A stretch of DNA of 64,000 nucleotides. It comes from a virus (Duplodnaviria > Caudoviricetes). Position 1 is the first letter of the stretch, and each line of letters starts with the position of its first letter. The stretch spans positions 7,319 through 71,318 of IMG/VR virus record IMGVR_UViG_2728368913_000005; one strand, given 5' to 3'. The translations under genes were made by a program, and so were the position numbers. The notes beneath the pieces were generated by a model. That model saw nothing but the letters and a program-made list of their open reading frames with translations, did not search any database and had not been told where the DNA came from. Below are positions 1 to 64,000 of the stretch, in pieces.

Positions 1-3000
1 GTATCGGCCCTCACCACGAACTGCGAGGTCGTGCCTGCCGCCCCGCTTTCAAGTCCAAGACCGAACCCGGCCGCGTACGGGATGTTGTTTTGCGTTAGCT
101 CCATTCTCACCGACCAGATTCCGGCCAGCTTGTTGTTGGTGGCGGCCAGAGCACTGGTTGTCTGCTGAACCGCAACTGTCGCGTCGTTTGCCTTGGCCTG
201 CGCCGTCTCAATCCGGGTAGCCAGCGCACCGTCAGCGTTAGACCTCGTGGCCGCTTCGGACTGAATGGCCGCCTGAACCGTCGTCTGGTTTGTGGTTACC
301 GTGGCCGTCAGGTTGGTGATCTGCTGCGCAGTCGCCTCCCTGTCCGTGGCTTGCGCTGTTTCAACGATGCTGATCTTTGCATCGTTTCCCGCGACCCGAG
401 CATCAAGCAAGGTGGTGCGCTGAGCCTGCGCAAAGTCATTTTCTGTCCGTACCCTCACCTCCTGCGCGTAGTTGGCTGTTTCCTCCCAAGCTTTGAGAGC
501 AGCGGCCATCTCGCCTTCTACGCCGTCATCCCTCGACGAGGCCTGCAGCGCATTCAGTTGAGTGGCGGTCGCCGTGGTCTTGCCATCGATCGTCGCGATG
601 TTGGTTGTATTCTTGGAGACCTGGTCAGCCTGGGCATTAGCCGACCGGATCGACTGCCCCGTGTTGACCCAGTACGTCGGGTTCGGCGGACCATTCGATC
701 CGTTGGCCGCCGCTGGCACTGCTGTTATGGCTGTCCAGAGGTTGTCACCCACGCGCACGGTGTTGTCGCGCACATAGGCATCGGTCGGCACGTAGACCAG
801 CGCGTCGGTGATTTCCCCGATATTGGCTTTGAGCTCTTCCAGTCGCTCGTTCACCGAGCCAGGTCCGTCGCCGTCGATGAGGTCGAGCCTGCCAAGCAGG
901 TGTTCACCGAACTGGCTTTCGGTCAGCTGCTTGTCCAGCAGGTCCAGAACAGGGCCTGCATCGCTGCTGGTCTGCCCCATGACGCCGATACCGGCCGGAT
1001 ACCACGGCCCGATGTTGCCGGTCCGATCCACCAGGCGCGCCCAGAAGAAGAACGTCACGCCCGCCTTCAACGACTGCATGACGTGTTCCGACTGCGGATA
1101 GGCCAGGTCGCTCAGCTTGGTGGCCTTGGCCAAATCGGTCGTCGGCCCGTACCAGATTTCGGTTCGCTGCGTATCCTCCACACCTGCAGGAAAGGTCCAG
1201 TTCAGCTTGATGCCAAAGATCAACGACGCGGCACTCAGAGAGGTTACGGCAGGCGGTAGACCCTCTTTCCCCTTGAGCTGCGTCAGGATGGAATTCCGCC
1301 AGCTCGACGAGATGTCGTAGGCGCTGACGGCACGCACGCGGGCGAGATAAGCGCCTGCATATATGCCCGTGATGTCGACGCTGGTGGAGCCGGTACGCTG
1401 CACCTTGACCCAGTTGCCGCTGTCCTTGCGCCACTCGACGTCATAAGCCACAGCGCCGGCCGCTGCTGGCCAGCTGATCGTCATGGTGGTGACGGCGAGC
1501 CCCTGCGCGATCGCTGTAGTGGACGCCAGCGAAACGCTGGCCGGCGATGGAACAACGGTGATCGGAATGACGCTGATCGGACGCTCTTCAAGCCGGGCAC
1601 CGGTGTCGATATAGGCAAACTTGCTCGGCTCGTACTGAAGAGCGGTAATTGCGTACTCGCCTTCCGCACTGCGCTTGACGCTCAGCACCCGGTACAGAGG
1701 GATAGCCAAGTCGTCGGCGTCCAACGCCCACTGCAACTGTGTGGTAGGTGTCTCGCTGTAAGCGACGGTGACGGTAATCGCCCGACCTACTACGGACTGC
1801 ACGGTACGGCCTTCAGCCTGGCCGCTGGGCAAGTTGACGATCAAACGGTCGCCAGCCTTGGCCAGTGTGTCGCGATCGAGCGTCACTACTCTTCCAGCAG
1901 CGCCAGCAATGCGTCCGCCGATCTCCCGGCCAGCCAGCAGGGAATCAGCGACCGGGATGATGTACCCCGGCAGCGGGATCGCGCCCTCCATGCCGGTACT
2001 GAAGCTGACGGTGCGGTCTTGGTTGTTGCTCATCACGACCCACTTACCCCGGCGCTGCCCCTCAGAAGCACGTGTGCATCCGATGGCTGTCAGCTCAGTC
2101 GGCTTGTCACCGAAGCGGCGCTGCAGCACAGGGTCGGCGAACGGGATGACGTCGGTGTCGTAGTTGTTGTCCGGGTTGTCGTAACCAACGATTGCCCGGG
2201 TGTAGCGCGTCTTCGCCGAGGCGCTGCCATAAGTGAATTTGCCGTCGATGACGTTGGCGCGAGTGAAGACGTAATCGAAGTCCTGGCTCCGCGGCATATC
2301 GGCTTGCGCAACGAGCTGGCCCTGGGCCCAGTAAGTCATGCCGCGATAAATGCCGGAGATATCGCGAAGTAGTGACCAGGCGTTGGCCTTGCCCTGCAGG
2401 TTCATATCGCACAGGAAGCGAGGCTCTACGCCGCCGACTCCGTTAGGGACATCCTGATCGCAGTACTGCGCGATGCGATACAGCTCCCACTTGTCGACCA
2501 TCCACGGCTTGATGCGCTTACCGAGGCCAAACCGGTCTTGAGTACATACGCCATATGTCACCCAGGCAGGGTTGTTGGTCCATGCCTCTTTCATGGAGCC
2601 GTCCCACACGCCCGAATAGGTTCGGGTGAACGGGTCGTAATTGCTCGGCACCTGCCATTTACGTGCCTTGCACTTGACCGTTACTGCCGGAATGTTGGTG
2701 AACTGCTCAGCATCAAATTCGATGTAGAGCAGCGCCGTGTTCGGGTAGCGCAGCTTTGCGTCGATGACCTCTGTGAGCCCAGCCACCAGCATGGTGTCCG
2801 CGATCTTGTTGGTGTTTTGGTTGGCGGTCAGACGACGGACGCGGATCTGCCAGCCTGATGTAGCGGCGGGTAAATCGATGCGGCGCGATCGCTCGTAGCG
2901 CGTGGTGGTTTTGCCGTCCACGGCCTCCAGCAGTACCTCTTTGTAGCTGCCGCCGTCAGTGGCCACGTCGATGGCGTATTCAATGCGGTAGCCGCCAACA

Positions 3001-3416
3001 TTCCCTTCGTCGTCCTGCTTCTGGAGCGCGGGCCATGCAAGTCGCACGCGTACGGCCGAAAGCTGAGTGTTAGTGATCGAGCGAACCCAGGGCGAGTCGT
3101 TGCGCAGCTCGACGTTGACTGTCGTCTCGTTGTCGATCGACGGAATGCCAGGAATGTACGACTGATCGACTGAACCGGTGCGCCATTCCCATTTCACATT
3201 TTGGAAATTAACGTTGCCGCTGGCATCGTTGATCGGCGTGTTGTCGAGGTAGATGTCAGCAGCCGTTGGCGTGCCTTCGAACTCGCCCTCGCCCACAGCG
3301 ATGAGTAGTTTTGCCAGGTTGGTAGAGCGCAGGCTATCGGAGGCCTCGGTCGGCGACTTCGGACTGCTGCTGCCGCCTTTTTCACCGTGGATATCGATCT
3401 TCAGTGCTGCGCCCAT
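1..3416 (-). CDS. Tail tip / host specificity protein (gpJ-like), runs off the window
   Basis: Manual translation from ATG at 3416: MGAALKIDIHGEKGGSSSPKSPTEASDSLRSTNLAKLLIAVGEGEFEG, a typical gpJ N-terminus; position after gpI. Confidence 0.92.
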   Translation of the reverse strand, partial: MGAALKIDIHGEKGGSSSPKSPTEASDSLRSTNLAKLLIAVGEGEFEGTPTAADIYLDNTPINDASGNVNFQNVKWEWRTGSVDQSYIPGIPSIDNETTVNVELRNDSPWVRSITNTQLSAVRVRLAWPALQKQDDEGNVGGYRIEYAIDVATDGGSYKEVLLEAVDGKTTTRYERSRRIDLPAATSGWQIRVRRLTANQNTNKIADTMLVAGLTEVIDAKLRYPNTALLYIEFDAEQFTNIPAVTVKCKARKWQVPSNYDPFTRTYSGVWDGSMKEAWTNNPAWVTYGVCTQDRFGLGKRIKPWMVDKWELYRIAQYCDQDVPNGVGGVEPRFLCDMNLQGKANAWSLLRDISGIYRGMTYWAQGQLVAQADMPRSQDFDYVFTRANVIDGKFTYGSASAKTRYTRAIVGYDNPDNNYDTDVIPFADPVLQRRFGDKPTELTAIGCTRASEGQRRGKWVVMSNNQDRTVSFSTGMEGAIPLPGYIIPVADSLLAGREIGGRIAGAAGRVVTLDRDTLAKAGDRLIVNLPSGQAEGRTVQSVVGRAITVTVAYSETPTTQLQWALDADDLAIPLYRVLSVKRSAEGEYAITALQYEPSKFAYIDTGARLEERPISVIPITVVPSPASVSLASTTAIAQGLAVTTMTISWPAAAGAVAYDVEWRKDSGNWVKVQRTGSTSVDITGIYAGAYLARVRAVSAYDISSSWRNSILTQLKGKEGLPPAVTSLSAASLIFGIKLNWTFPAGVEDTQRTEIWYGPTTDLAKATKLSDLAYPQSEHVMQSLKAGVTFFFWARLVDRTGNIGPWYPAGIGVMGQTSSDAGPVLDLLDKQLTESQFGEHLLGRLDLIDGDGPGSVNERLEELKANIGEITDALVYVPTDAYVRDNTVRVGDNLWTAITAVPAAANGSNGPPNPTYWVNTGQSIRSANAQADQVSKNTTNIATIDGKTTATATQLNALQASSRDDGVEGEMAAALKAWEETANYAQEVRVRTENDFAQAQRTTLLDARVAGNDAKISIVETAQATDREATAQQITNLTATVTTNQTTVQAAIQSEAATRSNADGALATRIETAQAKANDATVAVQQTTSALAATNNKLAGIWSVRMELTQNNIPYAAGFGLGLESGAAGTTSQFVVRAD

Positions 3417-3473
3417 GCTTTTCTCCAGGCATAAAAAAACCGCCTCTCGGGCGGCGCGGTCTTGCAGACGTGG

Positions 3474-4061
3474 CTACGTTTTGTCTTCGGCGTAGATCGA
3501 AGCGGAGATTATCGCCCCGCCCCAGCGCCGCTCACCGATGCAGATCGGGACCGGGTTGCCGCTGGCCGTGGTGTTCTTGGCGCTACCGAACGCGTAGGAC
3601 GGCTGGTTTTCTGGCGCTGCGCTCTGCTTGATGCCCGCCGCTTGCGGACTGAGCATCTGGATTACGCCGCCAGCCACCAGAGAAATGCCGATTGGCATCA
3701 GCACCTGAAACCCGGGTATGAAAGATGCGGCAATCAGCACAGCGCCAATTACGGTCTGGAAAAGCCCGGCCCTCTTGCTGCCGCCAATCACCGGGACTAT
3801 CCTCACTTCCCGTGAGCCTCCAAGAAATAACGCCTCTTGACCAACGTTTTGACCGTTGCGAAAAATCGCGAATCGCATACCAAGTTTATCGAGGCGCTTG
3901 ATCTCGTCTTCAAATCCTTGGACTGTGGCGTTCATCGCCTTGAAAACCTCCTGAGTTTGTCCAGTGTCAATCAATCGCCGATGTCTTCGACCGAACTTTC
4001 TGGCAAGTGAGCCGGAAAGCAGAATGGTGGTCGTAGGCGTGTAATTCAGGGCTGCGGTCAT
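3474..4061 (-). CDS. Tail assembly protein I
   Basis: LSGSLARKFGR...SYAFGSAKNTTASGNPVPICIGERRWGGAIISA motifs; GGAG RBS before ATG 4061. Confidence 0.92.
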   Translation of the reverse strand: MTAALNYTPTTTILLSGSLARKFGRRHRRLIDTGQTQEVFKAMNATVQGFEDEIKRLDKLGMRFAIFRNGQNVGQEALFLGGSREVRIVPVIGGSKRAGLFQTVIGAVLIAASFIPGFQVLMPIGISLVAGGVIQMLSPQAAGIKQSAAPENQPSYAFGSAKNTTASGNPVPICIGERRWGGAIISASIYAEDKT

Positions 4062-4115
4062 GTTTTCTCCGGGCATTAAAAAACCGCCCGGAGGCGGTTT
4101 AATGTGTTTTTCTGA

Positions 4116-4463
4116 TCAGAGGCAGCGATTCAACGAGTCTCTCAGCACGCCGCGCCCTATCTGGGCCCAGGCTACACGCTGGTACAACTTCACGATGCTA
4201 CCGCTGCCTGCCTTCTCGATATTCAGCACATCGTCCGTCTGTCGATTAATTTCGCTCCCAGCGACGATGCGATATCCCGAAACGGTCTCACTCATCACAG
4301 AACTTGACCGGTAATCCTGCCATGCGGGGTACACGCAAAGAGCAATGGCTTTAGGGGCCTTCGTCGAGGTTGCTGTCAGTTGCGGTTTTTCTGCCATCAA
4401 ATCCGACGGCGTCGAGCATCCAGCCAAGAGCGCCAAAGCCAGTGTCCCTATCAGAATTCGCAT
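4116..4463 (-). CDS. Lipoprotein moron in the tail module
   Basis: Lipobox LLAGC after a hydrophobic signal; inserted between K and I. Confidence 0.8.
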   Translation of the reverse strand: MRILIGTLALALLAGCSTPSDLMAEKPQLTATSTKAPKAIALCVYPAWQDYRSSSVMSETVSGYRIVAGSEINRQTDDVLNIEKAGSGSIVKLYQRVAWAQIGRGVLRDSLNRCL

Positions 4464-4598
4464 AATTATCCCTCATCGAGTAGGGCAGAAGATTAGCACC
4501 GCCCTGAGCACCCATCCAGTGTGGACGGAATTCCACTAGCAGCATCAATTTTCGAATGATAGCTTTCAGCAATCGTAGGCCAGTCAAAAGGAGAAAGT

Positions 4599-5039
4599 AT
4601 GGCAAGGCGAAGCTCAAAGGCCGACAAAGAAATAGCGGGAGGGCTTGTTGTTCTCGGTGTTATAGCAGCGCCTGTTTATATCTTTGACAAAATGAACGTA
4701 GCAGTCGGCTGGAAAATTCCAGCCGCTGTCGTAGTCGGCATCATATTTTTAGTATTGCTTAGGCGATGGAAAAGAAATCGTGCTCGCCTGCATTACCTGC
4801 GTTCCACATACTTGGATGAAGGAGTTGTACAGAAAATCCTGTCAAAGACCATATGGCTTGGTCAGACTGAACGACAGCTAATTGACTCTCTGGGACCTCC
4901 GTCAGGGAAAGACCAAAAGCTTCTAAAAACCAAGACAAGAGAAGTCTGGAAGTATTATCACCAAGGTGCAAACCGATACCGGTTACGGGTGACCGTAGAA
5001 GATGGAAGCGTTTCTGGATGGGAATCAAAATCGGGTTGA
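4599..5039 (+). CDS. Antisense membrane protein moron (2 TM plus small basic domain)
   Basis: AAGGAG RBS, two hydrophobic segments, AT-rich, opposite to the tail operon. Confidence 0.75.
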   Translation: MARRSSKADKEIAGGLVVLGVIAAPVYIFDKMNVAVGWKIPAAVVVGIIFLVLLRRWKRNRARLHYLRSTYLDEGVVQKILSKTIWLGQTERQLIDSLGPPSGKDQKLLKTKTREVWKYYHQGANRYRLRVTVEDGSVSGWESKSG

Positions 5040-5780
5040 GTGCCGAAGGATCAATCTTGTTCGGTCCAGCCAAGGCCCGCCGAAGACGATGATCTCGGAT
5101 GGCCTGCCGTACAGGTGGTGCAGCAGGAAGGGGCCAGGGCCGAACACGCCCCCTTCCTCGCCAATCAACGAAGCGTCAGCGCCGAGATAGATGCCAGCGT
5201 GGTTCGGGTGCTTGGTCCGCCCTACCTCCATCACGATCATGTCGCCACGTTGCGGCTGATCGACCTGGACGAAACCAGCGGCCTCGTAGTTGGATTCGTA
5301 GAGGCTTTCCGCATCCGCACTTTCCCACCATCCGTCTGTACGCTCAAATGCTTCGAACTCCAGGCCGAACTCGCGCTTGTACCAATCGGCGCAGACCTGC
5401 CAGCAGTCCCACGCACCATGCACGAACTGGCGTTTCAGAAGCGGCGTGTTGCCAGTCGGCACGATGGTGCGCAGGTCGCCCTCGGGCCAGCTGAGGATAT
5501 GCCAAGGCATTTCCGTCGCTTCGCACATCGCAAGGTCGCGTGATGACGGCCTGCTGGTCGCGTCCGGGTGCGAGTGAACTACGCCGATAATGGTGCCCAA
5601 GTCTTCCGCAGCAGCGTAATCGTCGGGACTGATGCGGAACTCTTCGTTTGGATCGGTCGCCGTGTTGGAGCAAGGAAAGTACTGCTGCTTTCGCCCCACA
5701 CTCAGAAGCAGCCCGCAGCATTCGCGTGGGTAATCAGCCGCGGCATGCGCCTGCACGGCCGCCAGGATGTATTTCAGCAT
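5025..5780 (-). CDS. Tail tip protein K (JAB plus NlpC/P60)
   Basis: ECCGLL, HSHPD JAB motif; DCWQV and HAGIYLG NlpC motifs. Confidence 0.93.
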   Translation of the reverse strand: MLKYILAAVQAHAAADYPRECCGLLLSVGRKQQYFPCSNTATDPNEEFRISPDDYAAAEDLGTIIGVVHSHPDATSRPSSRDLAMCEATEMPWHILSWPEGDLRTIVPTGNTPLLKRQFVHGAWDCWQVCADWYKREFGLEFEAFERTDGWWESADAESLYESNYEAAGFVQVDQPQRGDMIVMEVGRTKHPNHAGIYLGADASLIGEEGGVFGPGPFLLHHLYGRPSEIIVFGGPWLDRTRLILRHSTRF

Positions 5781-5782
5781 GG

Positions 5783-6532
5783 TCAGCTCCGTGCAATCAG
5801 CGATACAGCGGGAAAACCGCCAAAGGGTACTTCGTTGCCAGCCCCGAAGCGCGGCGTGCAGCCACGCGTCAAGGTGGCGTCGCAGACATCCAGCTCAGGG
5901 TTATCGGTTGGCTGCCCGTCCTTGTCGACGTATGGCCCGGTGTAGCCGCAGTTCGGCCCGCGATATCCACCGGTGAGGCACCAGTGACAAAGCGTGGTCA
6001 TCTGCCGGCCTATCGATTCGCCGCCGACGTCGCCCGGGCTGGCCAGCTCCCAACTGACATTTTCACCATCCTCATTGGTTTTCTGATCCAAGTACCAGAC
6101 CTCGATAGTTTCCTGAGTCGGATCAGCGTCGGGGTTGCCGCCAGGGAAGTTCTCGGCGTCAAGGTACCTGCCGAGCGTGTGCCGCATCGTCAGTTTGAAC
6201 TCAAGCAAATCCTCAAATGCCAAACAGAGCGCCGTGATGCGCCCGTTGACGTTACCCACGGAAAGCGTAGGCCGGACTGCCGTACCGTCGCCATTCGCTT
6301 CAATGCCGTCAATCTGCATGGGCCAGGCCCCATACTCATTGCCTTGCCACCAGATTGATTTGGCGGGCAGCTGATCAGCTTCAAGGCCGGCTGCTATCAG
6401 TTCAGCGACAGTGTGCGGGATGGCATGACCATGGAAGCGCAAAATGTCTGCGCCATAATCAGAGCCATCGAGCTCAAACAGCAATGCTTCGCTGCCTGGC
6501 TCAAGCGCCTGGATGTCAGCAATCAACGGCAT
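5783..6532 (-). CDS. Minor tail protein L
   Basis: Cys cluster CHWC...YRGPNCGY...C...C; PFGGFPA end. Confidence 0.93.
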   Translation of the reverse strand: MPLIADIQALEPGSEALLFELDGSDYGADILRFHGHAIPHTVAELIAAGLEADQLPAKSIWWQGNEYGAWPMQIDGIEANGDGTAVRPTLSVGNVNGRITALCLAFEDLLEFKLTMRHTLGRYLDAENFPGGNPDADPTQETIEVWYLDQKTNEDGENVSWELASPGDVGGESIGRQMTTLCHWCLTGGYRGPNCGYTGPYVDKDGQPTDNPELDVCDATLTRGCTPRFGAGNEVPFGGFPAVSLIARS

Positions 6533-6541
6533 GAGATGTCC

Positions 6542-6880
6542 TTAAGGGTGGAAGGCCCGGTCGAACGTGGCCGTCAATTTGAATACGTTGCCACCCATTG
6601 GGGTGGGCACTGGATTTTTGCAGGTGAACAGACCCAACTGGCCGAGCGGCGTGGTCCAGAGGAACGCTTTCGCTCCGGCGTGCTTGTCGAGGAACTCCAT
6701 GATCTTCAGGACCCTATCCTTCGTGCCGGTGAATGTGATCGGGTATGAGTCCTCCTTGTTATTCGGCCCGTCTCCGACGTCCTGCTTGTAGCCATTGCCG
6801 AACTGGGAAGTGCGCACCCGATAAGTGATATCGGGCGCGTCTCCGTGCTGGGTGGGCCAGGTAAAGGTTTCAATCGCCAT
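6542..6880 (-). CDS. Minor tail protein M
   Basis: FGNGYKQ, FLDKHAGAKAFLWTTP motifs. Confidence 0.92.
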   Translation of the reverse strand: MAIETFTWPTQHGDAPDITYRVRTSQFGNGYKQDVGDGPNNKEDSYPITFTGTKDRVLKIMEFLDKHAGAKAFLWTTPLGQLGLFTCKNPVPTPMGGNVFKLTATFDRAFHP

Positions 6881-6882
6881 AA

Positions 6883-9800
6883 CTACCTGCCATTTGTGAG
6901 CCTCCAGATCGAGCCGCCAGGTTGCAACGCTCGAGCGATTGCAGTCTCAGCCTCAGCTTTTGCTGCTTGCTGTATGCCTTTGCCGAGTTGCGTGGAAGCT
7001 TCCTGCGTGCTTGAGCTGCCTGAGTCGCCAGACGTCTGGACAGATACCGAGACAGGGAAGTTGTAGGTGTTGCTGCCGCTGCTGCCGCCTCCGCCCAGGG
7101 CGCGGACGCCGAGCTGGCCACCGGCAGTGCGGGTGAGCGGCATGATCGCTTCGTCACCCGCCTCGCCCATGACACCCACACCGCCGCCAGCGATTCCGAA
7201 GGCCGTCGGCTTGCTGACGATGCTGTTGGTGAATGCCGCGCCGTTGGCAAACATCTGCACGCCGTTGGACCATGCACCGCCTTTGGCCTGGGCAACCCCA
7301 GACCAGCCGCTCAGTGCTGCATCGCTGTAGCCCGCAGCCGTTGAACCCGCCGACGCTGCTGTAGATGCCCCTCCGCTGAGGTAACTGGTAGCCGCACCGA
7401 ACAAGCTGCCCAGTACCGCAGAGCTGGCTTGCCGTGTAGCGATCTTGGCCATATCGACCAAGATCGATTTGGTGAAGTCTGAAAACGACCCCTTGCCAGT
7501 TATCGCGAAGTTGGCGACCGAATCCTCCATGCTGCTGAACGCGCTGGTGAACAGACTTTTGGTCTGTCCGGCGACGTCCCTGGCCGATTCCAGATAGTTT
7601 TGGAAGGCCGATGATGCACCAGCACTCCAGCTGCCCTGGGCAACAGTCATGTCGTCATAGTTGGCCTGAACCGTGTCGCGCAGATCCTGCTGGTTCTTGT
7701 TGAGCGCTGCCAGTTTCAGGTTGTACTCGTCGAGGCTCATCCCCCGAGAGCCATCACCGTATTGGTTGGCCAGCTCGACCTTCTGCTGGTTGGCCCGGTC
7801 ATCTACGGAGTTCTGCTGGTCCGTCAGTCCACGCTGGCGATCGCCCATGCCAAGCGTTGCCGCAGAGCGCTGTCCCTGTTGGCGCAGCGTTTTGACCTGC
7901 TGCTCTAAAGCGCTGGTGTAGGTGGACACAGCCAGTTCTTGCTTTTTGAGCCTGCCTATTTCACTGGTAGCGAGTACAGACAGTTCGCTGTCGGCTTTCT
8001 TCTGCGCCTCCACCATCGAGGTGCGAGCGTCGGCGATCTTCTGATCAAGCTGGATGCGCTGCTCGGCGCTGGTCGATGCCTTTCCCTTAGCGGCTTCCAA
8101 TGCCGCTATCTCTGCCTCATAAGCCGACGATACATCACCCTTCTGCTGCTCAATGATCGCCGCGCGCTGACTGGCATAGGACTCTGCCGATACCAGCCCA
8201 GCTTTCTGCGATGCCTCCAGCTCCTTCTGGATGCCGTCGTAATAACCGGTGATCGACTTCAGCTGATTTTGCGCAGCGTTGAATGCAGTCAGGTCGATCG
8301 CTGTAGCAGGTTTGGCAGGGTCTTTGTTTTTGTCCTTGATGTTTTGCAGGGTCTTGGCGACATAGTCAGACTGGACTTTAGGGTCGTCCGGGTTGGCCTT
8401 CTTCAGCACCTCAACATCGCGCAGGTAGGCTTTAGTCAGCTTGTCGCGCTTCTCAGCGTTGGTGAGGTTGGAATCACTGATCAGCTTGAGACGCTGCTCG
8501 GCGGCAATACCCTCTTTCTGGCGCTGCGCCTCGTTACCCTTGGCGGCCGCGATCGCCGCCTGTGTTTCGCGCTGCTGGGTAAGGAACGCCAGTTCCTGCT
8601 TCGCGGTGCCGAGGCGTTGAGCCGCATCGGTGTCTGTTGGATCGTAATTTAACTGGCTTTGGGCATAGGCAGCCTTCTGCTGGAGCGCGACGATTTTCTG
8701 CGCATCGTCCTGCTCTCTGCCAATGTTCTTGACCGAGTCGAGCGTTGCTTTTGCCGAGTCACCTACAGCCTTCCATCCGCGCTCCCATAGCCCGAGATTC
8801 TTTGTAATCTCACCTGAGCGGTCATTGATCGCATCGGCATAGGAATCGGTCAGCAGCTTGGCAGCGCCAATGGTGTCGCCCTGCTCTTTCAGCGCTACGA
8901 TCTGAGAATAAACGGACGCAGTAAGGAAATTGTACTGGTCGTTCAGATCCTTTGCGGCAGCAACAGGGTCCTTTCCGATTTTGGCAAACTCAGCGACGGT
9001 CTTCTCAACTGACTTGCCAGTTGCATCCTCCATTGCCGCAGCGGCATCGGCCACAGTTTTGAAACTGCCGCTGGCAATACTTCCGCTGCTTGCGATCTGT
9101 GCGAGGGATGCAGCCGCCTCGCCAATAGTCCCGTTGACCGCCGCCACTTGTCGCGCCATTACCGACAGATTGCCGGAAGTAGTGCCTGCGACGTTGCCTG
9201 TCAGAATCAGCGCCTTGCTGAAGTTGTCAGTTTCCTTGGTGCCCTGGCTGTAGCCGTAGATCAACGCACCAATAGCTGCGGCAGCAGCAACCGCGCCACC
9301 GACTACAAGACCAAACCCAGCGGTGAGGGGTGGAGTTGCAGAGTTCAGCGCTCCAGCAGCCTCCTTGGCATTCTTCGCAGCGTCAGCGGCCGTGTTTGCA
9401 CCCTCGGCCATGGCACCCAGGCCTTCACCTGCCGCTTCAGCTCCATCGGCTGCCGCTTTCGCACCAGTACCAACACTCTCAAACGCCTCACCTACCGCAC
9501 CAACGGTCCCACCAATACCGAGGATGGATTTGATCTTGCTGCCCAGCACATCAAGCGTTGGTCCGATGCCGCCGAACGAATCCTTGATCTGCCCGCCCTG
9601 CTGCAGCAAAACCAGCAGCGGGCTTTGCCCCGCGATGATGCTGGTGAAAATGTCGGTAAATTGCTCGGGCAGCTGCTTCAGCGCCTGCTCAGTTTGAGCC
9701 GACGATGAGGTGGTTTTTTTGAGCGTCTCACTGAAATCACCAAGCTTCTGACGGGACGCATCAATCCGGGAGGAGTACTCCTTGAACGTATCGGCATCGA

Positions 9801-10344
9801 TGAGTCCGGCGTTCTTGAATTTCTGGAGTTGTGCTTGCTGCTCATCAAGTTTGCCGAGCGCTGTCAGCGTCGGGTTGATTTTACCCAGAAGCGCCTGGAG
9901 CCCTTCAGCCTCAATGCCAGTAGCGGCCGCTGCCTTCTTCGTCGATTCAGCAAGTTGGTCGGTCGACCCCACCAAGGCATCAGAATCAGCCTGCAATCGA
10001 CGCCGAAGCGCTGCTAGGCTGCTGGCAGAAGAGCTTGAGGCGTCCACAGCCGCCGTGTTTCCGGTGACACTGGTTGTCAGGCGCTGGTAGTACTCGCTCG
10101 AATCCAGCGAAGCCTTGGCCATCGCTGTGAGGCGAGCGATCGCCTGGTCCGTTGTTTCGTTGAGCTTTCCCTCAGCCGTTGACAGGCCCGATGCTGCTGA
10201 AGTCGCTTTGTCAAAGCCCGAGGAAACCCCATCAGCAGCCTTCTCTGCCCGCGCACCAGCGGCGGCCAGTTTGTCCAGATCGGTAGCGGCCTGCGCGGCA
10301 TCGCCGGAATCAACCTTGATCCCGAGTTCTGCAATGGTCGTCAT
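6883..10344 (-). CDS. Tail tape measure protein
   Basis: 1153 aa, Ala-rich; lambda-type GQSPLLVLLQQGGQ and MGEAGDEAIMPL motifs. Confidence 0.95.
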   Translation of the reverse strand: MTTIAELGIKVDSGDAAQAATDLDKLAAAGARAEKAADGVSSGFDKATSAASGLSTAEGKLNETTDQAIARLTAMAKASLDSSEYYQRLTTSVTGNTAAVDASSSSASSLAALRRRLQADSDALVGSTDQLAESTKKAAAATGIEAEGLQALLGKINPTLTALGKLDEQQAQLQKFKNAGLIDADTFKEYSSRIDASRQKLGDFSETLKKTTSSSAQTEQALKQLPEQFTDIFTSIIAGQSPLLVLLQQGGQIKDSFGGIGPTLDVLGSKIKSILGIGGTVGAVGEAFESVGTGAKAAADGAEAAGEGLGAMAEGANTAADAAKNAKEAAGALNSATPPLTAGFGLVVGGAVAAAAAIGALIYGYSQGTKETDNFSKALILTGNVAGTTSGNLSVMARQVAAVNGTIGEAAASLAQIASSGSIASGSFKTVADAAAAMEDATGKSVEKTVAEFAKIGKDPVAAAKDLNDQYNFLTASVYSQIVALKEQGDTIGAAKLLTDSYADAINDRSGEITKNLGLWERGWKAVGDSAKATLDSVKNIGREQDDAQKIVALQQKAAYAQSQLNYDPTDTDAAQRLGTAKQELAFLTQQRETQAAIAAAKGNEAQRQKEGIAAEQRLKLISDSNLTNAEKRDKLTKAYLRDVEVLKKANPDDPKVQSDYVAKTLQNIKDKNKDPAKPATAIDLTAFNAAQNQLKSITGYYDGIQKELEASQKAGLVSAESYASQRAAIIEQQKGDVSSAYEAEIAALEAAKGKASTSAEQRIQLDQKIADARTSMVEAQKKADSELSVLATSEIGRLKKQELAVSTYTSALEQQVKTLRQQGQRSAATLGMGDRQRGLTDQQNSVDDRANQQKVELANQYGDGSRGMSLDEYNLKLAALNKNQQDLRDTVQANYDDMTVAQGSWSAGASSAFQNYLESARDVAGQTKSLFTSAFSSMEDSVANFAITGKGSFSDFTKSILVDMAKIATRQASSAVLGSLFGAATSYLSGGASTAASAGSTAAGYSDAALSGWSGVAQAKGGAWSNGVQMFANGAAFTNSIVSKPTAFGIAGGGVGVMGEAGDEAIMPLTRTAGGQLGVRALGGGGSSGSNTYNFPVSVSVQTSGDSGSSSTQEASTQLGKGIQQAAKAEAETAIARALQPGGSIWRLTNGR

Positions 10345-10354
10345 GAGCGCTCCG

Positions 10355-10675
10355 TTATTTCGATTCGCTCATCACGAGCAATGCTTCGACTTCCAGCGTG
10401 CGGAGGTCGGAAAAGATGCCAGGTAATTCGTGCCGTTTGATGCCCGCCATGTGCGCCGTGGCCGGGATGGCAGAGTAATCAAGGCCAGATGCGCCGCCCG
10501 GCCCTGTCCGCCACTGAGTGGAGAGCGATTCGAACAGCCGGAATGCCTTCCATGAGTCCGGCCATACCTCGACCTCTTCGACGGGAATGTCAGCCAAGGT
10601 CATGCCGAAGGCGGCGAGCTCCTGCTCCGACGGCCCAGGCTCGTACAGCGCCCGGGCCGCCGCCTTCAGTTTCCC
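10355..10675 (-). CDS. Tail assembly chaperone, frameshifted GT C-terminal part
   Basis: -1 frame continuing from GGGAAAC: GKLKAAARALYEP...TQWRTGPGGASGLDYSA. Confidence 0.85.
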   Translation of the reverse strand, partial: GKLKAAARALYEPGPSEQELAAFGMTLADIPVEEVEVWPDSWKAFRLFESLSTQWRTGPGGASGLDYSAIPATAHMAGIKRHELPGIFSDLRTLEVEALLVMSESK

Positions 10676-11049
10676 AGGCGTGCCGGGTCGTAGGCCGATT
10701 GGTACACATCGATAACTGCCTGGGGCGCACCGACGCAAGTGGTCACCAGCGCGGCTACGGCTTCGTCAGTGAACTTGTCGTCGAAGGACCAGCCAGTCAC
10801 AACGTCCTTGATCTGCTCGACCTGCAGAGCGATCTCTGAGGCCGTCACTTCCTGCCAGGTGATGCCGTCGTCGATGCGCTTGGCGTTAAGATCGGCGCGG
10901 GCCGTGTTCCAGCGCTCGAACATCTCGGCAAGCGCCTTACGGTCCATGTACTTGAATTCAAATTCCACCTTCACCGGCGCTTCGCCGATGCGAGGAATCA
11001 TCACCGGCGCCTTGAAGGTCGGGTTCTGGGCGATTTTGATCTTGGCCAT
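10666..11049 (-). CDS. Tail assembly chaperone G
   Basis: Between tail tube and tape measure genes; ends RLGN at the slippery site. Confidence 0.88.
   Translation of the reverse strand: MAKIKIAQNPTFKAPVMIPRIGEAPVKVEFEFKYMDRKALAEMFERWNTARADLNAKRIDDGITWQEVTASEIALQVEQIKDVVTGWSFDDKFTDEAVAALVTTCVGAPQAVIDVYQSAYDPARLGN
10669..10675 (-). promoter_or_regulatory. -1 ribosomal frameshift heptamer G GGA AAC
   Basis: XXXYYYZ heptamer just before the G stop; -1 frame is open. Confidence 0.85.
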
Positions 11050-11052
11050 GGG

Positions 11053-11709
11053 TTACGCCACCACTGCGGAGTAACGGGTTGGACGGCCGGCCAGTGACAG
11101 GGTCATAACGCGGGTCATGAGGTTGTTTCGGCCCAGCGTCGGCGTCGTGGTGATGGACACATAAGCGTTGTAAACGATGCTGCTACCGCCCGGCAGATTC
11201 AAACGAAGCACACGCGTCTGCTTGTCGTCGTCGGCAGCCTCCACCACAGCCACATAGGGAAGGTCTGGATCATCCGCCACGGTAAACGACATGCTGATCG
11301 GGTTTTTGGTGGTTGGCATCTGACGATCATCGTCGTCGGCGAGGAAGCCAAAGGTCAGAAACTGCTGGTCACCACCACTGGTGTTTACCTCGGTGATCTG
11401 GGGCACCTCGACAAAGCTGGTCACCTTGCGCACTGAGCCGGTGCCTGAACCAGCCGGGTATGGCTGCAGATTGGTGGTGTTGATGTTTTCCAGCGCAAAC
11501 GTACCGCTCAGGCTTTTGGAAACGCGAGTGGCGCGATCATTCAGGCGAGTCCAGCCCGACGTTACGGCGATGATGTCACCGTCAGCCAGGCCGTGTGCAG
11601 CGGCAGTGGCAACAGCCGGATTTGCGTTGTTCAGCGCAGTTACCGGGATTGCCGCGCCATATGCGGAGGCGATCTGAAGGGTTGCGCCGTTGGGGAGTCT
11701 GAAGCCCAT
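11053..11709 (-). CDS. Major tail tube protein
   Basis: Position; SGGDQQF motif of tail tube proteins. Confidence 0.88.
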   Translation of the reverse strand: MGFRLPNGATLQIASAYGAAIPVTALNNANPAVATAAAHGLADGDIIAVTSGWTRLNDRATRVSKSLSGTFALENINTTNLQPYPAGSGTGSVRKVTSFVEVPQITEVNTSGGDQQFLTFGFLADDDDRQMPTTKNPISMSFTVADDPDLPYVAVVEAADDDKQTRVLRLNLPGGSSIVYNAYVSITTTPTLGRNNLMTRVMTLSLAGRPTRYSAVVA

Positions 11710-11780
11710 GGTGGTTTTCCTCTGTGCAGAAATGACAAAACCCGCTCAATGGCGGGTTCTGGGTTTGCCCAATGGGCGAA

Positions 11781-12191
11781 TTAGTTGGTGTCGGCGCGGT
11801 ACTGAAACGAGGCAGAGACTGTCAGCGTGCTGTCACCGGTGATCGGCGGCCCAGGTTCTACCGGCGTGAGCACCAGCACCTCGAACGCGTCTTGCTTGAG
11901 CCTGAGATACGCGGGGAACAGAGCGGCAATGTCGTCGACAAGGCCCTCAGCTTCGCCAGTCCCATTGCCTGCTGGAGTGACAACGTTGACCTGAAACACG
12001 CCGGTATAGACGCGGTGATCACCCGACAAGGTGTCGGTACCGGTCCCGGCTGGAAGCATGAACGCCGCCAGATACGTCTCGTCTGTCTCTGGCGTGAAAC
12101 TGACACCCTGGTAGGCGATCCTCAGGTTGCGCCCACCCGCCCACACCGTGAGTCTCTGCTCAAACAGTGAGCGGATTATTTTGTGGCTCAT
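11781..12191 (-). CDS. Tail terminator-like protein
   Basis: GVFQVNVVTPAGNG motif, position. Confidence 0.8.
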   Translation of the reverse strand: MSHKIIRSLFEQRLTVWAGGRNLRIAYQGVSFTPETDETYLAAFMLPAGTGTDTLSGDHRVYTGVFQVNVVTPAGNGTGEAEGLVDDIAALFPAYLRLKQDAFEVLVLTPVEPGPPITGDSTLTVSASFQYRADTN

Positions 12192-12844
12192 ACCTGATGA
12201 TTCCTGATGGCCGCCTCAACGATCTGCTGGAAACGCGCCACGGTGATTCGGACCATGCCGCCCGGCGCCTGGGTCGAATGCCCAAATTCCAGCGGGATGG
12301 CGTATGGCAGGCTATTGGTGATGTAGGCGACGTCGCCGGCGTGGAATTCCAGCACACCGTTGACGATGCGGGCCGTGGATTTGCTGCCAGTCGGGTCGAC
12401 CTCTTCTGTAGTCGTGCCATCTGGCGCGCCAATTCCGAACATCCAGTTGCCACGGAATCGACCGCCGACGTAATCCTGGCCAGCTACGAGTCCGTTGACG
12501 TTGTAGTTCTGGACACGCTCGGTCTTGGTCAACGGCTTGGCGTATTTCACGCCTCGCTTCAGTTTGCCGGACTTCGTGAAGTTCGACTCTGTCAGGTTGA
12601 TGACCGTATTGCGCAGGGAAACCTTGAAGTCGTAGTCGTCGGCTGCGCGAGCGTTGGCATCACGGAACGCCAAGTTGGCCGCCCATATCTCAGGATTGCC
12701 CACTGGAGACATCCGGATGACACTGCTGCCGATCTCGATGATGATCTCGCGAAGACTGACATCAACCGCTTCCTTGGCCTGCTCGGCAAATCTGGCGAGG
12801 TCGAGGGCGAAGCTACCGGACTGACCAGCGCCTGCGCGGCTCAT
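12188..12844 (-). CDS. HK97 gp10-like neck protein
   Basis: SPVG...GRFRGNW...NSLPYAIPLEFGHSTQAPGGMVR. Confidence 0.82.
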   Translation of the reverse strand: MSRAGAGQSGSFALDLARFAEQAKEAVDVSLREIIIEIGSSVIRMSPVGNPEIWAANLAFRDANARAADDYDFKVSLRNTVINLTESNFTKSGKLKRGVKYAKPLTKTERVQNYNVNGLVAGQDYVGGRFRGNWMFGIGAPDGTTTEEVDPTGSKSTARIVNGVLEFHAGDVAYITNSLPYAIPLEFGHSTQAPGGMVRITVARFQQIVEAAIRNHQV

Positions 12845-13209
12845 GAGCGCACCTGCAGCTCGTAGAGCAGTGGCGTGCCTGCCGGGTTGATCTCTTTCAG
12901 CGGCGGAATGATCGACCAGGTGCGACCCTGGACCACCACTTTGCTGAGCAGCGTCGGTGGCTCACTCAAGCCTCGAGCGGCAATCTTCAGCTTCTTGTCG
13001 CCTACCTTGATCAGGGTGTTGGTCTGGAACTCCTGCCCAGTGAAGTCGAGCAGGATGCCTCGGGCGGTTCTCTCCGTGACCGTATCTGGTGATGTGGTGC
13101 CGGTCGCCGGGCTATAGCCGCCCTTGATTGCATCGCGGATGGTGACTGCCTGGCCGTATTCGGTAATCAGATCGAGGGCCATCACAGCCATCTCATCGTA
13201 GAAGGCCAT
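12841..13209 (-). CDS. Head closure / head-tail joining protein
   Basis: Position and size; IKVGDKKL beta-rich pattern. Confidence 0.72.
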   Translation of the reverse strand: MAFYDEMAVMALDLITEYGQAVTIRDAIKGGYSPATGTTSPDTVTERTARGILLDFTGQEFQTNTLIKVGDKKLKIAARGLSEPPTLLSKVVVQGRTWSIIPPLKEINPAGTPLLYELQVRS

Positions 13210-13225
13210 GGTGGCTCCAAGTCAA

Positions 13226-13726
13226 TCAGGCGCGCACTGCAAACAGCCCGCGTCGTTGAAGATAGTCTGCAAACTGCGTAGCGCTGGGCCTGTCCGGCGC
13301 AGCAGGCAGCAGTCGCTTGCTCGTATTGCTGATGGTCGCGTATTCACGCTCTACCGCGCCGTCCACCTTTTCCTTCGTGACCGCGCCCTTGCGCTTGTCG
13401 ATAGGATCAATGTCGTCGGCATGAATCTCTGCGGCCAGAGCCATCTGACCGTACTGAATGCGTGCCGGGAGGTACCGCTCCGGCTTGTTCTCGCCATCCA
13501 GGCGAATCTCCCGGCGAGGCCAGGACAGTGCCTGATCGCCGGAGGATTTGCGCCCCTTCCAGGTCATGCCGTCCATCACCAAGGCGGCCCGGCGCAAAAC
13601 AGCCTCTTGCGCAGCCTCTTCAGCGGGAATGGCCACACCGAATTTCCCGGCGTAAATGACCAGTTCAGCGGCAGTGGCGTAGCTTTCAGCACCCGGTACG
13701 CCGGTGCCGTCCTCGATGATGAGCAT
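13226..13726 (-). CDS. Head-tail connector (often annotated DnaT-like)
   Basis: EDGTGVPGAESY...QALSWPR motifs. Confidence 0.78.
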   Translation of the reverse strand: MLIIEDGTGVPGAESYATAAELVIYAGKFGVAIPAEEAAQEAVLRRAALVMDGMTWKGRKSSGDQALSWPRREIRLDGENKPERYLPARIQYGQMALAAEIHADDIDPIDKRKGAVTKEKVDGAVEREYATISNTSKRLLPAAPDRPSATQFADYLQRRGLFAVRA

Positions 13727-13729
13727 GAC

Positions 13730-14158
13730 TTATTCCTTGGTTTCGTTCAGGCGATCTGCTTCGGCCTTGGCCTGAGCTTCATCACCAGCAAAGTCGCTGA
13801 ATCGTACACCGTCGCGGGTGATGATGATCCACTGGTTATCTGCTTCCAGCTTGGGGATGTAGACCGGTTCTTCCTTGGTGCCATCCTTCTGGGTGCCATT
13901 GGACTCAGGCTTGGTTGGGCCTTTGCCCGGCTTTGCAGGAGTTTTGTCAGCGGCCTTGGCCTTGCCTTTCACCGGCGTCTTGCGTGTCTCGATCTCCACC
14001 TCAATCTCGACCGCCTTGTAGGCATCGACAATTTCCGGGTAATCGCCAACCACTGTGACCTTGGTCACGCCGCGTTCGACGTTCCGGAACAGATCCGGGT
14101 TGCGATAGCGCTTGTTGGGATCGAAGTCGCCGCGCTGGTTGCTATAAACGAGTTCCAT
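13730..14158 (-). CDS. Head-associated hypothetical protein
   Basis: ORF after the capsid gene with GGAG RBS. Confidence 0.7.
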   Translation of the reverse strand: MELVYSNQRGDFDPNKRYRNPDLFRNVERGVTKVTVVGDYPEIVDAYKAVEIEVEIETRKTPVKGKAKAADKTPAKPGKGPTKPESNGTQKDGTKEEPVYIPKLEADNQWIIITRDGVRFSDFAGDEAQAKAEADRLNETKE

Positions 14159-14203
14159 GATGTTCTCCCTGGCGGCCATTTCTGACCGCACCTGTAGGAT
14201 GGC

Positions 14204-15154
14204 TTATGCAGCCGGAGTGAGTTCGATCATCACGCCTGCAGTGACCTTGTCGCTGGCAGAGTGCTTGACCCAGTTGGCGGACGAGCCGACAGCAGCGAGC
14301 GATGGGTTCGCACCGCCGGCGGTTTCCTTCCAGCTGTAACCCAGAACATCGATGTTCACGACGCCTTCAGCGCGGTAGCCGATGCCGAGGTTTTCCTCAT
14401 CGTTGACTTCATAGGAGCGGAAGCCAGGCGCCTGAGATTCAGTGATGGTCACGGCGCTTGGCAGCAGGCCGAAGATCACGTCAACCGGAGCGGTATCGGT
14501 AACCAGTACCGGCTTGCCCAGAGTGCCTGGCAGGCCGCCATAGATCACGACACCCGCCTCTTCGTACAGCTTGTTGGTGATGGCTTCGTCGACGATGTCG
14601 AAGTATGCCGAAGAGTGCATGACCCACAGCGCGATACGGCCGAATTTGTCACCGAACTTGCGCATGCCGCGAGTCAGCGTCTTCTTGCCGTCGGTCTCGA
14701 TGCTGGCTTCAACGACCATTGCAGGGTTGGAGCCGATCGAGGCGCGCAGTGCGGCTGTGGCGTACTGGACAAAACCTTCCAGCGTGGCATCGGCAACGTC
14801 CTGGCCGATGATTTGGGAGAACTCGTCTACCGGACGGCCGCGACGCTTGAACGCCTCTTCGGTCGTCTGGTACGGGCCGTACTTCCACGGAGCCTTGACG
14901 CCGACCGCCTCACCGGCGCCGATTTTCTTGGCGACGACTTTGGCTTCGGAGTTGACGTCACGGTGATCCAGCGAGCCTGCCAGCTTGTAGAAGGCACGCT
15001 TGCGGAAGTCACCTTCGATCAGCTCGTTGTCGAGGATGATTGCGCCGTTGGAGGACGCGTTGAAGATGTCCAGGTTGTCCTGAACACGTTCCAGATATGC
15101 GGTCTGAGCCTCATCGTTGTAGATGATCAGATCGCTGTTCACAGTTGTTGCCAT
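14204..15154 (-). CDS. Major capsid protein
   Basis: 316 aa after scaffold; ALWVMHS and TLGKPVLVTD HK97-fold motifs. Confidence 0.9.
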   Translation of the reverse strand: MATTVNSDLIIYNDEAQTAYLERVQDNLDIFNASSNGAIILDNELIEGDFRKRAFYKLAGSLDHRDVNSEAKVVAKKIGAGEAVGVKAPWKYGPYQTTEEAFKRRGRPVDEFSQIIGQDVADATLEGFVQYATAALRASIGSNPAMVVEASIETDGKKTLTRGMRKFGDKFGRIALWVMHSSAYFDIVDEAITNKLYEEAGVVIYGGLPGTLGKPVLVTDTAPVDVIFGLLPSAVTITESQAPGFRSYEVNDEENLGIGYRAEGVVNIDVLGYSWKETAGGANPSLAAVGSSANWVKHSASDKVTAGVMIELTPAA

Positions 15155-15166
15155 GGGTGAATCCCC

Positions 15167-15895
15167 TTACTTGGGCAAATTGAGGTATGCGGTTTGGCCG
15201 TGCTTACGCTGGTAGTCGCGCTTTTGCGTGGCTGTCATTTCGGAGCGCTTCAGTGCAGCCTGGCCGCCACCCCCGCCCGGGGCATTCGTACCCGAGGCCC
15301 TTGGCCACAGGTGAGGAGCGCTTTCGCGCAAGGATTCCGCCCATTCGAGCGGGGTCAGAGGGGTCTTGCCGTCTTTGCCGAGAATGGTCTGACCAGACTC
15401 ATCAACGGCGACCGCTTCGCCCTCTTCGTTCAGTGAGAACACGCCTTTGGCGCGCAGGATGATGTCGTCAGTTGCTTCAGGCAGCGCGCCGGCTTTGAGG
15501 GCCGCGCCGCGCACCGAGTCGCCCAGGACCTTGCCCTGGAACTTGGCGGCAAATGATTCAGCCTTCGTCGCGCGATCGCTGATTGCCTTCAACTGCTTGT
15601 CATAGTCGCCGCGCAGACGCTCGGTGCGCTTGTTGAACACCTCGTCCACCTTGCCCTCTGTAAGCAGCTTGGTTTCCTCGTCCTGACCGGCGCGGCTCAG
15701 CAGGCCTTTGACGGCGTCGATGTCGATGCCCTCAAACTGGGTTTCAAACTGAGTCAGCTTGGTGGAGGTGTCTTTCAACTTCCCCAGCAACTCGGTATTT
15801 TTGGTCTTCAGCCCCGAAACGGATGCTTCAACGGCAGTCGCGATAGCGGCCTTGATTGCCGGGTTTTCCAGGTCGATTTCGTTTTCTTCTGCCAC
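15167..15895 (-). CDS. Capsid scaffolding protein
   Basis: Coiled coil with GLKTKNTELL and Gly-rich C-terminus; GTG start after an AAGGGG RBS. Confidence 0.82.
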   Translation of the reverse strand: MAEENEIDLENPAIKAAIATAVEASVSGLKTKNTELLGKLKDTSTKLTQFETQFEGIDIDAVKGLLSRAGQDEETKLLTEGKVDEVFNKRTERLRGDYDKQLKAISDRATKAESFAAKFQGKVLGDSVRGAALKAGALPEATDDIILRAKGVFSLNEEGEAVAVDESGQTILGKDGKTPLTPLEWAESLRESAPHLWPRASGTNAPGGGGGQAALKRSEMTATQKRDYQRKHGQTAYLNLPK

Positions 15896-15976
15896 GGTGA
15901 TGCACCCCTTGGGTTTGTTCGCCCGCTTTGCAGGCAATAAAAAACCGCCCGATGGCGGCTGATTGGTAATGCTGGG

Positions 15977-17062
15977 TTAAATTCCCGCTCGTTCGAACGC
16001 CAGCGGCTCAAGCTTTTTCATCTGCTCCAACGTCAGCGGCTTGAAGTTACGGTCGAGCTGCAGCTCAGAGAAGCGCTCAAGCGTCAGCCCGCCATCACGG
16101 AACAGCTTGGCGCGGGTTGGGCCAAGCGCCTGATCCTGAAAAGCTGCCGGCTGGAGCTTGAGCCAATCGTAATAGCTCAGATCGGCCGCCACCTGGCCCC
16201 CGCCGTCCGGCCCCACCGAGGCGCGGGTAGCATCCTTGCTGAGGAACTTGGTCCATTTGGTCACAGGCACGAAGGTCGTCCGGCACCTTATGTGAAACGG
16301 TGGACGCGGCCCGGAATCGACTGGAAAGCGGCGCCTATCCATCGACCTGCAGGTCTGTGTTGTTTTGCTATCGAGTGTGGCAACGATCTCAATCTCGGCG
16401 ACAACATCAGGATTGGCCTTGATCGTCTCCATCCGGGCCTGCGATGCCACATGCTGCACAGCCGTGTGCACGACCGCACTGGCATTGCGCTTGGTCGTTG
16501 CCAATATCCCGTCGCTGTACCCCGCAGCCTTGGTACCGCGAATCTTGCGGATGACCTGAAAGTTCGTCTGCCCTTCGAAGAATCCTTGCCTGATGGCACC
16601 ACTCACGCGCTCACGCTCGGTTGATGCCCAGTCCTTGATGAATGGCTCCAGCAGCTTGCCGCCGCCGTTGTCGCGCACGCTGAGCGGGTTGTTGAGCACC
16701 GCCGAGCGGATCGCGCGCGCTGGCGGGACCACTGCTTCAAAGGTGACACCGACAGGCGCGGACCGGGATAGCGCCGTCGCTTCGAACTGAGCCTCGTAGT
16801 TGGCCAAGTCGATCAGATCAAGGTTCAGCGTGGTGGTATAGCGGTCGAAGATGCCGAGCAGCAGGCTGTCGACCTCGTCGAGCAGTTGGTTCAGCCGCTT
16901 GATGTTGTACTCGCTAAGGTCGGCATTGGTAAGCTGCTCGCGAACGGCCCGGTCGATCTCCTTGAGAAAAGGAGCGAATTTCTCGACCTCTCCAGCTTTC
17001 AGTTGCTCCAGAAACACCGAGTGCCGAATCGTGGCATCAAGTACCGCTTGGTTGACGGCCAT
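15977..17062 (-). CDS. Minor capsid protein (Mu F / SPP1 gp7 family)
   Basis: ATLDSKTTQTC...PPFHIRCRT motif. Confidence 0.9.
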   Translation of the reverse strand: MAVNQAVLDATIRHSVFLEQLKAGEVEKFAPFLKEIDRAVREQLTNADLSEYNIKRLNQLLDEVDSLLLGIFDRYTTTLNLDLIDLANYEAQFEATALSRSAPVGVTFEAVVPPARAIRSAVLNNPLSVRDNGGGKLLEPFIKDWASTERERVSGAIRQGFFEGQTNFQVIRKIRGTKAAGYSDGILATTKRNASAVVHTAVQHVASQARMETIKANPDVVAEIEIVATLDSKTTQTCRSMDRRRFPVDSGPRPPFHIRCRTTFVPVTKWTKFLSKDATRASVGPDGGGQVAADLSYYDWLKLQPAAFQDQALGPTRAKLFRDGGLTLERFSELQLDRNFKPLTLEQMKKLEPLAFERAGI

Positions 17063-18458
17063 CGTTTAAGTCCTCGTCATCATCCAGGCCGAGGTTGTCG
17101 GTCTGTTCCTGAAGCTCTCCGTCTATCTGCTTGTCGGTTCGCTCCGGTGCGATCAGCCCCAACTTGCGCAGGTACCCGCGCAGATCGGCTTTGGCGAAGC
17201 CGCCGCTCTGCCACAGCTGCACAAGCGCGGTGATCATCTGCGGGTCCGCGCTGAGCTCGACGAACTCCTGATTGACCAGGTAAGCCGTCTTACCGGTGGC
17301 GCCCAAGAACTGAGCACACCAACCCAGCGCTCGGGTATAGGCCTCGTTGACGTTGGATACGCAGATCGCGAGCACCGACGTGGACGCCGACTGGTCACCT
17401 CTCGACTCTGTAGCCGTCTTGGCCGTCATCGACGACACAACCATGCGTGCGCCCAGCTCAATCATCATCTGGTTCTTGTCGGCCATCGCCTCTTTCACCA
17501 GCGTGTTGGGCTGGGGCTGGGCAAAGGCGAAGGTTTCGCCAGCTGGCACAGGGATCGGAGCCCGGGAGCCTACGTAAACGCCTTCTTTGCGGGCCATCTC
17601 AAGCCATTGGTCGTCAACACCACTGATCCACGGTTGAGCCTGGCCACACCAGAACACGCTGTCCTCGTAGTCCGCGCTGTTCCGGTAATGCCCCAGGTTG
17701 ATCATCGCGATGTCGTACAAGGGCGACTCATCAATGCTTGGGTCGTTGTTCTGCGCGCCGATGAACGTGAAAGGGATCTCCTTGAGACGTCCGCCCTTCC
17801 CGGCTGGCATGTACTCTTCCACAACCTCAAGAGGGCCACCGCCGCGCGGACCTTTACGACGCCAGACGCGACAGACGTACAGTCCAGCCTCGTCCAGGGC
17901 CAGCTCGCGAAACTGCTCCGTGTACTTGAGCCCAAACCCATCCGCCTCTTCGTTCATCTCACGAAGGACGACCATGATCAGGACGTTGTGGCCGTCCACC
18001 ATGCCGGTGCGCCAGTTGATGACGTCTTCAGCCGTGTAAGTGAGGATGACCGAATGCCCGCCGATGCCGCTGTCTTCGTGAAAGTCCACGAAAAGACCAT
18101 GACGACCGGCTTCCAAGACCTTCTCAAGCGAGCCTTGCGACTGCTGATAGATGCTCACGCCTGCGCCGTTGGCATTGTCCTGCAGGTATTCAAGGTTCTT
18201 GGGAACAGTAAGCGTCGGGTCTTTATGGAACGCCAAGCCAATCAGCCCGTTTCGGGTGTGACCGGTGGCGTTCTTGAACACCGCGCGCTCCCGGTACGCG
18301 TTGTTACGCTCGACGTTTTCCTCTGCCTTGTCGTGTCGGTTGATGTAAGGCAGTCGATCAACAACGCGGTGCTGGCCAGCACAGACGTCGCGCACAGTCA
18401 GCCAGCGATCCAAGGCCTCGATGTATTCGGGCCGTTTGAAGGAAACGTCGTTGTTCAT
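17037..18458 (-). CDS. Portal protein (DUF4055 type)
   Basis: 473 aa after terminase; PLYDIAMINLGHYRNSADYE motif. Confidence 0.88.
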   Translation of the reverse strand: MNNDVSFKRPEYIEALDRWLTVRDVCAGQHRVVDRLPYINRHDKAEENVERNNAYRERAVFKNATGHTRNGLIGLAFHKDPTLTVPKNLEYLQDNANGAGVSIYQQSQGSLEKVLEAGRHGLFVDFHEDSGIGGHSVILTYTAEDVINWRTGMVDGHNVLIMVVLREMNEEADGFGLKYTEQFRELALDEAGLYVCRVWRRKGPRGGGPLEVVEEYMPAGKGGRLKEIPFTFIGAQNNDPSIDESPLYDIAMINLGHYRNSADYEDSVFWCGQAQPWISGVDDQWLEMARKEGVYVGSRAPIPVPAGETFAFAQPQPNTLVKEAMADKNQMMIELGARMVVSSMTAKTATESRGDQSASTSVLAICVSNVNEAYTRALGWCAQFLGATGKTAYLVNQEFVELSADPQMITALVQLWQSGGFAKADLRGYLRKLGLIAPERTDKQIDGELQEQTDNLGLDDDEDLNDGRQPSGT

Positions 18459-19756
18459 CGGGCGTATCCCAGGGTTAGAGAGGTGACCGGTTTTATGATC
18501 GGGTACTCGCGGTGGATGAAATAACCGCCGCCATCGTTCGCGTGGTCGTTGCCTTGTGATTTGTCGGGTTCACCGTTGGCAGCCCAGACCTGCTGCTCGA
18601 GGCCATCGGCATATGTCGGGCAGGTGAAAGGGTTGACCAGGTATCTGCGCTCGCCCTGCGCGTTGCAAAACATCGCGTTCATGGCGTTGATTCGATCCTT
18701 CACCGGAGGGTTGGCCGCAGGTGCGATCACTGTGAAGCCTGCCTGCTTGAGCATGGCGATGTCCGTGACGCTGGCATTGACTGACTTGCGCGAGTCGCCG
18801 GAGGCGTCTGGGTAAACCCTGACTTCGCAGGTCTTGATGTACTTGTCGCCATCGTGGCGCCAGTAGCGTTCCTTGATGCGCCGGATCATGTCGGGCGTGT
18901 CGTAGCCGTCCATGAACTCGTCCACGGCCCGGGGCAGGCCCTTGTCCCGCTTCACATGGGTAATCGCGGCCATCTTGCCGACGTTGAAGTCCATGCCGAT
19001 GAAAAGAGGCTCACCGACCTGCACCGTGTCGAAACACTGGTTCAGCTTGCGGTCATAAGCGTGGTAGATCGATCCAGACGTCAGGTTGACGAATTGGCCG
19101 TTCAGGTAAGCCCTGATCAATTGCTCTGGGTACGACTCCATCAGCGAAGGGATGTAGTCGTCCGGCAGGTTCAGCTCGTTGTCAAAGGTGCTGGCCTGGA
19201 TGAGCCCATACATCTCCTTTAGCGCCGGCTTGTCGCGCAGCTGCTTCACGAACTGCAGGAAGACGAACTTGAAGCCTTCCGGTGTCGTGGTGACGTCCAC
19301 GCCGTTCTTCAGCCCGGGCAGGTTGTAACGCATTCGCGCGATGATCTTGCGCCAGGCTTGCTGCGCCTTGATCGAGGTCAGAACGTCCAGCTCATCGACC
19401 AAGGCGTGCCCGACCTTGAAACCGACAATAGTCTGCGGCTTCTCCATCGAGCGACAGATCACGGTGCCGCGATACTGCCGACCGCTGTAGATGTGAACTT
19501 CATGGTTCGCCTGATTGATCTTTGTCTTCAGGCCCCACTCGTAAGCCACCTCCTCCATCGTCGGATAGAAGATGTCCCGTATCTGCGGGTAAGTCGGCGC
19601 GAAGTAACCCGCGTTGACACCCGGCCACTCCATGAAGTGCTTGCTCAGCGCCGAGCAGCCGACCCAGGTCTTCCCAGAGCCGAAACCGGCCACGAATGCA
19701 CGAAACTTGTGGGGCAGCAGCAGAAATTTCGATTGCGGGACGTTAAGGCTGGGCAT
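18455..19756 (-). CDS. terL: Terminase large subunit
   Basis: Walker A GFGSGKT, Walker B LVDE, TTPEG, nuclease GMDFN and DHANDG. Confidence 0.96.
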   Translation of the reverse strand: MPSLNVPQSKFLLLPHKFRAFVAGFGSGKTWVGCSALSKHFMEWPGVNAGYFAPTYPQIRDIFYPTMEEVAYEWGLKTKINQANHEVHIYSGRQYRGTVICRSMEKPQTIVGFKVGHALVDELDVLTSIKAQQAWRKIIARMRYNLPGLKNGVDVTTTPEGFKFVFLQFVKQLRDKPALKEMYGLIQASTFDNELNLPDDYIPSLMESYPEQLIRAYLNGQFVNLTSGSIYHAYDRKLNQCFDTVQVGEPLFIGMDFNVGKMAAITHVKRDKGLPRAVDEFMDGYDTPDMIRRIKERYWRHDGDKYIKTCEVRVYPDASGDSRKSVNASVTDIAMLKQAGFTVIAPAANPPVKDRINAMNAMFCNAQGERRYLVNPFTCPTYADGLEQQVWAANGEPDKSQGNDHANDGGGYFIHREYPIIKPVTSLTLGYAR

Positions 19757-20204
19757 CAGGCTTCCTCGCGTCCACTACATCGACCTGGATACGAGTAGGA
19801 ATCGCCGGTTCGTCGCCCGGCTCATCCTTACGGTGGCGATTGACGTACATATCGCCGGATTCTTTGGCTGCCTGTTCCAGGACCTGTAGGGCCAGCGCCA
19901 GGTTGCGCATGCCCTCTGCCTTCTCAACGATCCTGCCGAGGGCGCGAAGCCGATAGGCCCGGTTGGCGATCGGAATCTCTGCCGTGTCTTCACGGAAACG
20001 CTTGCGTGTGTCGTGAAACAGCGTCACCCACCTGGCCGCAAGGGTTGCTCCAGCGCGTTTGGTTGGGTCGTGCGACTCACACTGCTGGCGGGATATCTCA
20101 ATGCTGAATTCTTGTTTGACCTGCTCTACGACTTGCGAGGGAGTGTCGAAACAAGCCAACGCCTGAACGATGAAGCTCTTCACCTCATGCTTCAGGGCTG
20201 CCAT
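19743..20204 (-). CDS. terS: Terminase small subunit (DUF2280 type)
   Basis: FIVQALACFDTPSQV motif; directly upstream of terL. Confidence 0.85.
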   Translation of the reverse strand: MAALKHEVKSFIVQALACFDTPSQVVEQVKQEFSIEISRQQCESHDPTKRAGATLAARWVTLFHDTRKRFREDTAEIPIANRAYRLRALGRIVEKAEGMRNLALALQVLEQAAKESGDMYVNRHRKDEPGDEPAIPTRIQVDVVDARKPDAQP

Positions 20205-20235
20205 AGGTTGGATTCCGTCTAATGCCTGTCAAATT

Positions 20236-20859
20236 TCAGGCCGACTTGAGCAGACAGGTTCCGCAGGCCCTCGATATATTCAATTTACCTACCTCAGTAG
20301 GCTTGTTTGCAGCGTCAACCAGTCGCTGAACGTCTGGGCTTGCCCCATAGCGACGGACCACACCGACGAACTCTTCGACGTCATGGCCGCGCATCTCAAG
20401 CTTTGGTAATCCGTCTTGCGTGAACTTGGGCGCGCCGTACTGATCGGTTGCGTGGGCGATGTGGTAGAGCTCATGCTCGACCAGTGCACAGAAGTCCGCA
20501 TCGCTGCACTGTGAGCAGTAATCGGCGGCCAGCGTGATGATGTAGCTCGGCACGAAGCCGAACCAGTCCCGCATCTGCTGCTCCATGCGTGCCTTCTGCC
20601 AACCACCGGCACGGAACGCAACCTGTTCGGCCTGGCCCAGCACTGTGCGACCCTGCTTCGTGAATGCAGACGAGGCCCACATGATGCAGATGTCAGCATC
20701 GATCAGATGGGCATGGTCTTCGTTGTGAATTCTGCCGGTGTCGGCAAGGATTTCGGTCTGTATCCACGCCCACACGCCTTCGGCGGGAACCAACCTCATG
20801 AACACGTCGGACTCGTCCGAAAGCTTCAGCAACCCGGCTGGGGGCAGTGGCCTATTCAT
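20236..20859 (-). CDS. Putative phage metallopeptidase
   Basis: HELYH (HExxH) and HDVEEF motifs. Confidence 0.82.
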   Translation of the reverse strand: MNRPLPPAGLLKLSDESDVFMRLVPAEGVWAWIQTEILADTGRIHNEDHAHLIDADICIMWASSAFTKQGRTVLGQAEQVAFRAGGWQKARMEQQMRDWFGFVPSYIITLAADYCSQCSDADFCALVEHELYHIAHATDQYGAPKFTQDGLPKLEMRGHDVEEFVGVVRRYGASPDVQRLVDAANKPTEVGKLNISRACGTCLLKSA

Positions 20860-20896
20860 GCTACCTCCCAGCGCGATCGCTTCGTAATATCCAGGC

Positions 20897-21391
20897 CTAT
20901 CCTATCTTTTCATCTGCAACGAAATATCCTTCATCTGTAGCAATTGCATAGATTGCAGACAGCGCTACCGTAGCCACGCCGTTATCACGCTCAAGGCCTG
21001 ATATGGATTGAATGTGGTAGATCAGTTCACCATCCTCGCTGCTAACTTTTCCATCGCTACTGATGTGAACCGCCCACACTGGTCGGAAGAAAGGTCCGCC
21101 GTTACTAGACGAAACAAGCTTCTCGAAGACGTATCGAACTCCAATGTTGCCACCGCTCAATTGAACAATAGCTACGGCTCGAGCCTGTCCAAAAGGAGTG
21201 CTTATGTGCAGCACGATGCCATCACCAGCAACACAGCAAGAAGTGCCCCAGTATTCAGCCGGGTGCTCGGCGTTAAGGAGTTCGTTAATTCCTTTGCTCA
21301 ACTTGGCTGCGAACGATTTAACCTGGCCGGCATGGAATGCCGCGTTCCTTGTCAAGTCGAATTGACTATCTTGGATCTTTTCAAAACTCAT
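20897..21391 (-). CDS. Hypothetical protein (moron-like, lower GC)
   Basis: AGGAGG RBS, 164 aa ORF. Confidence 0.7.
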   Translation of the reverse strand: MSFEKIQDSQFDLTRNAAFHAGQVKSFAAKLSKGINELLNAEHPAEYWGTSCCVAGDGIVLHISTPFGQARAVAIVQLSGGNIGVRYVFEKLVSSSNGGPFFRPVWAVHISSDGKVSSEDGELIYHIQSISGLERDNGVATVALSAIYAIATDEGYFVADEKIG

Positions 21392-21444
21392 AACAGCCTC
21401 CTTTCAAATGAAGGCCGAGTATGCAGCAGTCATCTCCAGCGCAC

Positions 21445-21873
21445 CTAACTGATTACCTGAAAGGTCCTGACCTTCCCGCCAGTGTAAATGTCACGCTTCA
21501 TCGCGGCCCGAACCGCCTCTTCTGCACTTGCGCCCATATCCATGGCTGCCAGCGCGAAGGCAGAGCCGCTGCCAATAGCATCAGGGTTGGCCGGGTCGAG
21601 TGGCTGCTTCCAGATGCCGGTCTTTTCGTCATACCCAACCATCAGCAGATTTCCTCCGTCGGCGGCATAACCTGAGCACTCTACGGGGCTGGGAGATGGA
21701 GTACCGAAGTAGGCCGCGATTAGAGCCTTTTCATCGCACACTGCACCTGACAGGAAGAAGCTGACACCATCGACAACCTGGCACTTCGCACAATCATCAG
21801 AAACGATCGTGCCGTTTCGTGTCTGACGGGTGTCATGGGCGATCACGCCGTCTTTGTAGGCAATGGTCGTCAT
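21445..21873 (-). CDS. Proteasome-beta/HslV-like Ntn hydrolase
   Basis: N-terminal MTTIAY..GVIAHDTRQT; AIGSGSAFALAAM; DIYTGG. Confidence 0.8.
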   Translation of the reverse strand: MTTIAYKDGVIAHDTRQTRNGTIVSDDCAKCQVVDGVSFFLSGAVCDEKALIAAYFGTPSPSPVECSGYAADGGNLLMVGYDEKTGIWKQPLDPANPDAIGSGSAFALAAMDMGASAEEAVRAAMKRDIYTGGKVRTFQVIS

Positions 21874-21876
21874 GCG

Positions 21877-22011
21877 TTACTCCACTGTGCAGCGTGGCCA
21901 GATCGACCGGGCAAAGGCAAGCGCACCTTCGTGATCAAGGGCGCACTCAAGAAGGATCATCGGGAATGGTTTGTATCCGGGCGTGATGACCATCCAATTC
22001 TTCTTGGTCAT
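21877..22011 (-). CDS. 44-aa hypothetical protein
   Basis: Manual translation MTKKNWMVITPGYKPFPMIL...; overlaps upstream stop (ATGA). Confidence 0.55.
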   Translation of the reverse strand: MTKKNWMVITPGYKPFPMILLECALDHEGALAFARSIWPRCTVE

Positions 22012-22214
22012 GGCTCACTAGCGACCTCCCGGTATTCCGTGCACGGGTACCGAACCAGATAGTTTCCGCGGGCGCCGCACTCGGTGCATCCGTGCGGAAA
22101 TTGCGCTGGCAGCGATGTCAGAACCATCCCAGTCCAACGCATAACACCTTCGCCGCATTCGTCGCACTGATAGTCAATCTGGTGAACGGTCACCTGCTTT
22201 TCTGTTGCGGGCAT
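22008..22214 (-). CDS. Small zinc-ribbon protein
   Basis: CDECG...HGCTECG; GGAG RBS. Confidence 0.7.
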   Translation of the reverse strand: MPATEKQVTVHQIDYQCDECGEGVMRWTGMVLTSLPAQFPHGCTECGARGNYLVRYPCTEYREVASEP

Positions 22215-22271
22215 GATGATCTCCAGAATGCAAAAGCCCCGACGAAGGCCGGGCCTGTGGATGTTCGTTCG

Positions 22272-22487
22272 TTAAGCTGCTGTTACGGTCACATTGCCGC
22301 GCAAGCGCCGGGTGTAGACCTCTTCACGGGCAGGCCGCTTTGCTCTCACCGGCTTGGGCGCGTAGACAGCTATGCCGACAGCCGTATCGCACCAGAGAAC
22401 ATTGTCGATCTCATTGCCATTCACGAACACACGTCTGCGACCACGGCCGTCTCCGGCACTATGAAAAGTGGGATGGGGCATGATCAC
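22272..22487 (-). CDS. Hypothetical protein
   Basis: ORF in operon orientation with GGAG RBS. Confidence 0.6.
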   Translation of the reverse strand: MIMPHPTFHSAGDGRGRRRVFVNGNEIDNVLWCDTAVGIAVYAPKPVRAKRPAREEVYTRRLRGNVTVTAA

Positions 22488-22528
22488 TCCGCGCCACGAA
22501 ATGGCAGTGTTTGAATGTGTGGCGCTGT

Positions 22529-22822
22529 TTAGGTATACGCCTTCCAGTCAGCCTTAAACTTGTTCGGCTGAACCACCAAGTGCAAATATCCGAAGACCGG
22601 CAGGTTCAGCGTCAGAGATCCGTTCCAGCCAGGTGCCGACTTGTAAGTTCGGGCAGAACCGAATCCGTAAGGAATCAGCTTATTCGCGGTTCGCCAGTTG
22701 AGAGCCCAGCGCCAAGTAAGCGAGTTGCGCCAGTGCAGCGAGGCAATGAGCATCCCAGTTCGACGGCCATCGGGCGCATGCATGCGACTCAAAAACTTCA
22801 GCGGACCGAATCTCATGACCAT
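22529..22822 (-). CDS. Hypothetical protein
   Basis: ORF in operon orientation with GAGG RBS. Confidence 0.55.
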   Translation of the reverse strand: MVMRFGPLKFLSRMHAPDGRRTGMLIASLHWRNSLTWRWALNWRTANKLIPYGFGSARTYKSAPGWNGSLTLNLPVFGYLHLVVQPNKFKADWKAYT

Positions 22823-22856
22823 TCCTCACGCAGAATTTAGCTTAACCTGTGGCGCG

Positions 22857-23195
22857 TTACGGCGTCTGCCGTTCTACCGCCTCGTTGACCTTGTCGGCAG
22901 CTTTGCTGGCTGTCTCTGCCGCCTTGGTGGCCTTGCCGGCTGCGTCCTCAACCTTCCCTGCTGCATCGGTCGCGGTCTTGGCCAGCTTGTTGAGGCGCAT
23001 GTCGCGCTGCTTGGTGGCCTCGTCGTAACCCAGACGAACTTCGGCGACCTGGGCGCTGTACCAACTGGCAAGCGACCATTGCGAAGCACCGAAGCCCAGC
23101 GCGAACGAGCCGGTTACCAGCAGCGAGGCAATAACCCACACCTCGACTCGACGCCACCAACGGCGTGCAATGAAATCAATTGCGCATCTTTCCAT
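22857..23195 (-). CDS. Membrane protein of the lysis region (TM plus coiled coil)
   Basis: One TM segment, Ala/Lys-rich tail, coupled to upstream gene. Confidence 0.7.
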   Translation of the reverse strand: MERCAIDFIARRWWRRVEVWVIASLLVTGSFALGFGASQWSLASWYSAQVAEVRLGYDEATKQRDMRLNKLAKTATDAAGKVEDAAGKATKAAETASKAADKVNEAVERQTP

Positions 23196-23566
23196 CAGTT
23201 GAGCCCTCCCAACTTGGTACGCAGGCGGGCAATCTCTGCGCTCTGCGATGTTACCTTGTCAGTGAGTTGAGTGATCTGGCTGGTAAGGGCTTCGATCTTG
23301 CCCTCCATCCGGCCGACAGCAGCAGCGAGTTCGTTACGCTCTTTGGCGAACTGATCAGATCGGGCCTCGGCCTCTTTGCGAGCCAGGCGCTCAGAGTCGA
23401 GCAGTTCGTTCAGCCTGCGGACGGTGCCGATATCGGCGTTGTCCATGGCGCGGTCGGTCGCATCCCTGGAGAGGAATTTCCTCAACCAAAGGAAGCCACC
23501 CAGCAGGATTGTGCCCGTACCGCCCAGCCAGGTAGCTGTGCCTGGGCCAAGGTCGGTTGGGTCCAT
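23195..23566 (-). CDS. Putative holin-like protein (first late gene)
   Basis: N-terminal TM plus coiled coil; GGAG RBS; directly after the late promoter/terminator. Confidence 0.6.
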   Translation of the reverse strand: MDPTDLGPGTATWLGGTGTILLGGFLWLRKFLSRDATDRAMDNADIGTVRRLNELLDSERLARKEAEARSDQFAKERNELAAAVGRMEGKIEALTSQITQLTDKVTSQSAEIARLRTKLGGLN

Positions 23567-23683
23567 CGTTACTCCGGAATAAAAAGGGCCGTCAGGGCGG
23601 CCAATTAGGAACAAGGTGCGAATGAGGCCCTCGCTGAACTTGGCGATCAGAGGTTCCGAGGGGTTTGGGTAAATCGCAGGCAC

Positions 23684-23716
23684 AAAAAAAGCCCGACGGT
23701 TAAGCCGGGCTTTTTC
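23684..23716. terminator. Bidirectional intrinsic terminator (tR'-like)
   Basis: AAAAAAAGCCCG-ACGGTTAAGC-CGGGCTTTTT. Confidence 0.8.
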
Positions 23717-23758
23717 TGGTCAATCCCCTATGTGCGCAGGAATGACAGGATGGGGTGG

Positions 23759-23788
23759 ATAATGGCTCACTGGATCAATCGCCGTCAA
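23759..23788 (-). promoter_or_regulatory. Putative late promoter (pR'-like)
   Basis: TTGACG-N18-CATTAT right after the Q-like gene. Confidence 0.55.
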
Positions 23789-24330
23789 GCGCAATCTGCA
23801 ATCAAAATGCCTTCAGCCTCCAAAATGTGCTGAGCTTCAGTCAGCGCCACGTCCACCATGCTCTCCAGCCCCTTGCGAATGTCACGCCTCCATCGCTCCT
23901 GCGTTTTGATCGGGTGCGGATCGTCGCTCCAGTTGTCCATCTCGTACCAGGTAGCTGGAAGCACATTTGTACTCCGCTTGCCTTCAACGCCAGGCAGCTT
24001 TGGCATGGCCCATGTGACGATCGCGCAGTGACGGAACCTCTCAGGCGCCGGCGACCGGTACTGCTTGGTGATTTCCGTGATCGCCGCGTGCTTGCGGTCG
24101 GTGTGCGTCGAGAACTTCGCCACCAGCGCGCGCCAGTGATCCGGGCTCAGCGCCTTGTGCAGTCGACCGAACACCCAGCAGTCGGTCAGGAATGCCGCCT
24201 CCTTGCCGACGATCTCGCCCTTCTGCTTGGCGCATTGGACCTTCGGCTCGAAATCACAGCCTCCGGCGGAGCTGATGGTTTCCGCGGCCAGAGCCCGGAC
24301 CACTGCTGCTACAACGTTCCGATACATCAT
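23785..24330 (-). CDS. Late antiterminator (Q-like), by position
   Basis: Follows ninG and precedes the late promoter; 181 aa. Confidence 0.6.
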   Translation of the reverse strand: MMYRNVVAAVVRALAAETISSAGGCDFEPKVQCAKQKGEIVGKEAAFLTDCWVFGRLHKALSPDHWRALVAKFSTHTDRKHAAITEITKQYRSPAPERFRHCAIVTWAMPKLPGVEGKRSTNVLPATWYEMDNWSDDPHPIKTQERWRRDIRKGLESMVDVALTEAQHILEAEGILIADCA

Positions 24331-24920
24331 GCCGCTTCTCCTTTCTTCAATTCTCTGGTCAGTGCCCGGTACTTGGCCGTAAGAGCTTTCAGCTCTTCGA
24401 TGGTGTACTTCTGGGGCTCATGAGGGCCTTCGAGCCACGCCAGCGCCTCTGCGCCGATCTTAGCCAGCAGGCCGGGACGATATCCGAGCAGGTTCCCCGA
24501 CTTGCCCATGTTGCAGTTGCGGTTGCATTGCAGGTGGACGTTCAGCGGCTCAAACCTGAGTTCAGGGCATGATCCGACCGTGCGGAAGTGGCCGGCACAC
24601 ATCTGCACGTCGGCGGTGGTGCCGCAACTGATGCATGGTTGACCGGCATCCCGCTCACGAATCCAGGCGTTGAAAGAGGTTTGCGTGTCCTTCATGTGGT
24701 CGCTGCGGGACTTCAGCTTCTCCTTGCGCACCTTGATCTCGGAGCGCTCGACCTGGGCCAGCGCCTTGCGCGCCTTAGCCTGATTCCTCGGCGCATCGAT
24801 GATTGCGCAGGCCGGGCTACATACCGCCTGCCCGAGCTTCTGCGGTACGAATGAGGCCCCGCACTCAGGTACGCGGCATTTCTTCGCCTTGCGGGTTTTG
24901 GATTGGAGGCTTACGCGCAT
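24327..24920 (-). CDS. ninG: NinG/Rap junction endonuclease
   Basis: FNAWIRERDAGQPCISCG...AGHFRTVG...LRFEPLNVHLQC. Confidence 0.93.
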   Translation of the reverse strand: MRVSLQSKTRKAKKCRVPECGASFVPQKLGQAVCSPACAIIDAPRNQAKARKALAQVERSEIKVRKEKLKSRSDHMKDTQTSFNAWIRERDAGQPCISCGTTADVQMCAGHFRTVGSCPELRFEPLNVHLQCNRNCNMGKSGNLLGYRPGLLAKIGAEALAWLEGPHEPQKYTIEELKALTAKYRALTRELKKGEAA

Positions 24921-25141
24921 GGCTCAGCCTCCACGCTCACCAGAAGAACGTCAGCCCAGCGGCAACTGTAGGGGCCGAACACCGCTATGACTTTGTAGCG
25001 CTCCCCTTCCTTGCAAAAGATCTGTTCACAAGTCGGTGGGCTTGCTTCCGCCGTCAGTGCGATTCGCTCCGAGCCCAGATTCCACGTCACCATGCACTTG
25101 CTCAGCAGCTCAGATATCGTCGGCTCTTTGTAATGGATCAT
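24911..25141 (-). CDS. Hypothetical nin-region protein
   Basis: ATGA-coupled small ORF. Confidence 0.55.
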   Translation of the reverse strand: MIHYKEPTISELLSKCMVTWNLGSERIALTAEASPPTCEQIFCKEGERYKVIAVFGPYSCRWADVLLVSVEAEPCA

Positions 25142-25605
25142 GCTGCCGCCTCCCATTGCTCAGGCATCTGCCCTTTCGGTTCAGTCCAGCGAACGCCCTT
25201 CTCTGCTCCGAACACATACATGCACTCGACCACATCGCCCAGCTCGGCCACGGTCATGCGCTTGGTGCTCTCCCCGAGCATCACCACACCGCCGTTGATG
25301 CCAGAGGCCATACGCACCTCTTGGCGGGCGGCAGCGGTCATGAGGGCCTTCCAGTCCTCGCTGTCGAGCTTCTGCATAACACCGTTGACCGGCCATTCGA
25401 CTTGGCGGGAAATGTCGCCCAGCATTGCCCAAAGCTTGGCGTTCTGCTCCAAGGTGCGGCGGGACTTGACCGGTCGCACGATGATCTCGATTGCTCCGGC
25501 GACGGCCAGATCAGTTGCGAAGAGGTACGCCAGTCGGCACACCTCACGTACGCGGCTCGGGCCTGATGACCAGAAATGCCGCGGCTTGGCGAGTGCTTCA
25601 GTCAT
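25138..25605 (-). CDS. ninB: NinB/Orf recombination protein
   Basis: RTLEQNAKLWAMLGDISRQV motif. Confidence 0.9.
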   Translation of the reverse strand: MTEALAKPRHFWSSGPSRVREVCRLAYLFATDLAVAGAIEIIVRPVKSRRTLEQNAKLWAMLGDISRQVEWPVNGVMQKLDSEDWKALMTAAARQEVRMASGINGGVVMLGESTKRMTVAELGDVVECMYVFGAEKGVRWTEPKGQMPEQWEAAA

Positions 25606-25695
25606 GAATCACCCCCAAGAACGAATACGCTTCACGGCCGTCATGCAGAACCTTGGCGGTGTTGAGCAGGGTTAGGAGTTGCTCCCAGGTCAGGA

Positions 25696-26238
25696 TCATT
25701 GGGAGACCTCCTTGCTAATTGCGGCGTCGAGGGCCGCTATGACCGCTCGGCGCAGTGGGTGCCTGAAAGATATTTCTTTATTTTCATCCAGTAGCCTGCG
25801 CACCTTCGCCTCATGCATGATGAATTCGCGTGCAGCAAGCAGAGGCTTACGCAGCGCCTCGCACTCAGCCCTCAACTCAGCATTCACCCGATCGTAAGCT
25901 TCGTAGCCGGTCTTGAGGTCTGCGTTCTCGGCCTTGAGCTGGTCGCGTTCATGTTTTACGTCAATCAACTGAGCAGCAAAGCAATCGCATTTGCCACGCC
26001 ATTCGCCGACGAGGTCATGCACGTCACCGGTATCTCCGCAATTCCAGCAGGACGGTCCGTGATGCCAGACCTCAAGTTCTTGCGCTAGATCACGTTCTTT
26101 GATGCTCTGCAAAGTCTTCAGCCGCTCGTTCTCGGACAGCAGAGCCTGAGCCATCGAATGGAACTGCCTTCTCGACAGATCGTTCTCCATCGCCATTTCG
26201 AAGGGCATGCCGATCACAGCTCTGGTTATTTCGCTCAT
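25696..26238 (-). CDS. Hypothetical coiled-coil protein with Cys motif
   Basis: Coupled ORF in the nin region. Confidence 0.7.
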   Translation of the reverse strand: MSEITRAVIGMPFEMAMENDLSRRQFHSMAQALLSENERLKTLQSIKERDLAQELEVWHHGPSCWNCGDTGDVHDLVGEWRGKCDCFAAQLIDVKHERDQLKAENADLKTGYEAYDRVNAELRAECEALRKPLLAAREFIMHEAKVRRLLDENKEISFRHPLRRAVIAALDAAISKEVSQ

Positions 26239-26558
26239 GGTCGAACTCCTTGGATCGAAGCGAAATCAAAGTCCGGCAGTTCGCTAACGCCATTGAGATA
26301 GTCGACCATCACCTTCACGTCGCTCTCGTCACATGCGCCAGGCTGGGCCTGCCAGCAGTAGAACGGATCGGTGTTCGGCATTGCGCCGTAGCACATGATC
26401 CCGTACCTGCTGTACATGCCGTCATGGACGATCCCGACTCGGGCCTTTCCCTTGTCGAAGTACACGATGTAGTGGTTGATCCCTTCGGAGCGGACGAGCT
26501 TCGGATTCTTCCGGTTGTTGCGCTTGATCCACTTTTCAACTTCAGTGATCTGGCTCAT
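26235..26558 (-). CDS. Hypothetical protein
   Basis: ATGA-coupled ORF, start MSQITEV. Confidence 0.65.
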   Translation of the reverse strand: MSQITEVEKWIKRNNRKNPKLVRSEGINHYIVYFDKGKARVGIVHDGMYSRYGIMCYGAMPNTDPFYCWQAQPGACDESDVKVMVDYLNGVSELPDFDFASIQGVRP

Positions 26559-26932
26559 GACAGCAGCTCCTTGGGCACGCTTACGGTTTCGCCAAGTTTT
26601 TCCTCGACAATCGCGCGGCAAATTGCCAGCTCAGGAGAGGATCCCTCGGCCTCTGGAGTGGCTGGCTCATCATCGGCCATCACTTGAGCTTCCCAGTCGC
26701 CGATGTACAAAGGCCGGACCTCGATTCGATAGCGCTTAATGAGAGCACCAAGCCAAATCCATGAAACGGTAGGATTGAATTTGCAGGTTCCGCAGTCGCC
26801 TATGTAGACGAAGGTGTGCTCATGGATACCCGTGAAGTAGACCTTCGGGTCGCGTCCATCAGCCTTCGCCACAGCCCAGTCCAGCGCCGCCCCGACCAGA
26901 TCGGCCGTCTTCACTTCTACGAACTCAGTCAT
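26555..26932 (-). CDS. NinX-family (DUF2591) protein
   Basis: LVGAALDWAVAKA...FNPTVSW...AICRAIV. Confidence 0.8.
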   Translation of the reverse strand: MTEFVEVKTADLVGAALDWAVAKADGRDPKVYFTGIHEHTFVYIGDCGTCKFNPTVSWIWLGALIKRYRIEVRPLYIGDWEAQVMADDEPATPEAEGSSPELAICRAIVEEKLGETVSVPKELLS

Positions 26933-27117
26933 GCCAGTCTCTCCGCTGATTCCGCGATCAATGCCATGCGCTCAAGGCGCTGCTGGGCCTGGTCATCAAG
27001 GTTCTTGCCGTCGGCTTCGTCCACTACGGGCATGCACACAAAGCCGATGCCAGACTTCGCGAGGGCGTGCGCCATTTGGAGTGAATGACGGAGCTTTTCT
27101 GGGTTTGCGCGGTTCAT
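26929..27117 (-). CDS. Hypothetical protein
   Basis: ATGA-coupled ORF. Confidence 0.65.
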   Translation of the reverse strand: MNRANPEKLRHSLQMAHALAKSGIGFVCMPVVDEADGKNLDDQAQQRLERMALIAESAERLA

Positions 27118-27314
27118 GGCTTCACCCTGAAAAATTCAATTTCAAATGGACCGACGTACACCCGGAAGGCAGGGCGGGCAGACACTTTGGTGAAGTAGAA
27201 ATGCCAGTTCCGCGGACGAAAACCGAAAAGCAGCCAGCCGTGGGCCAGTGCGAAACTGATCATGTAACCGTCGCCACGGAATGGATCACCGAACCGACCT
27301 CGGTTGACCTTCAT
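27114..27314 (-). CDS. Hypothetical protein
   Basis: ATGA-coupled ORF. Confidence 0.6.
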   Translation of the reverse strand: MKVNRGRFGDPFRGDGYMISFALAHGWLLFGFRPRNWHFYFTKVSARPAFRVYVGPFEIEFFRVKP

Positions 27315-27580
27315 GACTTCACCTTCACGCCAGCGGCTTCGATGGCTTTTCGGCAGTCGTTGATCGCATGGATTGCCTCTCCCGGATCGTCGTACCCGTA
27401 GTGGTCCGGCAGCTCAATAACCAGCGCCTCGCGTGAGGCCTGCCATGCCCATGCAGCAGCGCCCATCATTGCGGCCGCATCGTCATTGGCCGACGCAGCC
27501 ATCACACCGAAGCCGAACTTGGCCTGAAACGCCTTGATAAATTCCGCCTTCATGACATCTGTCATTTCGTGAGTACTCAT
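27311..27580 (-). CDS. Hypothetical protein
   Basis: ATGA-coupled ORF with AWQASREALVIELP phage motif. Confidence 0.7.
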   Translation of the reverse strand: MSTHEMTDVMKAEFIKAFQAKFGFGVMAASANDDAAAMMGAAAWAWQASREALVIELPDHYGYDDPGEAIHAINDCRKAIEAAGVKVKS

Positions 27581-28362
27581 TGCCCCGCCCTCTTCAATTC
27601 CAGTTCCTCAGCCTGCTGCTGGAGCAGCGCGAGGCGGTCGGCCAAATCATTGGCGGCCTCGATCTTCAGTTCATTCCTGCGCTCGGCTGAGGCAGCCCTC
27701 ATCTCGTTCATGCTGTCTTTCACAGCCTGGAGCTTTTCGCGAACGATCGGGCTTGGCTTGACGACTTGCCCGGTCAGCAAGCCAGCGATGGCCTGGCCGT
27801 CCTGAGTGATGGGCACCACGTTCAGATCAGCCAGATACGACTGCCCGCGCTCTTGCGGGATGCGCTGCATCTGCACGGCCTTGGTGATCGCCTCGACACG
27901 GCGATTGGCGTCGAAGCCGACAGAAACGTGCCAGTTGATACCTTTTTGGTCGTTGCGGGCCTGAGCCACCAGTCGCTCGTAGGCGCTGATGAACGCCATG
28001 CGCGCGCCGATCTTGTCTCCGGCATCCAGGACGGGTTTTGCGGCAGCCAGGGCCAACTGGATCTCATCGGTGACCACCACCGTCTCGTACTCGTCGTTGG
28101 TGGTCATGGCGATAGCCCAGGCCTCGTCCTTGCCTGGCCGACCATCTTCGGCCTGGATGCGCTGCAGGACCGCGGCCAAAGTGAGTCGGCCAGTCAGCTC
28201 TCGGCGGCAGGACCACAAGGCGTTAGCGATCGAGCTCATGGGGTGTTCGGCCAAGTCCTCAGCCATCAGCTTGGCGGCCGGCGCGCTGAGCGTCTGCCCG
28301 AGGGTTTCGGCGGTGGCGCAGATGGCCATGCTCAGTTCAGCGGTTTCGGCTAAGGAAAGCAT
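27577..28362 (-). CDS. Replication protein P-like (helicase loader position)
   Basis: Follows O-like gene; DGRPGKDEAWA motif. Confidence 0.7.
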   Translation of the reverse strand: MLSLAETAELSMAICATAETLGQTLSAPAAKLMAEDLAEHPMSSIANALWSCRRELTGRLTLAAVLQRIQAEDGRPGKDEAWAIAMTTNDEYETVVVTDEIQLALAAAKPVLDAGDKIGARMAFISAYERLVAQARNDQKGINWHVSVGFDANRRVEAITKAVQMQRIPQERGQSYLADLNVVPITQDGQAIAGLLTGQVVKPSPIVREKLQAVKDSMNEMRAASAERRNELKIEAANDLADRLALLQQQAEELELKRAGQ

Positions 28363-29317
28363 TGCTCTCACCCCCTTCCAAAATGCTGCGACTGGCTTCC
28401 TGAGCCGCGTTGACGTTGGCCTGGGTATCTTCGATCTGGCGGGCGGTCCGGCCATTCATCTGGCGTCCGGTCGCCCACTGAGTGTGATATGCCTCAGCCT
28501 TGGCGATCAGGTTGGTGAGGCTGTGGCAGTCGTTGACGATCCGAGCGTCGTTGATGGTCAGGTAGTACGCGGCAACGCTGTGAGCAACATCTACACCGAG
28601 GCGGTCAACCAGCTTGCCCAAGATGCCGCCCGCAGCAGCGTTCCACACCGGCCAGCACTGGTAGCGCTTTCGGTAGGCCATCGCGTAGTTCGCCCATGCC
28701 TTGAAGGTTTTGCAGGTCTGGTCCTTTGGACCTGGCATGTCAGCCGGGATTTCTACGCGTGGCGCATCTGGACGGTCGACCACAAGCACCAAACTGCCCG
28801 ACTGGTTCGGCCCCGCCGAACCATCCAGCAAGTCCTGACTTGTACCCTGATTGGTATCCTGATTATTGGTATCCTGATTTGTCGGAGATTTTTCCGACCT
28901 TGGCTCGGATTTTTTTCCGACCTTGCTCGGAGATTTATCCGAGGTAGATCGGATTTTTTTCCGACCTTTGCTTTCGGGTGGGGTCGGATATTTTTCCGAC
29001 CCATCAAGCTTGCGATTCCATTCGGTCGCTTTCTCGGTAAGACGAAAAAGTGTGATGCTTGATGTGCTGGAAAGCTCAATGAGACCGGCCTCCTCCAACG
29101 CCTTGAGCATGCGGTACGCGGTGTCCGGCTTGCCGGTCAACAAAGGCAGCTCTTCGACGATCTTGGCTTTGCTGAGGGCAAAGAAAATACCGTCATCAGT
29201 TTTCATCGGCTTTGCCCAGCTTGGGCAGCCGTAGACGAACGCGAACAGCAAGGCCTGCTGAGAATTCAGCCCCCACTCCAACGCCTTCACCTGATTGATC
29301 GTTACGGTGAATTGCAT
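28337..29317 (-). CDS. Replication initiator (O-like)
   Basis: N-terminal wHTH, internal iterons. Confidence 0.85.
   Translation of the reverse strand: MQFTVTINQVKALEWGLNSQQALLFAFVYGCPSWAKPMKTDDGIFFALSKAKIVEELPLLTGKPDTAYRMLKALEEAGLIELSSTSSITLFRLTEKATEWNRKLDGSEKYPTPPESKGRKKIRSTSDKSPSKVGKKSEPRSEKSPTNQDTNNQDTNQGTSQDLLDGSAGPNQSGSLVLVVDRPDAPRVEIPADMPGPKDQTCKTFKAWANYAMAYRKRYQCWPVWNAAAGGILGKLVDRLGVDVAHSVAAYYLTINDARIVNDCHSLTNLIAKAEAYHTQWATGRQMNGRTARQIEDTQANVNAAQEASRSILEGGESNAFLSRNR
28846..28999. repeat. Replication origin: five TCGGA-N6-TCCGA iterons plus GGTATCCTGATT repeats
   Basis: 16-bp palindromes at 28882, 28905, 28927, 28949 and 28984 inside the O-like gene. Confidence 0.85.
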
Positions 29318-29318
29318 A

Positions 29319-30179
29319 TCAAGCCTTACCGACCAGTCGGGCCAGTTCGAGGAAACGGTCGACGTACCAATGTGGCTGCGTCTCGCGCGGGCAGTTGGGG
29401 CTGGTGAGGTTCTTGCCGTAGCGCAGGCCTTTTTCAGTGATGGACCAAAAAGGGACCATTTCCTGTTTCGAGTTCTTGCGCTCGAGGGTCTTGAGGTAGC
29501 CGTGATGCTCCAGCAGGCGATTGAAAGCCGACGCTGTGCTGGCTATTCCGTTGTCTTTGAGAAGACTGGTGAGGGCCTTGGTAGGCATGCTGGAACCATT
29601 GAGGGACTCTGGATCGGCGTCCACGGCGTAACCCGGCAGGAAGCTGGATTCCAGGCCGTTGTTCTTGGCGATCTGCGCGAGCATCATCATTTTGCTCGAA
29701 GGTGCGGGCTTGAGCAGCCTGTCGAAGCACTCCAGGATCGCTAGTTCTCCGATAACTTTCGAATTATTGGTTTCCTGCACTGCGTAGGAACCGGTTTTCC
29801 TGATTGACGGAAGCACCTGGCACACGACCCACTCTTCAAACTGCTCGGCAGCAGGTAACTTGGACTTCATTACCAGTCGGTAAAGATCACGCTCGGGGAT
29901 GATCTGAACTGCCCGAACCTGACCTCCCATTTCGGTATGGCAGGTACTGACCGCCTTGCAATGGGTATTGATGGCCTTGGACGTGTTCGCGTAACCGAGA
30001 GCTTCGGCAATGTCCTTGGCGATGAAGTACGGCTCACCGTGAATGCTGTCCAAAACTCGGATCGGGAACCCATGAAAGTCGAATGGCGTGACCTGAGCGG
30101 TACGCGCCACGTTTCGTGACTGTGAAATTTCGTGGCGCGGACGTTCAGAGTTGACGGTGTGTTGGGAAATGGGCATCAT
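29319..30179 (-). CDS. Bro-N domain antirepressor
   Basis: EPYFIAKDIAEALGY...FEEWVVCQVLPSIRKTGSY. Confidence 0.88.
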   Translation of the reverse strand: MMPISQHTVNSERPRHEISQSRNVARTAQVTPFDFHGFPIRVLDSIHGEPYFIAKDIAEALGYANTSKAINTHCKAVSTCHTEMGGQVRAVQIIPERDLYRLVMKSKLPAAEQFEEWVVCQVLPSIRKTGSYAVQETNNSKVIGELAILECFDRLLKPAPSSKMMMLAQIAKNNGLESSFLPGYAVDADPESLNGSSMPTKALTSLLKDNGIASTASAFNRLLEHHGYLKTLERKNSKQEMVPFWSITEKGLRYGKNLTSPNCPRETQPHWYVDRFLELARLVGKA

Positions 30180-30270
30180 TCGCTCCAGTACTTTGTTGCA
30201 AGCGATGTAAAAAGAGCCGGGATTGCGCCCCGGCTTTTTTGTGCCTGCGATTTGATGATTGGATTGCTCA

Positions 30271-30693
30271 TCAAGCGACCTTCAGCGATTCGCGAAGCAC
30301 TTGCAGCGCATCAATGGCTTCCTGAATGGCCTTGTCGCCCTGCGCCTTCTCGTGCTGGCTGATGTGGTTATCGACGGTGGCGTCATAGATCAGGCGCTTG
30401 ACGTCTCCGGACTCAGCAGCGAGATGTGCCAGGGCTGCAAGTAGCGGTTTCGGCGCTGGGCGCTGGCGCTCAACGACATCGCAGCCGAACTCGTCAGCAA
30501 GCGCCTTAAGCGGCCGCAGATCATTCGTGTGCAGCAGAATCCCGAACAGATGCTCGATGGTCAGGTGATGAGCATCGTTGTCTGGGTTGGCGCGCTGGAG
30601 CAGGCTCACGTGAGCGACTCCCATTTTCGCTGCCAGGCTCTTGGCCTCGTTTTCGAGCACTGCGCTCTGGCAGGACCGCAAGAAATTTTCCAT
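30271..30693 (-). CDS. cII: CII-family regulator
   Basis: LLQRANPDNDAHHLTIE motif, position after cro. Confidence 0.78.
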   Translation of the reverse strand: MENFLRSCQSAVLENEAKSLAAKMGVAHVSLLQRANPDNDAHHLTIEHLFGILLHTNDLRPLKALADEFGCDVVERQRPAPKPLLAALAHLAAESGDVKRLIYDATVDNHISQHEKAQGDKAIQEAIDALQVLRESLKVA

Positions 30694-30791
30694 TCGTAAA
30701 ACCTCAGATTTGTTTCAGTGGTGGCGAACTGCGTGGTGTAGCAGAATCCGACTCGCGCTCTGGTCACGGCTCAGCCGGTGGTTGACTGGAG

Positions 30792-31001
30792 TTACGCGGC
30801 TGATTTTCTAGGCTGAACAGCACAGAGCTGGCGGGCGGTTATCTGCCCACCAGTTAGCTCTTCAGCCAAAAATGCTTTGTTCGCACCCATGGCGTGCGTG
30901 CCGTTGAACCAATAGGAAACGGCGGCCTGGGATACGCCCAGTGCTGCGGCGGTCTTTGCTTGCCCGCCAAAGAACTCGACGAGCTTTTCAATGGGGGTCA
31001 T
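30792..31001 (-). CDS. cro: Cro-like repressor
   Basis: HTH GGQAKTAAALGVSQAAVSYW; divergent from cI. Confidence 0.9.
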   Translation of the reverse strand: MTPIEKLVEFFGGQAKTAAALGVSQAAVSYWFNGTHAMGANKAFLAEELTGGQITARQLCAVQPRKSAA

Positions 31002-31015
31002 AGCGTCAACTCCTG

Positions 31016-31081
31016 ATAAGCGTGCTTATATCGTATGGATAAGAAGGCTTATTTGCAAGCATATAAGGGACCTTATAAGTT
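31016..31081. promoter_or_regulatory. OR operators (3x ATAAG-N4-CTTAT) with pR and pRM
   Basis: Palindromes at 31016, 31039 and 31063; TTGCAA-N17-TAAGTT (+) and TTGCAA-N17-TACGAT (-). Confidence 0.85.
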
Positions 31082-31088
31082 GCTCTGC

Positions 31089-31739
31089 ATGACTACACTT
31101 GCCCAAAGACTGAAACTCGCTCGAGCGCACGCCAAAATCACCCAGCGAAAGCTGGCGGAGCTGGCGGGCGTAGAGCAGCCCGCTATATCCCAAATGGAAA
31201 GCGGAAAGACGCTCAAGTCCGCGCATCTGGTCGCGCTGGCCAAGGCTTGCAGCGTGAATGCTGACTGGCTTTCCACCGGCACTGGTCAAATGGCCAGCGA
31301 ACCGTCAAACGTGGAGATGGTCGAACAGCCCTCGCGGATGTACCGCTACCCTGTAGTGAGCTGGGTCGCAGCCGGCGAGTGGTCGGAAGCGGTTGAGCCT
31401 TATCCGCCAGGTGCTGCTGATGAGTACGACGTGTCTGACTACAAGGCCAAGGGCCCGGCGTTTTGGCTGGTGGTTAAAGGGGACTCGATGACGGCACCTA
31501 CTGCCCCTTCGATTCCAGAGGGCTCACAGATACTCGTAGACACCCAGGCAGAAGTACTCCCAGGCAAGCTGGTGATCGCGAAGCTGGCCGGCAGCAACGA
31601 GGCGACGTTCAAGAAGCTGGTAGAGGACGGCGGCGTCAGATACCTGAAGCCGCTGAACTCGGCATATCCCACGGTGCAGTGCTCCGATGACTGCAGGATC
31701 ATTGGAGTTGTCGTCAGGTCGCTGACTAAGTTTGCTTGA
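31089..31739 (+). CDS. cI: CI repressor (HTH plus S24 peptidase)
   Basis: HTH; VAAG cleavage site; VKGDSM and ATFKKL catalytic motifs. Confidence 0.95.
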   Translation: MTTLAQRLKLARAHAKITQRKLAELAGVEQPAISQMESGKTLKSAHLVALAKACSVNADWLSTGTGQMASEPSNVEMVEQPSRMYRYPVVSWVAAGEWSEAVEPYPPGAADEYDVSDYKAKGPAFWLVVKGDSMTAPTAPSIPEGSQILVDTQAEVLPGKLVIAKLAGSNEATFKKLVEDGGVRYLKPLNSAYPTVQCSDDCRIIGVVVRSLTKFA

Positions 31740-31784
31740 AAGCCGAGCCATATGGCGCGGCGGGAATTCGTAGGAGTACCAGTC

Positions 31785-32024
31785 ATGGGATTGACGAAGC
31801 CGAATCAACAATTGGCACGCGACCTACAGGGCCTCGCTTCTGACTTGAAGTGGTCGGCCGTGGAATTGCTGCGGATCGTCGAGCGATTGAGCCTGGCGGG
31901 TAGCGAGCCTGATGCCCAGGTCATCCTGAAGATGATCATTTTGTTCCAGGCCGACGAGGACAAGCTGGCTGGGTATGTAGATGAGGTTAGGCAAGGACGG
32001 ATTGTGCGGGAACGATCTGAGTAG
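31785..32024 (+). CDS. Hypothetical protein
   Basis: AGGAG RBS, follows cI. Confidence 0.7.
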   Translation: MGLTKPNQQLARDLQGLASDLKWSAVELLRIVERLSLAGSEPDAQVILKMIILFQADEDKLAGYVDEVRQGRIVRERSE

Positions 32025-32059
32025 CCGGGTCATCTGGCCCGTCATTATGGAAATGTGAG

Positions 32060-32368
32060 ATGAATGTATTTCGAGTCGCGGTACTGATAGTCGCTTCGCT
32101 TATTATTTCAAGCTGCGCCAGCAGGCCAAAAACTGAATACGAAAAGAAAGTCGAAGCCATACCAATGCCAGCGACGGAAGCCGAGCGACTTGAGCAATGT
32201 CAGGCGGTTCAGGATCTCGCAAGATCAGCCTTTATTGACGACGTGCTTCACGACGCCCAACGCACAGACCCCGGCCCTGGCTTCCCGGTTTACGATGAGT
32301 CGGTGTATCCAGCGCTCATGCGACGCCATCATGCAATGAATTGCCCTAGCTTTAATTTACTAAAGTGA
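32060..32368 (+). CDS. Lipoprotein moron
   Basis: Signal peptide ending ISSC. Confidence 0.72.
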   Translation: MNVFRVAVLIVASLIISSCASRPKTEYEKKVEAIPMPATEAERLEQCQAVQDLARSAFIDDVLHDAQRTDPGPGFPVYDESVYPALMRRHHAMNCPSFNLLK

Positions 32369-32580
32369 TGAGCGCATGGCGAGAACAGGGTTTCCGGAGC
32401 AAGGCCGGGGCCATTGCCTGGCTGGCGCTACTCATGGTTATTGGCGCCTCCGACTCGGCTTGGCTGAGCGGAGGCTCATCCGGCCGCAAGCGGGTCTTTA
32501 GTCCGGGTTTCGTCGTATTGTGCGTTTTCGTGGCTGTGGTAGAGCTGATAGCACTGAATCACTTCTATGGTATGCAGTGA
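32365..32580 (+). CDS. Small membrane protein
   Basis: Two hydrophobic segments, coupled ORF. Confidence 0.55.
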   Translation: MMSAWREQGFRSKAGAIAWLALLMVIGASDSAWLSGGSSGRKRVFSPGFVVLCVFVAVVELIALNHFYGMQ

Positions 32581-32671
32581 GGTGAAGGCCGGGCAGATTG
32601 TGCGGGAAAAGGTTTGAGTAGGCAGTAAGATGTAATTGGGAGGCCCCTAGCGGTAAACCTCCCAGAGCCTC

Positions 32672-33703
32672 TTATGCGTCGATAAGCAGCTCGTCGTACT
32701 CACCGGCCGCCAAAGCATCCTCGTCGTATTTGTAGCCGAGTGATTCGATTTTCAGGCGCTTATTATACAGCCCAAGCTCTTGCCGAGCATGGCTTAGGGC
32801 CTCTTCCTTGATATAGTCTTCGTAACCGCTGAAAACCGGGTAGTCGTTAAATATGAGTAGAGCGTCTAGCTTGCCTTGTAGTGAGCTCATCGTCATTGGA
32901 CGCTTAGTGAGGGCAGTGCTTTCGGCGTAGAGCATGAATTGCTCCGAGAGCAAATGAAGCCGGTAAAGCTCTTCGTTATTCAGATAGTTTTTGCCTATCT
33001 TTGCCTCCTCTATCGTCGGGTTGGCGCCCTTTACAGCTTGCATACCCATATTGTCCGAAAGGTGGGTGGCGCGATCAAGAATCAGCTTTGAACTGGTCAT
33101 GCCGGTGACGGCGTGATGAAATTTGTCCTGTAATAAGGCGTAAAAACTTCTGACCTCTTTTGAGTTGGGGTCGTAATCAGATGCGCAGATTCTGAAGCAT
33201 TCTCGGACCTTCGCGTAGACCTGCTTTTCTTCGGAGCGGAGCGCCCGAACCGCCGCTGCAAGTTTGTTGAGCTTGTCAGGAGACTCGCGCAGAGCCTTCT
33301 CGTTGATTACATAACCTTGCTCGATATAGGTCTTGAGAGTTTGAGTCGCCCACTGACGAAACCTTACGGCTCTCCTGGCGTTAACTCTGTATCCAACGGA
33401 TATGATCATGTCGAGGTTGTAGTGAGCTGTCTCAGAGCGCACGACCTCCCGACCGCCCTCAATTTGAACTATGGCAAATTTTGCCATAGTTGCCGACTCG
33501 ACTAGCTCTTGGTCGGCATAGACGTTTTTTATGTGCTTCTTTGCGTTTGAGTAATCAATGCCGAATAGCTCTGCAATATTTTGGCCGGTCGCCCAGATCG
33601 CTTGATCATCCGATTCAAATCTCAAGCTGACCTGGACACCCTCATCAGCGAACATGATAGAGCTATCACTCGTAACGTCCCCAGTATCTTTTCCTTTAGA
33701 CAT
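32672..33703 (-). CDS. RhuM-family protein
   Basis: HYNLDMIISVGYRVN...FRQWAT; LRSEEKQVY; DKFHHAVTGMT. Confidence 0.88.
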   Translation of the reverse strand: MSKGKDTGDVTSDSSIMFADEGVQVSLRFESDDQAIWATGQNIAELFGIDYSNAKKHIKNVYADQELVESATMAKFAIVQIEGGREVVRSETAHYNLDMIISVGYRVNARRAVRFRQWATQTLKTYIEQGYVINEKALRESPDKLNKLAAAVRALRSEEKQVYAKVRECFRICASDYDPNSKEVRSFYALLQDKFHHAVTGMTSSKLILDRATHLSDNMGMQAVKGANPTIEEAKIGKNYLNNEELYRLHLLSEQFMLYAESTALTKRPMTMSSLQGKLDALLIFNDYPVFSGYEDYIKEEALSHARQELGLYNKRLKIESLGYKYDEDALAAGEYDELLIDA

Positions 33704-33804
33704 ATTGAGCTCCGACTGCTGCAAGCCTGGATTGGCGAGCATCAATTTTGCCACTAATTCTACGTTGGCGCTTAAGTGCCATACGGCTCAGCTCCAGGCC
33801 TTAC

Positions 33805-33830
33805 TCAAGAGGGATTTTCTCAAGCCGATA
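33805..33830 (+). promoter_or_regulatory. Putative FliA (sigma28) promoter
   Basis: TCAAG-N14-GCCGATA upstream of a small ORF. Confidence 0.65.
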
Positions 33831-33865
33831 GCCTTGTACTGCATCTCGCAGTGCAAGGAGGCTCT

Positions 33866-33997
33866 ATGAAAAAGATCGCTATCGCTGGGATCATCGCACT
33901 ACTTTCATTCGCTTCAGTCTCTGCCTCAGCATGCCCCAAGGGCACGCATCCAACAGGCGGTACTGGCTCTCACCACAAAGGTGGGACCTGTAAGTAA
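33866..33997 (+). CDS. 43-aa secreted peptide
   Basis: AAGGAGG RBS; signal peptide ending ASA; mature CPKGTHPTGGTGSHHKGGTCK. Confidence 0.75.
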   Translation: MKKIAIAGIIALLSFASVSASACPKGTHPTGGTGSHHKGGTCK

Positions 33998-34001
33998 CAG
34001 A

Positions 34002-34026
34002 AGCCCGGCCCAGCGCCGGGCTTTTT
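34002..34026 (+). terminator. Intrinsic terminator
   Basis: AGCCCGGC-CCAGC-GCCGGGCT-TTTT. Confidence 0.8.
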
Positions 34027-34030
34027 CGTT

Positions 34031-34303
34031 CTACCCCTTGCACGCCCTCTGCTGCCGATCAGACGCCAGCCGCCTCAGCCTCATCTCCCCTTTCACCTTG
34101 AGTACGAGCCCGACGATGTCCCGGATCGTCACCAGCGCCGCAGCATCGATGCCTTTCACGGTGAACTCCTCCACCTCTGTGTTCGTGTCGAATACCCGGA
34201 TCGTCATTGACGCGTCAGGTGCGATCACGCACACGCACTTCATGGGCAAAAACGCTGCCTCTATGCAAGGCCTCAGATCCAATTGGGAATTCATTCGGTC
34301 CAT
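34031..34303 (-). CDS. DUF1652-like small protein
   Basis: IEAAFLPMKCVC...SMTIRVFD motif. Confidence 0.7.
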   Translation of the reverse strand: MDRMNSQLDLRPCIEAAFLPMKCVCVIAPDASMTIRVFDTNTEVEEFTVKGIDAAALVTIRDIVGLVLKVKGEMRLRRLASDRQQRACKG

Positions 34304-34445
34304 CCTGGTTGCAAGCCAGGAGAATTCCTGAGGCCTGCGTTGGGCCGAGTGTAGTCGGGATATTGGATAATGCTGGCGTTATGCCCGATCCACCCTAAAT
34401 GACCTCCTGACCCTCGCGCAGCCCGCCCTTTCTGATCTGACCTTA

Positions 34446-34468
34446 CCCGCCACTGAGCGGGTTTTTTA
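34446..34468 (+). terminator. Intrinsic terminator insulating pL
   Basis: CCCGC-CACTGA-GCGGG-TTTTTT. Confidence 0.75.
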
Positions 34469-34486
34469 TGGACTCAAAAAAATAAT

Positions 34487-34528
34487 ATAAGCATGCTTAT
34501 TGACTGCAAAGATAAGCAGGCTTATATT
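34487..34528 (+). promoter_or_regulatory. OL operators (2x ATAAG-N4-CTTAT) and pL promoter
   Basis: Same palindrome as OR at 34487 and 34512; TTGACT-N17-TATATT. Confidence 0.85.
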
Positions 34529-34534
34529 TCGCTC

Positions 34535-34915
34535 ATCGAGACGCGAAACAGCCCCTCAACAGGCTCAGCGGATCGACTGCTCTTTAACAGCCTGCGCAAC
34601 AAACAACAGACCGCATTGCCTCTACCGGTGACCGGCGATCAGACAGCCCCGAAAGGCTGCCCACGACAGGGAGAACCCTGTACGGCTGACGATGGTGAAA
34701 CGCCTTGACCGAGTGAATGACCCGGCAAGCAATGCGCCCCGCGAATCCCAGCGGCAGAAGGGAGAGACAACTACCGCTGACGCAGCAAGCCGCGACCGAC
34801 GCCAGTAGCGGGTCGCGGTGCGACACCAACACACCCTGAACCTCTCCGACTGAACCCTCTCCGGTGCCTGTATGGCGTTTATCCGTTCTTGAGTATTCAG
34901 TCGAAGGGGTTCACT
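34535..34915 (+). ncRNA. Structured pL leader RNA with boxA
   Basis: boxA TGCTCTTTAACA at 34578-34589; several nested stems; no credible ORF. Confidence 0.65.
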
Positions 34916-34926
34916 GATCAAGGAGC

Positions 34927-35226
34927 ATGAAGCTCATGGCTCGAACCAAATACACAGTTGAAAAGGTCCTGTATTTCGCCAACCAGAAAAGCGCGCTCCA
35001 CGTAGGCCCAAACGAAGAGAAGATCGATTCAGACCTGCACAGGACGGTTCAGGCTCTCGTAGAGAAAGGCGACATTCACCTGTGTGGGACAGACGACTCT
35101 GGCGAGTATTTCAAAACCACCAAGTCAGGCGAAATTCATCTTCTGAAATTGCAGATCGCTTGGCGCAAAGCTCATCAGAAAGACGTCGCCGACCATCAGA
35201 CGGCACTTAACTTGCTCACCGCATAA
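34927..35226 (+). CDS. Hypothetical early protein
   Basis: AAGGAG RBS; first ORF after the leader. Confidence 0.72.
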   Translation: MKLMARTKYTVEKVLYFANQKSALHVGPNEEKIDSDLHRTVQALVEKGDIHLCGTDDSGEYFKTTKSGEIHLLKLQIAWRKAHQKDVADHQTALNLLTA

Positions 35227-35246
35227 CCCAGCCCCTGGAGACGACC

Positions 35247-35654
35247 ATGAACGCAGCAGCAAAGGTGTTGCCTCTTGCGGGCACGGCAGTAAAGCAACTG
35301 ACGCCCGCCGAACGACTTTGGGTTGCCAACAGTGCGCACTCTCTGGTCCACGGCGACGACATCAAGTTCAAACGCCGCCTGCAGGAGCCTCAAGGCGTCA
35401 CATTCGAGCGCTTCCTGATTGCTGTCGATGAGTTCGCCATGGAGAAGCTTGGCGCATCTGGTGCGAGCCCATCAGCGCTGGGGCGACTCGTCTACATGGC
35501 CAAGTTCGGTTCGCCCGCCTGCGCCAGAGAGGCCGCAGACGCCGTGTTGAACTGCCCCAACCCTAAAGACGCCCTGTTCGAAATCGCAGAGGGACTTTTG
35601 CGGCCTTTGGCGGCAGACGGTGTGATCGCTCAGCGCGAGGATGAAGAGCTTTGA
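35247..35654 (+). CDS. Hypothetical early protein
   Basis: GGAG RBS. Confidence 0.75.
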   Translation: MNAAAKVLPLAGTAVKQLTPAERLWVANSAHSLVHGDDIKFKRRLQEPQGVTFERFLIAVDEFAMEKLGASGASPSALGRLVYMAKFGSPACAREAADAVLNCPNPKDALFEIAEGLLRPLAADGVIAQREDEEL

Positions 35655-35842
35655 GCCCGCACATCCTGATCGACGAGGCGCTCGAAACCCTCAAGCACCC
35701 CGCCAGCAAACGCGGCGAGGTTGTTCTGGTCCAGCAGATGATCACGAAGATGATGACCGATGAGCTCATCACCCTTGAAGAGTTTTCCCACTACTGCAGT
35801 CGCCTGCTGAGGCACTGCCAACAGCGCAAGGAGGCGGCATGA
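35651..35842 (+). CDS. Hypothetical early protein
   Basis: Coupled ORF. Confidence 0.65.
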   Translation: MSPHILIDEALETLKHPASKRGEVVLVQQMITKMMTDELITLEEFSHYCSRLLRHCQQRKEAA

Positions 35843-36009
35843 GCCAGCCAATCGTTAAATCCCTCATCGATGAGCAACTCGACGAGGTGAGAGCCCGCGC
35901 CCAGGTACGCGGAACGATCACCTACCCCGTCGGCATGCGCGTCGCTGACCTGCCCTACCCGATCAAAGCTGACTGGCTCAAGCGTCGGCCGGTGGGTGCC
36001 CGATCATGA
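35839..36009 (+). CDS. 56-aa hypothetical protein
   Basis: AAGGAGG RBS, ATGA coupling; MSQPIVKSLIDEQLDE. Confidence 0.6.
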   Translation: MSQPIVKSLIDEQLDEVRARAQVRGTITYPVGMRVADLPYPIKADWLKRRPVGARS

Positions 36010-36122
36010 CCCGCAAGCAGCGCCAGCTGCGCATCTACACCTGGCGAGGCTCATTCGTCGTGCTGGCCCTTGTAACCGCTTGGATGCTCGCAAGCGCGTA
36101 CGCATCGCACATAACTCAGTAA
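36006..36122 (+). CDS. 38-aa single-TM protein
   Basis: ATGA coupling; MTRKQRQLRIYTWRGSFVVLALVTAWMLASAYA. Confidence 0.55.
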   Translation: MTRKQRQLRIYTWRGSFVVLALVTAWMLASAYASHITQ

Positions 36123-36171
36123 GCCCATTTTTATCCAATCGCAGCGCCCGCATGGAGCGCGAGGATTTCCT

Positions 36172-37059
36172 ATGTCCGCAAGAAACGTTGCGTCCGTATC
36201 GCACGATCAAAATTTGCATGTGCTTCCGCATGCAGCCACTTCTACGAGCGCACTCGTTCTGGACGGCGACAGTCTGGACAAGATGATGCGCCTGGCCGAG
36301 GTCATGGCCACCGGGCGCGCAACGCTGCCAAAGCACTTCAATGGCAATTCCGCCGATTGCCTGGCCGTTGTCATGCAGGCCATGCAGTGGCGGATGAACC
36401 CCTTCGCCGTTGCACAGAAAACTCATCTGGTGAATGGCGTGCTGGGTTACGAGGCGCAGCTGGTCAACGCTGTCATCACAACCTGCGCACCTGTGGTGGA
36501 TCGCTTGCACTACGAGTGGTACGGCAACTGGGAAAAGGTCATCGGGAAGTTTGTGATCAAAAACGGCGAAAAGGGTGAGTACCGGCAGCCAGGCTGGAAG
36601 CTTGCAGACGAGGAAGGCCTGGGCGTGAAGGTTTGGGCGACGTTCCGCGGTGAAGACGAACCGAGGGTACTGGAGCTGCTGCTGGCCCAGGCGCGTACAC
36701 GCAACAGCACACTCTGGGCCGACGATCCTCGCCAGCAGCTTGCGTACCTGGCAACCAAACGCTGGTCCCGCCTCTACTGCCCGGACGTAATTCTGGGCGT
36801 TTACAGCCCAGATGAGCTGGAGGAAAGCGCCCCTCGGTACCGTGATGTTTCACCGCAACCTGAGCAGCAAGGGTCAGAGCTTCCGGCCTACGAGGACGAC
36901 AAGTTCAAAACGATGCTTCCCAAATGGCAGGACGGTATCGACACCGGAAAGACCGACACCGAAAGCCTGATCGCCTTCTTGGAATCGAAATACACCCTCA
37001 GTGCCGATCAGATCGACCGAATCAACCAGATGGCTCCTATCGCCGGAGAAACCGCATGA
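36172..37059 (+). CDS. recT: RecT-family single-strand annealing protein
   Basis: ADCLAVVMQAMQWRMNPFAVAQKT...WADDPRQQLAY...LGVYSPDE. Confidence 0.9.
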   Translation: MSARNVASVSHDQNLHVLPHAATSTSALVLDGDSLDKMMRLAEVMATGRATLPKHFNGNSADCLAVVMQAMQWRMNPFAVAQKTHLVNGVLGYEAQLVNAVITTCAPVVDRLHYEWYGNWEKVIGKFVIKNGEKGEYRQPGWKLADEEGLGVKVWATFRGEDEPRVLELLLAQARTRNSTLWADDPRQQLAYLATKRWSRLYCPDVILGVYSPDELEESAPRYRDVSPQPEQQGSELPAYEDDKFKTMLPKWQDGIDTGKTDTESLIAFLESKYTLSADQIDRINQMAPIAGETA

Positions 37060-38714
37060 AGACGCATAAAGTCACCCAGGGCAGTGCCGAATGGCATGCA
37101 CTTCGCGCCAACTATCGCACCGCCTCTGAAGCCCCGGTGATGATGGGCGCATCCAAGCAGATGAAGCGCACCGAGCTGCTTCATGCCAAGAAGACCGGGC
37201 TCGACCGGGACATTTCGTGGTGGGTCCAGAAGTACTTGTTCGACAAGGGTCACGAAGCCGAAGCGCTGGCGCGCCCAATTCTCGAAGGTCGAATCGGCGA
37301 AGACCTGTTCCCGGTTGTGGGCACCGAAGGCGACCTGCTGGCCTCCCTCGACGGCTGCACGATGATGGGCGAGATCGTTTTCGAGCACAAAATGTGGAAC
37401 GAGCAGCTCGCCGCCGACGTGCGTGCGGGTGATCTGGATGCGCATTACTACTGGCAGCTGGAGCAGCAACTGCTTGTGTCCGGTGCTGAGAAAGTGATTT
37501 TCGTTTGCTCGGACGGGACCGAAGACAACTTCGTCTCAATGGAGTACTTCCCGGTGAAAGGCCGGGCGGCGAAGCTGGTCGCCGGCTGGAAGCAGTTCGG
37601 AATCGACCTTGAAGCTTACGAGCCCACCGAGGCCGTTGCGGAGGCAGTCGGGAAGTCCCCCGACTCGCTGCCAGCCCTTCGCATCGAAGTCACCGGCATG
37701 GTCACGGCAAGCAACCTTGAACAGTTCAAGGCGCATTCGCTGGCCGTGTTTTCTGCGATCAACACTGACCTGCAGACCGATCAGCACTTCGCTGACGCAG
37801 AGAAAACAGTGAAGTGGTGCGGCGAGGTCGAGGAGCGCCTGGAAGCAGCCAAGCAACATGCGCTGAGCCAGACGGAGACAATCGACGCCCTCTTCCGCAC
37901 CATCGACGAGATATCTGAGCAGGCCCGTCGCAAACGCCTTGAGCTGGACAAGCTGGTGAAAGCTCGCAAGGTGGCCATTCGAGACGAGATCGTGCTGAAG
38001 GCGAAAGCAGCGCTGCGTGATCACCTCGACAAGATCAACATCTCGTTCGGCGGCAAGGTGCGGCTGCCGGAGATCCCCGCGGACTTCGCCGGCGCGATCA
38101 AAGGCAAAAAAAATATCGCCAGTCTGCGTGACGCCGCTGACTCTGAATTGGCCCGGGCCAAGATCGAGGCCAGCCAGATCGGCGACGGCATCCGCACCAA
38201 CCTGGAGAGCTTGCGCACCCTCGCCGTGGATCATGCGTTTCTGTTCAACGATGCTCAGCAGATTGTGCTCAAGAACAACGATGACCTGGTAGCACTCATC
38301 AAGGTCAGGATCAACGAGCACAAGCAGGCCGAGGAAGCGAAAGAGCTGGCGCAGCGTGAACGTATTCGTGCTGAAGAATCAGCGAAGCTTGCGGCGGCTG
38401 CCGAATCAGAGCGAGTCGCTGAAGCTGAAAAAGCGAAAGCCAGCGCGCCTGCGCCGCAAGCTGCTGAGGCGCCCAAACCTGGACAACCAGCTCCGAGAAT
38501 GTCAGCCGTCGCCCCATCTGCGAAGGTGCCGCCCAAGCCGACAAAGCTTGAAGCAAATGTCACCGACCTTCATGCGCTGGTGAAAGCCGTCTACGAAGGT
38601 CGGGCGCCGATTTCGGTCCTCACAGTGAACTGGGGCGCGCTGGACGACCTGGTCCATATTCAAGGCGCTGATTTCCAAATGGACGGAGTAACCATCACGC
38701 AGGTGGCAGCATGA
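37056..38714 (+). CDS. YqaJ-like exonuclease
   Basis: QGSAEWHALR, TASEA, GHEAE, ASLDG, FEHK, YYWQLEQQ motifs. Confidence 0.92.
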   Translation: MKTHKVTQGSAEWHALRANYRTASEAPVMMGASKQMKRTELLHAKKTGLDRDISWWVQKYLFDKGHEAEALARPILEGRIGEDLFPVVGTEGDLLASLDGCTMMGEIVFEHKMWNEQLAADVRAGDLDAHYYWQLEQQLLVSGAEKVIFVCSDGTEDNFVSMEYFPVKGRAAKLVAGWKQFGIDLEAYEPTEAVAEAVGKSPDSLPALRIEVTGMVTASNLEQFKAHSLAVFSAINTDLQTDQHFADAEKTVKWCGEVEERLEAAKQHALSQTETIDALFRTIDEISEQARRKRLELDKLVKARKVAIRDEIVLKAKAALRDHLDKINISFGGKVRLPEIPADFAGAIKGKKNIASLRDAADSELARAKIEASQIGDGIRTNLESLRTLAVDHAFLFNDAQQIVLKNNDDLVALIKVRINEHKQAEEAKELAQRERIRAEESAKLAAAAESERVAEAEKAKASAPAPQAAEAPKPGQPAPRMSAVAPSAKVPPKPTKLEANVTDLHALVKAVYEGRAPISVLTVNWGALDDLVHIQGADFQMDGVTITQVAA

Positions 38715-38815
38715 TGACCACCGAACTGAGCTTGATCCAGCATAACAGCGTCGAACTAGATCGACAGGCATTAGCTATGGCAGAGTATTTTACAAGGCGG
38801 AGTTGAGATACTTAT

Positions 38816-39622
38816 TCAAGACCTAAATGGTATCTGAGATTTGACTATGTCGACGCCCGACATTCCGTTTGACTGGAGAAGTATCCTCAGTGACTCCGCA
38901 GCTAGAACAGGATTTTTTACCGGTCCGATATGTACTGCCTTTATCGCACTTGGCGCGAACTCATGTTCGAGATACGGTACCAGATGATCATCTTTAGCTC
39001 TGAACCTAATTTTCGGCCCCACACTATGCCTAATAAGCCGCACCTCCTGCTCAGCTTCGAAATGACGATTCTTGAAACATGCTGCTAGCACCATAAGCTC
39101 CTTAATTTGCTCTATTCCACCCTCCGGATTTTCATTTATCAGGATATCGTTTAACTCTGCACAGTACTGCTGGACTGCAATCTTAGCAATAGAGAGTTTT
39201 TTATCTTCAGCGTACATGCAAGGAGATAGCACTGGGAGGGCAACGGTCTTTAAATCCGGCTGAACGTCTAGTAACCGCTCATCGAATTCAATTGCGAAAA
39301 AACCATATGCTTGCCACTGACTCAGTAAGTCACCCGATTTACTAAAAGAGCACGTATAGATCCCCTGAGACTCTGCTGCGGTACGGGCATACATGAAGCC
39401 CCCCTGCAGAAAGCGCGCTCCGCGCACCAACTCCGGACTATCTTTCAGAGTTAATATATGCTCATCCAAAGCACTCGAAATTGTATCGATTCCTTCCATT
39501 ATTTCACGAGAGTCATTTAGAAAAAATGCGTTGGTGAGCCATAGTTTGCTACTAGAGATGATAGCGGCAACCGCATTGATATCTGAATAGTGAAAAATAG
39601 AGTTTTCTCCATGCTCTCCCAT
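38816..39622 (-). CDS. DUF2971-family protein (antisense moron)
   Basis: FHYS...LWLT...LNDSRE; CSFS..GDLLSQW..YG; FKNRHFEAEQEVR. Confidence 0.85.
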   Translation of the reverse strand: MGEHGENSIFHYSDINAVAAIISSSKLWLTNAFFLNDSREIMEGIDTISSALDEHILTLKDSPELVRGARFLQGGFMYARTAAESQGIYTCSFSKSGDLLSQWQAYGFFAIEFDERLLDVQPDLKTVALPVLSPCMYAEDKKLSIAKIAVQQYCAELNDILINENPEGGIEQIKELMVLAACFKNRHFEAEQEVRLIRHSVGPKIRFRAKDDHLVPYLEHEFAPSAIKAVHIGPVKNPVLAAESLRILLQSNGMSGVDIVKSQIPFRS

Positions 39623-39794
39623 TTCTACTTCAAGCCTTCGCTCTATGTGTGATGGTCTTTAATAACCGATCTCTTGCCGATTTGCCACCACCAGACACAC
39701 AGCGCGCCGCATACGGAGTGCCGCGCCAACCATCGTCGCCCCCTCTTCAACTCAAAATCCCACCCAGTGGAATCAAGCCCCCGGAGAAACAACC

Positions 39795-40142
39795 ATGTCG
39801 AAGCCGACAGACACCAGTGAATTCCTCAACGAACTGAATGGCGGGGCTTTCGCCAGCCAGATCGGCCACGCCCTTTCCGAAGTTGCCGCCGGTGTCGTCG
39901 ACCACGGCAAAGCCGGGAAGGTGGTCATCACCCTGGACTTCTCGCAGATCGGCGAGTCCAGCCAGGTGAAGATCAAACACAAGCTCGATTACAAGGTGCC
40001 GACCAAGCGAGGCACCCGCAGCGAGAACACCAGCCTCGACACGCCAATGCACGTTGGCTCCGGCGGCAACATCACGCTGTTCGCCGAAAAGCACGACCAG
40101 CTGTTCACGCGTGACGATGCGCCAATCCCACGCCGCAACTGA
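39795..40142 (+). CDS. YfdP-like phage protein
   Basis: FLNELNGGAF...VAAGVVDHGKAGKV; precedes DUF2303 gene. Confidence 0.8.
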   Translation: MSKPTDTSEFLNELNGGAFASQIGHALSEVAAGVVDHGKAGKVVITLDFSQIGESSQVKIKHKLDYKVPTKRGTRSENTSLDTPMHVGSGGNITLFAEKHDQLFTRDDAPIPRRN

Positions 40143-40171
40143 TCACCACCCCACCAAGCGAGACTTGAAAT

Positions 40172-40987
40172 ATGTCCCTCACGAAAGAAGCTATTCAACT
40201 GATCATCGATGACGCGCTGATCGCCCAAGGCAAAGAGCTGGGCACCGTTACGCCCACCATCGTGCTGCCGGAAGGCGCGAAGGTCGTGAACCTTGAGCAA
40301 TTCGGCGCAGGTCGCAGTCGCTTCCGTGGCACGTTCTCCACCAACTCCCTGGCGGACTTCGCCAAGTACGTGTCCGAGCGCGCAGTCGCCGACGCAAAAG
40401 GCTTCATCAATCAGGACGAAATGACCTGTTCGGTGCTGTTCAACCTGGGCAACGAGGAAGTGCCAGGCCACGCTGATGACCGCGCCGTGCTGAAGCTCAA
40501 GCCCACCGCTGCCTATCAGGCCGTGCAGGCCATCAGTGGCCGGGGCATGTCGCAGAAGGATATGAGCGACTGGATTGAAGACTGGCACAGCACGCTGTCG
40601 GCGGTCGGTGATGAGCTGCAGAACATCCCGTTGGCCAAAGCCATCGCAGCCGTGCGCACGATCACGGTCAAAGCGTCGTCGGAAAGCGATCACACCGTCA
40701 GCGAGACACGCGCCAGCCGCAGCGCAATGGATGCCATCGAGGCGACCAGCAAGGAAACTTTGCCCACGTCGCTGATCTTCTCGGCAGTGCCCTTTGAAGG
40801 CCTGCAGCAGCGCGAAATCATCCTGCGAATCTCGGTCATCACCAGCGGCGCACAGCCGGTGTTGAAGTTGCGTTGGGTCGGCGAGGACGTGCAGCGCGAA
40901 GAGATCGCGCAAGAGTTCAAGTCGGTGCTTGAAGCGAAGGTAGGTGATGCTGCGCAGCTGGCTCTTGGATCTTTTGATCCGAAGTAA
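40172..40987 (+). CDS. YfdQ / DUF2303 family protein
   Basis: RSRFRGTF, PGHADD, DWIEDW motifs. Confidence 0.85.
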   Translation: MSLTKEAIQLIIDDALIAQGKELGTVTPTIVLPEGAKVVNLEQFGAGRSRFRGTFSTNSLADFAKYVSERAVADAKGFINQDEMTCSVLFNLGNEEVPGHADDRAVLKLKPTAAYQAVQAISGRGMSQKDMSDWIEDWHSTLSAVGDELQNIPLAKAIAAVRTITVKASSESDHTVSETRASRSAMDAIEATSKETLPTSLIFSAVPFEGLQQREIILRISVITSGAQPVLKLRWVGEDVQREEIAQEFKSVLEAKVGDAAQLALGSFDPK

Positions 40988-41043
40988 GTAGTCCCCAAAA
41001 TACCCCGGACGGTTACCCTGCCCGGGGGAGTTGAGATCAGCCG

Positions 41044-41643
41044 TCAATCACCCAACATAGTCATGATTGAGGCTCCAATCGTGGTGAGTGACTCAACTTT
41101 CGGCAGAGAATCGATCAGGCGCCTGACAATGTTCTTCTTTGGGGCTGGCGAATCAATCTGGGTTTTGATTTCGTCAACCACGTCGAGAGCTTCAAGCTTT
41201 TCAGCGTCAGGCAGCTCTATCTTCTCGACCTCGGACCTTAGGCCTGCAACCAGATTAGATATTTCTGTATTTGAGTAAACTGTGTTAACGGAATTATCTA
41301 CGCTTTGGTTGTTGACCCGAGCATTGTTACCGTAAAAGTTGTAAACGGTGCTGTGGCTTACTTTCTCAGCTTCTGCCTCTCCCATACGTCTCACAACCAT
41401 CTGATAGTGAGCCTCGAAATCCATAACTGCTTCATAAAAGCCTGGTTCTACAACTTCAAACGTTTCGCTTCCGCCATTAGACATATGGCGGATAATCAGG
41501 TCTTTTGGCTCGATGAAAATTGAAGAGTCCCAAAGAAAGACCTTTCCCTTTTGGACGCTGGCTTTCAATCCATCGAATCGCTGGCCATTTGTTTTTAAAA
41601 CCGAAATATTGTCCTTTGCGAAATCGTTAAACATCCCACGCAT
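41044..41643 (-). CDS. Hypothetical antisense moron with Asn-rich linker and helical C-terminus
   Basis: 199 aa AT-rich ORF with RBS. Confidence 0.78.
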   Translation of the reverse strand: MRGMFNDFAKDNISVLKTNGQRFDGLKASVQKGKVFLWDSSIFIEPKDLIIRHMSNGGSETFEVVEPGFYEAVMDFEAHYQMVVRRMGEAEAEKVSHSTVYNFYGNNARVNNQSVDNSVNTVYSNTEISNLVAGLRSEVEKIELPDAEKLEALDVVDEIKTQIDSPAPKKNIVRRLIDSLPKVESLTTIGASIMTMLGD

Positions 41644-41741
41644 AACGTTCCCATCCTAGTCAGTGGTGTTACCCGGCGTCATGCCGAGCATAGCCATCAA
41701 TACCCCACTTCAACGACTCACGCCACCCTTTGGAATCGCTT

Positions 41742-42830
41742 ATGAGCCAGCTCCACCAGATACTGGTAGGCGACTGCATCGACATGATGCGCACGCTGCC
41801 AGATGAAAGCGTGCATACGTGCGTGACCAGCCCGCCCTACTACGGTCTGCGTGACTATGGCGTAGAAGGCCAGATCGGCCTTGAGGAAACCCCTGCCGAG
41901 TTCATCGCTCGGTTGGTCGACGTGTTCCGCGAAGTGCGCAGAGTACTTCGCGCTGACGGCACGATCTGGGTCAACATGGGCGACAGCTACGCCGGCAGCT
42001 GGGGCGCGCACGGCCGGGACGACATGGGTGTCGGCGTTTCGACGATCAGCCAACGCCAAGTGATGGCGAGCCAGCGCAAATCGAAAGCGACAACCCACGC
42101 CGATTACAAGCCGAAAGACTTGATGGGCATGCCCTGGCGTCTCGCCTTCGCGCTGCAGGACGACGGCTGGTATCTGCGGCAGGACATCATCTGGCATAAG
42201 CCAAATCCTATGCCGGAGTCGACGCGTGACCGCTGCACAAAAGCTCACGAATACCTGTTCCTGCTCAGCAAGTCACGGCAGTACTTCTACGACCAAGACG
42301 CCATAAAGGAACCGGTGTCAGCCAGCTCTATCGCCCGTCTAGCTCAGAACGTTGACGATCAAGCGGGAAGTGATCGCGTCCCAGGCAAAGCCAACGGGCC
42401 AATGAAGGCAGTGCGCAGTAGGCGGGACAGCTTCAAGCGCGAAGGCTCGAAGCGGGAGCAGGTGATTCCAGGCCAAACAGTCGGAACTCATCGACCTGAT
42501 CGAACTGACAGCGACTACCCACTGGATATGCGGAACAAGCGCTCCGTCTGGTCAGTGCCCACTGTGGGCTATAAAGGCGCCCACTTCGCTACCTTTCCGC
42601 CCGACCTGATCAGGCCCTGCATCCTGGCCGGTGCGCCGCGCGGCGGCGTGGTGCTGGACCCATTCGGCGGTGCCGGTACCACGTCGCTAGTTTCGATGCA
42701 GGAAGGTCGACGGTCGATCATCTGCGAGCTGAACCCAACGTACGCGGCTCTGGCCCGAGCGCGGATCGACTCAGCTTGGCTGGATGGAGCTGCGCAGATG
42801 GATGTGTTTCGTGACAATCCAGCCGCTTGA
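41742..42830 (+). CDS. N4-C/N6-A DNA methyltransferase (beta class), orphan
   Basis: TSPPY catalytic motif; HFATFP; VLDPFGGAGTT SAM motif. Confidence 0.93.
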   Translation: MSQLHQILVGDCIDMMRTLPDESVHTCVTSPPYYGLRDYGVEGQIGLEETPAEFIARLVDVFREVRRVLRADGTIWVNMGDSYAGSWGAHGRDDMGVGVSTISQRQVMASQRKSKATTHADYKPKDLMGMPWRLAFALQDDGWYLRQDIIWHKPNPMPESTRDRCTKAHEYLFLLSKSRQYFYDQDAIKEPVSASSIARLAQNVDDQAGSDRVPGKANGPMKAVRSRRDSFKREGSKREQVIPGQTVGTHRPDRTDSDYPLDMRNKRSVWSVPTVGYKGAHFATFPPDLIRPCILAGAPRGGVVLDPFGGAGTTSLVSMQEGRRSIICELNPTYAALARARIDSAWLDGAAQMDVFRDNPAA

Positions 42831-42837
42831 GAGTCCT

Positions 42838-43053
42838 CTACCCGGTAATAATTGGGCCTGGTGACCAGCTTACAGCGTTGAGACTCGTCGTGAGTTCCAT
42901 CTTGATCCAAGGCTGACCACACGTCCCGCATTTCATCGAAGCCGTGGTGAAGCTAACTGTTATACGCCCGCTTTCGTGGTCAACCATTCTCCCTGTATTC
43001 GAAGGTTGATCCGGATACTCAATCATCTGGATACAGTTTTCGCATAACCCCAC
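42838..43053 (-). CDS. Small zinc-binding antisense moron
   Basis: CENC...CGTCG; AGGAG RBS, GTG start. Confidence 0.6.
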   Translation of the reverse strand: MGLCENCIQMIEYPDQPSNTGRMVDHESGRITVSFTTASMKCGTCGQPWIKMELTTSLNAVSWSPGPIITG

Positions 43054-43199
43054 AGCACTCTCCTAACCGACTGCATGTTGGGCAGTACATCAATGCACCG
43101 CCTGAACGATCTAGGCGTGATCGCCATAAAATGATCGTACCTCCCTAAAAACACCGATCGGAGCAGTGAACGCGATTGTTTTATGCAAAAGCCTATTGT

Positions 43200-44177
43200 C
43201 TAGCTTGCCTTTCCATCGGACTTCTTTTCTGCCCAAGAATTGTAGTGTGCTCGCAGCATCTGGGGTTCGACATCCTCGCCATCAGCAAAAGCTAAGTCAT
43301 CATAAAATGTGGAACGAACTTCTGGATAACGAACGAACTGCATTCCACTCAAATGTTTAAGCATAGAGTACTTTTCAACATAATACTTCAAGCCCTCCCC
43401 TTTTACAGTCAGGCAGTTTAGAAAAAGAATACTGAGCTCGGCGTTATGCAACTGGGCACGAAGCATATTTGCGTAAATGCGCTGATCATAATACTGCTTA
43501 AGCAACTGCCTTATCAAAAAGAACGAGTATTTCCTATTCATGCGTAACGGATCGACACCAAAAGACTCGATATGTTTGAGAAGCTGATAAAGATTTCTAA
43601 AATAGTGCGAGAAATTATGAGAGAAAGACTCATCGAAGTCATTGATTACTACTTTTAAATGCTTTATATAAGCTTCCTCACCGACTCCTCCAAAAAAGTA
43701 ATGTTTATGCAGTGCATTGAATGCAGCCTGCCCAATCAAGAGCTGAGGCTGTCCGGTCAAGGGGCCACGTAAATTAGAGACTTTTAGCTCGGCAGTTAAA
43801 CGGATATGTATATCAAGCAACCTGAAAAATACAGCTTCGAAGTTTTGTCGCTCAATATTCTGCCGCTGTTGAATCTGAATATCGTAATTATCTTTAGCAT
43901 CCTGCCGAGCAAGCCTTAGTTCAGCCCTCTGCATTCTTATACTGTACAACACAGCCATCAGTGCAACGAAACTTAAAAAGGGGTTGAGCATACCGCCCAC
44001 AAAATCGCCAAGCTGCCCCCAGTACTGAGCTGAGTTAGAGTTAGCTATTGCGATTAATGGTATATCTGCTCCGACCCAGAAGTGCCAAATGACTGCCACC
44101 AGCACTAACGTGGTGGCACCGAATCCGGCGAGACAAATCATACCCAAGATAAATATATCTAACGGGTTGCTGCGCAT
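43200..44177 (-). CDS. Putative abortive infection protein (putAbiC-like) with N-terminal TMs
   Basis: GQLGDFVGGMLNP TM motif; SHYFRNLYQLLK...YANMLRAQL..AEL...VEKYSMLKHL. Confidence 0.82.
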   Translation of the reverse strand: MRSNPLDIFILGMICLAGFGATTLVLVAVIWHFWVGADIPLIAIANSNSAQYWGQLGDFVGGMLNPFLSFVALMAVLYSIRMQRAELRLARQDAKDNYDIQIQQRQNIERQNFEAVFFRLLDIHIRLTAELKVSNLRGPLTGQPQLLIGQAAFNALHKHYFFGGVGEEAYIKHLKVVINDFDESFSHNFSHYFRNLYQLLKHIESFGVDPLRMNRKYSFFLIRQLLKQYYDQRIYANMLRAQLHNAELSILFLNCLTVKGEGLKYYVEKYSMLKHLSGMQFVRYPEVRSTFYDDLAFADGEDVEPQMLRAHYNSWAEKKSDGKAS

Positions 44178-44253
44178 ATTATTTGCAGGCACCTTAGGCG
44201 CTCCTTGCTTAAGTTGATTTCTGAAACTGCCCAAACAACTGAGACCGCACATT

Positions 44254-45201
44254 ATGCTTGAATATGGCAGCGTTTGCAGCGGCATTGAGGCCGCGACCGT
44301 GGCCTGGCAACCGCTGGGCATGGAGCCTGTGTGGTTCGCCGAGATTGACCCCTTCCCCAGCGCCGTGCTGGCCCACCACTACCCTCGCACGCCGAACCTT
44401 GGCGACATGACCAAGCTCGGGGCCCTGGTCCTGGCTGGCAAGATCAAAGCGCCGGACGTGCTTGTAGGCGGAACGCCGTGCCAGGCATTCAGTGTCGCCG
44501 GCATGAGACAGGGCATGCTCGACCCGCGCGGTGCCCTAACCATCAAATATGTGGAGCTTGCAGATGCAGTTGACCATGTTCGAACCAGTCGAAACCAACC
44601 CGAAAGCATCATCGTCTGGGAGAACGTCCCCGGTGTCCTTTCCGACAAAGGCAACGCCTTCGGATGCTTTCTTGGCGCACTTGCTGGGGAAGACTGCGAG
44701 CTGCAGCCTCCAGGGAAACGGTGGCAGGACGCTGGTTGTGTGTATGGACCCAAAAGAACAATCGCGTGGCGGATCCTGGACGCCCAATATTTCGGCCTGG
44801 CCCAACGACGCCGCCGTGTGTTCCTTGTCGCAAGTGCTCGAGCAGACTTCGATCCCACGGAGGTACTTTTTGAGCGAGAAGGCGTGCGCCGGGATTGCGC
44901 GCCGAGACGGTTACCGGAGTCGTCACTTCATCCTACTCTCACGGCAAAAGGGGGTGGCGCTCTCGATGACCGAGAGGCATATGTATTGGAGACCGATGGC
45001 GTTCGTAGAACCAGCGTAATCGAGTGGGAGCGCTGTCAGGGCTTTGTGGATAATTACACGCAGATCCCTTGGCGCGGCAAACATGCTAGCGATTGTCCTG
45101 ATGGCCTCCGCTATAAAACGATTGGCAATAGCAAGGCGGTACCCGTCGTTAGATGGATCGGCGTGCGACTGATCCATCACACCCAAGTAAATCCCTATTA
45201 G
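44254..45201 (+). CDS. C5-cytosine DNA methyltransferase, orphan
   Basis: SVCSGIEA, GGTPCQAFS, ENVPG, QRRRRVF, GNS motifs. Confidence 0.93.
   Translation: MLEYGSVCSGIEAATVAWQPLGMEPVWFAEIDPFPSAVLAHHYPRTPNLGDMTKLGALVLAGKIKAPDVLVGGTPCQAFSVAGMRQGMLDPRGALTIKYVELADAVDHVRTSRNQPESIIVWENVPGVLSDKGNAFGCFLGALAGEDCELQPPGKRWQDAGCVYGPKRTIAWRILDAQYFGLAQRRRRVFLVASARADFDPTEVLFEREGVRRDCAPRRLPESSLHPTLTAKGGGALDDREAYVLETDGVRRTSVIEWERCQGFVDNYTQIPWRGKHASDCPDGLRYKTIGNSKAVPVVRWIGVRLIHHTQVNPY
44564..45019 (+). CDS. Nested alternative-frame ORF (methyltransferase beta-polypeptide-like)
   Basis: GGAG 7 nt upstream of ATG; WPNDAAVCSLSQVLE...RYFLSEKACAGI. Confidence 0.6.
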   Translation: MQLTMFEPVETNPKASSSGRTSPVSFPTKATPSDAFLAHLLGKTASCSLQGNGGRTLVVCMDPKEQSRGGSWTPNISAWPNDAAVCSLSQVLEQTSIPRRYFLSEKACAGIARRDGYRSRHFILLSRQKGVALSMTERHMYWRPMAFVEPA

Positions 45202-45242
45202 CCTCGTTAACGAAGCAATCGGCGAATCCATATTTATGGCAA

Positions 45243-46346
45243 CTAATCGTCGTACATAGGATACATTTTTGGAATTAATATGCTTTCAGCTAATGGAAAC
45301 TCCAGAAAGCCCCCATCAATTAGCTCGAACTCCCAATCGTCTAGCACTACACTTTCGAGATCGCCCTCAAAATATGAAATAGATAATTGTGCCGACAGTA
45401 CATTCCGATAGGTCAGGTTGTGTATTTCTTTTTGCCACGTAGGGTCCACGTCTTTTGGCGAAAGAAAGCCTAGACACATACCTAACTTCCAATACTCGGC
45501 CGACACTTTAAATTCGAAATCCACACCATGAACAGAACAATCATTTTTGGCCGAAAAGACCCGAATATTTGTAGCTTTAATAGCTGAAACCGAAAACCTC
45601 ACATCTTGTATATCATATTCAGCCTCCAAATCAATCGTAAAGTCGTAATTCACCAGCCATTCACCAACCATTTGTTGTGCGATGTCCAAAACTTGATTCA
45701 ACGCCTTATCAGCAAAATCTAATGGATGATCTCTGGCTGTGTGCGCCAATGCATTTACAACCTCGCCTAGATTGCTGGACCAGAAAAGATGGCGACTACC
45801 GGAACAATATGAGCACATATCGGAATCGGAGCTAATAACGTGTATACGCAAATTATTTTCGGCGGCATATGCTTTCAAAGCTTCCAAAACAAATGCATCT
45901 CTGAACTCGTTTTGCTTTTTATCAGAAAACGGAGGCAGCATATCAAAGAACAATGTAAATACGTCTTCTGCAGATGCAAGGTCAACAGAAATAATCTCTA
46001 TATTTTTAGTCGAGAGAAAGCGCTCAAAACCGGCAAAAAGCTCCGACTCAATACTGCCTGCATCAACCCGATCGAACATTAGTGAACTAGCATATGCAGG
46101 TATATTCCGCAAAACCTTGCCTTTTTCGCGAAAAGACTGCGCCGCGCTGGCGGCTTCTTTAGACTGCGCCCTTAGGTGCTTTTTGACTTCAGCCACTGTG
46201 ACATTAACCAATACCAAGCTAGCCTCATCTCTTTCTAAAAGATCAGTAAGGCTCGCCAAGTCCTTGGAAAAAAACTGGTAATTATTCGCATAAAAAATAC
46301 ATGAATCAATGAATACGACTCTCGAGCGAAGCGCAAAACCATCCAT
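45243..46346 (-). CDS. PIN-domain protein (DUF4935-like), antisense moron
   Basis: VFIDSCIF; PPFSDKKQNEFRDAFVLE; ISSDSD. Confidence 0.85.
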   Translation of the reverse strand: MDGFALRSRVVFIDSCIFYANNYQFFSKDLASLTDLLERDEASLVLVNVTVAEVKKHLRAQSKEAASAAQSFREKGKVLRNIPAYASSLMFDRVDAGSIESELFAGFERFLSTKNIEIISVDLASAEDVFTLFFDMLPPFSDKKQNEFRDAFVLEALKAYAAENNLRIHVISSDSDMCSYCSGSRHLFWSSNLGEVVNALAHTARDHPLDFADKALNQVLDIAQQMVGEWLVNYDFTIDLEAEYDIQDVRFSVSAIKATNIRVFSAKNDCSVHGVDFEFKVSAEYWKLGMCLGFLSPKDVDPTWQKEIHNLTYRNVLSAQLSISYFEGDLESVVLDDWEFELIDGGFLEFPLAESILIPKMYPMYDD

Positions 46347-46593
46347 TCCAACCTCCATTACACTCACCTGTATCTCGCTCAAAAACCAAATCGCAATAAC
46401 TTGAGACACGATCATACGAGCAGCCGGCCAGCCCACGCTACCAGAATCTGGCACCAGAACTCGGACGCAGTTTGAAGCCGGCGAACAATCCTATGCTTTT
46501 TGAGATATCAAATTGCATGAATGCTAAATAAGCGACGACCACAGTGCCGTCACTTAAATCAAGCTACTCACGCCATCTTCGCGAGGATAAACC

Positions 46594-47076
46594 ATGTTTG
46601 CAGCCCTGCGAGCCCCCATCAATCCAGACACCCTCCCCACACCCTGGCCGGCACGCGATGGTCTTTGCGATGCCTGCAACGCCTACCGCGCCCGAGGAAA
46701 CCACAAGGCCTGCCTGGGGGGGGCATGCCCGCTATGCGCAGAGCGCGAAGGAATCGAAATCATGAGCAACGAACCGAACGACGTGCGTGAGTCGCGTGAG
46801 CTGCTGCGTTGCCCGTTCTGCGGCGGCGTACCGTTCATCACAAAGCATCACCGTGAAGAGATGTACGCCTTCATACACCGTTGCGAAGTTTTGGGACCGA
46901 TCAGCCGGGACTTCCGCGAAGATCCAGCGGCGCATGTCGAGATGTGGAACACTCGCGTCCAGCCAACCGCCAACACGAGAATAGTGCTGCCCGATCGCAA
47001 GCTGATTTGCAGCTATGAGGACGCAGGATTTAACGAGTGCCTAGATGAAGTCGCCAAGCTGAACACCCCGCAGTAA
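46594..47076 (+). CDS. Lar-like zinc-finger protein (possible internal start 46762)
   Basis: LLRCPFCGG...WNTR motif. Confidence 0.65.
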   Translation: MFAALRAPINPDTLPTPWPARDGLCDACNAYRARGNHKACLGGACPLCAEREGIEIMSNEPNDVRESRELLRCPFCGGVPFITKHHREEMYAFIHRCEVLGPISRDFREDPAAHVEMWNTRVQPTANTRIVLPDRKLICSYEDAGFNECLDEVAKLNTPQ

Positions 47077-47130
47077 CCACCCCCTCTCAATCAATTCAAT
47101 GTCAGCCGCGTGTGCGGCAAGGACGAAGTC

Positions 47131-47568
47131 ATGCCCGAAGAAAAGCAAAAGCTTGGCCCGGACCATTATCGATACGTCGACGAGCTTGACCCGAAAGGCC
47201 TAGAGGTTACCTGCAAGCGTTATGTCGTCATCGGCGAGACTGATCAGTGCTGGTACATCATCTCTGAATTCCACGACAACCTATTCGGCGGGTCGCAGCG
47301 CGAATCCCTGCTGAACCAGTATCGCAAGCGCGTGCTTAAGTATGGCGGCGAGCACGGCCGGCGATTCGCTTACATCACCAAGGAATTGGCGCTGCGCTCT
47401 TACAAGCAACGCAAGTCCTGGCAGGTTCGCCATGCCCAGCTTTCCCTTGAGCGCGCCAAGGCCGCCATTGCATATTTCGGCGATGTTAGGACCGAAAGCA
47501 CCACACCACCCGACAACTTGTTGATCCCCTGCGAATACATCCAGGACATGAACTGGAGCGAGTACTGA
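47131..47568 (+). CDS. Hypothetical protein
   Basis: AAGGA RBS, ORF coupled to next gene. Confidence 0.72.
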   Translation: MPEEKQKLGPDHYRYVDELDPKGLEVTCKRYVVIGETDQCWYIISEFHDNLFGGSQRESLLNQYRKRVLKYGGEHGRRFAYITKELALRSYKQRKSWQVRHAQLSLERAKAAIAYFGDVRTESTTPPDNLLIPCEYIQDMNWSEY

Positions 47569-48215
47569 TGATCAACCAAGCCAAAGAACGCCCCATCCTT
47601 TTCTCGGCTCCAATGGTGCGCGCCATCTTATCGGGCCAGAAGACAGTCACGCGGCGTGCGCTCAAGGTCCAACCGCACATTGATGCGAGCGGTAATTTCT
47701 GCGTAAGTGGGGCCAACTACGGGCAAGACATTTACGGCAAACCGGTGACAAAAAACTTTGTCATCAGTAACTGCCCGCACGGAAAACCCGGTGACCGGCT
47801 ATGGGTGCGAGAGGCTTGGCAGGCTGATGCCCATATGAACGAGGTCGCGCCGCGAGAGCTGAGCCACGGCGAGCCAATCCAGTACCCGGCAGATGGTGAA
47901 TCAAGGCAAACCGGATGCTCGATGATCACGCCAGGGAAAACTCGGCCATCCATTCACATGCCGCGCTGGGTCAGCCGCATCCTGCTGGAGATCACCGCCA
48001 TTCGGGTTGAACGACTGCAGGAAATCAGTCTCGCCCAGGTCCAGCGGGAAGGCTGCGAAGTTCGCCAGTTCTGGCTCTTTGGTGCAAATCAAGAGGAAGC
48101 ACAGAAGATAGGCACCTCTGTTTTTGGCGGGCTCTGGTCATCTATCAACGGTGCTGAATCTTGGAACTCAAACCCGTGGGTCTGGGTCGTCGAGTTCAGG
48201 TGCATTACGCCGTGA
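47568..48215 (+). CDS. ASCH/PUA-like phage protein
   Basis: ERPILFSAPMVRAILSGQKTVTRR; GDRLWVRE; PSIHMPR; NPWVWVVEF. Confidence 0.85.
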   Translation: MINQAKERPILFSAPMVRAILSGQKTVTRRALKVQPHIDASGNFCVSGANYGQDIYGKPVTKNFVISNCPHGKPGDRLWVREAWQADAHMNEVAPRELSHGEPIQYPADGESRQTGCSMITPGKTRPSIHMPRWVSRILLEITAIRVERLQEISLAQVQREGCEVRQFWLFGANQEEAQKIGTSVFGGLWSSINGAESWNSNPWVWVVEFRCITP

Positions 48216-48286
48216 GCGAGATATGGGAATGGTCAGAAATTACGCAGCTGAACGCACTTAGCTGCTTCGAGGCTCCGCGGGAAGGC

Positions 48287-48499
48287 TCAATGAATAGCGG
48301 GTATAGATTCTGTAGCGTCGTCGGAAGCCGCGATGAAGTCATGCCACGCTAAAAACGCTTGATAATGGCGGTTAGTTGCCTCTGCCCAAAAAGCGCCTTC
48401 AATTTCCTTCGCAGCAACCATCATCATCATTTTAGCGATTGATGCGTCCAGCTCCACCAAGAGCTCATGAGCCCTGAAGCGAAATTCATCATTTGGCAC
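48287..48499 (-). CDS. Small antisense helical protein
   Basis: AGGGA RBS; paralogue of 63782..64000. Confidence 0.68.
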   Translation of the reverse strand: MPNDEFRFRAHELLVELDASIAKMMMMVAAKEIEGAFWAEATNRHYQAFLAWHDFIAASDDATESIPAIH

Positions 48500-48677
48500 T
48501 TTAAATATCCCTTTAGATGGCCTGACCAGAAAACACGGGTCTATTTCCCATCTAAGAGGATGGACAACCTAAGCAGCGAAACGACCGGTTCGGTCTGACC
48601 AATGGTTGGAAACCTGCGTTCTAGGCCAATCTTTTCATTTACCTTAGATTAGCCGCTTGTGCGGCAAGGACGAAGTC

Positions 48678-48908
48678 ATGCCCGAAAGAATTCCTTGCTC
48701 GGAGTACGACGTAACGAAAGATCGCTGCAGAAGCGGCTTTCCTATGCTGCATTCCATATGTCGAGGCATGCCCAGCGGATGCCACTCATGTGGCGTGCCA
48801 GGAACCATGCCCATGTGTCTGCGTGAAGACCTTCCCCCTCACTTGATGCGCGATGACGGCATGCCGCTCGGCTGGCCTAACAATAGCCCCAGCCCTACCG
48901 CACCATGA
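48678..48908 (+). CDS. Small Cys-rich hypothetical protein
   Basis: Same start cassette as the gene at 47131. Confidence 0.6.
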   Translation: MPERIPCSEYDVTKDRCRSGFPMLHSICRGMPSGCHSCGVPGTMPMCLREDLPPHLMRDDGMPLGWPNNSPSPTAP

Positions 48909-49107
48909 AAATCAGCTCTCCCCTGTCAGTCATCGCCATGCCGTACTTGAGCCTGCCCAGGTACTGCTCGTGCATTGAGTAGACCCGGTCATCGATGATT
49001 CTGAAAATCATCGTTGTCTCAGACCAGATATTGCCGTCCACCGCCCGCCTGCCGAGCCTGGCATTGCGTGGGCCGTAAACCTCATCCGCCGTTGTGGTGC
49101 ATTCCAT
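48895..49107 (-). CDS. Small antisense hypothetical protein
   Basis: AAGGAGAGG RBS. Confidence 0.68.
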   Translation of the reverse strand: MECTTTADEVYGPRNARLGRRAVDGNIWSETTMIFRIIDDRVYSMHEQYLGRLKYGMAMTDRGELIFMVR

Positions 49108-49229
49108 GACCTCTCCTTGGTGCTGCCCCAGCTCCTGCTGGCTGCGTGGACCATAGCAGTGATCGGTAGCACCTGCCGGATATCCCCTTCCCTAAGAGCC
49201 TGCCGATGATCGGCGGGCGAGGACTACAC

Positions 49230-49436
49230 ATGCCTACCAAGCAAATGGCCTACATCATCCCTGCTGCGATCAAGTGCCCGAAGTGCGATTACCAGGGGCA
49301 CGGCCAGCTCATTACGACCCGCGCGGTTTACTGCCCTCAATGCTTCGACGACTTCATCAGTCAGCACGTACCCGTACTGGTGCCAGACCCAGATGGCAAA
49401 CGGTTCGACCCCAACAGCTTCATCGTCAAGCTGTAA
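49230..49436 (+). CDS. Small zinc-ribbon protein
   Basis: CPKC...CPQC; GAGGA RBS. Confidence 0.68.
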   Translation: MPTKQMAYIIPAAIKCPKCDYQGHGQLITTRAVYCPQCFDDFISQHVPVLVPDPDGKRFDPNSFIVKL

Positions 49437-49516
49437 CCCCTTATGCCGCCCAGCGCGGCCCACACTCATTTCAATATCTAACCATGGCGGTCCTGAGCGG
49501 GCTGCAGGAGCTACTG

Positions 49517-49732
49517 ATGGACGAAATTCACTTTCTGTCGCACGAAGAGGTATGCACTCTAACCGGTGCCAAAACGAAAGCCGGGCAAATAACCGTGCTA
49601 AAGCGAAACGGGATTCGGCACACGATCAAAAGAAGTGGCTGGCCATGTGTGATCGCATCGGCGCTGACTGGCGAAGCCGTGAGCACCACGACTACAGGCA
49701 AACCTAAATGGCAGCCACGGCTGGTGGGATAA
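49517..49732 (+). CDS. xis: Excisionase-like (DUF4224)
   Basis: FLSHEEVCTLTG...Q...LKRNGI...GWPCV; abuts int. Confidence 0.8.
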   Translation: MDEIHFLSHEEVCTLTGAKTKAGQITVLKRNGIRHTIKRSGWPCVIASALTGEAVSTTTTGKPKWQPRLVG

Positions 49733-50767
49733 ATGGGAAGAAAGCCGATTAATCCCGACAGCGTCACACGCCTCAGAAAGCGTAAACAGCGCAGCGGGGT
49801 CGTCTATTACTACTATGACATCGGAGGTTCACCGCGAAAGGAAATTCCACTGGGCTCTGACTATGGTATGGCGATCGTCGAGTACGCCAAGCTGGAGAAG
49901 AGCCGAACATCATCGGCCCTCGTCCAGCAGGTGCTTACCTTCGCGTATGTCGCGGAAAAGTACATGGCTGAGGTCGTGCCCACCAAAAGCCCGGCAACAC
50001 AGAAAGACAATGCCAGGGAGCTGAAGCAACTTCTGAAGTTCTTCGACGATCCACCAGCACCGCTGGAAGCGATCGAACCTCAACACGTCGTGCAGTACCT
50101 GCGCCAGCGAGGCAAGACTGCCCCTGTCCGAGCCAACAGGGAGAAGGCGCTACTGAGTGCTATCTGGAATTTTGCAAGGAGCGCTGGCTACACGTCGCTG
50201 GCCAACCCGTGCGCGGGCGTCAAGGGTCACAAGGAAGTCGGGCGAGACCATTACATCGAGGACGAGATGTTTGCACTGGTTTACGGCCATGCGGAGCAAC
50301 CTCTACGCGATGCTCTGGATCTTTTCTACCTGACAGGGCAGAGGATTGCGGACACGCTGAAAATGGATGAGCGCGATATACGCGACGGCAGGCTATGGGT
50401 TCAGCAAGGCAAGACGAATGCAAAAAGGAGGATTGAAATTACAGGTGAGCTGAAGGTGGTCATTGACCGCATTATGACCAGAAAGGAAGGACACAGGATC
50501 CGCACCTCCAGGCTGATCGTTATGGATAACGGCCAGCCCATGACGAGCAGTATGTTGCGGGGAAGATTTGACGCGGCACGCGAGGCGGCCGGTGTGGAGA
50601 AGGGAGAATTTCAGATGCGAGACCTGCGAGCGAAAGCCGGCACGGACAAGGCTGAGTCGAGCGGCGATATCCTTCAAGCCCGCGATCAGCTCGGGCACAC
50701 CACCGTGGTGATGACCGAGAACTACATCCGCAAAAGAATCGGGAAAAAGGTCACTCCAACCAAGTGA
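49733..50767 (+). CDS. int: Tyrosine integrase
   Basis: TGQRIAD, QGKT, RDLRAKA, LGHT...YIR catalytic motifs. Confidence 0.95.
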   Translation: MGRKPINPDSVTRLRKRKQRSGVVYYYYDIGGSPRKEIPLGSDYGMAIVEYAKLEKSRTSSALVQQVLTFAYVAEKYMAEVVPTKSPATQKDNARELKQLLKFFDDPPAPLEAIEPQHVVQYLRQRGKTAPVRANREKALLSAIWNFARSAGYTSLANPCAGVKGHKEVGRDHYIEDEMFALVYGHAEQPLRDALDLFYLTGQRIADTLKMDERDIRDGRLWVQQGKTNAKRRIEITGELKVVIDRIMTRKEGHRIRTSRLIVMDNGQPMTSSMLRGRFDAAREAAGVEKGEFQMRDLRAKAGTDKAESSGDILQARDQLGHTTVVMTENYIRKRIGKKVTPTK

Positions 50768-50770
50768 ATT

Positions 50771-50845
50771 CTGCACCGCAATTATTTTTACCCCCTTGAA
50801 TTTAAAGAGCTGCAAGGCAGGTAACTAACGTGTCATGCGGTGCAG
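50771..50845. repeat. 10-bp inverted repeat, putative integrase arm sites
   Basis: CTGCACCGCA (50771) and TGCGGTGCAG (50836) between int and att core. Confidence 0.6.
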
Positions 50846-50884
50846 GATTATTGCTAACCATATGTTTATAAAGGATAAATTTAC

Positions 50885-50941
50885 GGACTTAAAATCCCTC
50901 GTCCTTTGGACGTGCCGGTTCGACCCCGGCTCGGGGCACCA
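50885..50941 (+). tRNA. 3' fragment of tRNA-Leu(TAA), prophage att site
   Basis: Anticodon loop CTTAAAA, long variable arm, GGTTCGA T-loop, CCA end; no D-arm or 5' acceptor strand. Confidence 0.88.
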
Positions 50942-50948
50942 CATATAT

Positions 50949-50987
50949 AAAGGGCTTACCGGGCATTTTGCCGGGTAGGCCCTTTTT
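50949..50987 (+). terminator. Intrinsic terminator after the tRNA 3' end
   Basis: AAAGGGCTTACC...GGTAGGCCCTTTTT. Confidence 0.78.
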
Positions 50988-51164
50988 GTTTTGGTTCGGA
51001 AAACCATTCGTTTATTAGACTGTCTGCCTACCACGACGGCGGTGTCGCCGCACAAAAATCCATCTGGTGAATTGTGTGCTGGATCACCAGACGCAGCTTG
51101 TCGACGCAGTGATCAAGACCTGCGCCTCTGTCGTCGATCGCCTTTATTACGTATGACTAAAGCC

Positions 51165-51521
51165 TGCTTGATGCCTCCGATTTGGAGCTGCACCGTGCCA
51201 ATCTGGAAAGCTTGCCGCTGCCGCAAAAGTCGAGAGAGATACCGGTGCTCAAAAAGTGAAAGCCAGCGCGACCGCACCACAAGCCGCTGCGGCGCCCATA
51301 CCGGTCGAACAGGCATCACCAAAGATGTCTACCGTAGCCTCTTCCCCCAAGCCGACGAAGCTTGAAGCGAATGTCACCGCTACCGATCTTCATGCGCTGG
51401 TAAAGGCCAGACTCCAATCTCGGTCCTCACCGTAAACTGGGGCGCGCTGGACGATCTGGTGCACATCCAAGGCGCTGACTCCCAAATGGACGGAGTAACC
51501 ATCACGCAGTTGGCAGCATAA
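51165..51521 (+). pseudogene. Collapsed C-terminal remnant of YqaJ exonuclease
   Basis: Nucleotide similarity to about 38130-38714 with deletions. Confidence 0.85.
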
Positions 51522-51883
51522 TCGCTACCGAACTGAGTACCATCCAAGCCAATCGCGCAAAGTCAAAGTCATCCGAGCTGTCCGAGGCGTTAAACGAGTT
51601 CCAGCGCAGCGGTGGAACGGTGCGCGACCTTGGGTCGTTTCAGGTCGCGCCCCGCCCACCGCGTAAAGAGTCACCACCCCGCAAGCCCCGCTACAACGGC
51701 GAGGATCATCGGAAGTATGTCGAGGAAGAAGCGGACCTGGCACTGCTCAAGCGCATGGAGACAATGCGCGACCTGGGCGTCAGCCACTTCAAGGCCGAAA
51801 AGCTGACCGGGATCAACCGCACCGTCATCAGGCGAATCGTTCAGAAGTACAGCCTGGACTACCCCAGCAGCAGGGCGAAATGA
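51518..51883 (+). pseudogene. Phage HTH-like gene with start codon mutated to ATA
   Basis: GCAGCATAA versus GCAGCATGA at 38711; frame otherwise open. Confidence 0.6.
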
Positions 51884-51964
51884 AGCGCCTGCAAATGCGC
51901 GTCCGCCACGGCAGGCGCCAGCATCACATTCACTTGCCGCCCAGCGGCTTACAGGAGCGGTTTA

Positions 51965-52318
51965 ATGGCGATGGATCAAGAAGAGCGATCAGCCAAGACG
52001 GCGCTGAAGCGGAAACTGGTCGCTGAGAAAGAGCTGCGCCACCGGGTTCGGCCTGGCATTGAGCAGGCCCTGAATCGGGTTCGCCAGCGCGGCAAGATGC
52101 CCATCGTCAGCGAGGTCTTGCAGATCGCGATCATGAAGATGGATTTGATGGATGATGAAGAGCTTGATGCCTTCCTGACTTATCCGCGCCACGAAATCGT
52201 GGTTAGCGAATCCGTGGCGCGGGCAATCTACGACGCGGGCATCAGGAATATCCGGAGCGCCGACCAAGACGAATCAGACGAGGTCATCTCACCGCTCGCC
52301 ATCAATTGCTGCGACTGA
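51965..52318 (+). CDS. Hypothetical phage protein
   Basis: AGGAG RBS, intact ORF. Confidence 0.7.
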   Translation: MAMDQEERSAKTALKRKLVAEKELRHRVRPGIEQALNRVRQRGKMPIVSEVLQIAIMKMDLMDDEELDAFLTYPRHEIVVSESVARAIYDAGIRNIRSADQDESDEVISPLAINCCD

Positions 52319-52508
52319 GCTGCACGTTCTGGCTGATACAATTGATGTTAGTCACCGTGCCCATGAACGCATTCATCTGCACAGAGCACTTTTCAATATT
52401 CAGGCCGTTTCTGCCATCGCTTGAGATGTTAGTCACGTAAGGCCCTGCGGTTGAACAGCCAGCCAACACGGCTACGGCGGCAAATAAAGCAAAAATCGAC
52501 TTCTTCAA
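52302..52508 (-). CDS. Small lipoprotein moron
   Basis: AGGAG RBS, TTG start, lipobox VLAGC. Confidence 0.78.
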   Translation of the reverse strand: MKKSIFALFAAVAVLAGCSTAGPYVTNISSDGRNGLNIEKCSVQMNAFMGTVTNINCISQNVQLSRSN

Positions 52509-52616
52509 AGTACAGCTCCTAGTGCCCGGCTCCATGCCGGTCACCCGTAATACCCCATTCCTAACCAACTTGCCACCACCGGACACGGAGGGCGGCGCCT
52601 ACCCGAGGTAGACGAA

Positions 52617-53619
52617 ATGCCTGTACGTCATAGCGTCATCCACAAAATCGACAAGAAGCCTGACTGCAGCCCGGCCGTTCTGTTCCTGGGCGCTGCCGAG
52701 CAGTTCGAGAGTCAGGCCCGCGATGACCTGATGAGGCAGCTCAACGAAAGCTACAACGCAACCGCCAGCAAGGGATGGGGGTTCTTCTAACCACAGTCAG
52801 GCGCTTTCCCGTTTAGCGGCTGGCTCGGCGAGTACCTATCCGGCGATATCGACTTCCTGGAATTCAGCGCCAGCGCCGTCGAGCACCTGACCAAGCTGAT
52901 GGAAGAGTCGAACCTTACCACCGGCGGGCACGCCCTCTTCTACCACTATCAGCAGGGCATGACCGACTATCTGGTTATCGCTCTGGTGCAGGAAACCGAA
53001 GCGGTGACCATGACCGAAGAGCTGGCACTGACGGCGGTGAACTGCCTCGACCTCGGACCACATCCACCTGGCCGCGCGCATCAACGTGAGCGAGTGGCAA
53101 AACAATCCTCAGTCGAAGCATTACATCTCGTACCTCAAGGGCAAGCAGGGTAGCCGGATCAATGACTACTTCCGCGACTTCATTGGCTGCCAAGAAGGCA
53201 TCGACGGCCCGGGCGAAACGCGAACGTTGCTGAAGGCGTTCAGCGACTTTGTCGAGAGCGAGGACATGGCCAACGAGGCCGCTCGCGAGAAGACCAGCAC
53301 CTTGGTCAGCTACTCCATGGCCCAAGCCAAGCTGGGTGAGCCCATTACCCTTGACGAATTGTCGGGCCTGATCGACGAAAACCGGCCGAAGAATTTCTAC
53401 GATTTCATCAAGGCGAAGGACTACGGACTTTCTGAATCCCTGCCGCCGGATAAGAAGACCCTTAACAAATTCCGGCGATTCACCGGCCGGGCCGAGGGCA
53501 TGTCGATCAGCTTCGAAGCTCATCTGCTGGGCGACAAGATCGAGTTCGAGGCCGGTGGAACGCTGACGCTGCGCAACCTTCCTACCCAGCTCACTAACCA
53601 GCTTAAGCAATCAGCCTAA
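52617..53619 (+). pseudogene. yejK: Phage nucleoid-associated protein YejK/NdpA pseudogene
   Basis: MPVRHSVIHKIDKKPD start; TAA at about 52788; frameshift near 53060; YFRDFIGC motif. Confidence 0.87.
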
Positions 53620-53739
53620 CCCAACCTTCACCTATTGAGCTGAATGCCCCTCCAGGCGGGCGCGGTATCTGAGGACCGGAGCCACAAAATTGCGATATTC
53701 ACGAATGTGGCTCGGCAGCATGAAATTTCCTATCAGTTA

Positions 53740-54033
53740 TCAGCCTTCAGGTGGGAGCATGATGGCCTTGATTGAGGCTAGCCAGTTGGTCTTGATGTAC
53801 TCCTTTAAGTCCGACCACTCATCCTCGTCGAGTTCCTCAATTTTAAAATCCATAGAGCCATCGTTATCACGAGCCCGCCCTAAAAGATCCCATTTGGCAT
53901 CGTATGACTTGCCATTGGGTAGCGGGACATGCCCAACTATCGCATCAGGGCTACCCAGATCGACACCTGTAATGACGCCTTCGGTACCGTTTTTGGTGCG
54001 GATATCAATCGGATGAATTTTGATTACAGGCAT
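53740..54033 (-). CDS. Hypothetical antisense moron
   Basis: GAGGGA RBS; MPVIKIHPIDIR. Confidence 0.68.
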   Translation of the reverse strand: MPVIKIHPIDIRTKNGTEGVITGVDLGSPDAIVGHVPLPNGKSYDAKWDLLGRARDNDGSMDFKIEELDEDEWSDLKEYIKTNWLASIKAIMLPPEG

Positions 54034-54135
54034 GCGGAATTCCCTCTCGTCTATGTTCCCGTAGTAGATACCCCATCCCCACCCAATTTGCCACTCACCG
54101 AGATATCGGGGATGGCGCCTGCAATGGAGATTGCC

Positions 54136-54713
54136 ATGATCGAAGCCACCGAGAGGCAGCTCGGCGCTCTGGCACACACTCGGGCTGCGCCCGGAGTACA
54201 GAGACAGTCGCACGGTATATCGAAATCTTTTACTGGCGGGCCTTGGCCACGACGACACGACAGACTTGGAAACTTTGGTGACGCTGGGGCTGATGGGAAG
54301 TCGCGAGCCCCCGGCGTTTTGCGATCAGAGCGAAATTCTCTACTTCGCGACCGAAGAGGGCGAACGATTCGCCATTGCCAAAATGCCGCCTGCGCCACCT
54401 GCACCTAAGCGCACGAATTTTGACGCCTACCTGGATGAGAGCGAGTGCTACGACAACTTTGCCCACTTCTTGGGCATCAGGATGCCTCGATCTCATGAGC
54501 GCGGCGAACGCTGCAAGCGCGAATATCGCATGGTTCGCTACCGGCGAAACGTAGGCCGCTTTCATAGCCCCGAATACTTGCTGCTTTGCGAGCCAGTTGA
54601 TGTTGCCGGTGAGTAGTGCTTGGACAGAAAGGATGCGAAGGCCAGTTACAAGGCCGCGCTTAAGGCGGCCCCTCGCCGACGCCGACGAGAGTGCGACGAA
54701 GGTTTTTGAATAA
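54136..54713 (+). pseudogene. Phage hypothetical gene, frameshifted with premature stop
   Basis: GGAG RBS start out of frame with 54266..54616; TAG at 54614. Confidence 0.6.
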
Positions 54714-54770
54714 CCCACCCTCGCCTATTGCACTGAACAGATAGTCATCTCTGCGGAGAGGGCACCGGGT

Positions 54771-55046
54771 TTATTCGGTCTTCTTTAGGGATATTCCAAG
54801 CACCCCCGTTGCGATCGCCCCTAGTAGCGCACTTACAGTCGACTCAGCAATTATCTTTTCCATGCCCATGATAAATATTGCAGCCACCAAGATAAAAAGC
54901 GCGAACGTCTTTAAAAGAACATCTGGCGGCGTTATGTATTTCACTTCTCCAGTAGTGACCCTATTCATGAAAATCAAGAAGACCCACATGATTGCCAGAA
55001 TCGCGAAGGGAAACACTAAGAATGCTATGTACAGATTATTTTCCAT
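54771..55046 (-). CDS. Small multi-TM antisense moron
   Basis: GAGG RBS; three hydrophobic segments; AT-rich. Confidence 0.7.
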   Translation of the reverse strand: MENNLYIAFLVFPFAILAIMWVFLIFMNRVTTGEVKYITPPDVLLKTFALFILVAAIFIMGMEKIIAESTVSALLGAIATGVLGISLKKTE

Positions 55047-55266
55047 ATGACTACCTCACTTTATAGACATGACAGCTTTCGGCATTGGATCCATTTTCTT
55101 TAGTAGATAGCTTATAGACGCGCGGGAGCTGCTCAGGGGCGTAGGTCTGTCTCTGGTTCTCCTGCTAGAGCCTAGAGTTGATCAGACAGCTAGATTTTTG
55201 CGTAACGAGCCGTACGCATGACCCCCTCCTCACTTCCGCGACTCACGCCACCCTTTGGAATCGCTT

Positions 55267-56378
55267 ATGAGCCAGCTCCATCAGATACTGGTAGGCGACT
55301 GCATCGACATGATGCGCACGCTGCCAGATGAAAGCGTGCATACGTGCGTGACCAGCCCGCCCTACTACGGTCTGCGTGACTACGGCGTAGAAGGCCAGAT
55401 CGGCCTTGAGGAAACCCCGGCCGAGTTCGTCGCCCGCTTGGTCGACGTGTTCCGGCCAAGTGCGCAGGGTGCTGCGCGCTGACGGCACGATCTGGGTGAA
55501 CATGGGCGATAGCTACGCATCAGTCGCCGGCGGCTACGCTGAAGGGGGTTCTGCCGGCAAACACGACGTGGTGTCGGTAGCAACTTGCAGGGCCGTGCGT
55601 AGAGGTCATCGGCGCACTCCGCCGGACGAATTTAAGGCAAAGGACCTGATGGGCATGCCCTGGCGCTTGGCATTCGCCCTGCAGGACGACGGCTGGTATC
55701 TGCGGCAGGACATCATCTGGAACAAACCGAACCCGATGCCTGAGAGCGTGCGGGACCTGTGCACCAAATCGCATGAGCACATCTTCCTGCTGAGCAAATC
55801 GAAGAAGTACTACTTCGACCAGACGGCCATTCTGGAACATTGCTCCCCGAACACCCATGCCCGTCTGTCTCAGGACGTTCAAGCGCAGATCGGCAGCGAA
55901 CGCGCCAACGGCGGAGCCAAGAGCAACGGCAACATGAAGGCGACTGCGCGGAAGTCAAACGGTGTGGGTTGGGGTCACGGCACAGACGCCGACGTCCGCA
56001 AGCGCGGCAGGGTCAAAGACAACGAGTCAATGAACTCAGCCTTGGCGATCATGCCAACCGAGCGGAACAAGCGCAGCGTTTGGACTGTGGCCACACACAG
56101 CTTCAAGGGCGCCCACTTCGCCACCTTCCCGCCCGACCTGATCAGGCCCTGCATCCTAGCCGGTGCGCCGCGCTGTGGTGTGGTGTGGTGTGGTGCTGGA
56201 CCCATTCGGCGGTGCGGGCACCACGCCGCTGGTTTCGATGCAGGAAGGTCGCCGGTCGATCATCTGCGAACTGAACCCAGAGTATGCGGCTCTGGCCCGC
56301 GCCCGGATCGACGCGGCCTGGATGGACGGCGCGGCGCAGATGGACGTATTTCGCGATTCAGCACCACACCGCGGTTAG
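55267..56378 (+). pseudogene. N4/N6 DNA methyltransferase pseudogene
   Basis: Near-identical 5' end to the 41742 copy; frameshifts at about 55455 and at the TGTGG repeat 56174-56195. Confidence 0.9.
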
Positions 56379-56626
56379 TAACCAGGCTTTACCTCTTTCT
56401 GAAAACTGGCGGCCGGTTCAAGCGGGAAAGGCCTATAGGAGGCAAGATTTTCGTTAAGGAATTTGGCGATGTCTCGGGCTTTGTTCATGTCTGTGCCGGG
56501 CTTCAGATCAAATGCTGGCGGATCTTTTTGAAGCCCTGGTATATCGTCGTGAAATTCCATATTTAAATATGGCACTCCATCAACAGATTCTTTGATGGTG
56601 AAAACTATCCGAGTCTTGTGGCTCAT
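56375..56626 (-). CDS. Small antisense moron
   Basis: GGAG RBS; MSHKTRIVFTIKES. Confidence 0.7.
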   Translation of the reverse strand: MSHKTRIVFTIKESVDGVPYLNMEFHDDIPGLQKDPPAFDLKPGTDMNKARDIAKFLNENLASYRPFPLEPAASFQKEVKPGY

Positions 56627-56715
56627 CGCAATCTCCAGTCTCCGACTCCATGTCGGGCACCACACCAATACCTCACTTCAACGACCTACGCCAGCCCAAA
56701 AGCGTTGACGCATCA

Positions 56716-56827
56716 CTGGATTGGCGAGGACGTGCAGCGCGAAGAGATCGCGCAAGAGTTCAAGTCAGTGCTTGAAGCGAACGTCAGCGATGCCGCTAAA
56801 CTGGCGCTAGGTAGCTTCTCGGCCTGA
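56716..56827 (+). pseudogene. C-terminal stub of YfdQ/DUF2303
   Basis: WIGEDVQREEIAQEFKSVLEA matches the end of 40172..40987. Confidence 0.85.
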
Positions 56828-57073
56828 TTATTGGTGCCCCGAGCCACTAAATCCCAAAGTTAGAAATCGTGGCGCTGGAGTTTTACCGGAAGAGCATGTC
56901 CAGTGAAAGAGCAGGCAGAAGTAATAAAGAGCAGGTTGATTAGGAATCAAAAGACGTGGTAAGACGCAAGCGCCGACGTTCAAGAAGACTCCTGACAAAC
57001 CCACCAAGGTAAATAGCGTCAGATTTGCCGTAACTTTGAGCATGCTCTTTTCGGGCTATAGATATCGCTGTGT

Positions 57074-57811
57074 TCAACTCTCAAACTCAAAATGATTGCG
57101 GAGGAACTGGACGGTATACGCTAGACAGCTTTTCGCTATGCTCAGAGTGAACTCCAGATTATGCGTCGTAGGCCCGGTCAACAGTCGCACGCTGTTTTCG
57201 GTGACCTCTAATGAAGAATCCAAAGATCTAAAGGTTGCATGGCTCGCTGTACTTGAAAACCCACGGTAGACCGTATCATACAACTCCATTAGGCCCGCGA
57301 CACGAGCCGCTTCTATTGCACTGAGACCGCCTTCTTTGCCGCCGCCCTTCTGGATAACATACCCTAATTGCTCGACTTGCTCGTCGGTTAATTCTAGACA
57401 AGTGCGCGAATTAATAATGGCCTCAGCCTGCTTTCGATCTGATATATCACCAGCTCGAGCTATAAGTTGGAAAACTGATGCGTCTGTTGCAAGTGCGCCA
57501 CCGTAGAAAATAACCTCTACAGCGGTCCGCAGTAACGTCTGGGCTTCAACAACAAGGCCAGCCTCACAGAGCAATATCGCGGTTTGGCAGCTCCGGACTG
57601 CTCGCTGAAAGAACACTATAGAAGCAATCATGTGGATTTCGTTTCGCTTGACTCCAGCAGCAATTAAGAGCCCCTGTGCTAAATCAGAAAGATCTTCGAC
57701 GTCTGAAAATGCTTGGCCGAACTGCTGCCGATATCGCGCTTTAACATATCCGAGTGCCGGCGAAAGAAACCCCCTTGAGTTCAGGCTATCATTGATTTGC
57801 TTGTCGTCCAT
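57074..57811 (-). CDS. DUF5677-like (HEPN-like) antisense moron
   Basis: AILLCEAGLVVEAQTLLRTAVE...YDTVYRGFSSTASHA. Confidence 0.75.
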   Translation of the reverse strand: MDDKQINDSLNSRGFLSPALGYVKARYRQQFGQAFSDVEDLSDLAQGLLIAAGVKRNEIHMIASIVFFQRAVRSCQTAILLCEAGLVVEAQTLLRTAVEVIFYGGALATDASVFQLIARAGDISDRKQAEAIINSRTCLELTDEQVEQLGYVIQKGGGKEGGLSAIEAARVAGLMELYDTVYRGFSSTASHATFRSLDSSLEVTENSVRLLTGPTTHNLEFTLSIAKSCLAYTVQFLRNHFEFES

Positions 57812-57944
57812 AAATTCCCTCGTATCTGAATTTTGCGTTGAGAATACATAACGCATAAAATATCAAAACGCCACCCCGGCGATTATAAACTATGTCCCTG
57901 GAAGGAATAGTAGGGATTCCAGTAACAATATTATTAAAACAGCT

Positions 57945-58688
57945 TCACCCCAGCGAGATACCCACTTGACACCCCTCAGCGAAGAAGCCTTGTAATGTGT
58001 TCCAATTTTTTCCGTCCTGCGAAAATGAGAGAATCTCTTCGTCCCCCTTCAAGAACCATCCCTCGAACTCCATATTAATTCTTTCTATGGCTATGGCGTG
58101 AGGCGGAGAAACTCTGATTTGCAAAGCGACATCACCAATCCCCCTAAGCAGTCTAATCCGAGGACCTACTATCTCAACATCCCAGTTTTCATCGCCCGCA
58201 TAAAACTCATTATCAACAATTTTCAAAGTAGTTGCACCGGTCACATCGGAAAACATTCCAGAGAGGCGAATAGGCGCGCCTTCTTCTTCAGGCGGCAGAA
58301 GAGAAATCAAGTTGACCCCCTTAACCTGAATAATAACTGCACAATCGATAAAGTCTTGGCCCGCGAATCTCACAGAAATTGGCTCAGGCCCAAAATCAAA
58401 AAGCTCCGAAGCAAACCCCTGCTGCTTGCATTTAGGGTTTTGATTTGCACGAGCCACGGTTTCGGCTGATAACGTGCCACGTGCGCGTTTTTGATTGCAT
58501 TGTGAACAAAGCAAAGTCATCCCGTTCGGATTGTGCTCAGTCGCGTCTTTGAAATCTGGATCGAAGTGTTCGTATTCATAATAGGCAAGGCCACATCTCA
58601 CACATCCGAATCCGCATCGCCGGCGTATTTCTCTACGAATCGCTGCGGGTATGGTTCGCCCCAATCCGAACTTGTTTTTCTCGCCCAT
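57945..58688 (-). CDS. HNH-domain protein with beta-rich C-terminus, antisense moron
   Basis: RRCGFGCVRCG...YEHFDP...LLCSQCN. Confidence 0.82.
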   Translation of the reverse strand: MGEKNKFGLGRTIPAAIRREIRRRCGFGCVRCGLAYYEYEHFDPDFKDATEHNPNGMTLLCSQCNQKRARGTLSAETVARANQNPKCKQQGFASELFDFGPEPISVRFAGQDFIDCAVIIQVKGVNLISLLPPEEEGAPIRLSGMFSDVTGATTLKIVDNEFYAGDENWDVEIVGPRIRLLRGIGDVALQIRVSPPHAIAIERINMEFEGWFLKGDEEILSFSQDGKNWNTLQGFFAEGCQVGISLG

Positions 58689-58744
58689 TAGTACTGCTTC
58701 CTAAGTTCTTAGACTCTTTAATATAGATCAATAGATGGAAACAC

Positions 58745-58942
58745 ATGAACAATCTTTGGTGGCGACTGCTCGCCAAGCTACTCGCCCAACCCACCACAGC
58801 GAAGGTGGTGCTGCCTGAGATCCTTTACCTACCGTATCGTGACGAGTTTGAGAGCGCCGACCAGTATGCAACTGCGGTTGGCGAGGCAAAGACTCGGAAC
58901 TCCTGCCTTGATGAAGTCGCCAAGCTGAACACCCCGCAGTAA
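58745..58942 (+). pseudogene. Chimeric stub of two phage genes
   Basis: N-terminus matches the stub at 61119; C-terminus identical to end of 46594..47076 (CLDEVAKLNTPQ). Confidence 0.65.
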
Positions 58943-58989
58943 CCACCCACTACTTTCAACGACTCACGCCACCCCGGCGAGGATGAACT

Positions 58990-61089
58990 ATGTCCGCTCA
59001 CCAGAAGAAACACCCCTTCGATTTTAAAACCCAGTACGGCCTTGGCTTCAATCCGCAAGACGATGAGATCGTTGTGGACTTTTTCTGTGGTGGCGGCGGC
59101 GCCGGAACAGGGCTGGAAATGGGCCTTGGGCGCACCGTCAGCGTGGCCAAGAATCACAGCCCGGCAGCGATCAGCATGCACACCGTGAATCACCCGGGTG
59201 CGAAGCACTTCACGACTGATGTATTCGACGGCGATCCGGATGCGAAATGCGGCGGCAAGGCCGTGGGCTGGTTCCACATGAGCCCGGATTGCACCCATCA
59301 CAGCCAGGCCGCTGGCGGGCAGCCGCGCAAGCGCGAGATCCGCAACCTGTCTTGGATCGGCTTGAAGTGGGCAGGCAAGAAGAAACCCCGCGTCATCAGC
59401 CTGGAGAACGTGAAGCAGATCCTGCAGTGGGGGCCGCTGGTAGCCAAGCGTTGCAAATCGACCGGGCGGGTCGTGAAGCTGGGCGGCGGTATTGCTGCAC
59501 CGGGTGAGGTTGTGCCGGTCGATCAGCAGTTTCTGGTGCCAGACCCTGCCCGGCGCGGCCAGACGTGGGCGGTGTTCGTGGCCGAGCTGGAGCGCCTGGG
59601 CTATGCCGTCGAGTGGCGTGTGATCCGAGCGTGCGACTTCGGCGCGCCGACCAGCCGGGAACGCCTGTTCATGATTGCCCGCTGCGACGGGCAGCCGATC
59701 GTGTGGCCAGAGCCGACCCACGCCAAGCGCCCCACCAAAGTCCAGAAGCCTTGGAGGACAGCCGCCGAATGCATCGACTTCACCGACCTGGGCAAAAGCA
59801 TATTCGGACGCAAGAAAGACCTGGCGCCGGCCACCCTGCGCCGGGTCGCCAAGGGCATGAAGAAGTTCGTCATCGACAACCCGGCCCCCTTCATCGTCCC
59901 GATCGCGAACTGGTCGGGCGAGACGGTGCAATCTGCCAACGAACCGCTGCGCACGGTGACGTCATATCCAAAGGGCGGCGCTTTCTCGGTCGTCAGCCCA
60001 TTCATCGCGCCAGCGACACACCAAGGCAGCGATCGCATCAACGATCCACTTGAGCCGCTGCCAACGGTGACGTGCGCCAACCGCGGCGAACTGACGCTGA
60101 TCAGCCCTACCCTTATCCAGTCTGGCTACGGCGAGCGGGAAGGCCAACAGCCCCGCGTGCCGGGGATTGAACAGCCATTAGGGACGGTCGTTGCCGGTGG
60201 CGTTAAGCAAGCGCTCACAAGCTCGATACTGGTGGGTGCTGGCGGGCCAGTTTATGCAGGCAAGCCAGTAGCAGCAGATCAGCCGGTGGGCACGTTGATG
60301 ACTCAGAACCACCGAGCGGTGGCCACGGCATTCATGGCTCAGATGAACGGTGGCTTCAACACCATCCACGCCAAAGGCGCTGACGAGCCCATGACGACGA
60401 TCACCAATACTGGCAGCCAGCAGCAACTGGTGACAGCAACGCTGATCACCAACACAACGGGCCACGGACCGACGAACCTTGAAAGCCCGGTGCTGACCCT
60501 AACAACAGGTCAGCACCATGCCCTTGTGGCCGCAAACCTGGTGCATCTACGCGGCAACTGTGATGCGCGGGACGTGAACGATCCGCTGCACACCATCAGC
60601 GTAGGCGGCCAGCACCATGGCTTGGTCACGGCGTTCATGAAACGGGAGTTCGGTTGCAGTCTCGGCCAGCCTTTGGATGAGCCCGCACCTACCGTTACAG
60701 CAGGTGGTGGCGGTAAAAGCTCTGTCGTATCGCTCAGGCTCTCCCCAGAGCATGAGGAAGGTGCACTGCGCGTCGCCGCATTCCTGATCAGCTATTACGG
60801 CACCGAGAACGTGAGCGGTGCGGGTGAGCCAGCACCAACCATCACCACCAAGGATCGCTTGGCGCTAGTCACCGTCATGGTCAAGGGCACGCCCTACGTG
60901 ATCGTCGACATCTGCCTGCGGATGCTCAACCCGTCCGAGCTTTACAAGGCTCAGGGCTTCCCCGCCGACTACGTCATAACACACGGCGCCGACGGCAAAC
61001 CGTTCACTAAAACTCAGCAGGTTCACATGTGTGGCAACAGCGTGAGCCCGCCGCCTATGACAGCGCTCGCTCGAGCGAACGACCCGTAG
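58990..61089 (+). CDS. Large C5-cytosine DNA methyltransferase with repeated variable region
   Basis: FFCGGGG, SPDC, ENV, RERLF, QGFP, GNSV; TAG probably replaces TGG about 11 codons before the ancestral end. Confidence 0.88.
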   Translation: MSAHQKKHPFDFKTQYGLGFNPQDDEIVVDFFCGGGGAGTGLEMGLGRTVSVAKNHSPAAISMHTVNHPGAKHFTTDVFDGDPDAKCGGKAVGWFHMSPDCTHHSQAAGGQPRKREIRNLSWIGLKWAGKKKPRVISLENVKQILQWGPLVAKRCKSTGRVVKLGGGIAAPGEVVPVDQQFLVPDPARRGQTWAVFVAELERLGYAVEWRVIRACDFGAPTSRERLFMIARCDGQPIVWPEPTHAKRPTKVQKPWRTAAECIDFTDLGKSIFGRKKDLAPATLRRVAKGMKKFVIDNPAPFIVPIANWSGETVQSANEPLRTVTSYPKGGAFSVVSPFIAPATHQGSDRINDPLEPLPTVTCANRGELTLISPTLIQSGYGEREGQQPRVPGIEQPLGTVVAGGVKQALTSSILVGAGGPVYAGKPVAADQPVGTLMTQNHRAVATAFMAQMNGGFNTIHAKGADEPMTTITNTGSQQQLVTATLITNTTGHGPTNLESPVLTLTTGQHHALVAANLVHLRGNCDARDVNDPLHTISVGGQHHGLVTAFMKREFGCSLGQPLDEPAPTVTAGGGGKSSVVSLRLSPEHEEGALRVAAFLISYYGTENVSGAGEPAPTITTKDRLALVTVMVKGTPYVIVDICLRMLNPSELYKAQGFPADYVITHGADGKPFTKTQQVHMCGNSVSPPPMTALARANDP

Positions 61090-61367
61090 CGCACATCAAC
61101 TCAACATCAGGTGGCAGCATGATCAATCTCTTCTGGCGACTGCTCGCCGAGCTACTCGCGCGCCACGCAATGGCTTCCTGACCAGCGGTGCTGATCAGGT
61201 GCGTGGCTTGACAGTGCTGTAAAGAGAGCAGCAGTGAACATCCGGCGCCCGGCTTTTATAAAATTACGCCGCTTGTCGCCCCCTACTGCGGGAACGGCAG
61301 TAGGAGGCCGATACAGATGCATCACCCTTCTGGTTCGGATAGGGAAAACAAGGAAGGCTACACTACG

Positions 61368-63008
61368 ATGAATCTCTTACGCGGCACTATGTTATCAACA
61401 CGGCTGATTTCTGCGTTTGTAGTATGCGCAGTTGTTACACTAGGTGTCGGTTTTATCGGATATACGGGAATTACCGGCCTCAAAAACAGCGTAGATGGAA
61501 TCGTAAACAACAACCTTATATCTGTATACAGCACGAGCAACGCCCGTTCAAATGCTATAGCACATTACCGTGACTTACACCGCGCATTGCTGTTCAAATT
61601 CGCGAAAGCAGATCAAGCCAAATATGAAGATGTTATAAGGTCCTTAGCAGACAACCAGCAAGAGGTGGAGCAACTTTTCAAAATATATCGGAAAACTCCT
61701 TTGCAAGACGATGAACGCATTGCAGGTGACCAGTTTGAAAAATCGTGGCCAGCTTATATAAACGCATCCTCTAAAGTAATCGAATTAGCGGCGAAAGGTG
61801 ACCTTGAAAGTGCGACCAGGCTATTCGAGCAAGAAGTGGATCCTGAATACAAAAAAGCAAACGATGACCTAAAGATAATAGTAGCTTCTAATAAGCGCCA
61901 GAGCGACGAAGCCGCAGTAGAAGCCGTGAAAACCTCAAACACCGCCTATTGGTCATTAGCCGTAGGTGTAGTGATCGCATTCATTGCCGCGATTATTCTG
62001 GGTTTATTGGTAACACGCTCGATCACTCGGCCGCTTCTTGGGGCACTGCGGACCGCAAAACAAGTGGCCGACGGCGACCTTTCTCAAAAAATTGATGTAA
62101 GCGGGAACGACGAGATTAGCACACTGCAATCAGCACTGAGCATAATGCAAATTAACCTAAGAGATACTATTCAGGAGATCGCTAATGCGGCTGATCAACT
62201 AGCATCTGCGTCCGAAGAGCTGAATGCAGTTACGGAGGAAAGCGCCAAAGCACTGATACGTCAGAACGATGAAATTCAGCAAGCCGCTACGGCGGTTAAT
62301 GAGATGACAGCCGCGGTAGAAGAGGTAGCTCGTAACGCGTCTGGAGCCTCTGAGTCCTCTGAAGAAACCAGCCGTAGTGCTATTCAAGGACGTGACCAAG
62401 TAAAGAACGCAGTTGGATCGGTTAATACAATGGCAGAGCAGATTTCTCAATCGACTGAAAAAGTCACGGTACTCGCGACGAGAGTCAACGAGATAACCGG
62501 AGTTCTCGCGGTCATTCAGTCAATCGCCCAGCAAACCAACCTCTTGGCCTTGAATGCCGCAATCGAGGCTGCCAGGGCTGGCGAGCAGGGTCGCGGCTTT
62601 GCCGTAGTCGCCGATGAAGTACGTGCCCTTGCGCATCGAACGCAAGCATCAACTACAGACATCGAGTCTATGATGAGCCAGATCCGTGCCGGTGCGGATG
62701 AAGCAGTGATCGCCATGAATAACAGTAGGAGCCTTGCAGGAGAAACCCGTGACCAAGCGATTGAGGCAGGCCACGCGCTAGACAGAATAACCGAAGGTGT
62801 TTCAACGATTAACGAGAAAAATCTCGTAATCGCAAGTGCTGCCGAAGAGCAAGCTCACGTAGCTCGTGAGGTGGATAGAAACTTGGTCAACATTCAAGAT
62901 ATCTCTACTCAGACCGCAACTGGCGCACACCAGACCAATGCTTCAAGTGCCGAGCTCTCCCGACTGGCTGCCTCATTTGGATTGCTGGTTAATAAGTTTA
63001 AACTCTGA
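61368..63008 (+). CDS. Methyl-accepting chemotaxis protein (four-helix sensor, HAMP, signalling domain)
   Basis: Two TMs; [31 protein letters not shown]. Confidence 0.95.
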
Positions 63009-63349
63009 ATAATAACTGATCAGAGTGCGCGCATGTTATACGCACCTGATGATAGTCTATCCATGTGCATAGTCGCTATCCAAGCGTCTCTGCTAATAAG
63101 TCAAGAATAGGTTCCGGCCTAAGTAGCTGAAACCTAACTCAGAGAACAGTGTGCGCCCTTACACTTATATAAGCTAAACGCACTAGGCTTCAAAAACCTT
63201 AAACGCGTCAACAGAGAAATATTACAACCTTGAATTAAATGAGGTGGGGGTATGACATCATCCGATTTGAGATCGCAGCGAACTGGACTGATGAACCCGT
63301 GCCAAGCTAGATAGGCCTTCTGATGCCGAGAATTAGCCTCCTCCCAATG

Positions 63350-63742
63350 GTACGAGAGGCTTGGCAGGCTGACGCTCAGGTGAATGCGATCGCGCCGCGA
63401 GAGCTGAGCCATGGTGAACCGATTCAGTACCCGGCGGATGGAGCCTCTAGGCAAAACGGATGCTCGATGATCACGCCAGGGAAAACTCGGCCATCCATTC
63501 ACATGCCGCGCTGGGTCAGCCGCATACTGCTGGAGATCAATGATGTGCGGGTTGAGCGTCTGCAGGACATCAGCGAAGGGCAGGCAGAGGGCGTCAACTT
63601 CCTGCGTTCAGCACCAGACCTCGATGAGACGCTGACCGCTGCGCAGCTCTTCGATTGCCTTTGGTCGTCCATCAACAGTGCCGATTCATGGAACGCCAAC
63701 CCATGGGTCTGGGTAGTTGAGTTCAAGCCGGTGACGCGATGA
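63350..63742 (+). pseudogene. 5'-truncated ASCH-like gene
   Basis: VREAWQADA...PSIHMPRW...NPWVWVVEF matches the 3' part of 47568..48215. Confidence 0.85.
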
Positions 63743-63781
63743 CAGGCTGCCAAGCATTAGAACAAGCCTGCGTCAACGACG

Positions 63782-64000
63782 TCAGCCTATGCTAAGCAAC
63801 CGCGCTGGCGGTTTCTCATCAGCTTTCCGGTAGAGATATTGACGCCATTCCCGAAAGGCGCTTTGCTGACGCGAGCATGCATCCCTCCACTGCTCACCAC
63901 CCACCTGCCCCACATGCAGGGCCATCATTATTTCAGTGGCCTTGTCGAGCTCGCCCACTAAATCATGTGCATTGGTTGTATCGAAATAATTGGTGTTCAT
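63782..64000 (-). CDS. Small antisense helical protein
   Basis: AHDLVGELD..MMAL...W..A..R...AF..W pattern shared with 48287..48499; start at window edge. Confidence 0.65.
   Translation of the reverse strand: MNTNYFDTTNAHDLVGELDKATEIMMALHVGQVGGEQWRDACSRQQSAFREWRQYLYRKADEKPPARLLSIG

Follow-up and report, generated by a model that had tools for sequence, protein, structure and literature searches.

The window analysed here, a 64-kb stretch of phage DNA, carries on its + strand an early-left operon in which family searches identified genes for a RecT and a RecE/YqaJ-type exonuclease (36172..38714), bearing out a first-pass annotation that credited the phage with recombination proteins of its own. 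As also described there, + strand phage genes (GC 0.56–0.61) alternate with AT-richer ORFs on the - strand (GC 0.43–0.49). Of the roughly 14 antisense genes claimed, nine were sustained by a family match, a relative, or a Shine-Dalgarno sequence (SD) plus the element described below (38816-39622, 41044-41643, 43200-44321, 45243-46454, 52302-52508, 53740-54033, 56375-56626, 57074-57856 and 57945-58688); four others (42838-43053, 48287-48499, 54771-55046 and 56828-57043) are recognizable by open frame and composition only. A promoter-like motif reported at six - strand sites was found with exactly the sequence and position described, confirming that the observation is real. The six cannot be counted as independent events, since five belong to a single repeat family (38–72 bits with a covariance model); the sixth falls outside it. 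The element stands in front of only five of ca. 13 antisense ORFs of the window.

All five copies are read on the - strand. The best one, of subtype A, lies at 52506..52580 (71.5 bits, E 9e-17) and comprises the boxes TGGCAA (52570-52575) and TATTAC (52547-52552), a hairpin (52526-52540) folding at -14.7 kcal/mol, an SD (52515-52519) and a TTG start codon (52508). It precedes, with SD and start at offset 72, an ORF of 68 aa (52302..52508, -) with a lipoprotein-type signal peptide (Pfam LPAM_1, 21.0 bits for a cut-off of 20) and no DNA homologue in 179 loci. Two copies are of subtype B. That at 56622..56698 (61.3 bits, E 5e-14; TGGCGT 56688-56693, TATTGG 56665-56670, ATG 56626) contains a compensatory A-U pair in its hairpin and precedes an ORF of 83 aa (56375..56626, -), a 78% identical relative of which stands behind an element copy in locus L029. 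That at 41653..41730 (47.9 bits, E 2e-10; TGGCGT 41720-41725, TATTGA 41697-41702, hairpin ca. 41672-41688 with one U-G pair, ATG 41643) precedes a gene of 199 aa (41044..41643, -; GC 0.45; phrog_16834, E 3e-49) similar to the candidate defence family PDC-M14B (E 1.7e-10). The remaining two copies are degenerate members of subtype A. Computed folds revealed neither a hairpin nor any stable structure in copy 54033..54098 (40.3 bits, E 2e-8; TGGCAA 54088-54093, TATCTA 54065-54070, ATG 54033), and no hairpin in copy 39617..39692 (38.5 bits, E 7e-8; TGGCAA 39682-39687, TATTAA 39659-39664, ATG 39622). The former is followed by an ORF of 97 aa (53740..54033, -) for which family searches returned no known family, and the latter by a gene of 268 aa (38816..39622, -; GC 0.45; phrog_1762). 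The name DUF2971 given to this gene holds only via relatives: it has no direct Pfam match at E<=0.01, but a phrog_1762 relative in L033 matches DUF2971.

The sixth site (57806..57878, -; 13.3 bits, E 0.42) was rejected as a family member. Its TGGCGT is part of a duplicated + gene leader (repeat D11) and supplies the 3' arm of a hairpin resembling a terminator (terminator-like site 57881-57869), and its TATGTA lies 31 nt ahead of the probable start (57811) of the gene at 57074..57856 (-), whose assignment to DUF5677 was confirmed by Pfam. A DUF5677 relative in L043 does stand behind a proper copy of the element. Repeat and leader comparison identified at 58941..58995 (+) a subtype-B leader devoid of TAT and hairpin, directly past the stop codon of a Lar gene remnant and ahead of a 699-aa C5 methylase; a second leader-only copy lies at 55220-55255, and the covariance model gave such copies partial matches (13.6 and 12 bits). 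The repeat comparison alone also gave a 70% match at 46570-46599. Two Pfam-identified antisense genes, of putAbiC type (43200..44321, -) and with a PIN_12 domain (45243..46454, -), lack the element in the window; the putAbiC genes of L070 and L083 do stand behind it.

The pattern TGGCRW-N17-TAT occurred seven times in the window, always on the - strand, versus 1.20 on average and at most 4 in dinucleotide-preserving shuffles, none of which reached seven (0/100). The seventh match (23131-23156) was taken as chance because it lies inside a late gene (22857-23195) and was missed by the covariance model. Read on the - strand, the complete element of ca. 75 nt consists of the TGGC box, a 17-nt spacer, a TGGGG run abutting TAT, 6–8 nt, a GC hairpin, an SD and the start codon of the cargo gene, ca. 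70 nt from the first box. Of 129 scorable copies, 127 keep the reported spacing of exactly N17. The run before TAT is indeed present, although it is a nearly invariant TGGGG rather than the looser T(G/C)NG(G/T), and the spacer, said to vary freely, falls into two conserved subtypes, A and B. The hairpin has 5 bp and a loop AUGGR, and in the scorable copies its foot lies 6–8 nt past the hexamer; 94.9% and 99.2% of its cells are paired, and compensatory changes occur. For the window copies, fold energies are ordinary (z-scores -1.0 to -1.7). Among 108 distinct sequences from 80 IMG/VR loci, the letters of TGGC, which the retrieval pattern left out, were kept at 108, 104, 107 and 105; TAT was kept in all 108, its conservation and that of the hairpin being partly by construction, since these loci were picked for having the hairpin.

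Searches with nhmmer yielded 43 matches, all in a single orientation. The covariance model found 67 matches in 60 related Pseudomonas sources (47 with E<1e-4), 66 of them antisense to the methylase-bearing operon, and 110 further matches in the 80 IMG/VR loci. The element is tied to prophages: in five whole genomes, 14 of 15 matches lay in the same contig or region as the locus through which the genome had been included. An SD, a start codon and an ORF of >=50 aa followed 100 of the 110 IMG/VR copies versus 229 of 2107 random positions (10.9%), and 85 of these 100 cargo starts were at offsets 68–73. As the first-pass annotation anticipated for a scan of Pseudomonas prophages, the genes behind the motif are unrelated: 142 cargo ORFs, of median length 104 aa, formed 86 clusters. 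No family could be assigned to 90 of 98, and some resemble defence genes (putAbiC, TIR_2, PDC-M14B, PDC-S31). Differences between cargo sequences were distributed over codon positions as 3354, 2680 and 5223, as is typical of coding DNA. Some copies lack a cargo ORF (3 of 47 in the Pseudomonas sources, 10 of 110 in the IMG/VR loci, and others in the isolated phages UFJF_PfDIW6 and phiAH14a), indicating that the element can persist without a gene to express.

The five sites are copies of a conserved "cassette head" that stands at the 5' end of accessory genes lying backwards among the early-left-operon genes of lambdoid Pseudomonas prophages. The head is probably a promoter plus 5' leader. As such it would allow each of these genes to be expressed independently of the repressed pL operon, and the predicted transcription start would place the hairpin at, or close to, the mRNA's 5' end.

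Promoter activity is here predicted from sequence; the sequencing runs that contained related sequence were all assembled contigs of relatives, which carry no information on transcript start or strand. A simple sigma-70 scan called none of the six sites. TGGCAA matches the sigma-70 -35 consensus at three of six positions and TGGCGT at two, and the -10-like hexamer ends in C, G or A, the final T being absent from all 129 copies, as had been remarked for the window. The phage's own pL is near-consensus (TTGACT-N17-TATATT), and conserved -10-like hexamers upstream of cII retain the final T. Poor but strictly spaced boxes without a final T suggest an activator-dependent promoter. On this alternative reading, the promoter would need a CII-like phage protein or another sigma factor and would not be driven constitutively in the lysogen by unaided sigma-70; its activity would come at establishment or induction, with antisense silencing of the early-left operon as a main role beside cargo expression. 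The phage has a gene for a CII-like activator (30271-30693), and in lambda paQ silences Q by antisense. Element copies lacking a cargo ORF do persist, and antisense RNA from them would still enter the adjoining + gene; furthermore, cargo genes showed no evident terminators, so that transcripts would continue into the upstream + gene. However, a pRE-type promoter is expected upstream of cII, and the block conserved there in 78 relatives showed no match to the conserved columns of the element; GGTGGCGAA, found at that place in the window, is missing in most relatives. We consider this alternative unlikely.

The motif was also claimed to overlap the leader of the next + gene, and this proved correct: in 99 of 140 copies a divergent SD, start codon and ORF were found upstream of TGGC, no more than 100 nt away, versus 20.6% of random positions. 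At linkers that have no antisense gene, as in phages PSA-2T, MR15 and Cruim01, the TGGC box and the greater part of the spacer are still present. The first-pass annotation had counted such an occurrence as refuting; it applies to this half alone, TAT and the hairpin being tied to cargo. Among 103 + gene leaders, TAT at N17 was present in 80, of which 64 have a hairpin; of the 23 without TAT, 10 directly follow a co-directional stop codon and 21 also lack the hairpin. Cargo brings along TAT, hairpin and SD only; the TGGC box and spacer are part of the next + gene's leader. As TGGC persists without cargo, it is perhaps conserved as part of that leader and not as a -35 box. The cassette head is composite, its TGGC box, spacer and TGGGG run doubling as a leader, with SD and start codon, that is kept without cargo. 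One may go further and regard the whole element as an intercistronic leader or RNA hairpin of the + strand operon, involved in processing, stability or translation of the next + gene, with the antisense genes merely beside it. This would fit the conservation of the TGGC half and spacer upstream of + genes having no antisense gene, the position of the hairpin directly after the + gene stop codon in cargo-less copies, and its equal stability on both strands. It is nevertheless quite unlikely, given the joint loss of TAT and hairpin in 21 of 23 leaders, the - strand SD and start codon at a fixed distance behind 100 of 110 copies, the wobble pairs (10 suiting - strand RNA versus 4 suiting + strand RNA), and the lack of a T-run past the hairpin on the + strand in the window copies inspected.

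Slot content differs between relatives while the flanking + genes are conserved, as proposed at the outset. The slot directly behind the N6 methylase is filled in nine loci by nine distinct cargo ORFs; L010 and L040 have no cargo gene there, the latter retaining an element copy with no ORF behind it. Cargo segments of the window had no DNA homologues in 179 loci, versus 3–43 for + genes. Alignment ends pile up at elements across these loci, and in contigs of relatives 10 of 15 listed joints lie at element or leader edges. Homology breaks and joints gathered there, and an element found again at many junctions, are also what would be expected of a recombination linker or scar, in which repeated exchange has left homology at module boundaries and which has no role in expression. 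Such a scar would hardly keep the 17-nt spacing, the unchanging TAT, the pairing of the hairpin and the fixed distance of the SD, features spanning 140 diverged copies in front of 86 cargo clusters, making this explanation very improbable. The integron-like system originally suggested, if taken to mean cassettes moved by site-specific recombination at the motif, recalls the arrays of small unrelated genes behind one short sequence, tandem in phage PseuP_222, but can practically be discarded: the 44 cargo 3' ends bear no conserved sequence, hairpin or attC-like site, no recombinase gene lies in or beside the cassettes, the only one in the region being the phage integrase adjoining a tRNA-fragment att site, and every cassette has its own TAT, hairpin and SD with no reliance on a single platform promoter. 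The initial interpretation is supported in part. Because the same 75–110 nt recur at several junctions within and across phages, the cassette head may itself serve as a stretch of homology for cargo exchange, the upstream + gene providing the other arm. The element probably lets a dormant phage express and swap extra genes.

Among known systems, start-associated sequences and stoperators are likewise short asymmetric repeats that occupy numerous gene junctions of a temperate phage in a single orientation. They are described from mycobacteriophages of Cluster K and Cluster A, respectively (PMC3203893, PMC6550527, PMC9283540). The + gene leader half of the element similarly includes an SD region, whereas its cargo-specific half would act, if at all, on the opposite strand; a stoperator was rejected because the element is unlike the CI operators of this phage (ATAAGC-N3-GCTTAT). 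Morons of lambdoid phages, reportedly a concept of Juhala and Hendrix, are extra genes of deviant composition lying between genes that adjoin each other in relatives; they have expression signals of their own and are presumably active in the lysogen. They are described singly, each with its own promoter and terminator; here, by contrast, at least 86 unrelated gene clusters share one conserved head, and terminators are for the most part absent. Accessory loci expressed in lysogeny are a general idea in PMC7067206. The defence-gene hotspots reported for P2-like phages and P4-like satellites (Rousset et al. 2022, PMC9122126) also occupy fixed genome positions with content varying among relatives, and some cargo of the element is defence-like; those hotspots are, in that account, set by flanking core genes and apparently not by a shared regulatory sequence, and the cargo here is mostly small and without family. 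The closest analogue is the PeSL (promoter-early stem-loop), a type of mobile regulatory cassette known from T4-like phages (Arbiol et al. 2010, PMC2839356; Comeau et al. 2014, PMC4122927). PeSLs are reported there to have strong sigma-70-like early promoters and stem-loops proven to terminate transcription, in virulent T4-like hosts, whereas the element has non-canonical promoter-like boxes and a hairpin without T-run, and resides in temperate lambdoid Pseudomonas phages; moreover, no mini-circles are known for its cassettes, which are oriented against the surrounding operon, and half of its motif doubles as a neighbouring gene's leader. As these reports describe PeSLs, both are short conserved composites of promoter-like boxes and a stem-loop, repeated many times in variable phage regions, flanking small, mostly unknown and non-essential genes, and located where insertion, deletion or replacement distinguishes related phages.

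The record is a lambdoid Pseudomonas prophage; among isolated phages, its closest relatives are temperate P. syringae phages. Its late and early-right genes, including an O-like replication gene and a CII-like activator (30271-30693), lie on the - strand, and a CI-type repressor (31035-31739) and the early-left (pL) operon on the + strand. The pL boxes (TTGACT-N17-TATATT) are near consensus; two palindromic operators (ATAAGC-N3-GCTTAT) are found at about 34480-34530, and a third CI operator adjoins the cI start at about 31015-31030. The operon runs in the order RecT, RecE/YqaJ exonuclease, phrog_204, DUF2303, N6 and C5 methylases, Lar and others, followed by Xis and Int (49733-50767). It ends, just past the integrase, at a 57-nt tRNA 3' fragment (50885-50941), recognized by eye and comprising the anticodon arm, the T arm and the acceptor end with CCA; ARAGORN found no full tRNA. 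The same stretch is present in contigs of three other strains. The fragment is probably an att core, with a decayed second prophage in tandem beyond it: a degraded second operon of this kind, running from about 51.0 kb, contains remnants of RecT and RecE, an NdpA/NA37 gene, an N6 methylase with a frameshift and a 699-aa C5 methylase.

Conserved + strand genes of the operon were confirmed to alternate with AT-richer antisense ORFs, hereafter cargo (GC 0.43-0.49 versus 0.56-0.61 for the + genes). The first-pass annotation had counted about 14 such antisense genes and proposed that six sites of the form TGGC(GT/AA)-N17-TAT preceding some of them are lysogen-active promoter slots. Nine of the genes were supported by a family match, a relative, or a Shine-Dalgarno (SD) sequence together with the repeated element described below; four others were recognized by open frame and composition alone. 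All six sites were present as described, with agreeing sequence and position. TGGCRW-N17-TAT had seven matches in the window, all on the - strand, against 1.2 expected, and none of 100 shuffled sequences gave seven. Aligning the sites and searching for repeats revealed them to be parts of longer repeats. With a covariance model of this element, five copies were identified in the window, all on the - strand, at 52506-52580, 56622-56698, 41653-41730, 54033-54098 and 39617-39692, the hairpin being lost in the last two. They precede five of about 13 window antisense ORFs and are absent at the putAbiC and PIN_12 genes. The sixth site scored 13.3 bits (E 0.42) and was not counted as a family member; its TAT lies 31 nt before the likely DUF5677 start, and its TGGCGT belongs to a duplicated + gene leader and a terminator-like hairpin. 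A DUF5677 relative in another locus (L043) has a proper copy of the element. Fold energies of the five window leaders were not informative (z-scores -1.7 to +0.2), and Rfam had no match anywhere in the window at its gathering threshold.

When the five best window copies were made into a profile and this was searched against 56 loci surrounding N6 methylase relatives, 38 further copies were retrieved, every one in the same orientation. The copies align almost gap-free on the - strand as a TGGC box, 17 nt, TGGGG followed by TAT, a few bases, a 5-bp GC hairpin, an SD sequence and a start codon. The covariance model gave 67 hits in a first sample of 60 sources, of which 66 were antisense to the operon and 47 had E<1e-4. 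A second sample was collected by the pattern of the TAT-side run and hairpin only, leaving TGGC out, which matched at least 120 IMG/VR contigs; searching the 80 loci listed with the model gave 110 copies. The four TGGC positions were nonetheless kept at 108, 104, 107 and 105 of 108 distinct sequences. The spacer was 17 nt in 127 of the 129 scorable copies of both samples, and the hairpin started 6-8 nt past the hexamer. In the multi-copy loci checked (L063, L087, L121 and L127), all copies of a locus were on one strand. In five whole genomes, reached through the loci and scored for 150 first-look candidates each out of about 1450-2040, 14 of 15 matches fell within the contig or region of the locus that had led to that genome. 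Hairpin cells were paired at 94.9% and 99.2% in two alignments, the second fitted to the model, with a few compensatory changes; wobble pairs were compatible with a - strand RNA in 10 cases and with a + strand RNA in 4, a weak lean.

An SD sequence and a start codon opening an ORF of 50 aa or more followed 100 of the 110 copies, against 229 of 2107 random positions, and 85 of the starts were at offsets 68-73. Of the 47 copies of the first sample, 42 passed the SD test, and three of the other five were without a credible ORF. Isolated phages also contain the element, namely PseuP_222 of P. protegens, UFJF_PfDIW6 of P. fluorescens, and phiAH14a. PseuP_222 has four copies (782-858, 1128-1188, 2548-2616 and 3239-3313 of locus L182), each located before an annotated antisense gene and two arranged in tandem. 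The annotated starts of two of these genes lie upstream of or inside the element, and were therefore probably set too early. Copies without cargo were seen in L014, L020 and L040 and in UFJF_PfDIW6 and phiAH14a. The cargo-free copies at 2920-2994 (L014), 2549-2623 (L020), 8227-8303 (L040), 2479-2553 (L180) and 2478-2552 (L181), from five different phages or prophages, have an altered SD region in common and abut a + gene stop, an arrangement that looks stable rather than like fresh debris. Such copies show that the head is able to persist without cargo, so that an antisense-RNA or + strand role may also come into play. The element is a real and widespread cassette head.

The head is a composite of two halves. 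At 99 of 140 copies the SD sequence and start of the next + gene were found on the opposite strand 10 to 45 nt upstream of TGGC, compared with 20.6% at random positions. The leaders concerned fall into two subtypes, each recurring before differing + genes (N6 and C5 methylases, NdpA and others), and a weaker, 70% repeat copy lies just before Lar. Where no antisense gene is present, as in phages PSA-2T, MR15 and Cruim01 and in the window at 55220-55255 and 58941-58995, the leaders come directly after a + gene stop codon; they retain TGGC, most of the spacer and often TGGGG, and lack TAT and the hairpin. Among 103 leaders, part of which came from loci chosen for holding an element, TAT was present at N17 in 80, with the hairpin in 64 of those 80; of the 23 leaders lacking TAT, 21 also lacked the hairpin and 10 followed a co-directional stop codon. 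Occurrence of the motif at linkers without antisense genes had been put forward as an observation against the promoter-slot proposal, and it applies to the '-35' half alone; the other parts (TAT, hairpin and SD) accompany the cargo.

The genes behind the head are highly diverse. The 44 cargo ORFs of the first sample fell into 34 clusters, and all 142 into 86. Differences within multi-member clusters, counted by codon position (3354, 2680 and 5223 at the first, second and third), were mostly at the third position, as in coding DNA. A Pfam family was assigned to 5 of the 44 ORFs of the first sample and to 8 of 98 others, matches including DUF5677, DUF2971, SEC-C motif, lipoprotein signal, putAbiC (twice), TIR_2, DUF6173 and 8xMP; 11 of the 44 matched PHROGs, nearly all of unknown function, and NCBIfam gave no match among 14 window proteins. 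PADLOC linked the window gene 41044-41643 to PDC-M14B and a gene of locus L033 to PDC-S31. Most of the at least 86 clusters (142 examples) are without known family, and a small number show likeness to abortive-infection or TIR defence proteins.

Among relatives, differing genes occupy the same slot. Directly after the N6 methylase, nine different cargo ORFs stand behind the element in nine loci (L004, L005, L008, L012, L023, L024, L026, L033 and L043), whereas in this slot the copy of L040 is cargo-free and the element is absent from L010. In L010, 54 nt separate the two methylase genes, N6 and C5; in the window a putAbiC gene lies between them. Window cargo segments had no DNA homologues in 179 loci, versus 3-43 for the + genes. 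Alignment ends clustered at elements and + gene stops, with clusters at 52520, 41740, 58940-58960 and 55260. Contigs of relatives combine window segments differently, with 10 of the 15 joints listed at element or leader edges, among them joints at 41695-41728, 52526-52598 and 57868; these came from four of 24 public RNA runs (5-7% of the sampled words each), all four being relatives' assembled contigs, of which the joint positions alone were used. Between the cargo stop and the end of the + gene upstream of it lie roughly 10-40 nt. By eye, the printed sequences after 44 cargo stops contained no conserved or evident terminator and no common sequence or structure, and a terminator scan gave isolated terminator-like sites only at 43168-43152 and 57881-57869.

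The decay sites of the second prophage (52617-53619, 55255-56566, 56704-56811 and 58904-58951) are traces of earlier replacements at those junctions. Its NdpA/NA37 gene is broken into three pieces in three frames, and 3' remnants of DUF2303 and Lar genes adjoin cargo genes. The C5 cytosine methylase of this prophage (58990-61089; 699 aa) is about twice the size of the intact copy (315 aa), with its Pfam match in three separate stretches, and relatives of the long form are common among related loci. A complete methyl-accepting chemotaxis gene (61317-63008, +; 4HB_MCP, HAMP and MCP signal domains; GC 0.49) also lies within the decayed prophage on the operon strand, with relatives in several related loci and in PHROG 8572. 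A 360-aa gene (32672-33754, -), located between pL and the genes on the cI side, strongly matches the candidate defence family PDC-S05 (E 6e-108) and has a weak anti-repressor-like N-terminal part. ORFs outside the region of the cargo genes, used for the family scan only, came from a simple caller that mis-calls shadow ORFs in GC-rich genes.

The fixed two-box geometry, the SD and start at a set distance, the coding cargo and the strictly antisense orientation are compatible with a promoter and 5' leader, which would express inserted genes apart from the repressed pL operon, and promoter function of the element is likely. The sigma-70 traits were mixed: the 17-nt spacer (127 of 129 copies) and A at -11 were present, and T at -7 was found in none of 129, the final base of the hexamer being C in 68, G in 49 and A in 12. 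None of the six sites was among the 11 calls of a sigma-70 scan. By contrast, the final T is retained at pL and, across 78 relatives, in the conserved hexamers that lie upstream of cII. The non-canonical hexamer, the negative scan and this contrast indicate that the element may depend on an activator or on an alternative sigma factor. In an informal comparison by eye with their consensus sequences, none of the sigma-54, sigma-32, FliA and ECF boxes fits the element. Identity with CI operators or stoperators was rejected, the element bearing no likeness to the ATAAGC-N3-GCTTAT operators at pL and cI/cro. A link to CII found no support either: the conserved block upstream of cII in 78 loci has no motif in common with the element. 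This block (30694-30790, and in loci L183-L262), between the cro-like and cII-like genes, reads towards cI, and about 20 nt past it comes a hexamer whose second and sixth positions are conserved as A and T; the arrangement resembles what would be the establishment (pRE-type) promoter of these phages.

The hairpin loop offers a lead on regulation. In 32 copies not selected on the loop, it read AUGGA in 16 and AUGGG in 6, and the SD sequence of the element is mostly AAGGAG. In PMC7937890, CsrA/RsmA are described as preferring GGA in hairpin loops, with consensus RUACARGGAUGU. The GGA of the loop and of the SD sequence resemble CsrA/RsmA sites, a likeness that serves as a lead only. On an extended reading, the element would be a portable, host-gated expression socket. 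The early-gene leader would hold the TGGC box, the spacer and TGGGG as a half-promoter, and the TAT of a landing cassette would complete an unusual promoter; the ANGGA-loop hairpin, a few bases before the GGA-bearing ribosome site, would bind host RsmA/RsmE, so that dozens of unrelated accessory genes would jointly come under Gac/Rsm (cell-density, stress) control. This reading is considered improbable. If true, a search for the head would yield a sequence-based listing of lysogeny-expressed accessory genes (defence, exclusion, unknown) in Pseudomonas prophages.

As a predicted promoter plus leader, the element can be directly assayed, since isolated phages carrying it exist (PseuP_222 and UFJF_PfDIW6). 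If active, this short sequence would mark genes expressed against their own early operon by a group of Pseudomonas prophages, and could be used in practice to search prophages for new accessory, defence and exclusion genes. The odd boxes (TGGC; TAT without final T) would then point to a promoter class or activator undescribed for these phages.

Overall, the original observation was borne out and its interpretation in part: the cassette head stood, and the integron-like system did not. By eye, the 44 cargo stops were followed by no attC-type site and no conserved 3' cassette boundary; the only recombinase in the region of the cargo genes is the phage integrase (49733-50767), with no dedicated integrase beside the array, and the integron analogy was rejected. 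A 'transposase' ORF (phrog_513) lies far off, among the late genes.

The known kinds to which the system belongs are morons, regulatory cassettes at variable regions and phage hotspots. Like morons, the cargo is inserted between genes that are adjacent in related phages and deviates in base composition. A moron has its own promoter, and here the element has conserved promoter-like geometry, but with non-canonical boxes and a negative scan; its own terminator, another moron trait, was not found for the cargo (44 stops, by eye). The PeSL cassettes of T4-like phages are likewise conserved composites of promoter-like sequence and stem-loop repeated at variable-gene junctions (here in 47 and 110 copies), and differences between relatives start and end at the element. 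PeSLs combine a strong sigma-70-like promoter with a functional terminator, whereas the present element has no final T, no scan call and no T-run after the hairpin. An exchange role has been shown for PeSLs (PMC2839356 and PMC4122927). The 75-110 nt repeated at many junctions could similarly provide the homology stretch for cargo exchange, with the RecT/RecE pair of the phage as a plausible catalyst. No description of the element was found in the literature on such repeats and cassettes, in a limited search that does not prove absence. As far as searched, the undescribed combination is that of one conserved head, in temperate Pseudomonas phages, directed against the operon, half of it being the leader of the neighbouring gene, and standing before dozens of unrelated small genes. 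If active, it would be a natural regulatory cassette doubling as a recombination linker in temperate phages, an arrangement described so far for virulent T4-like phages.
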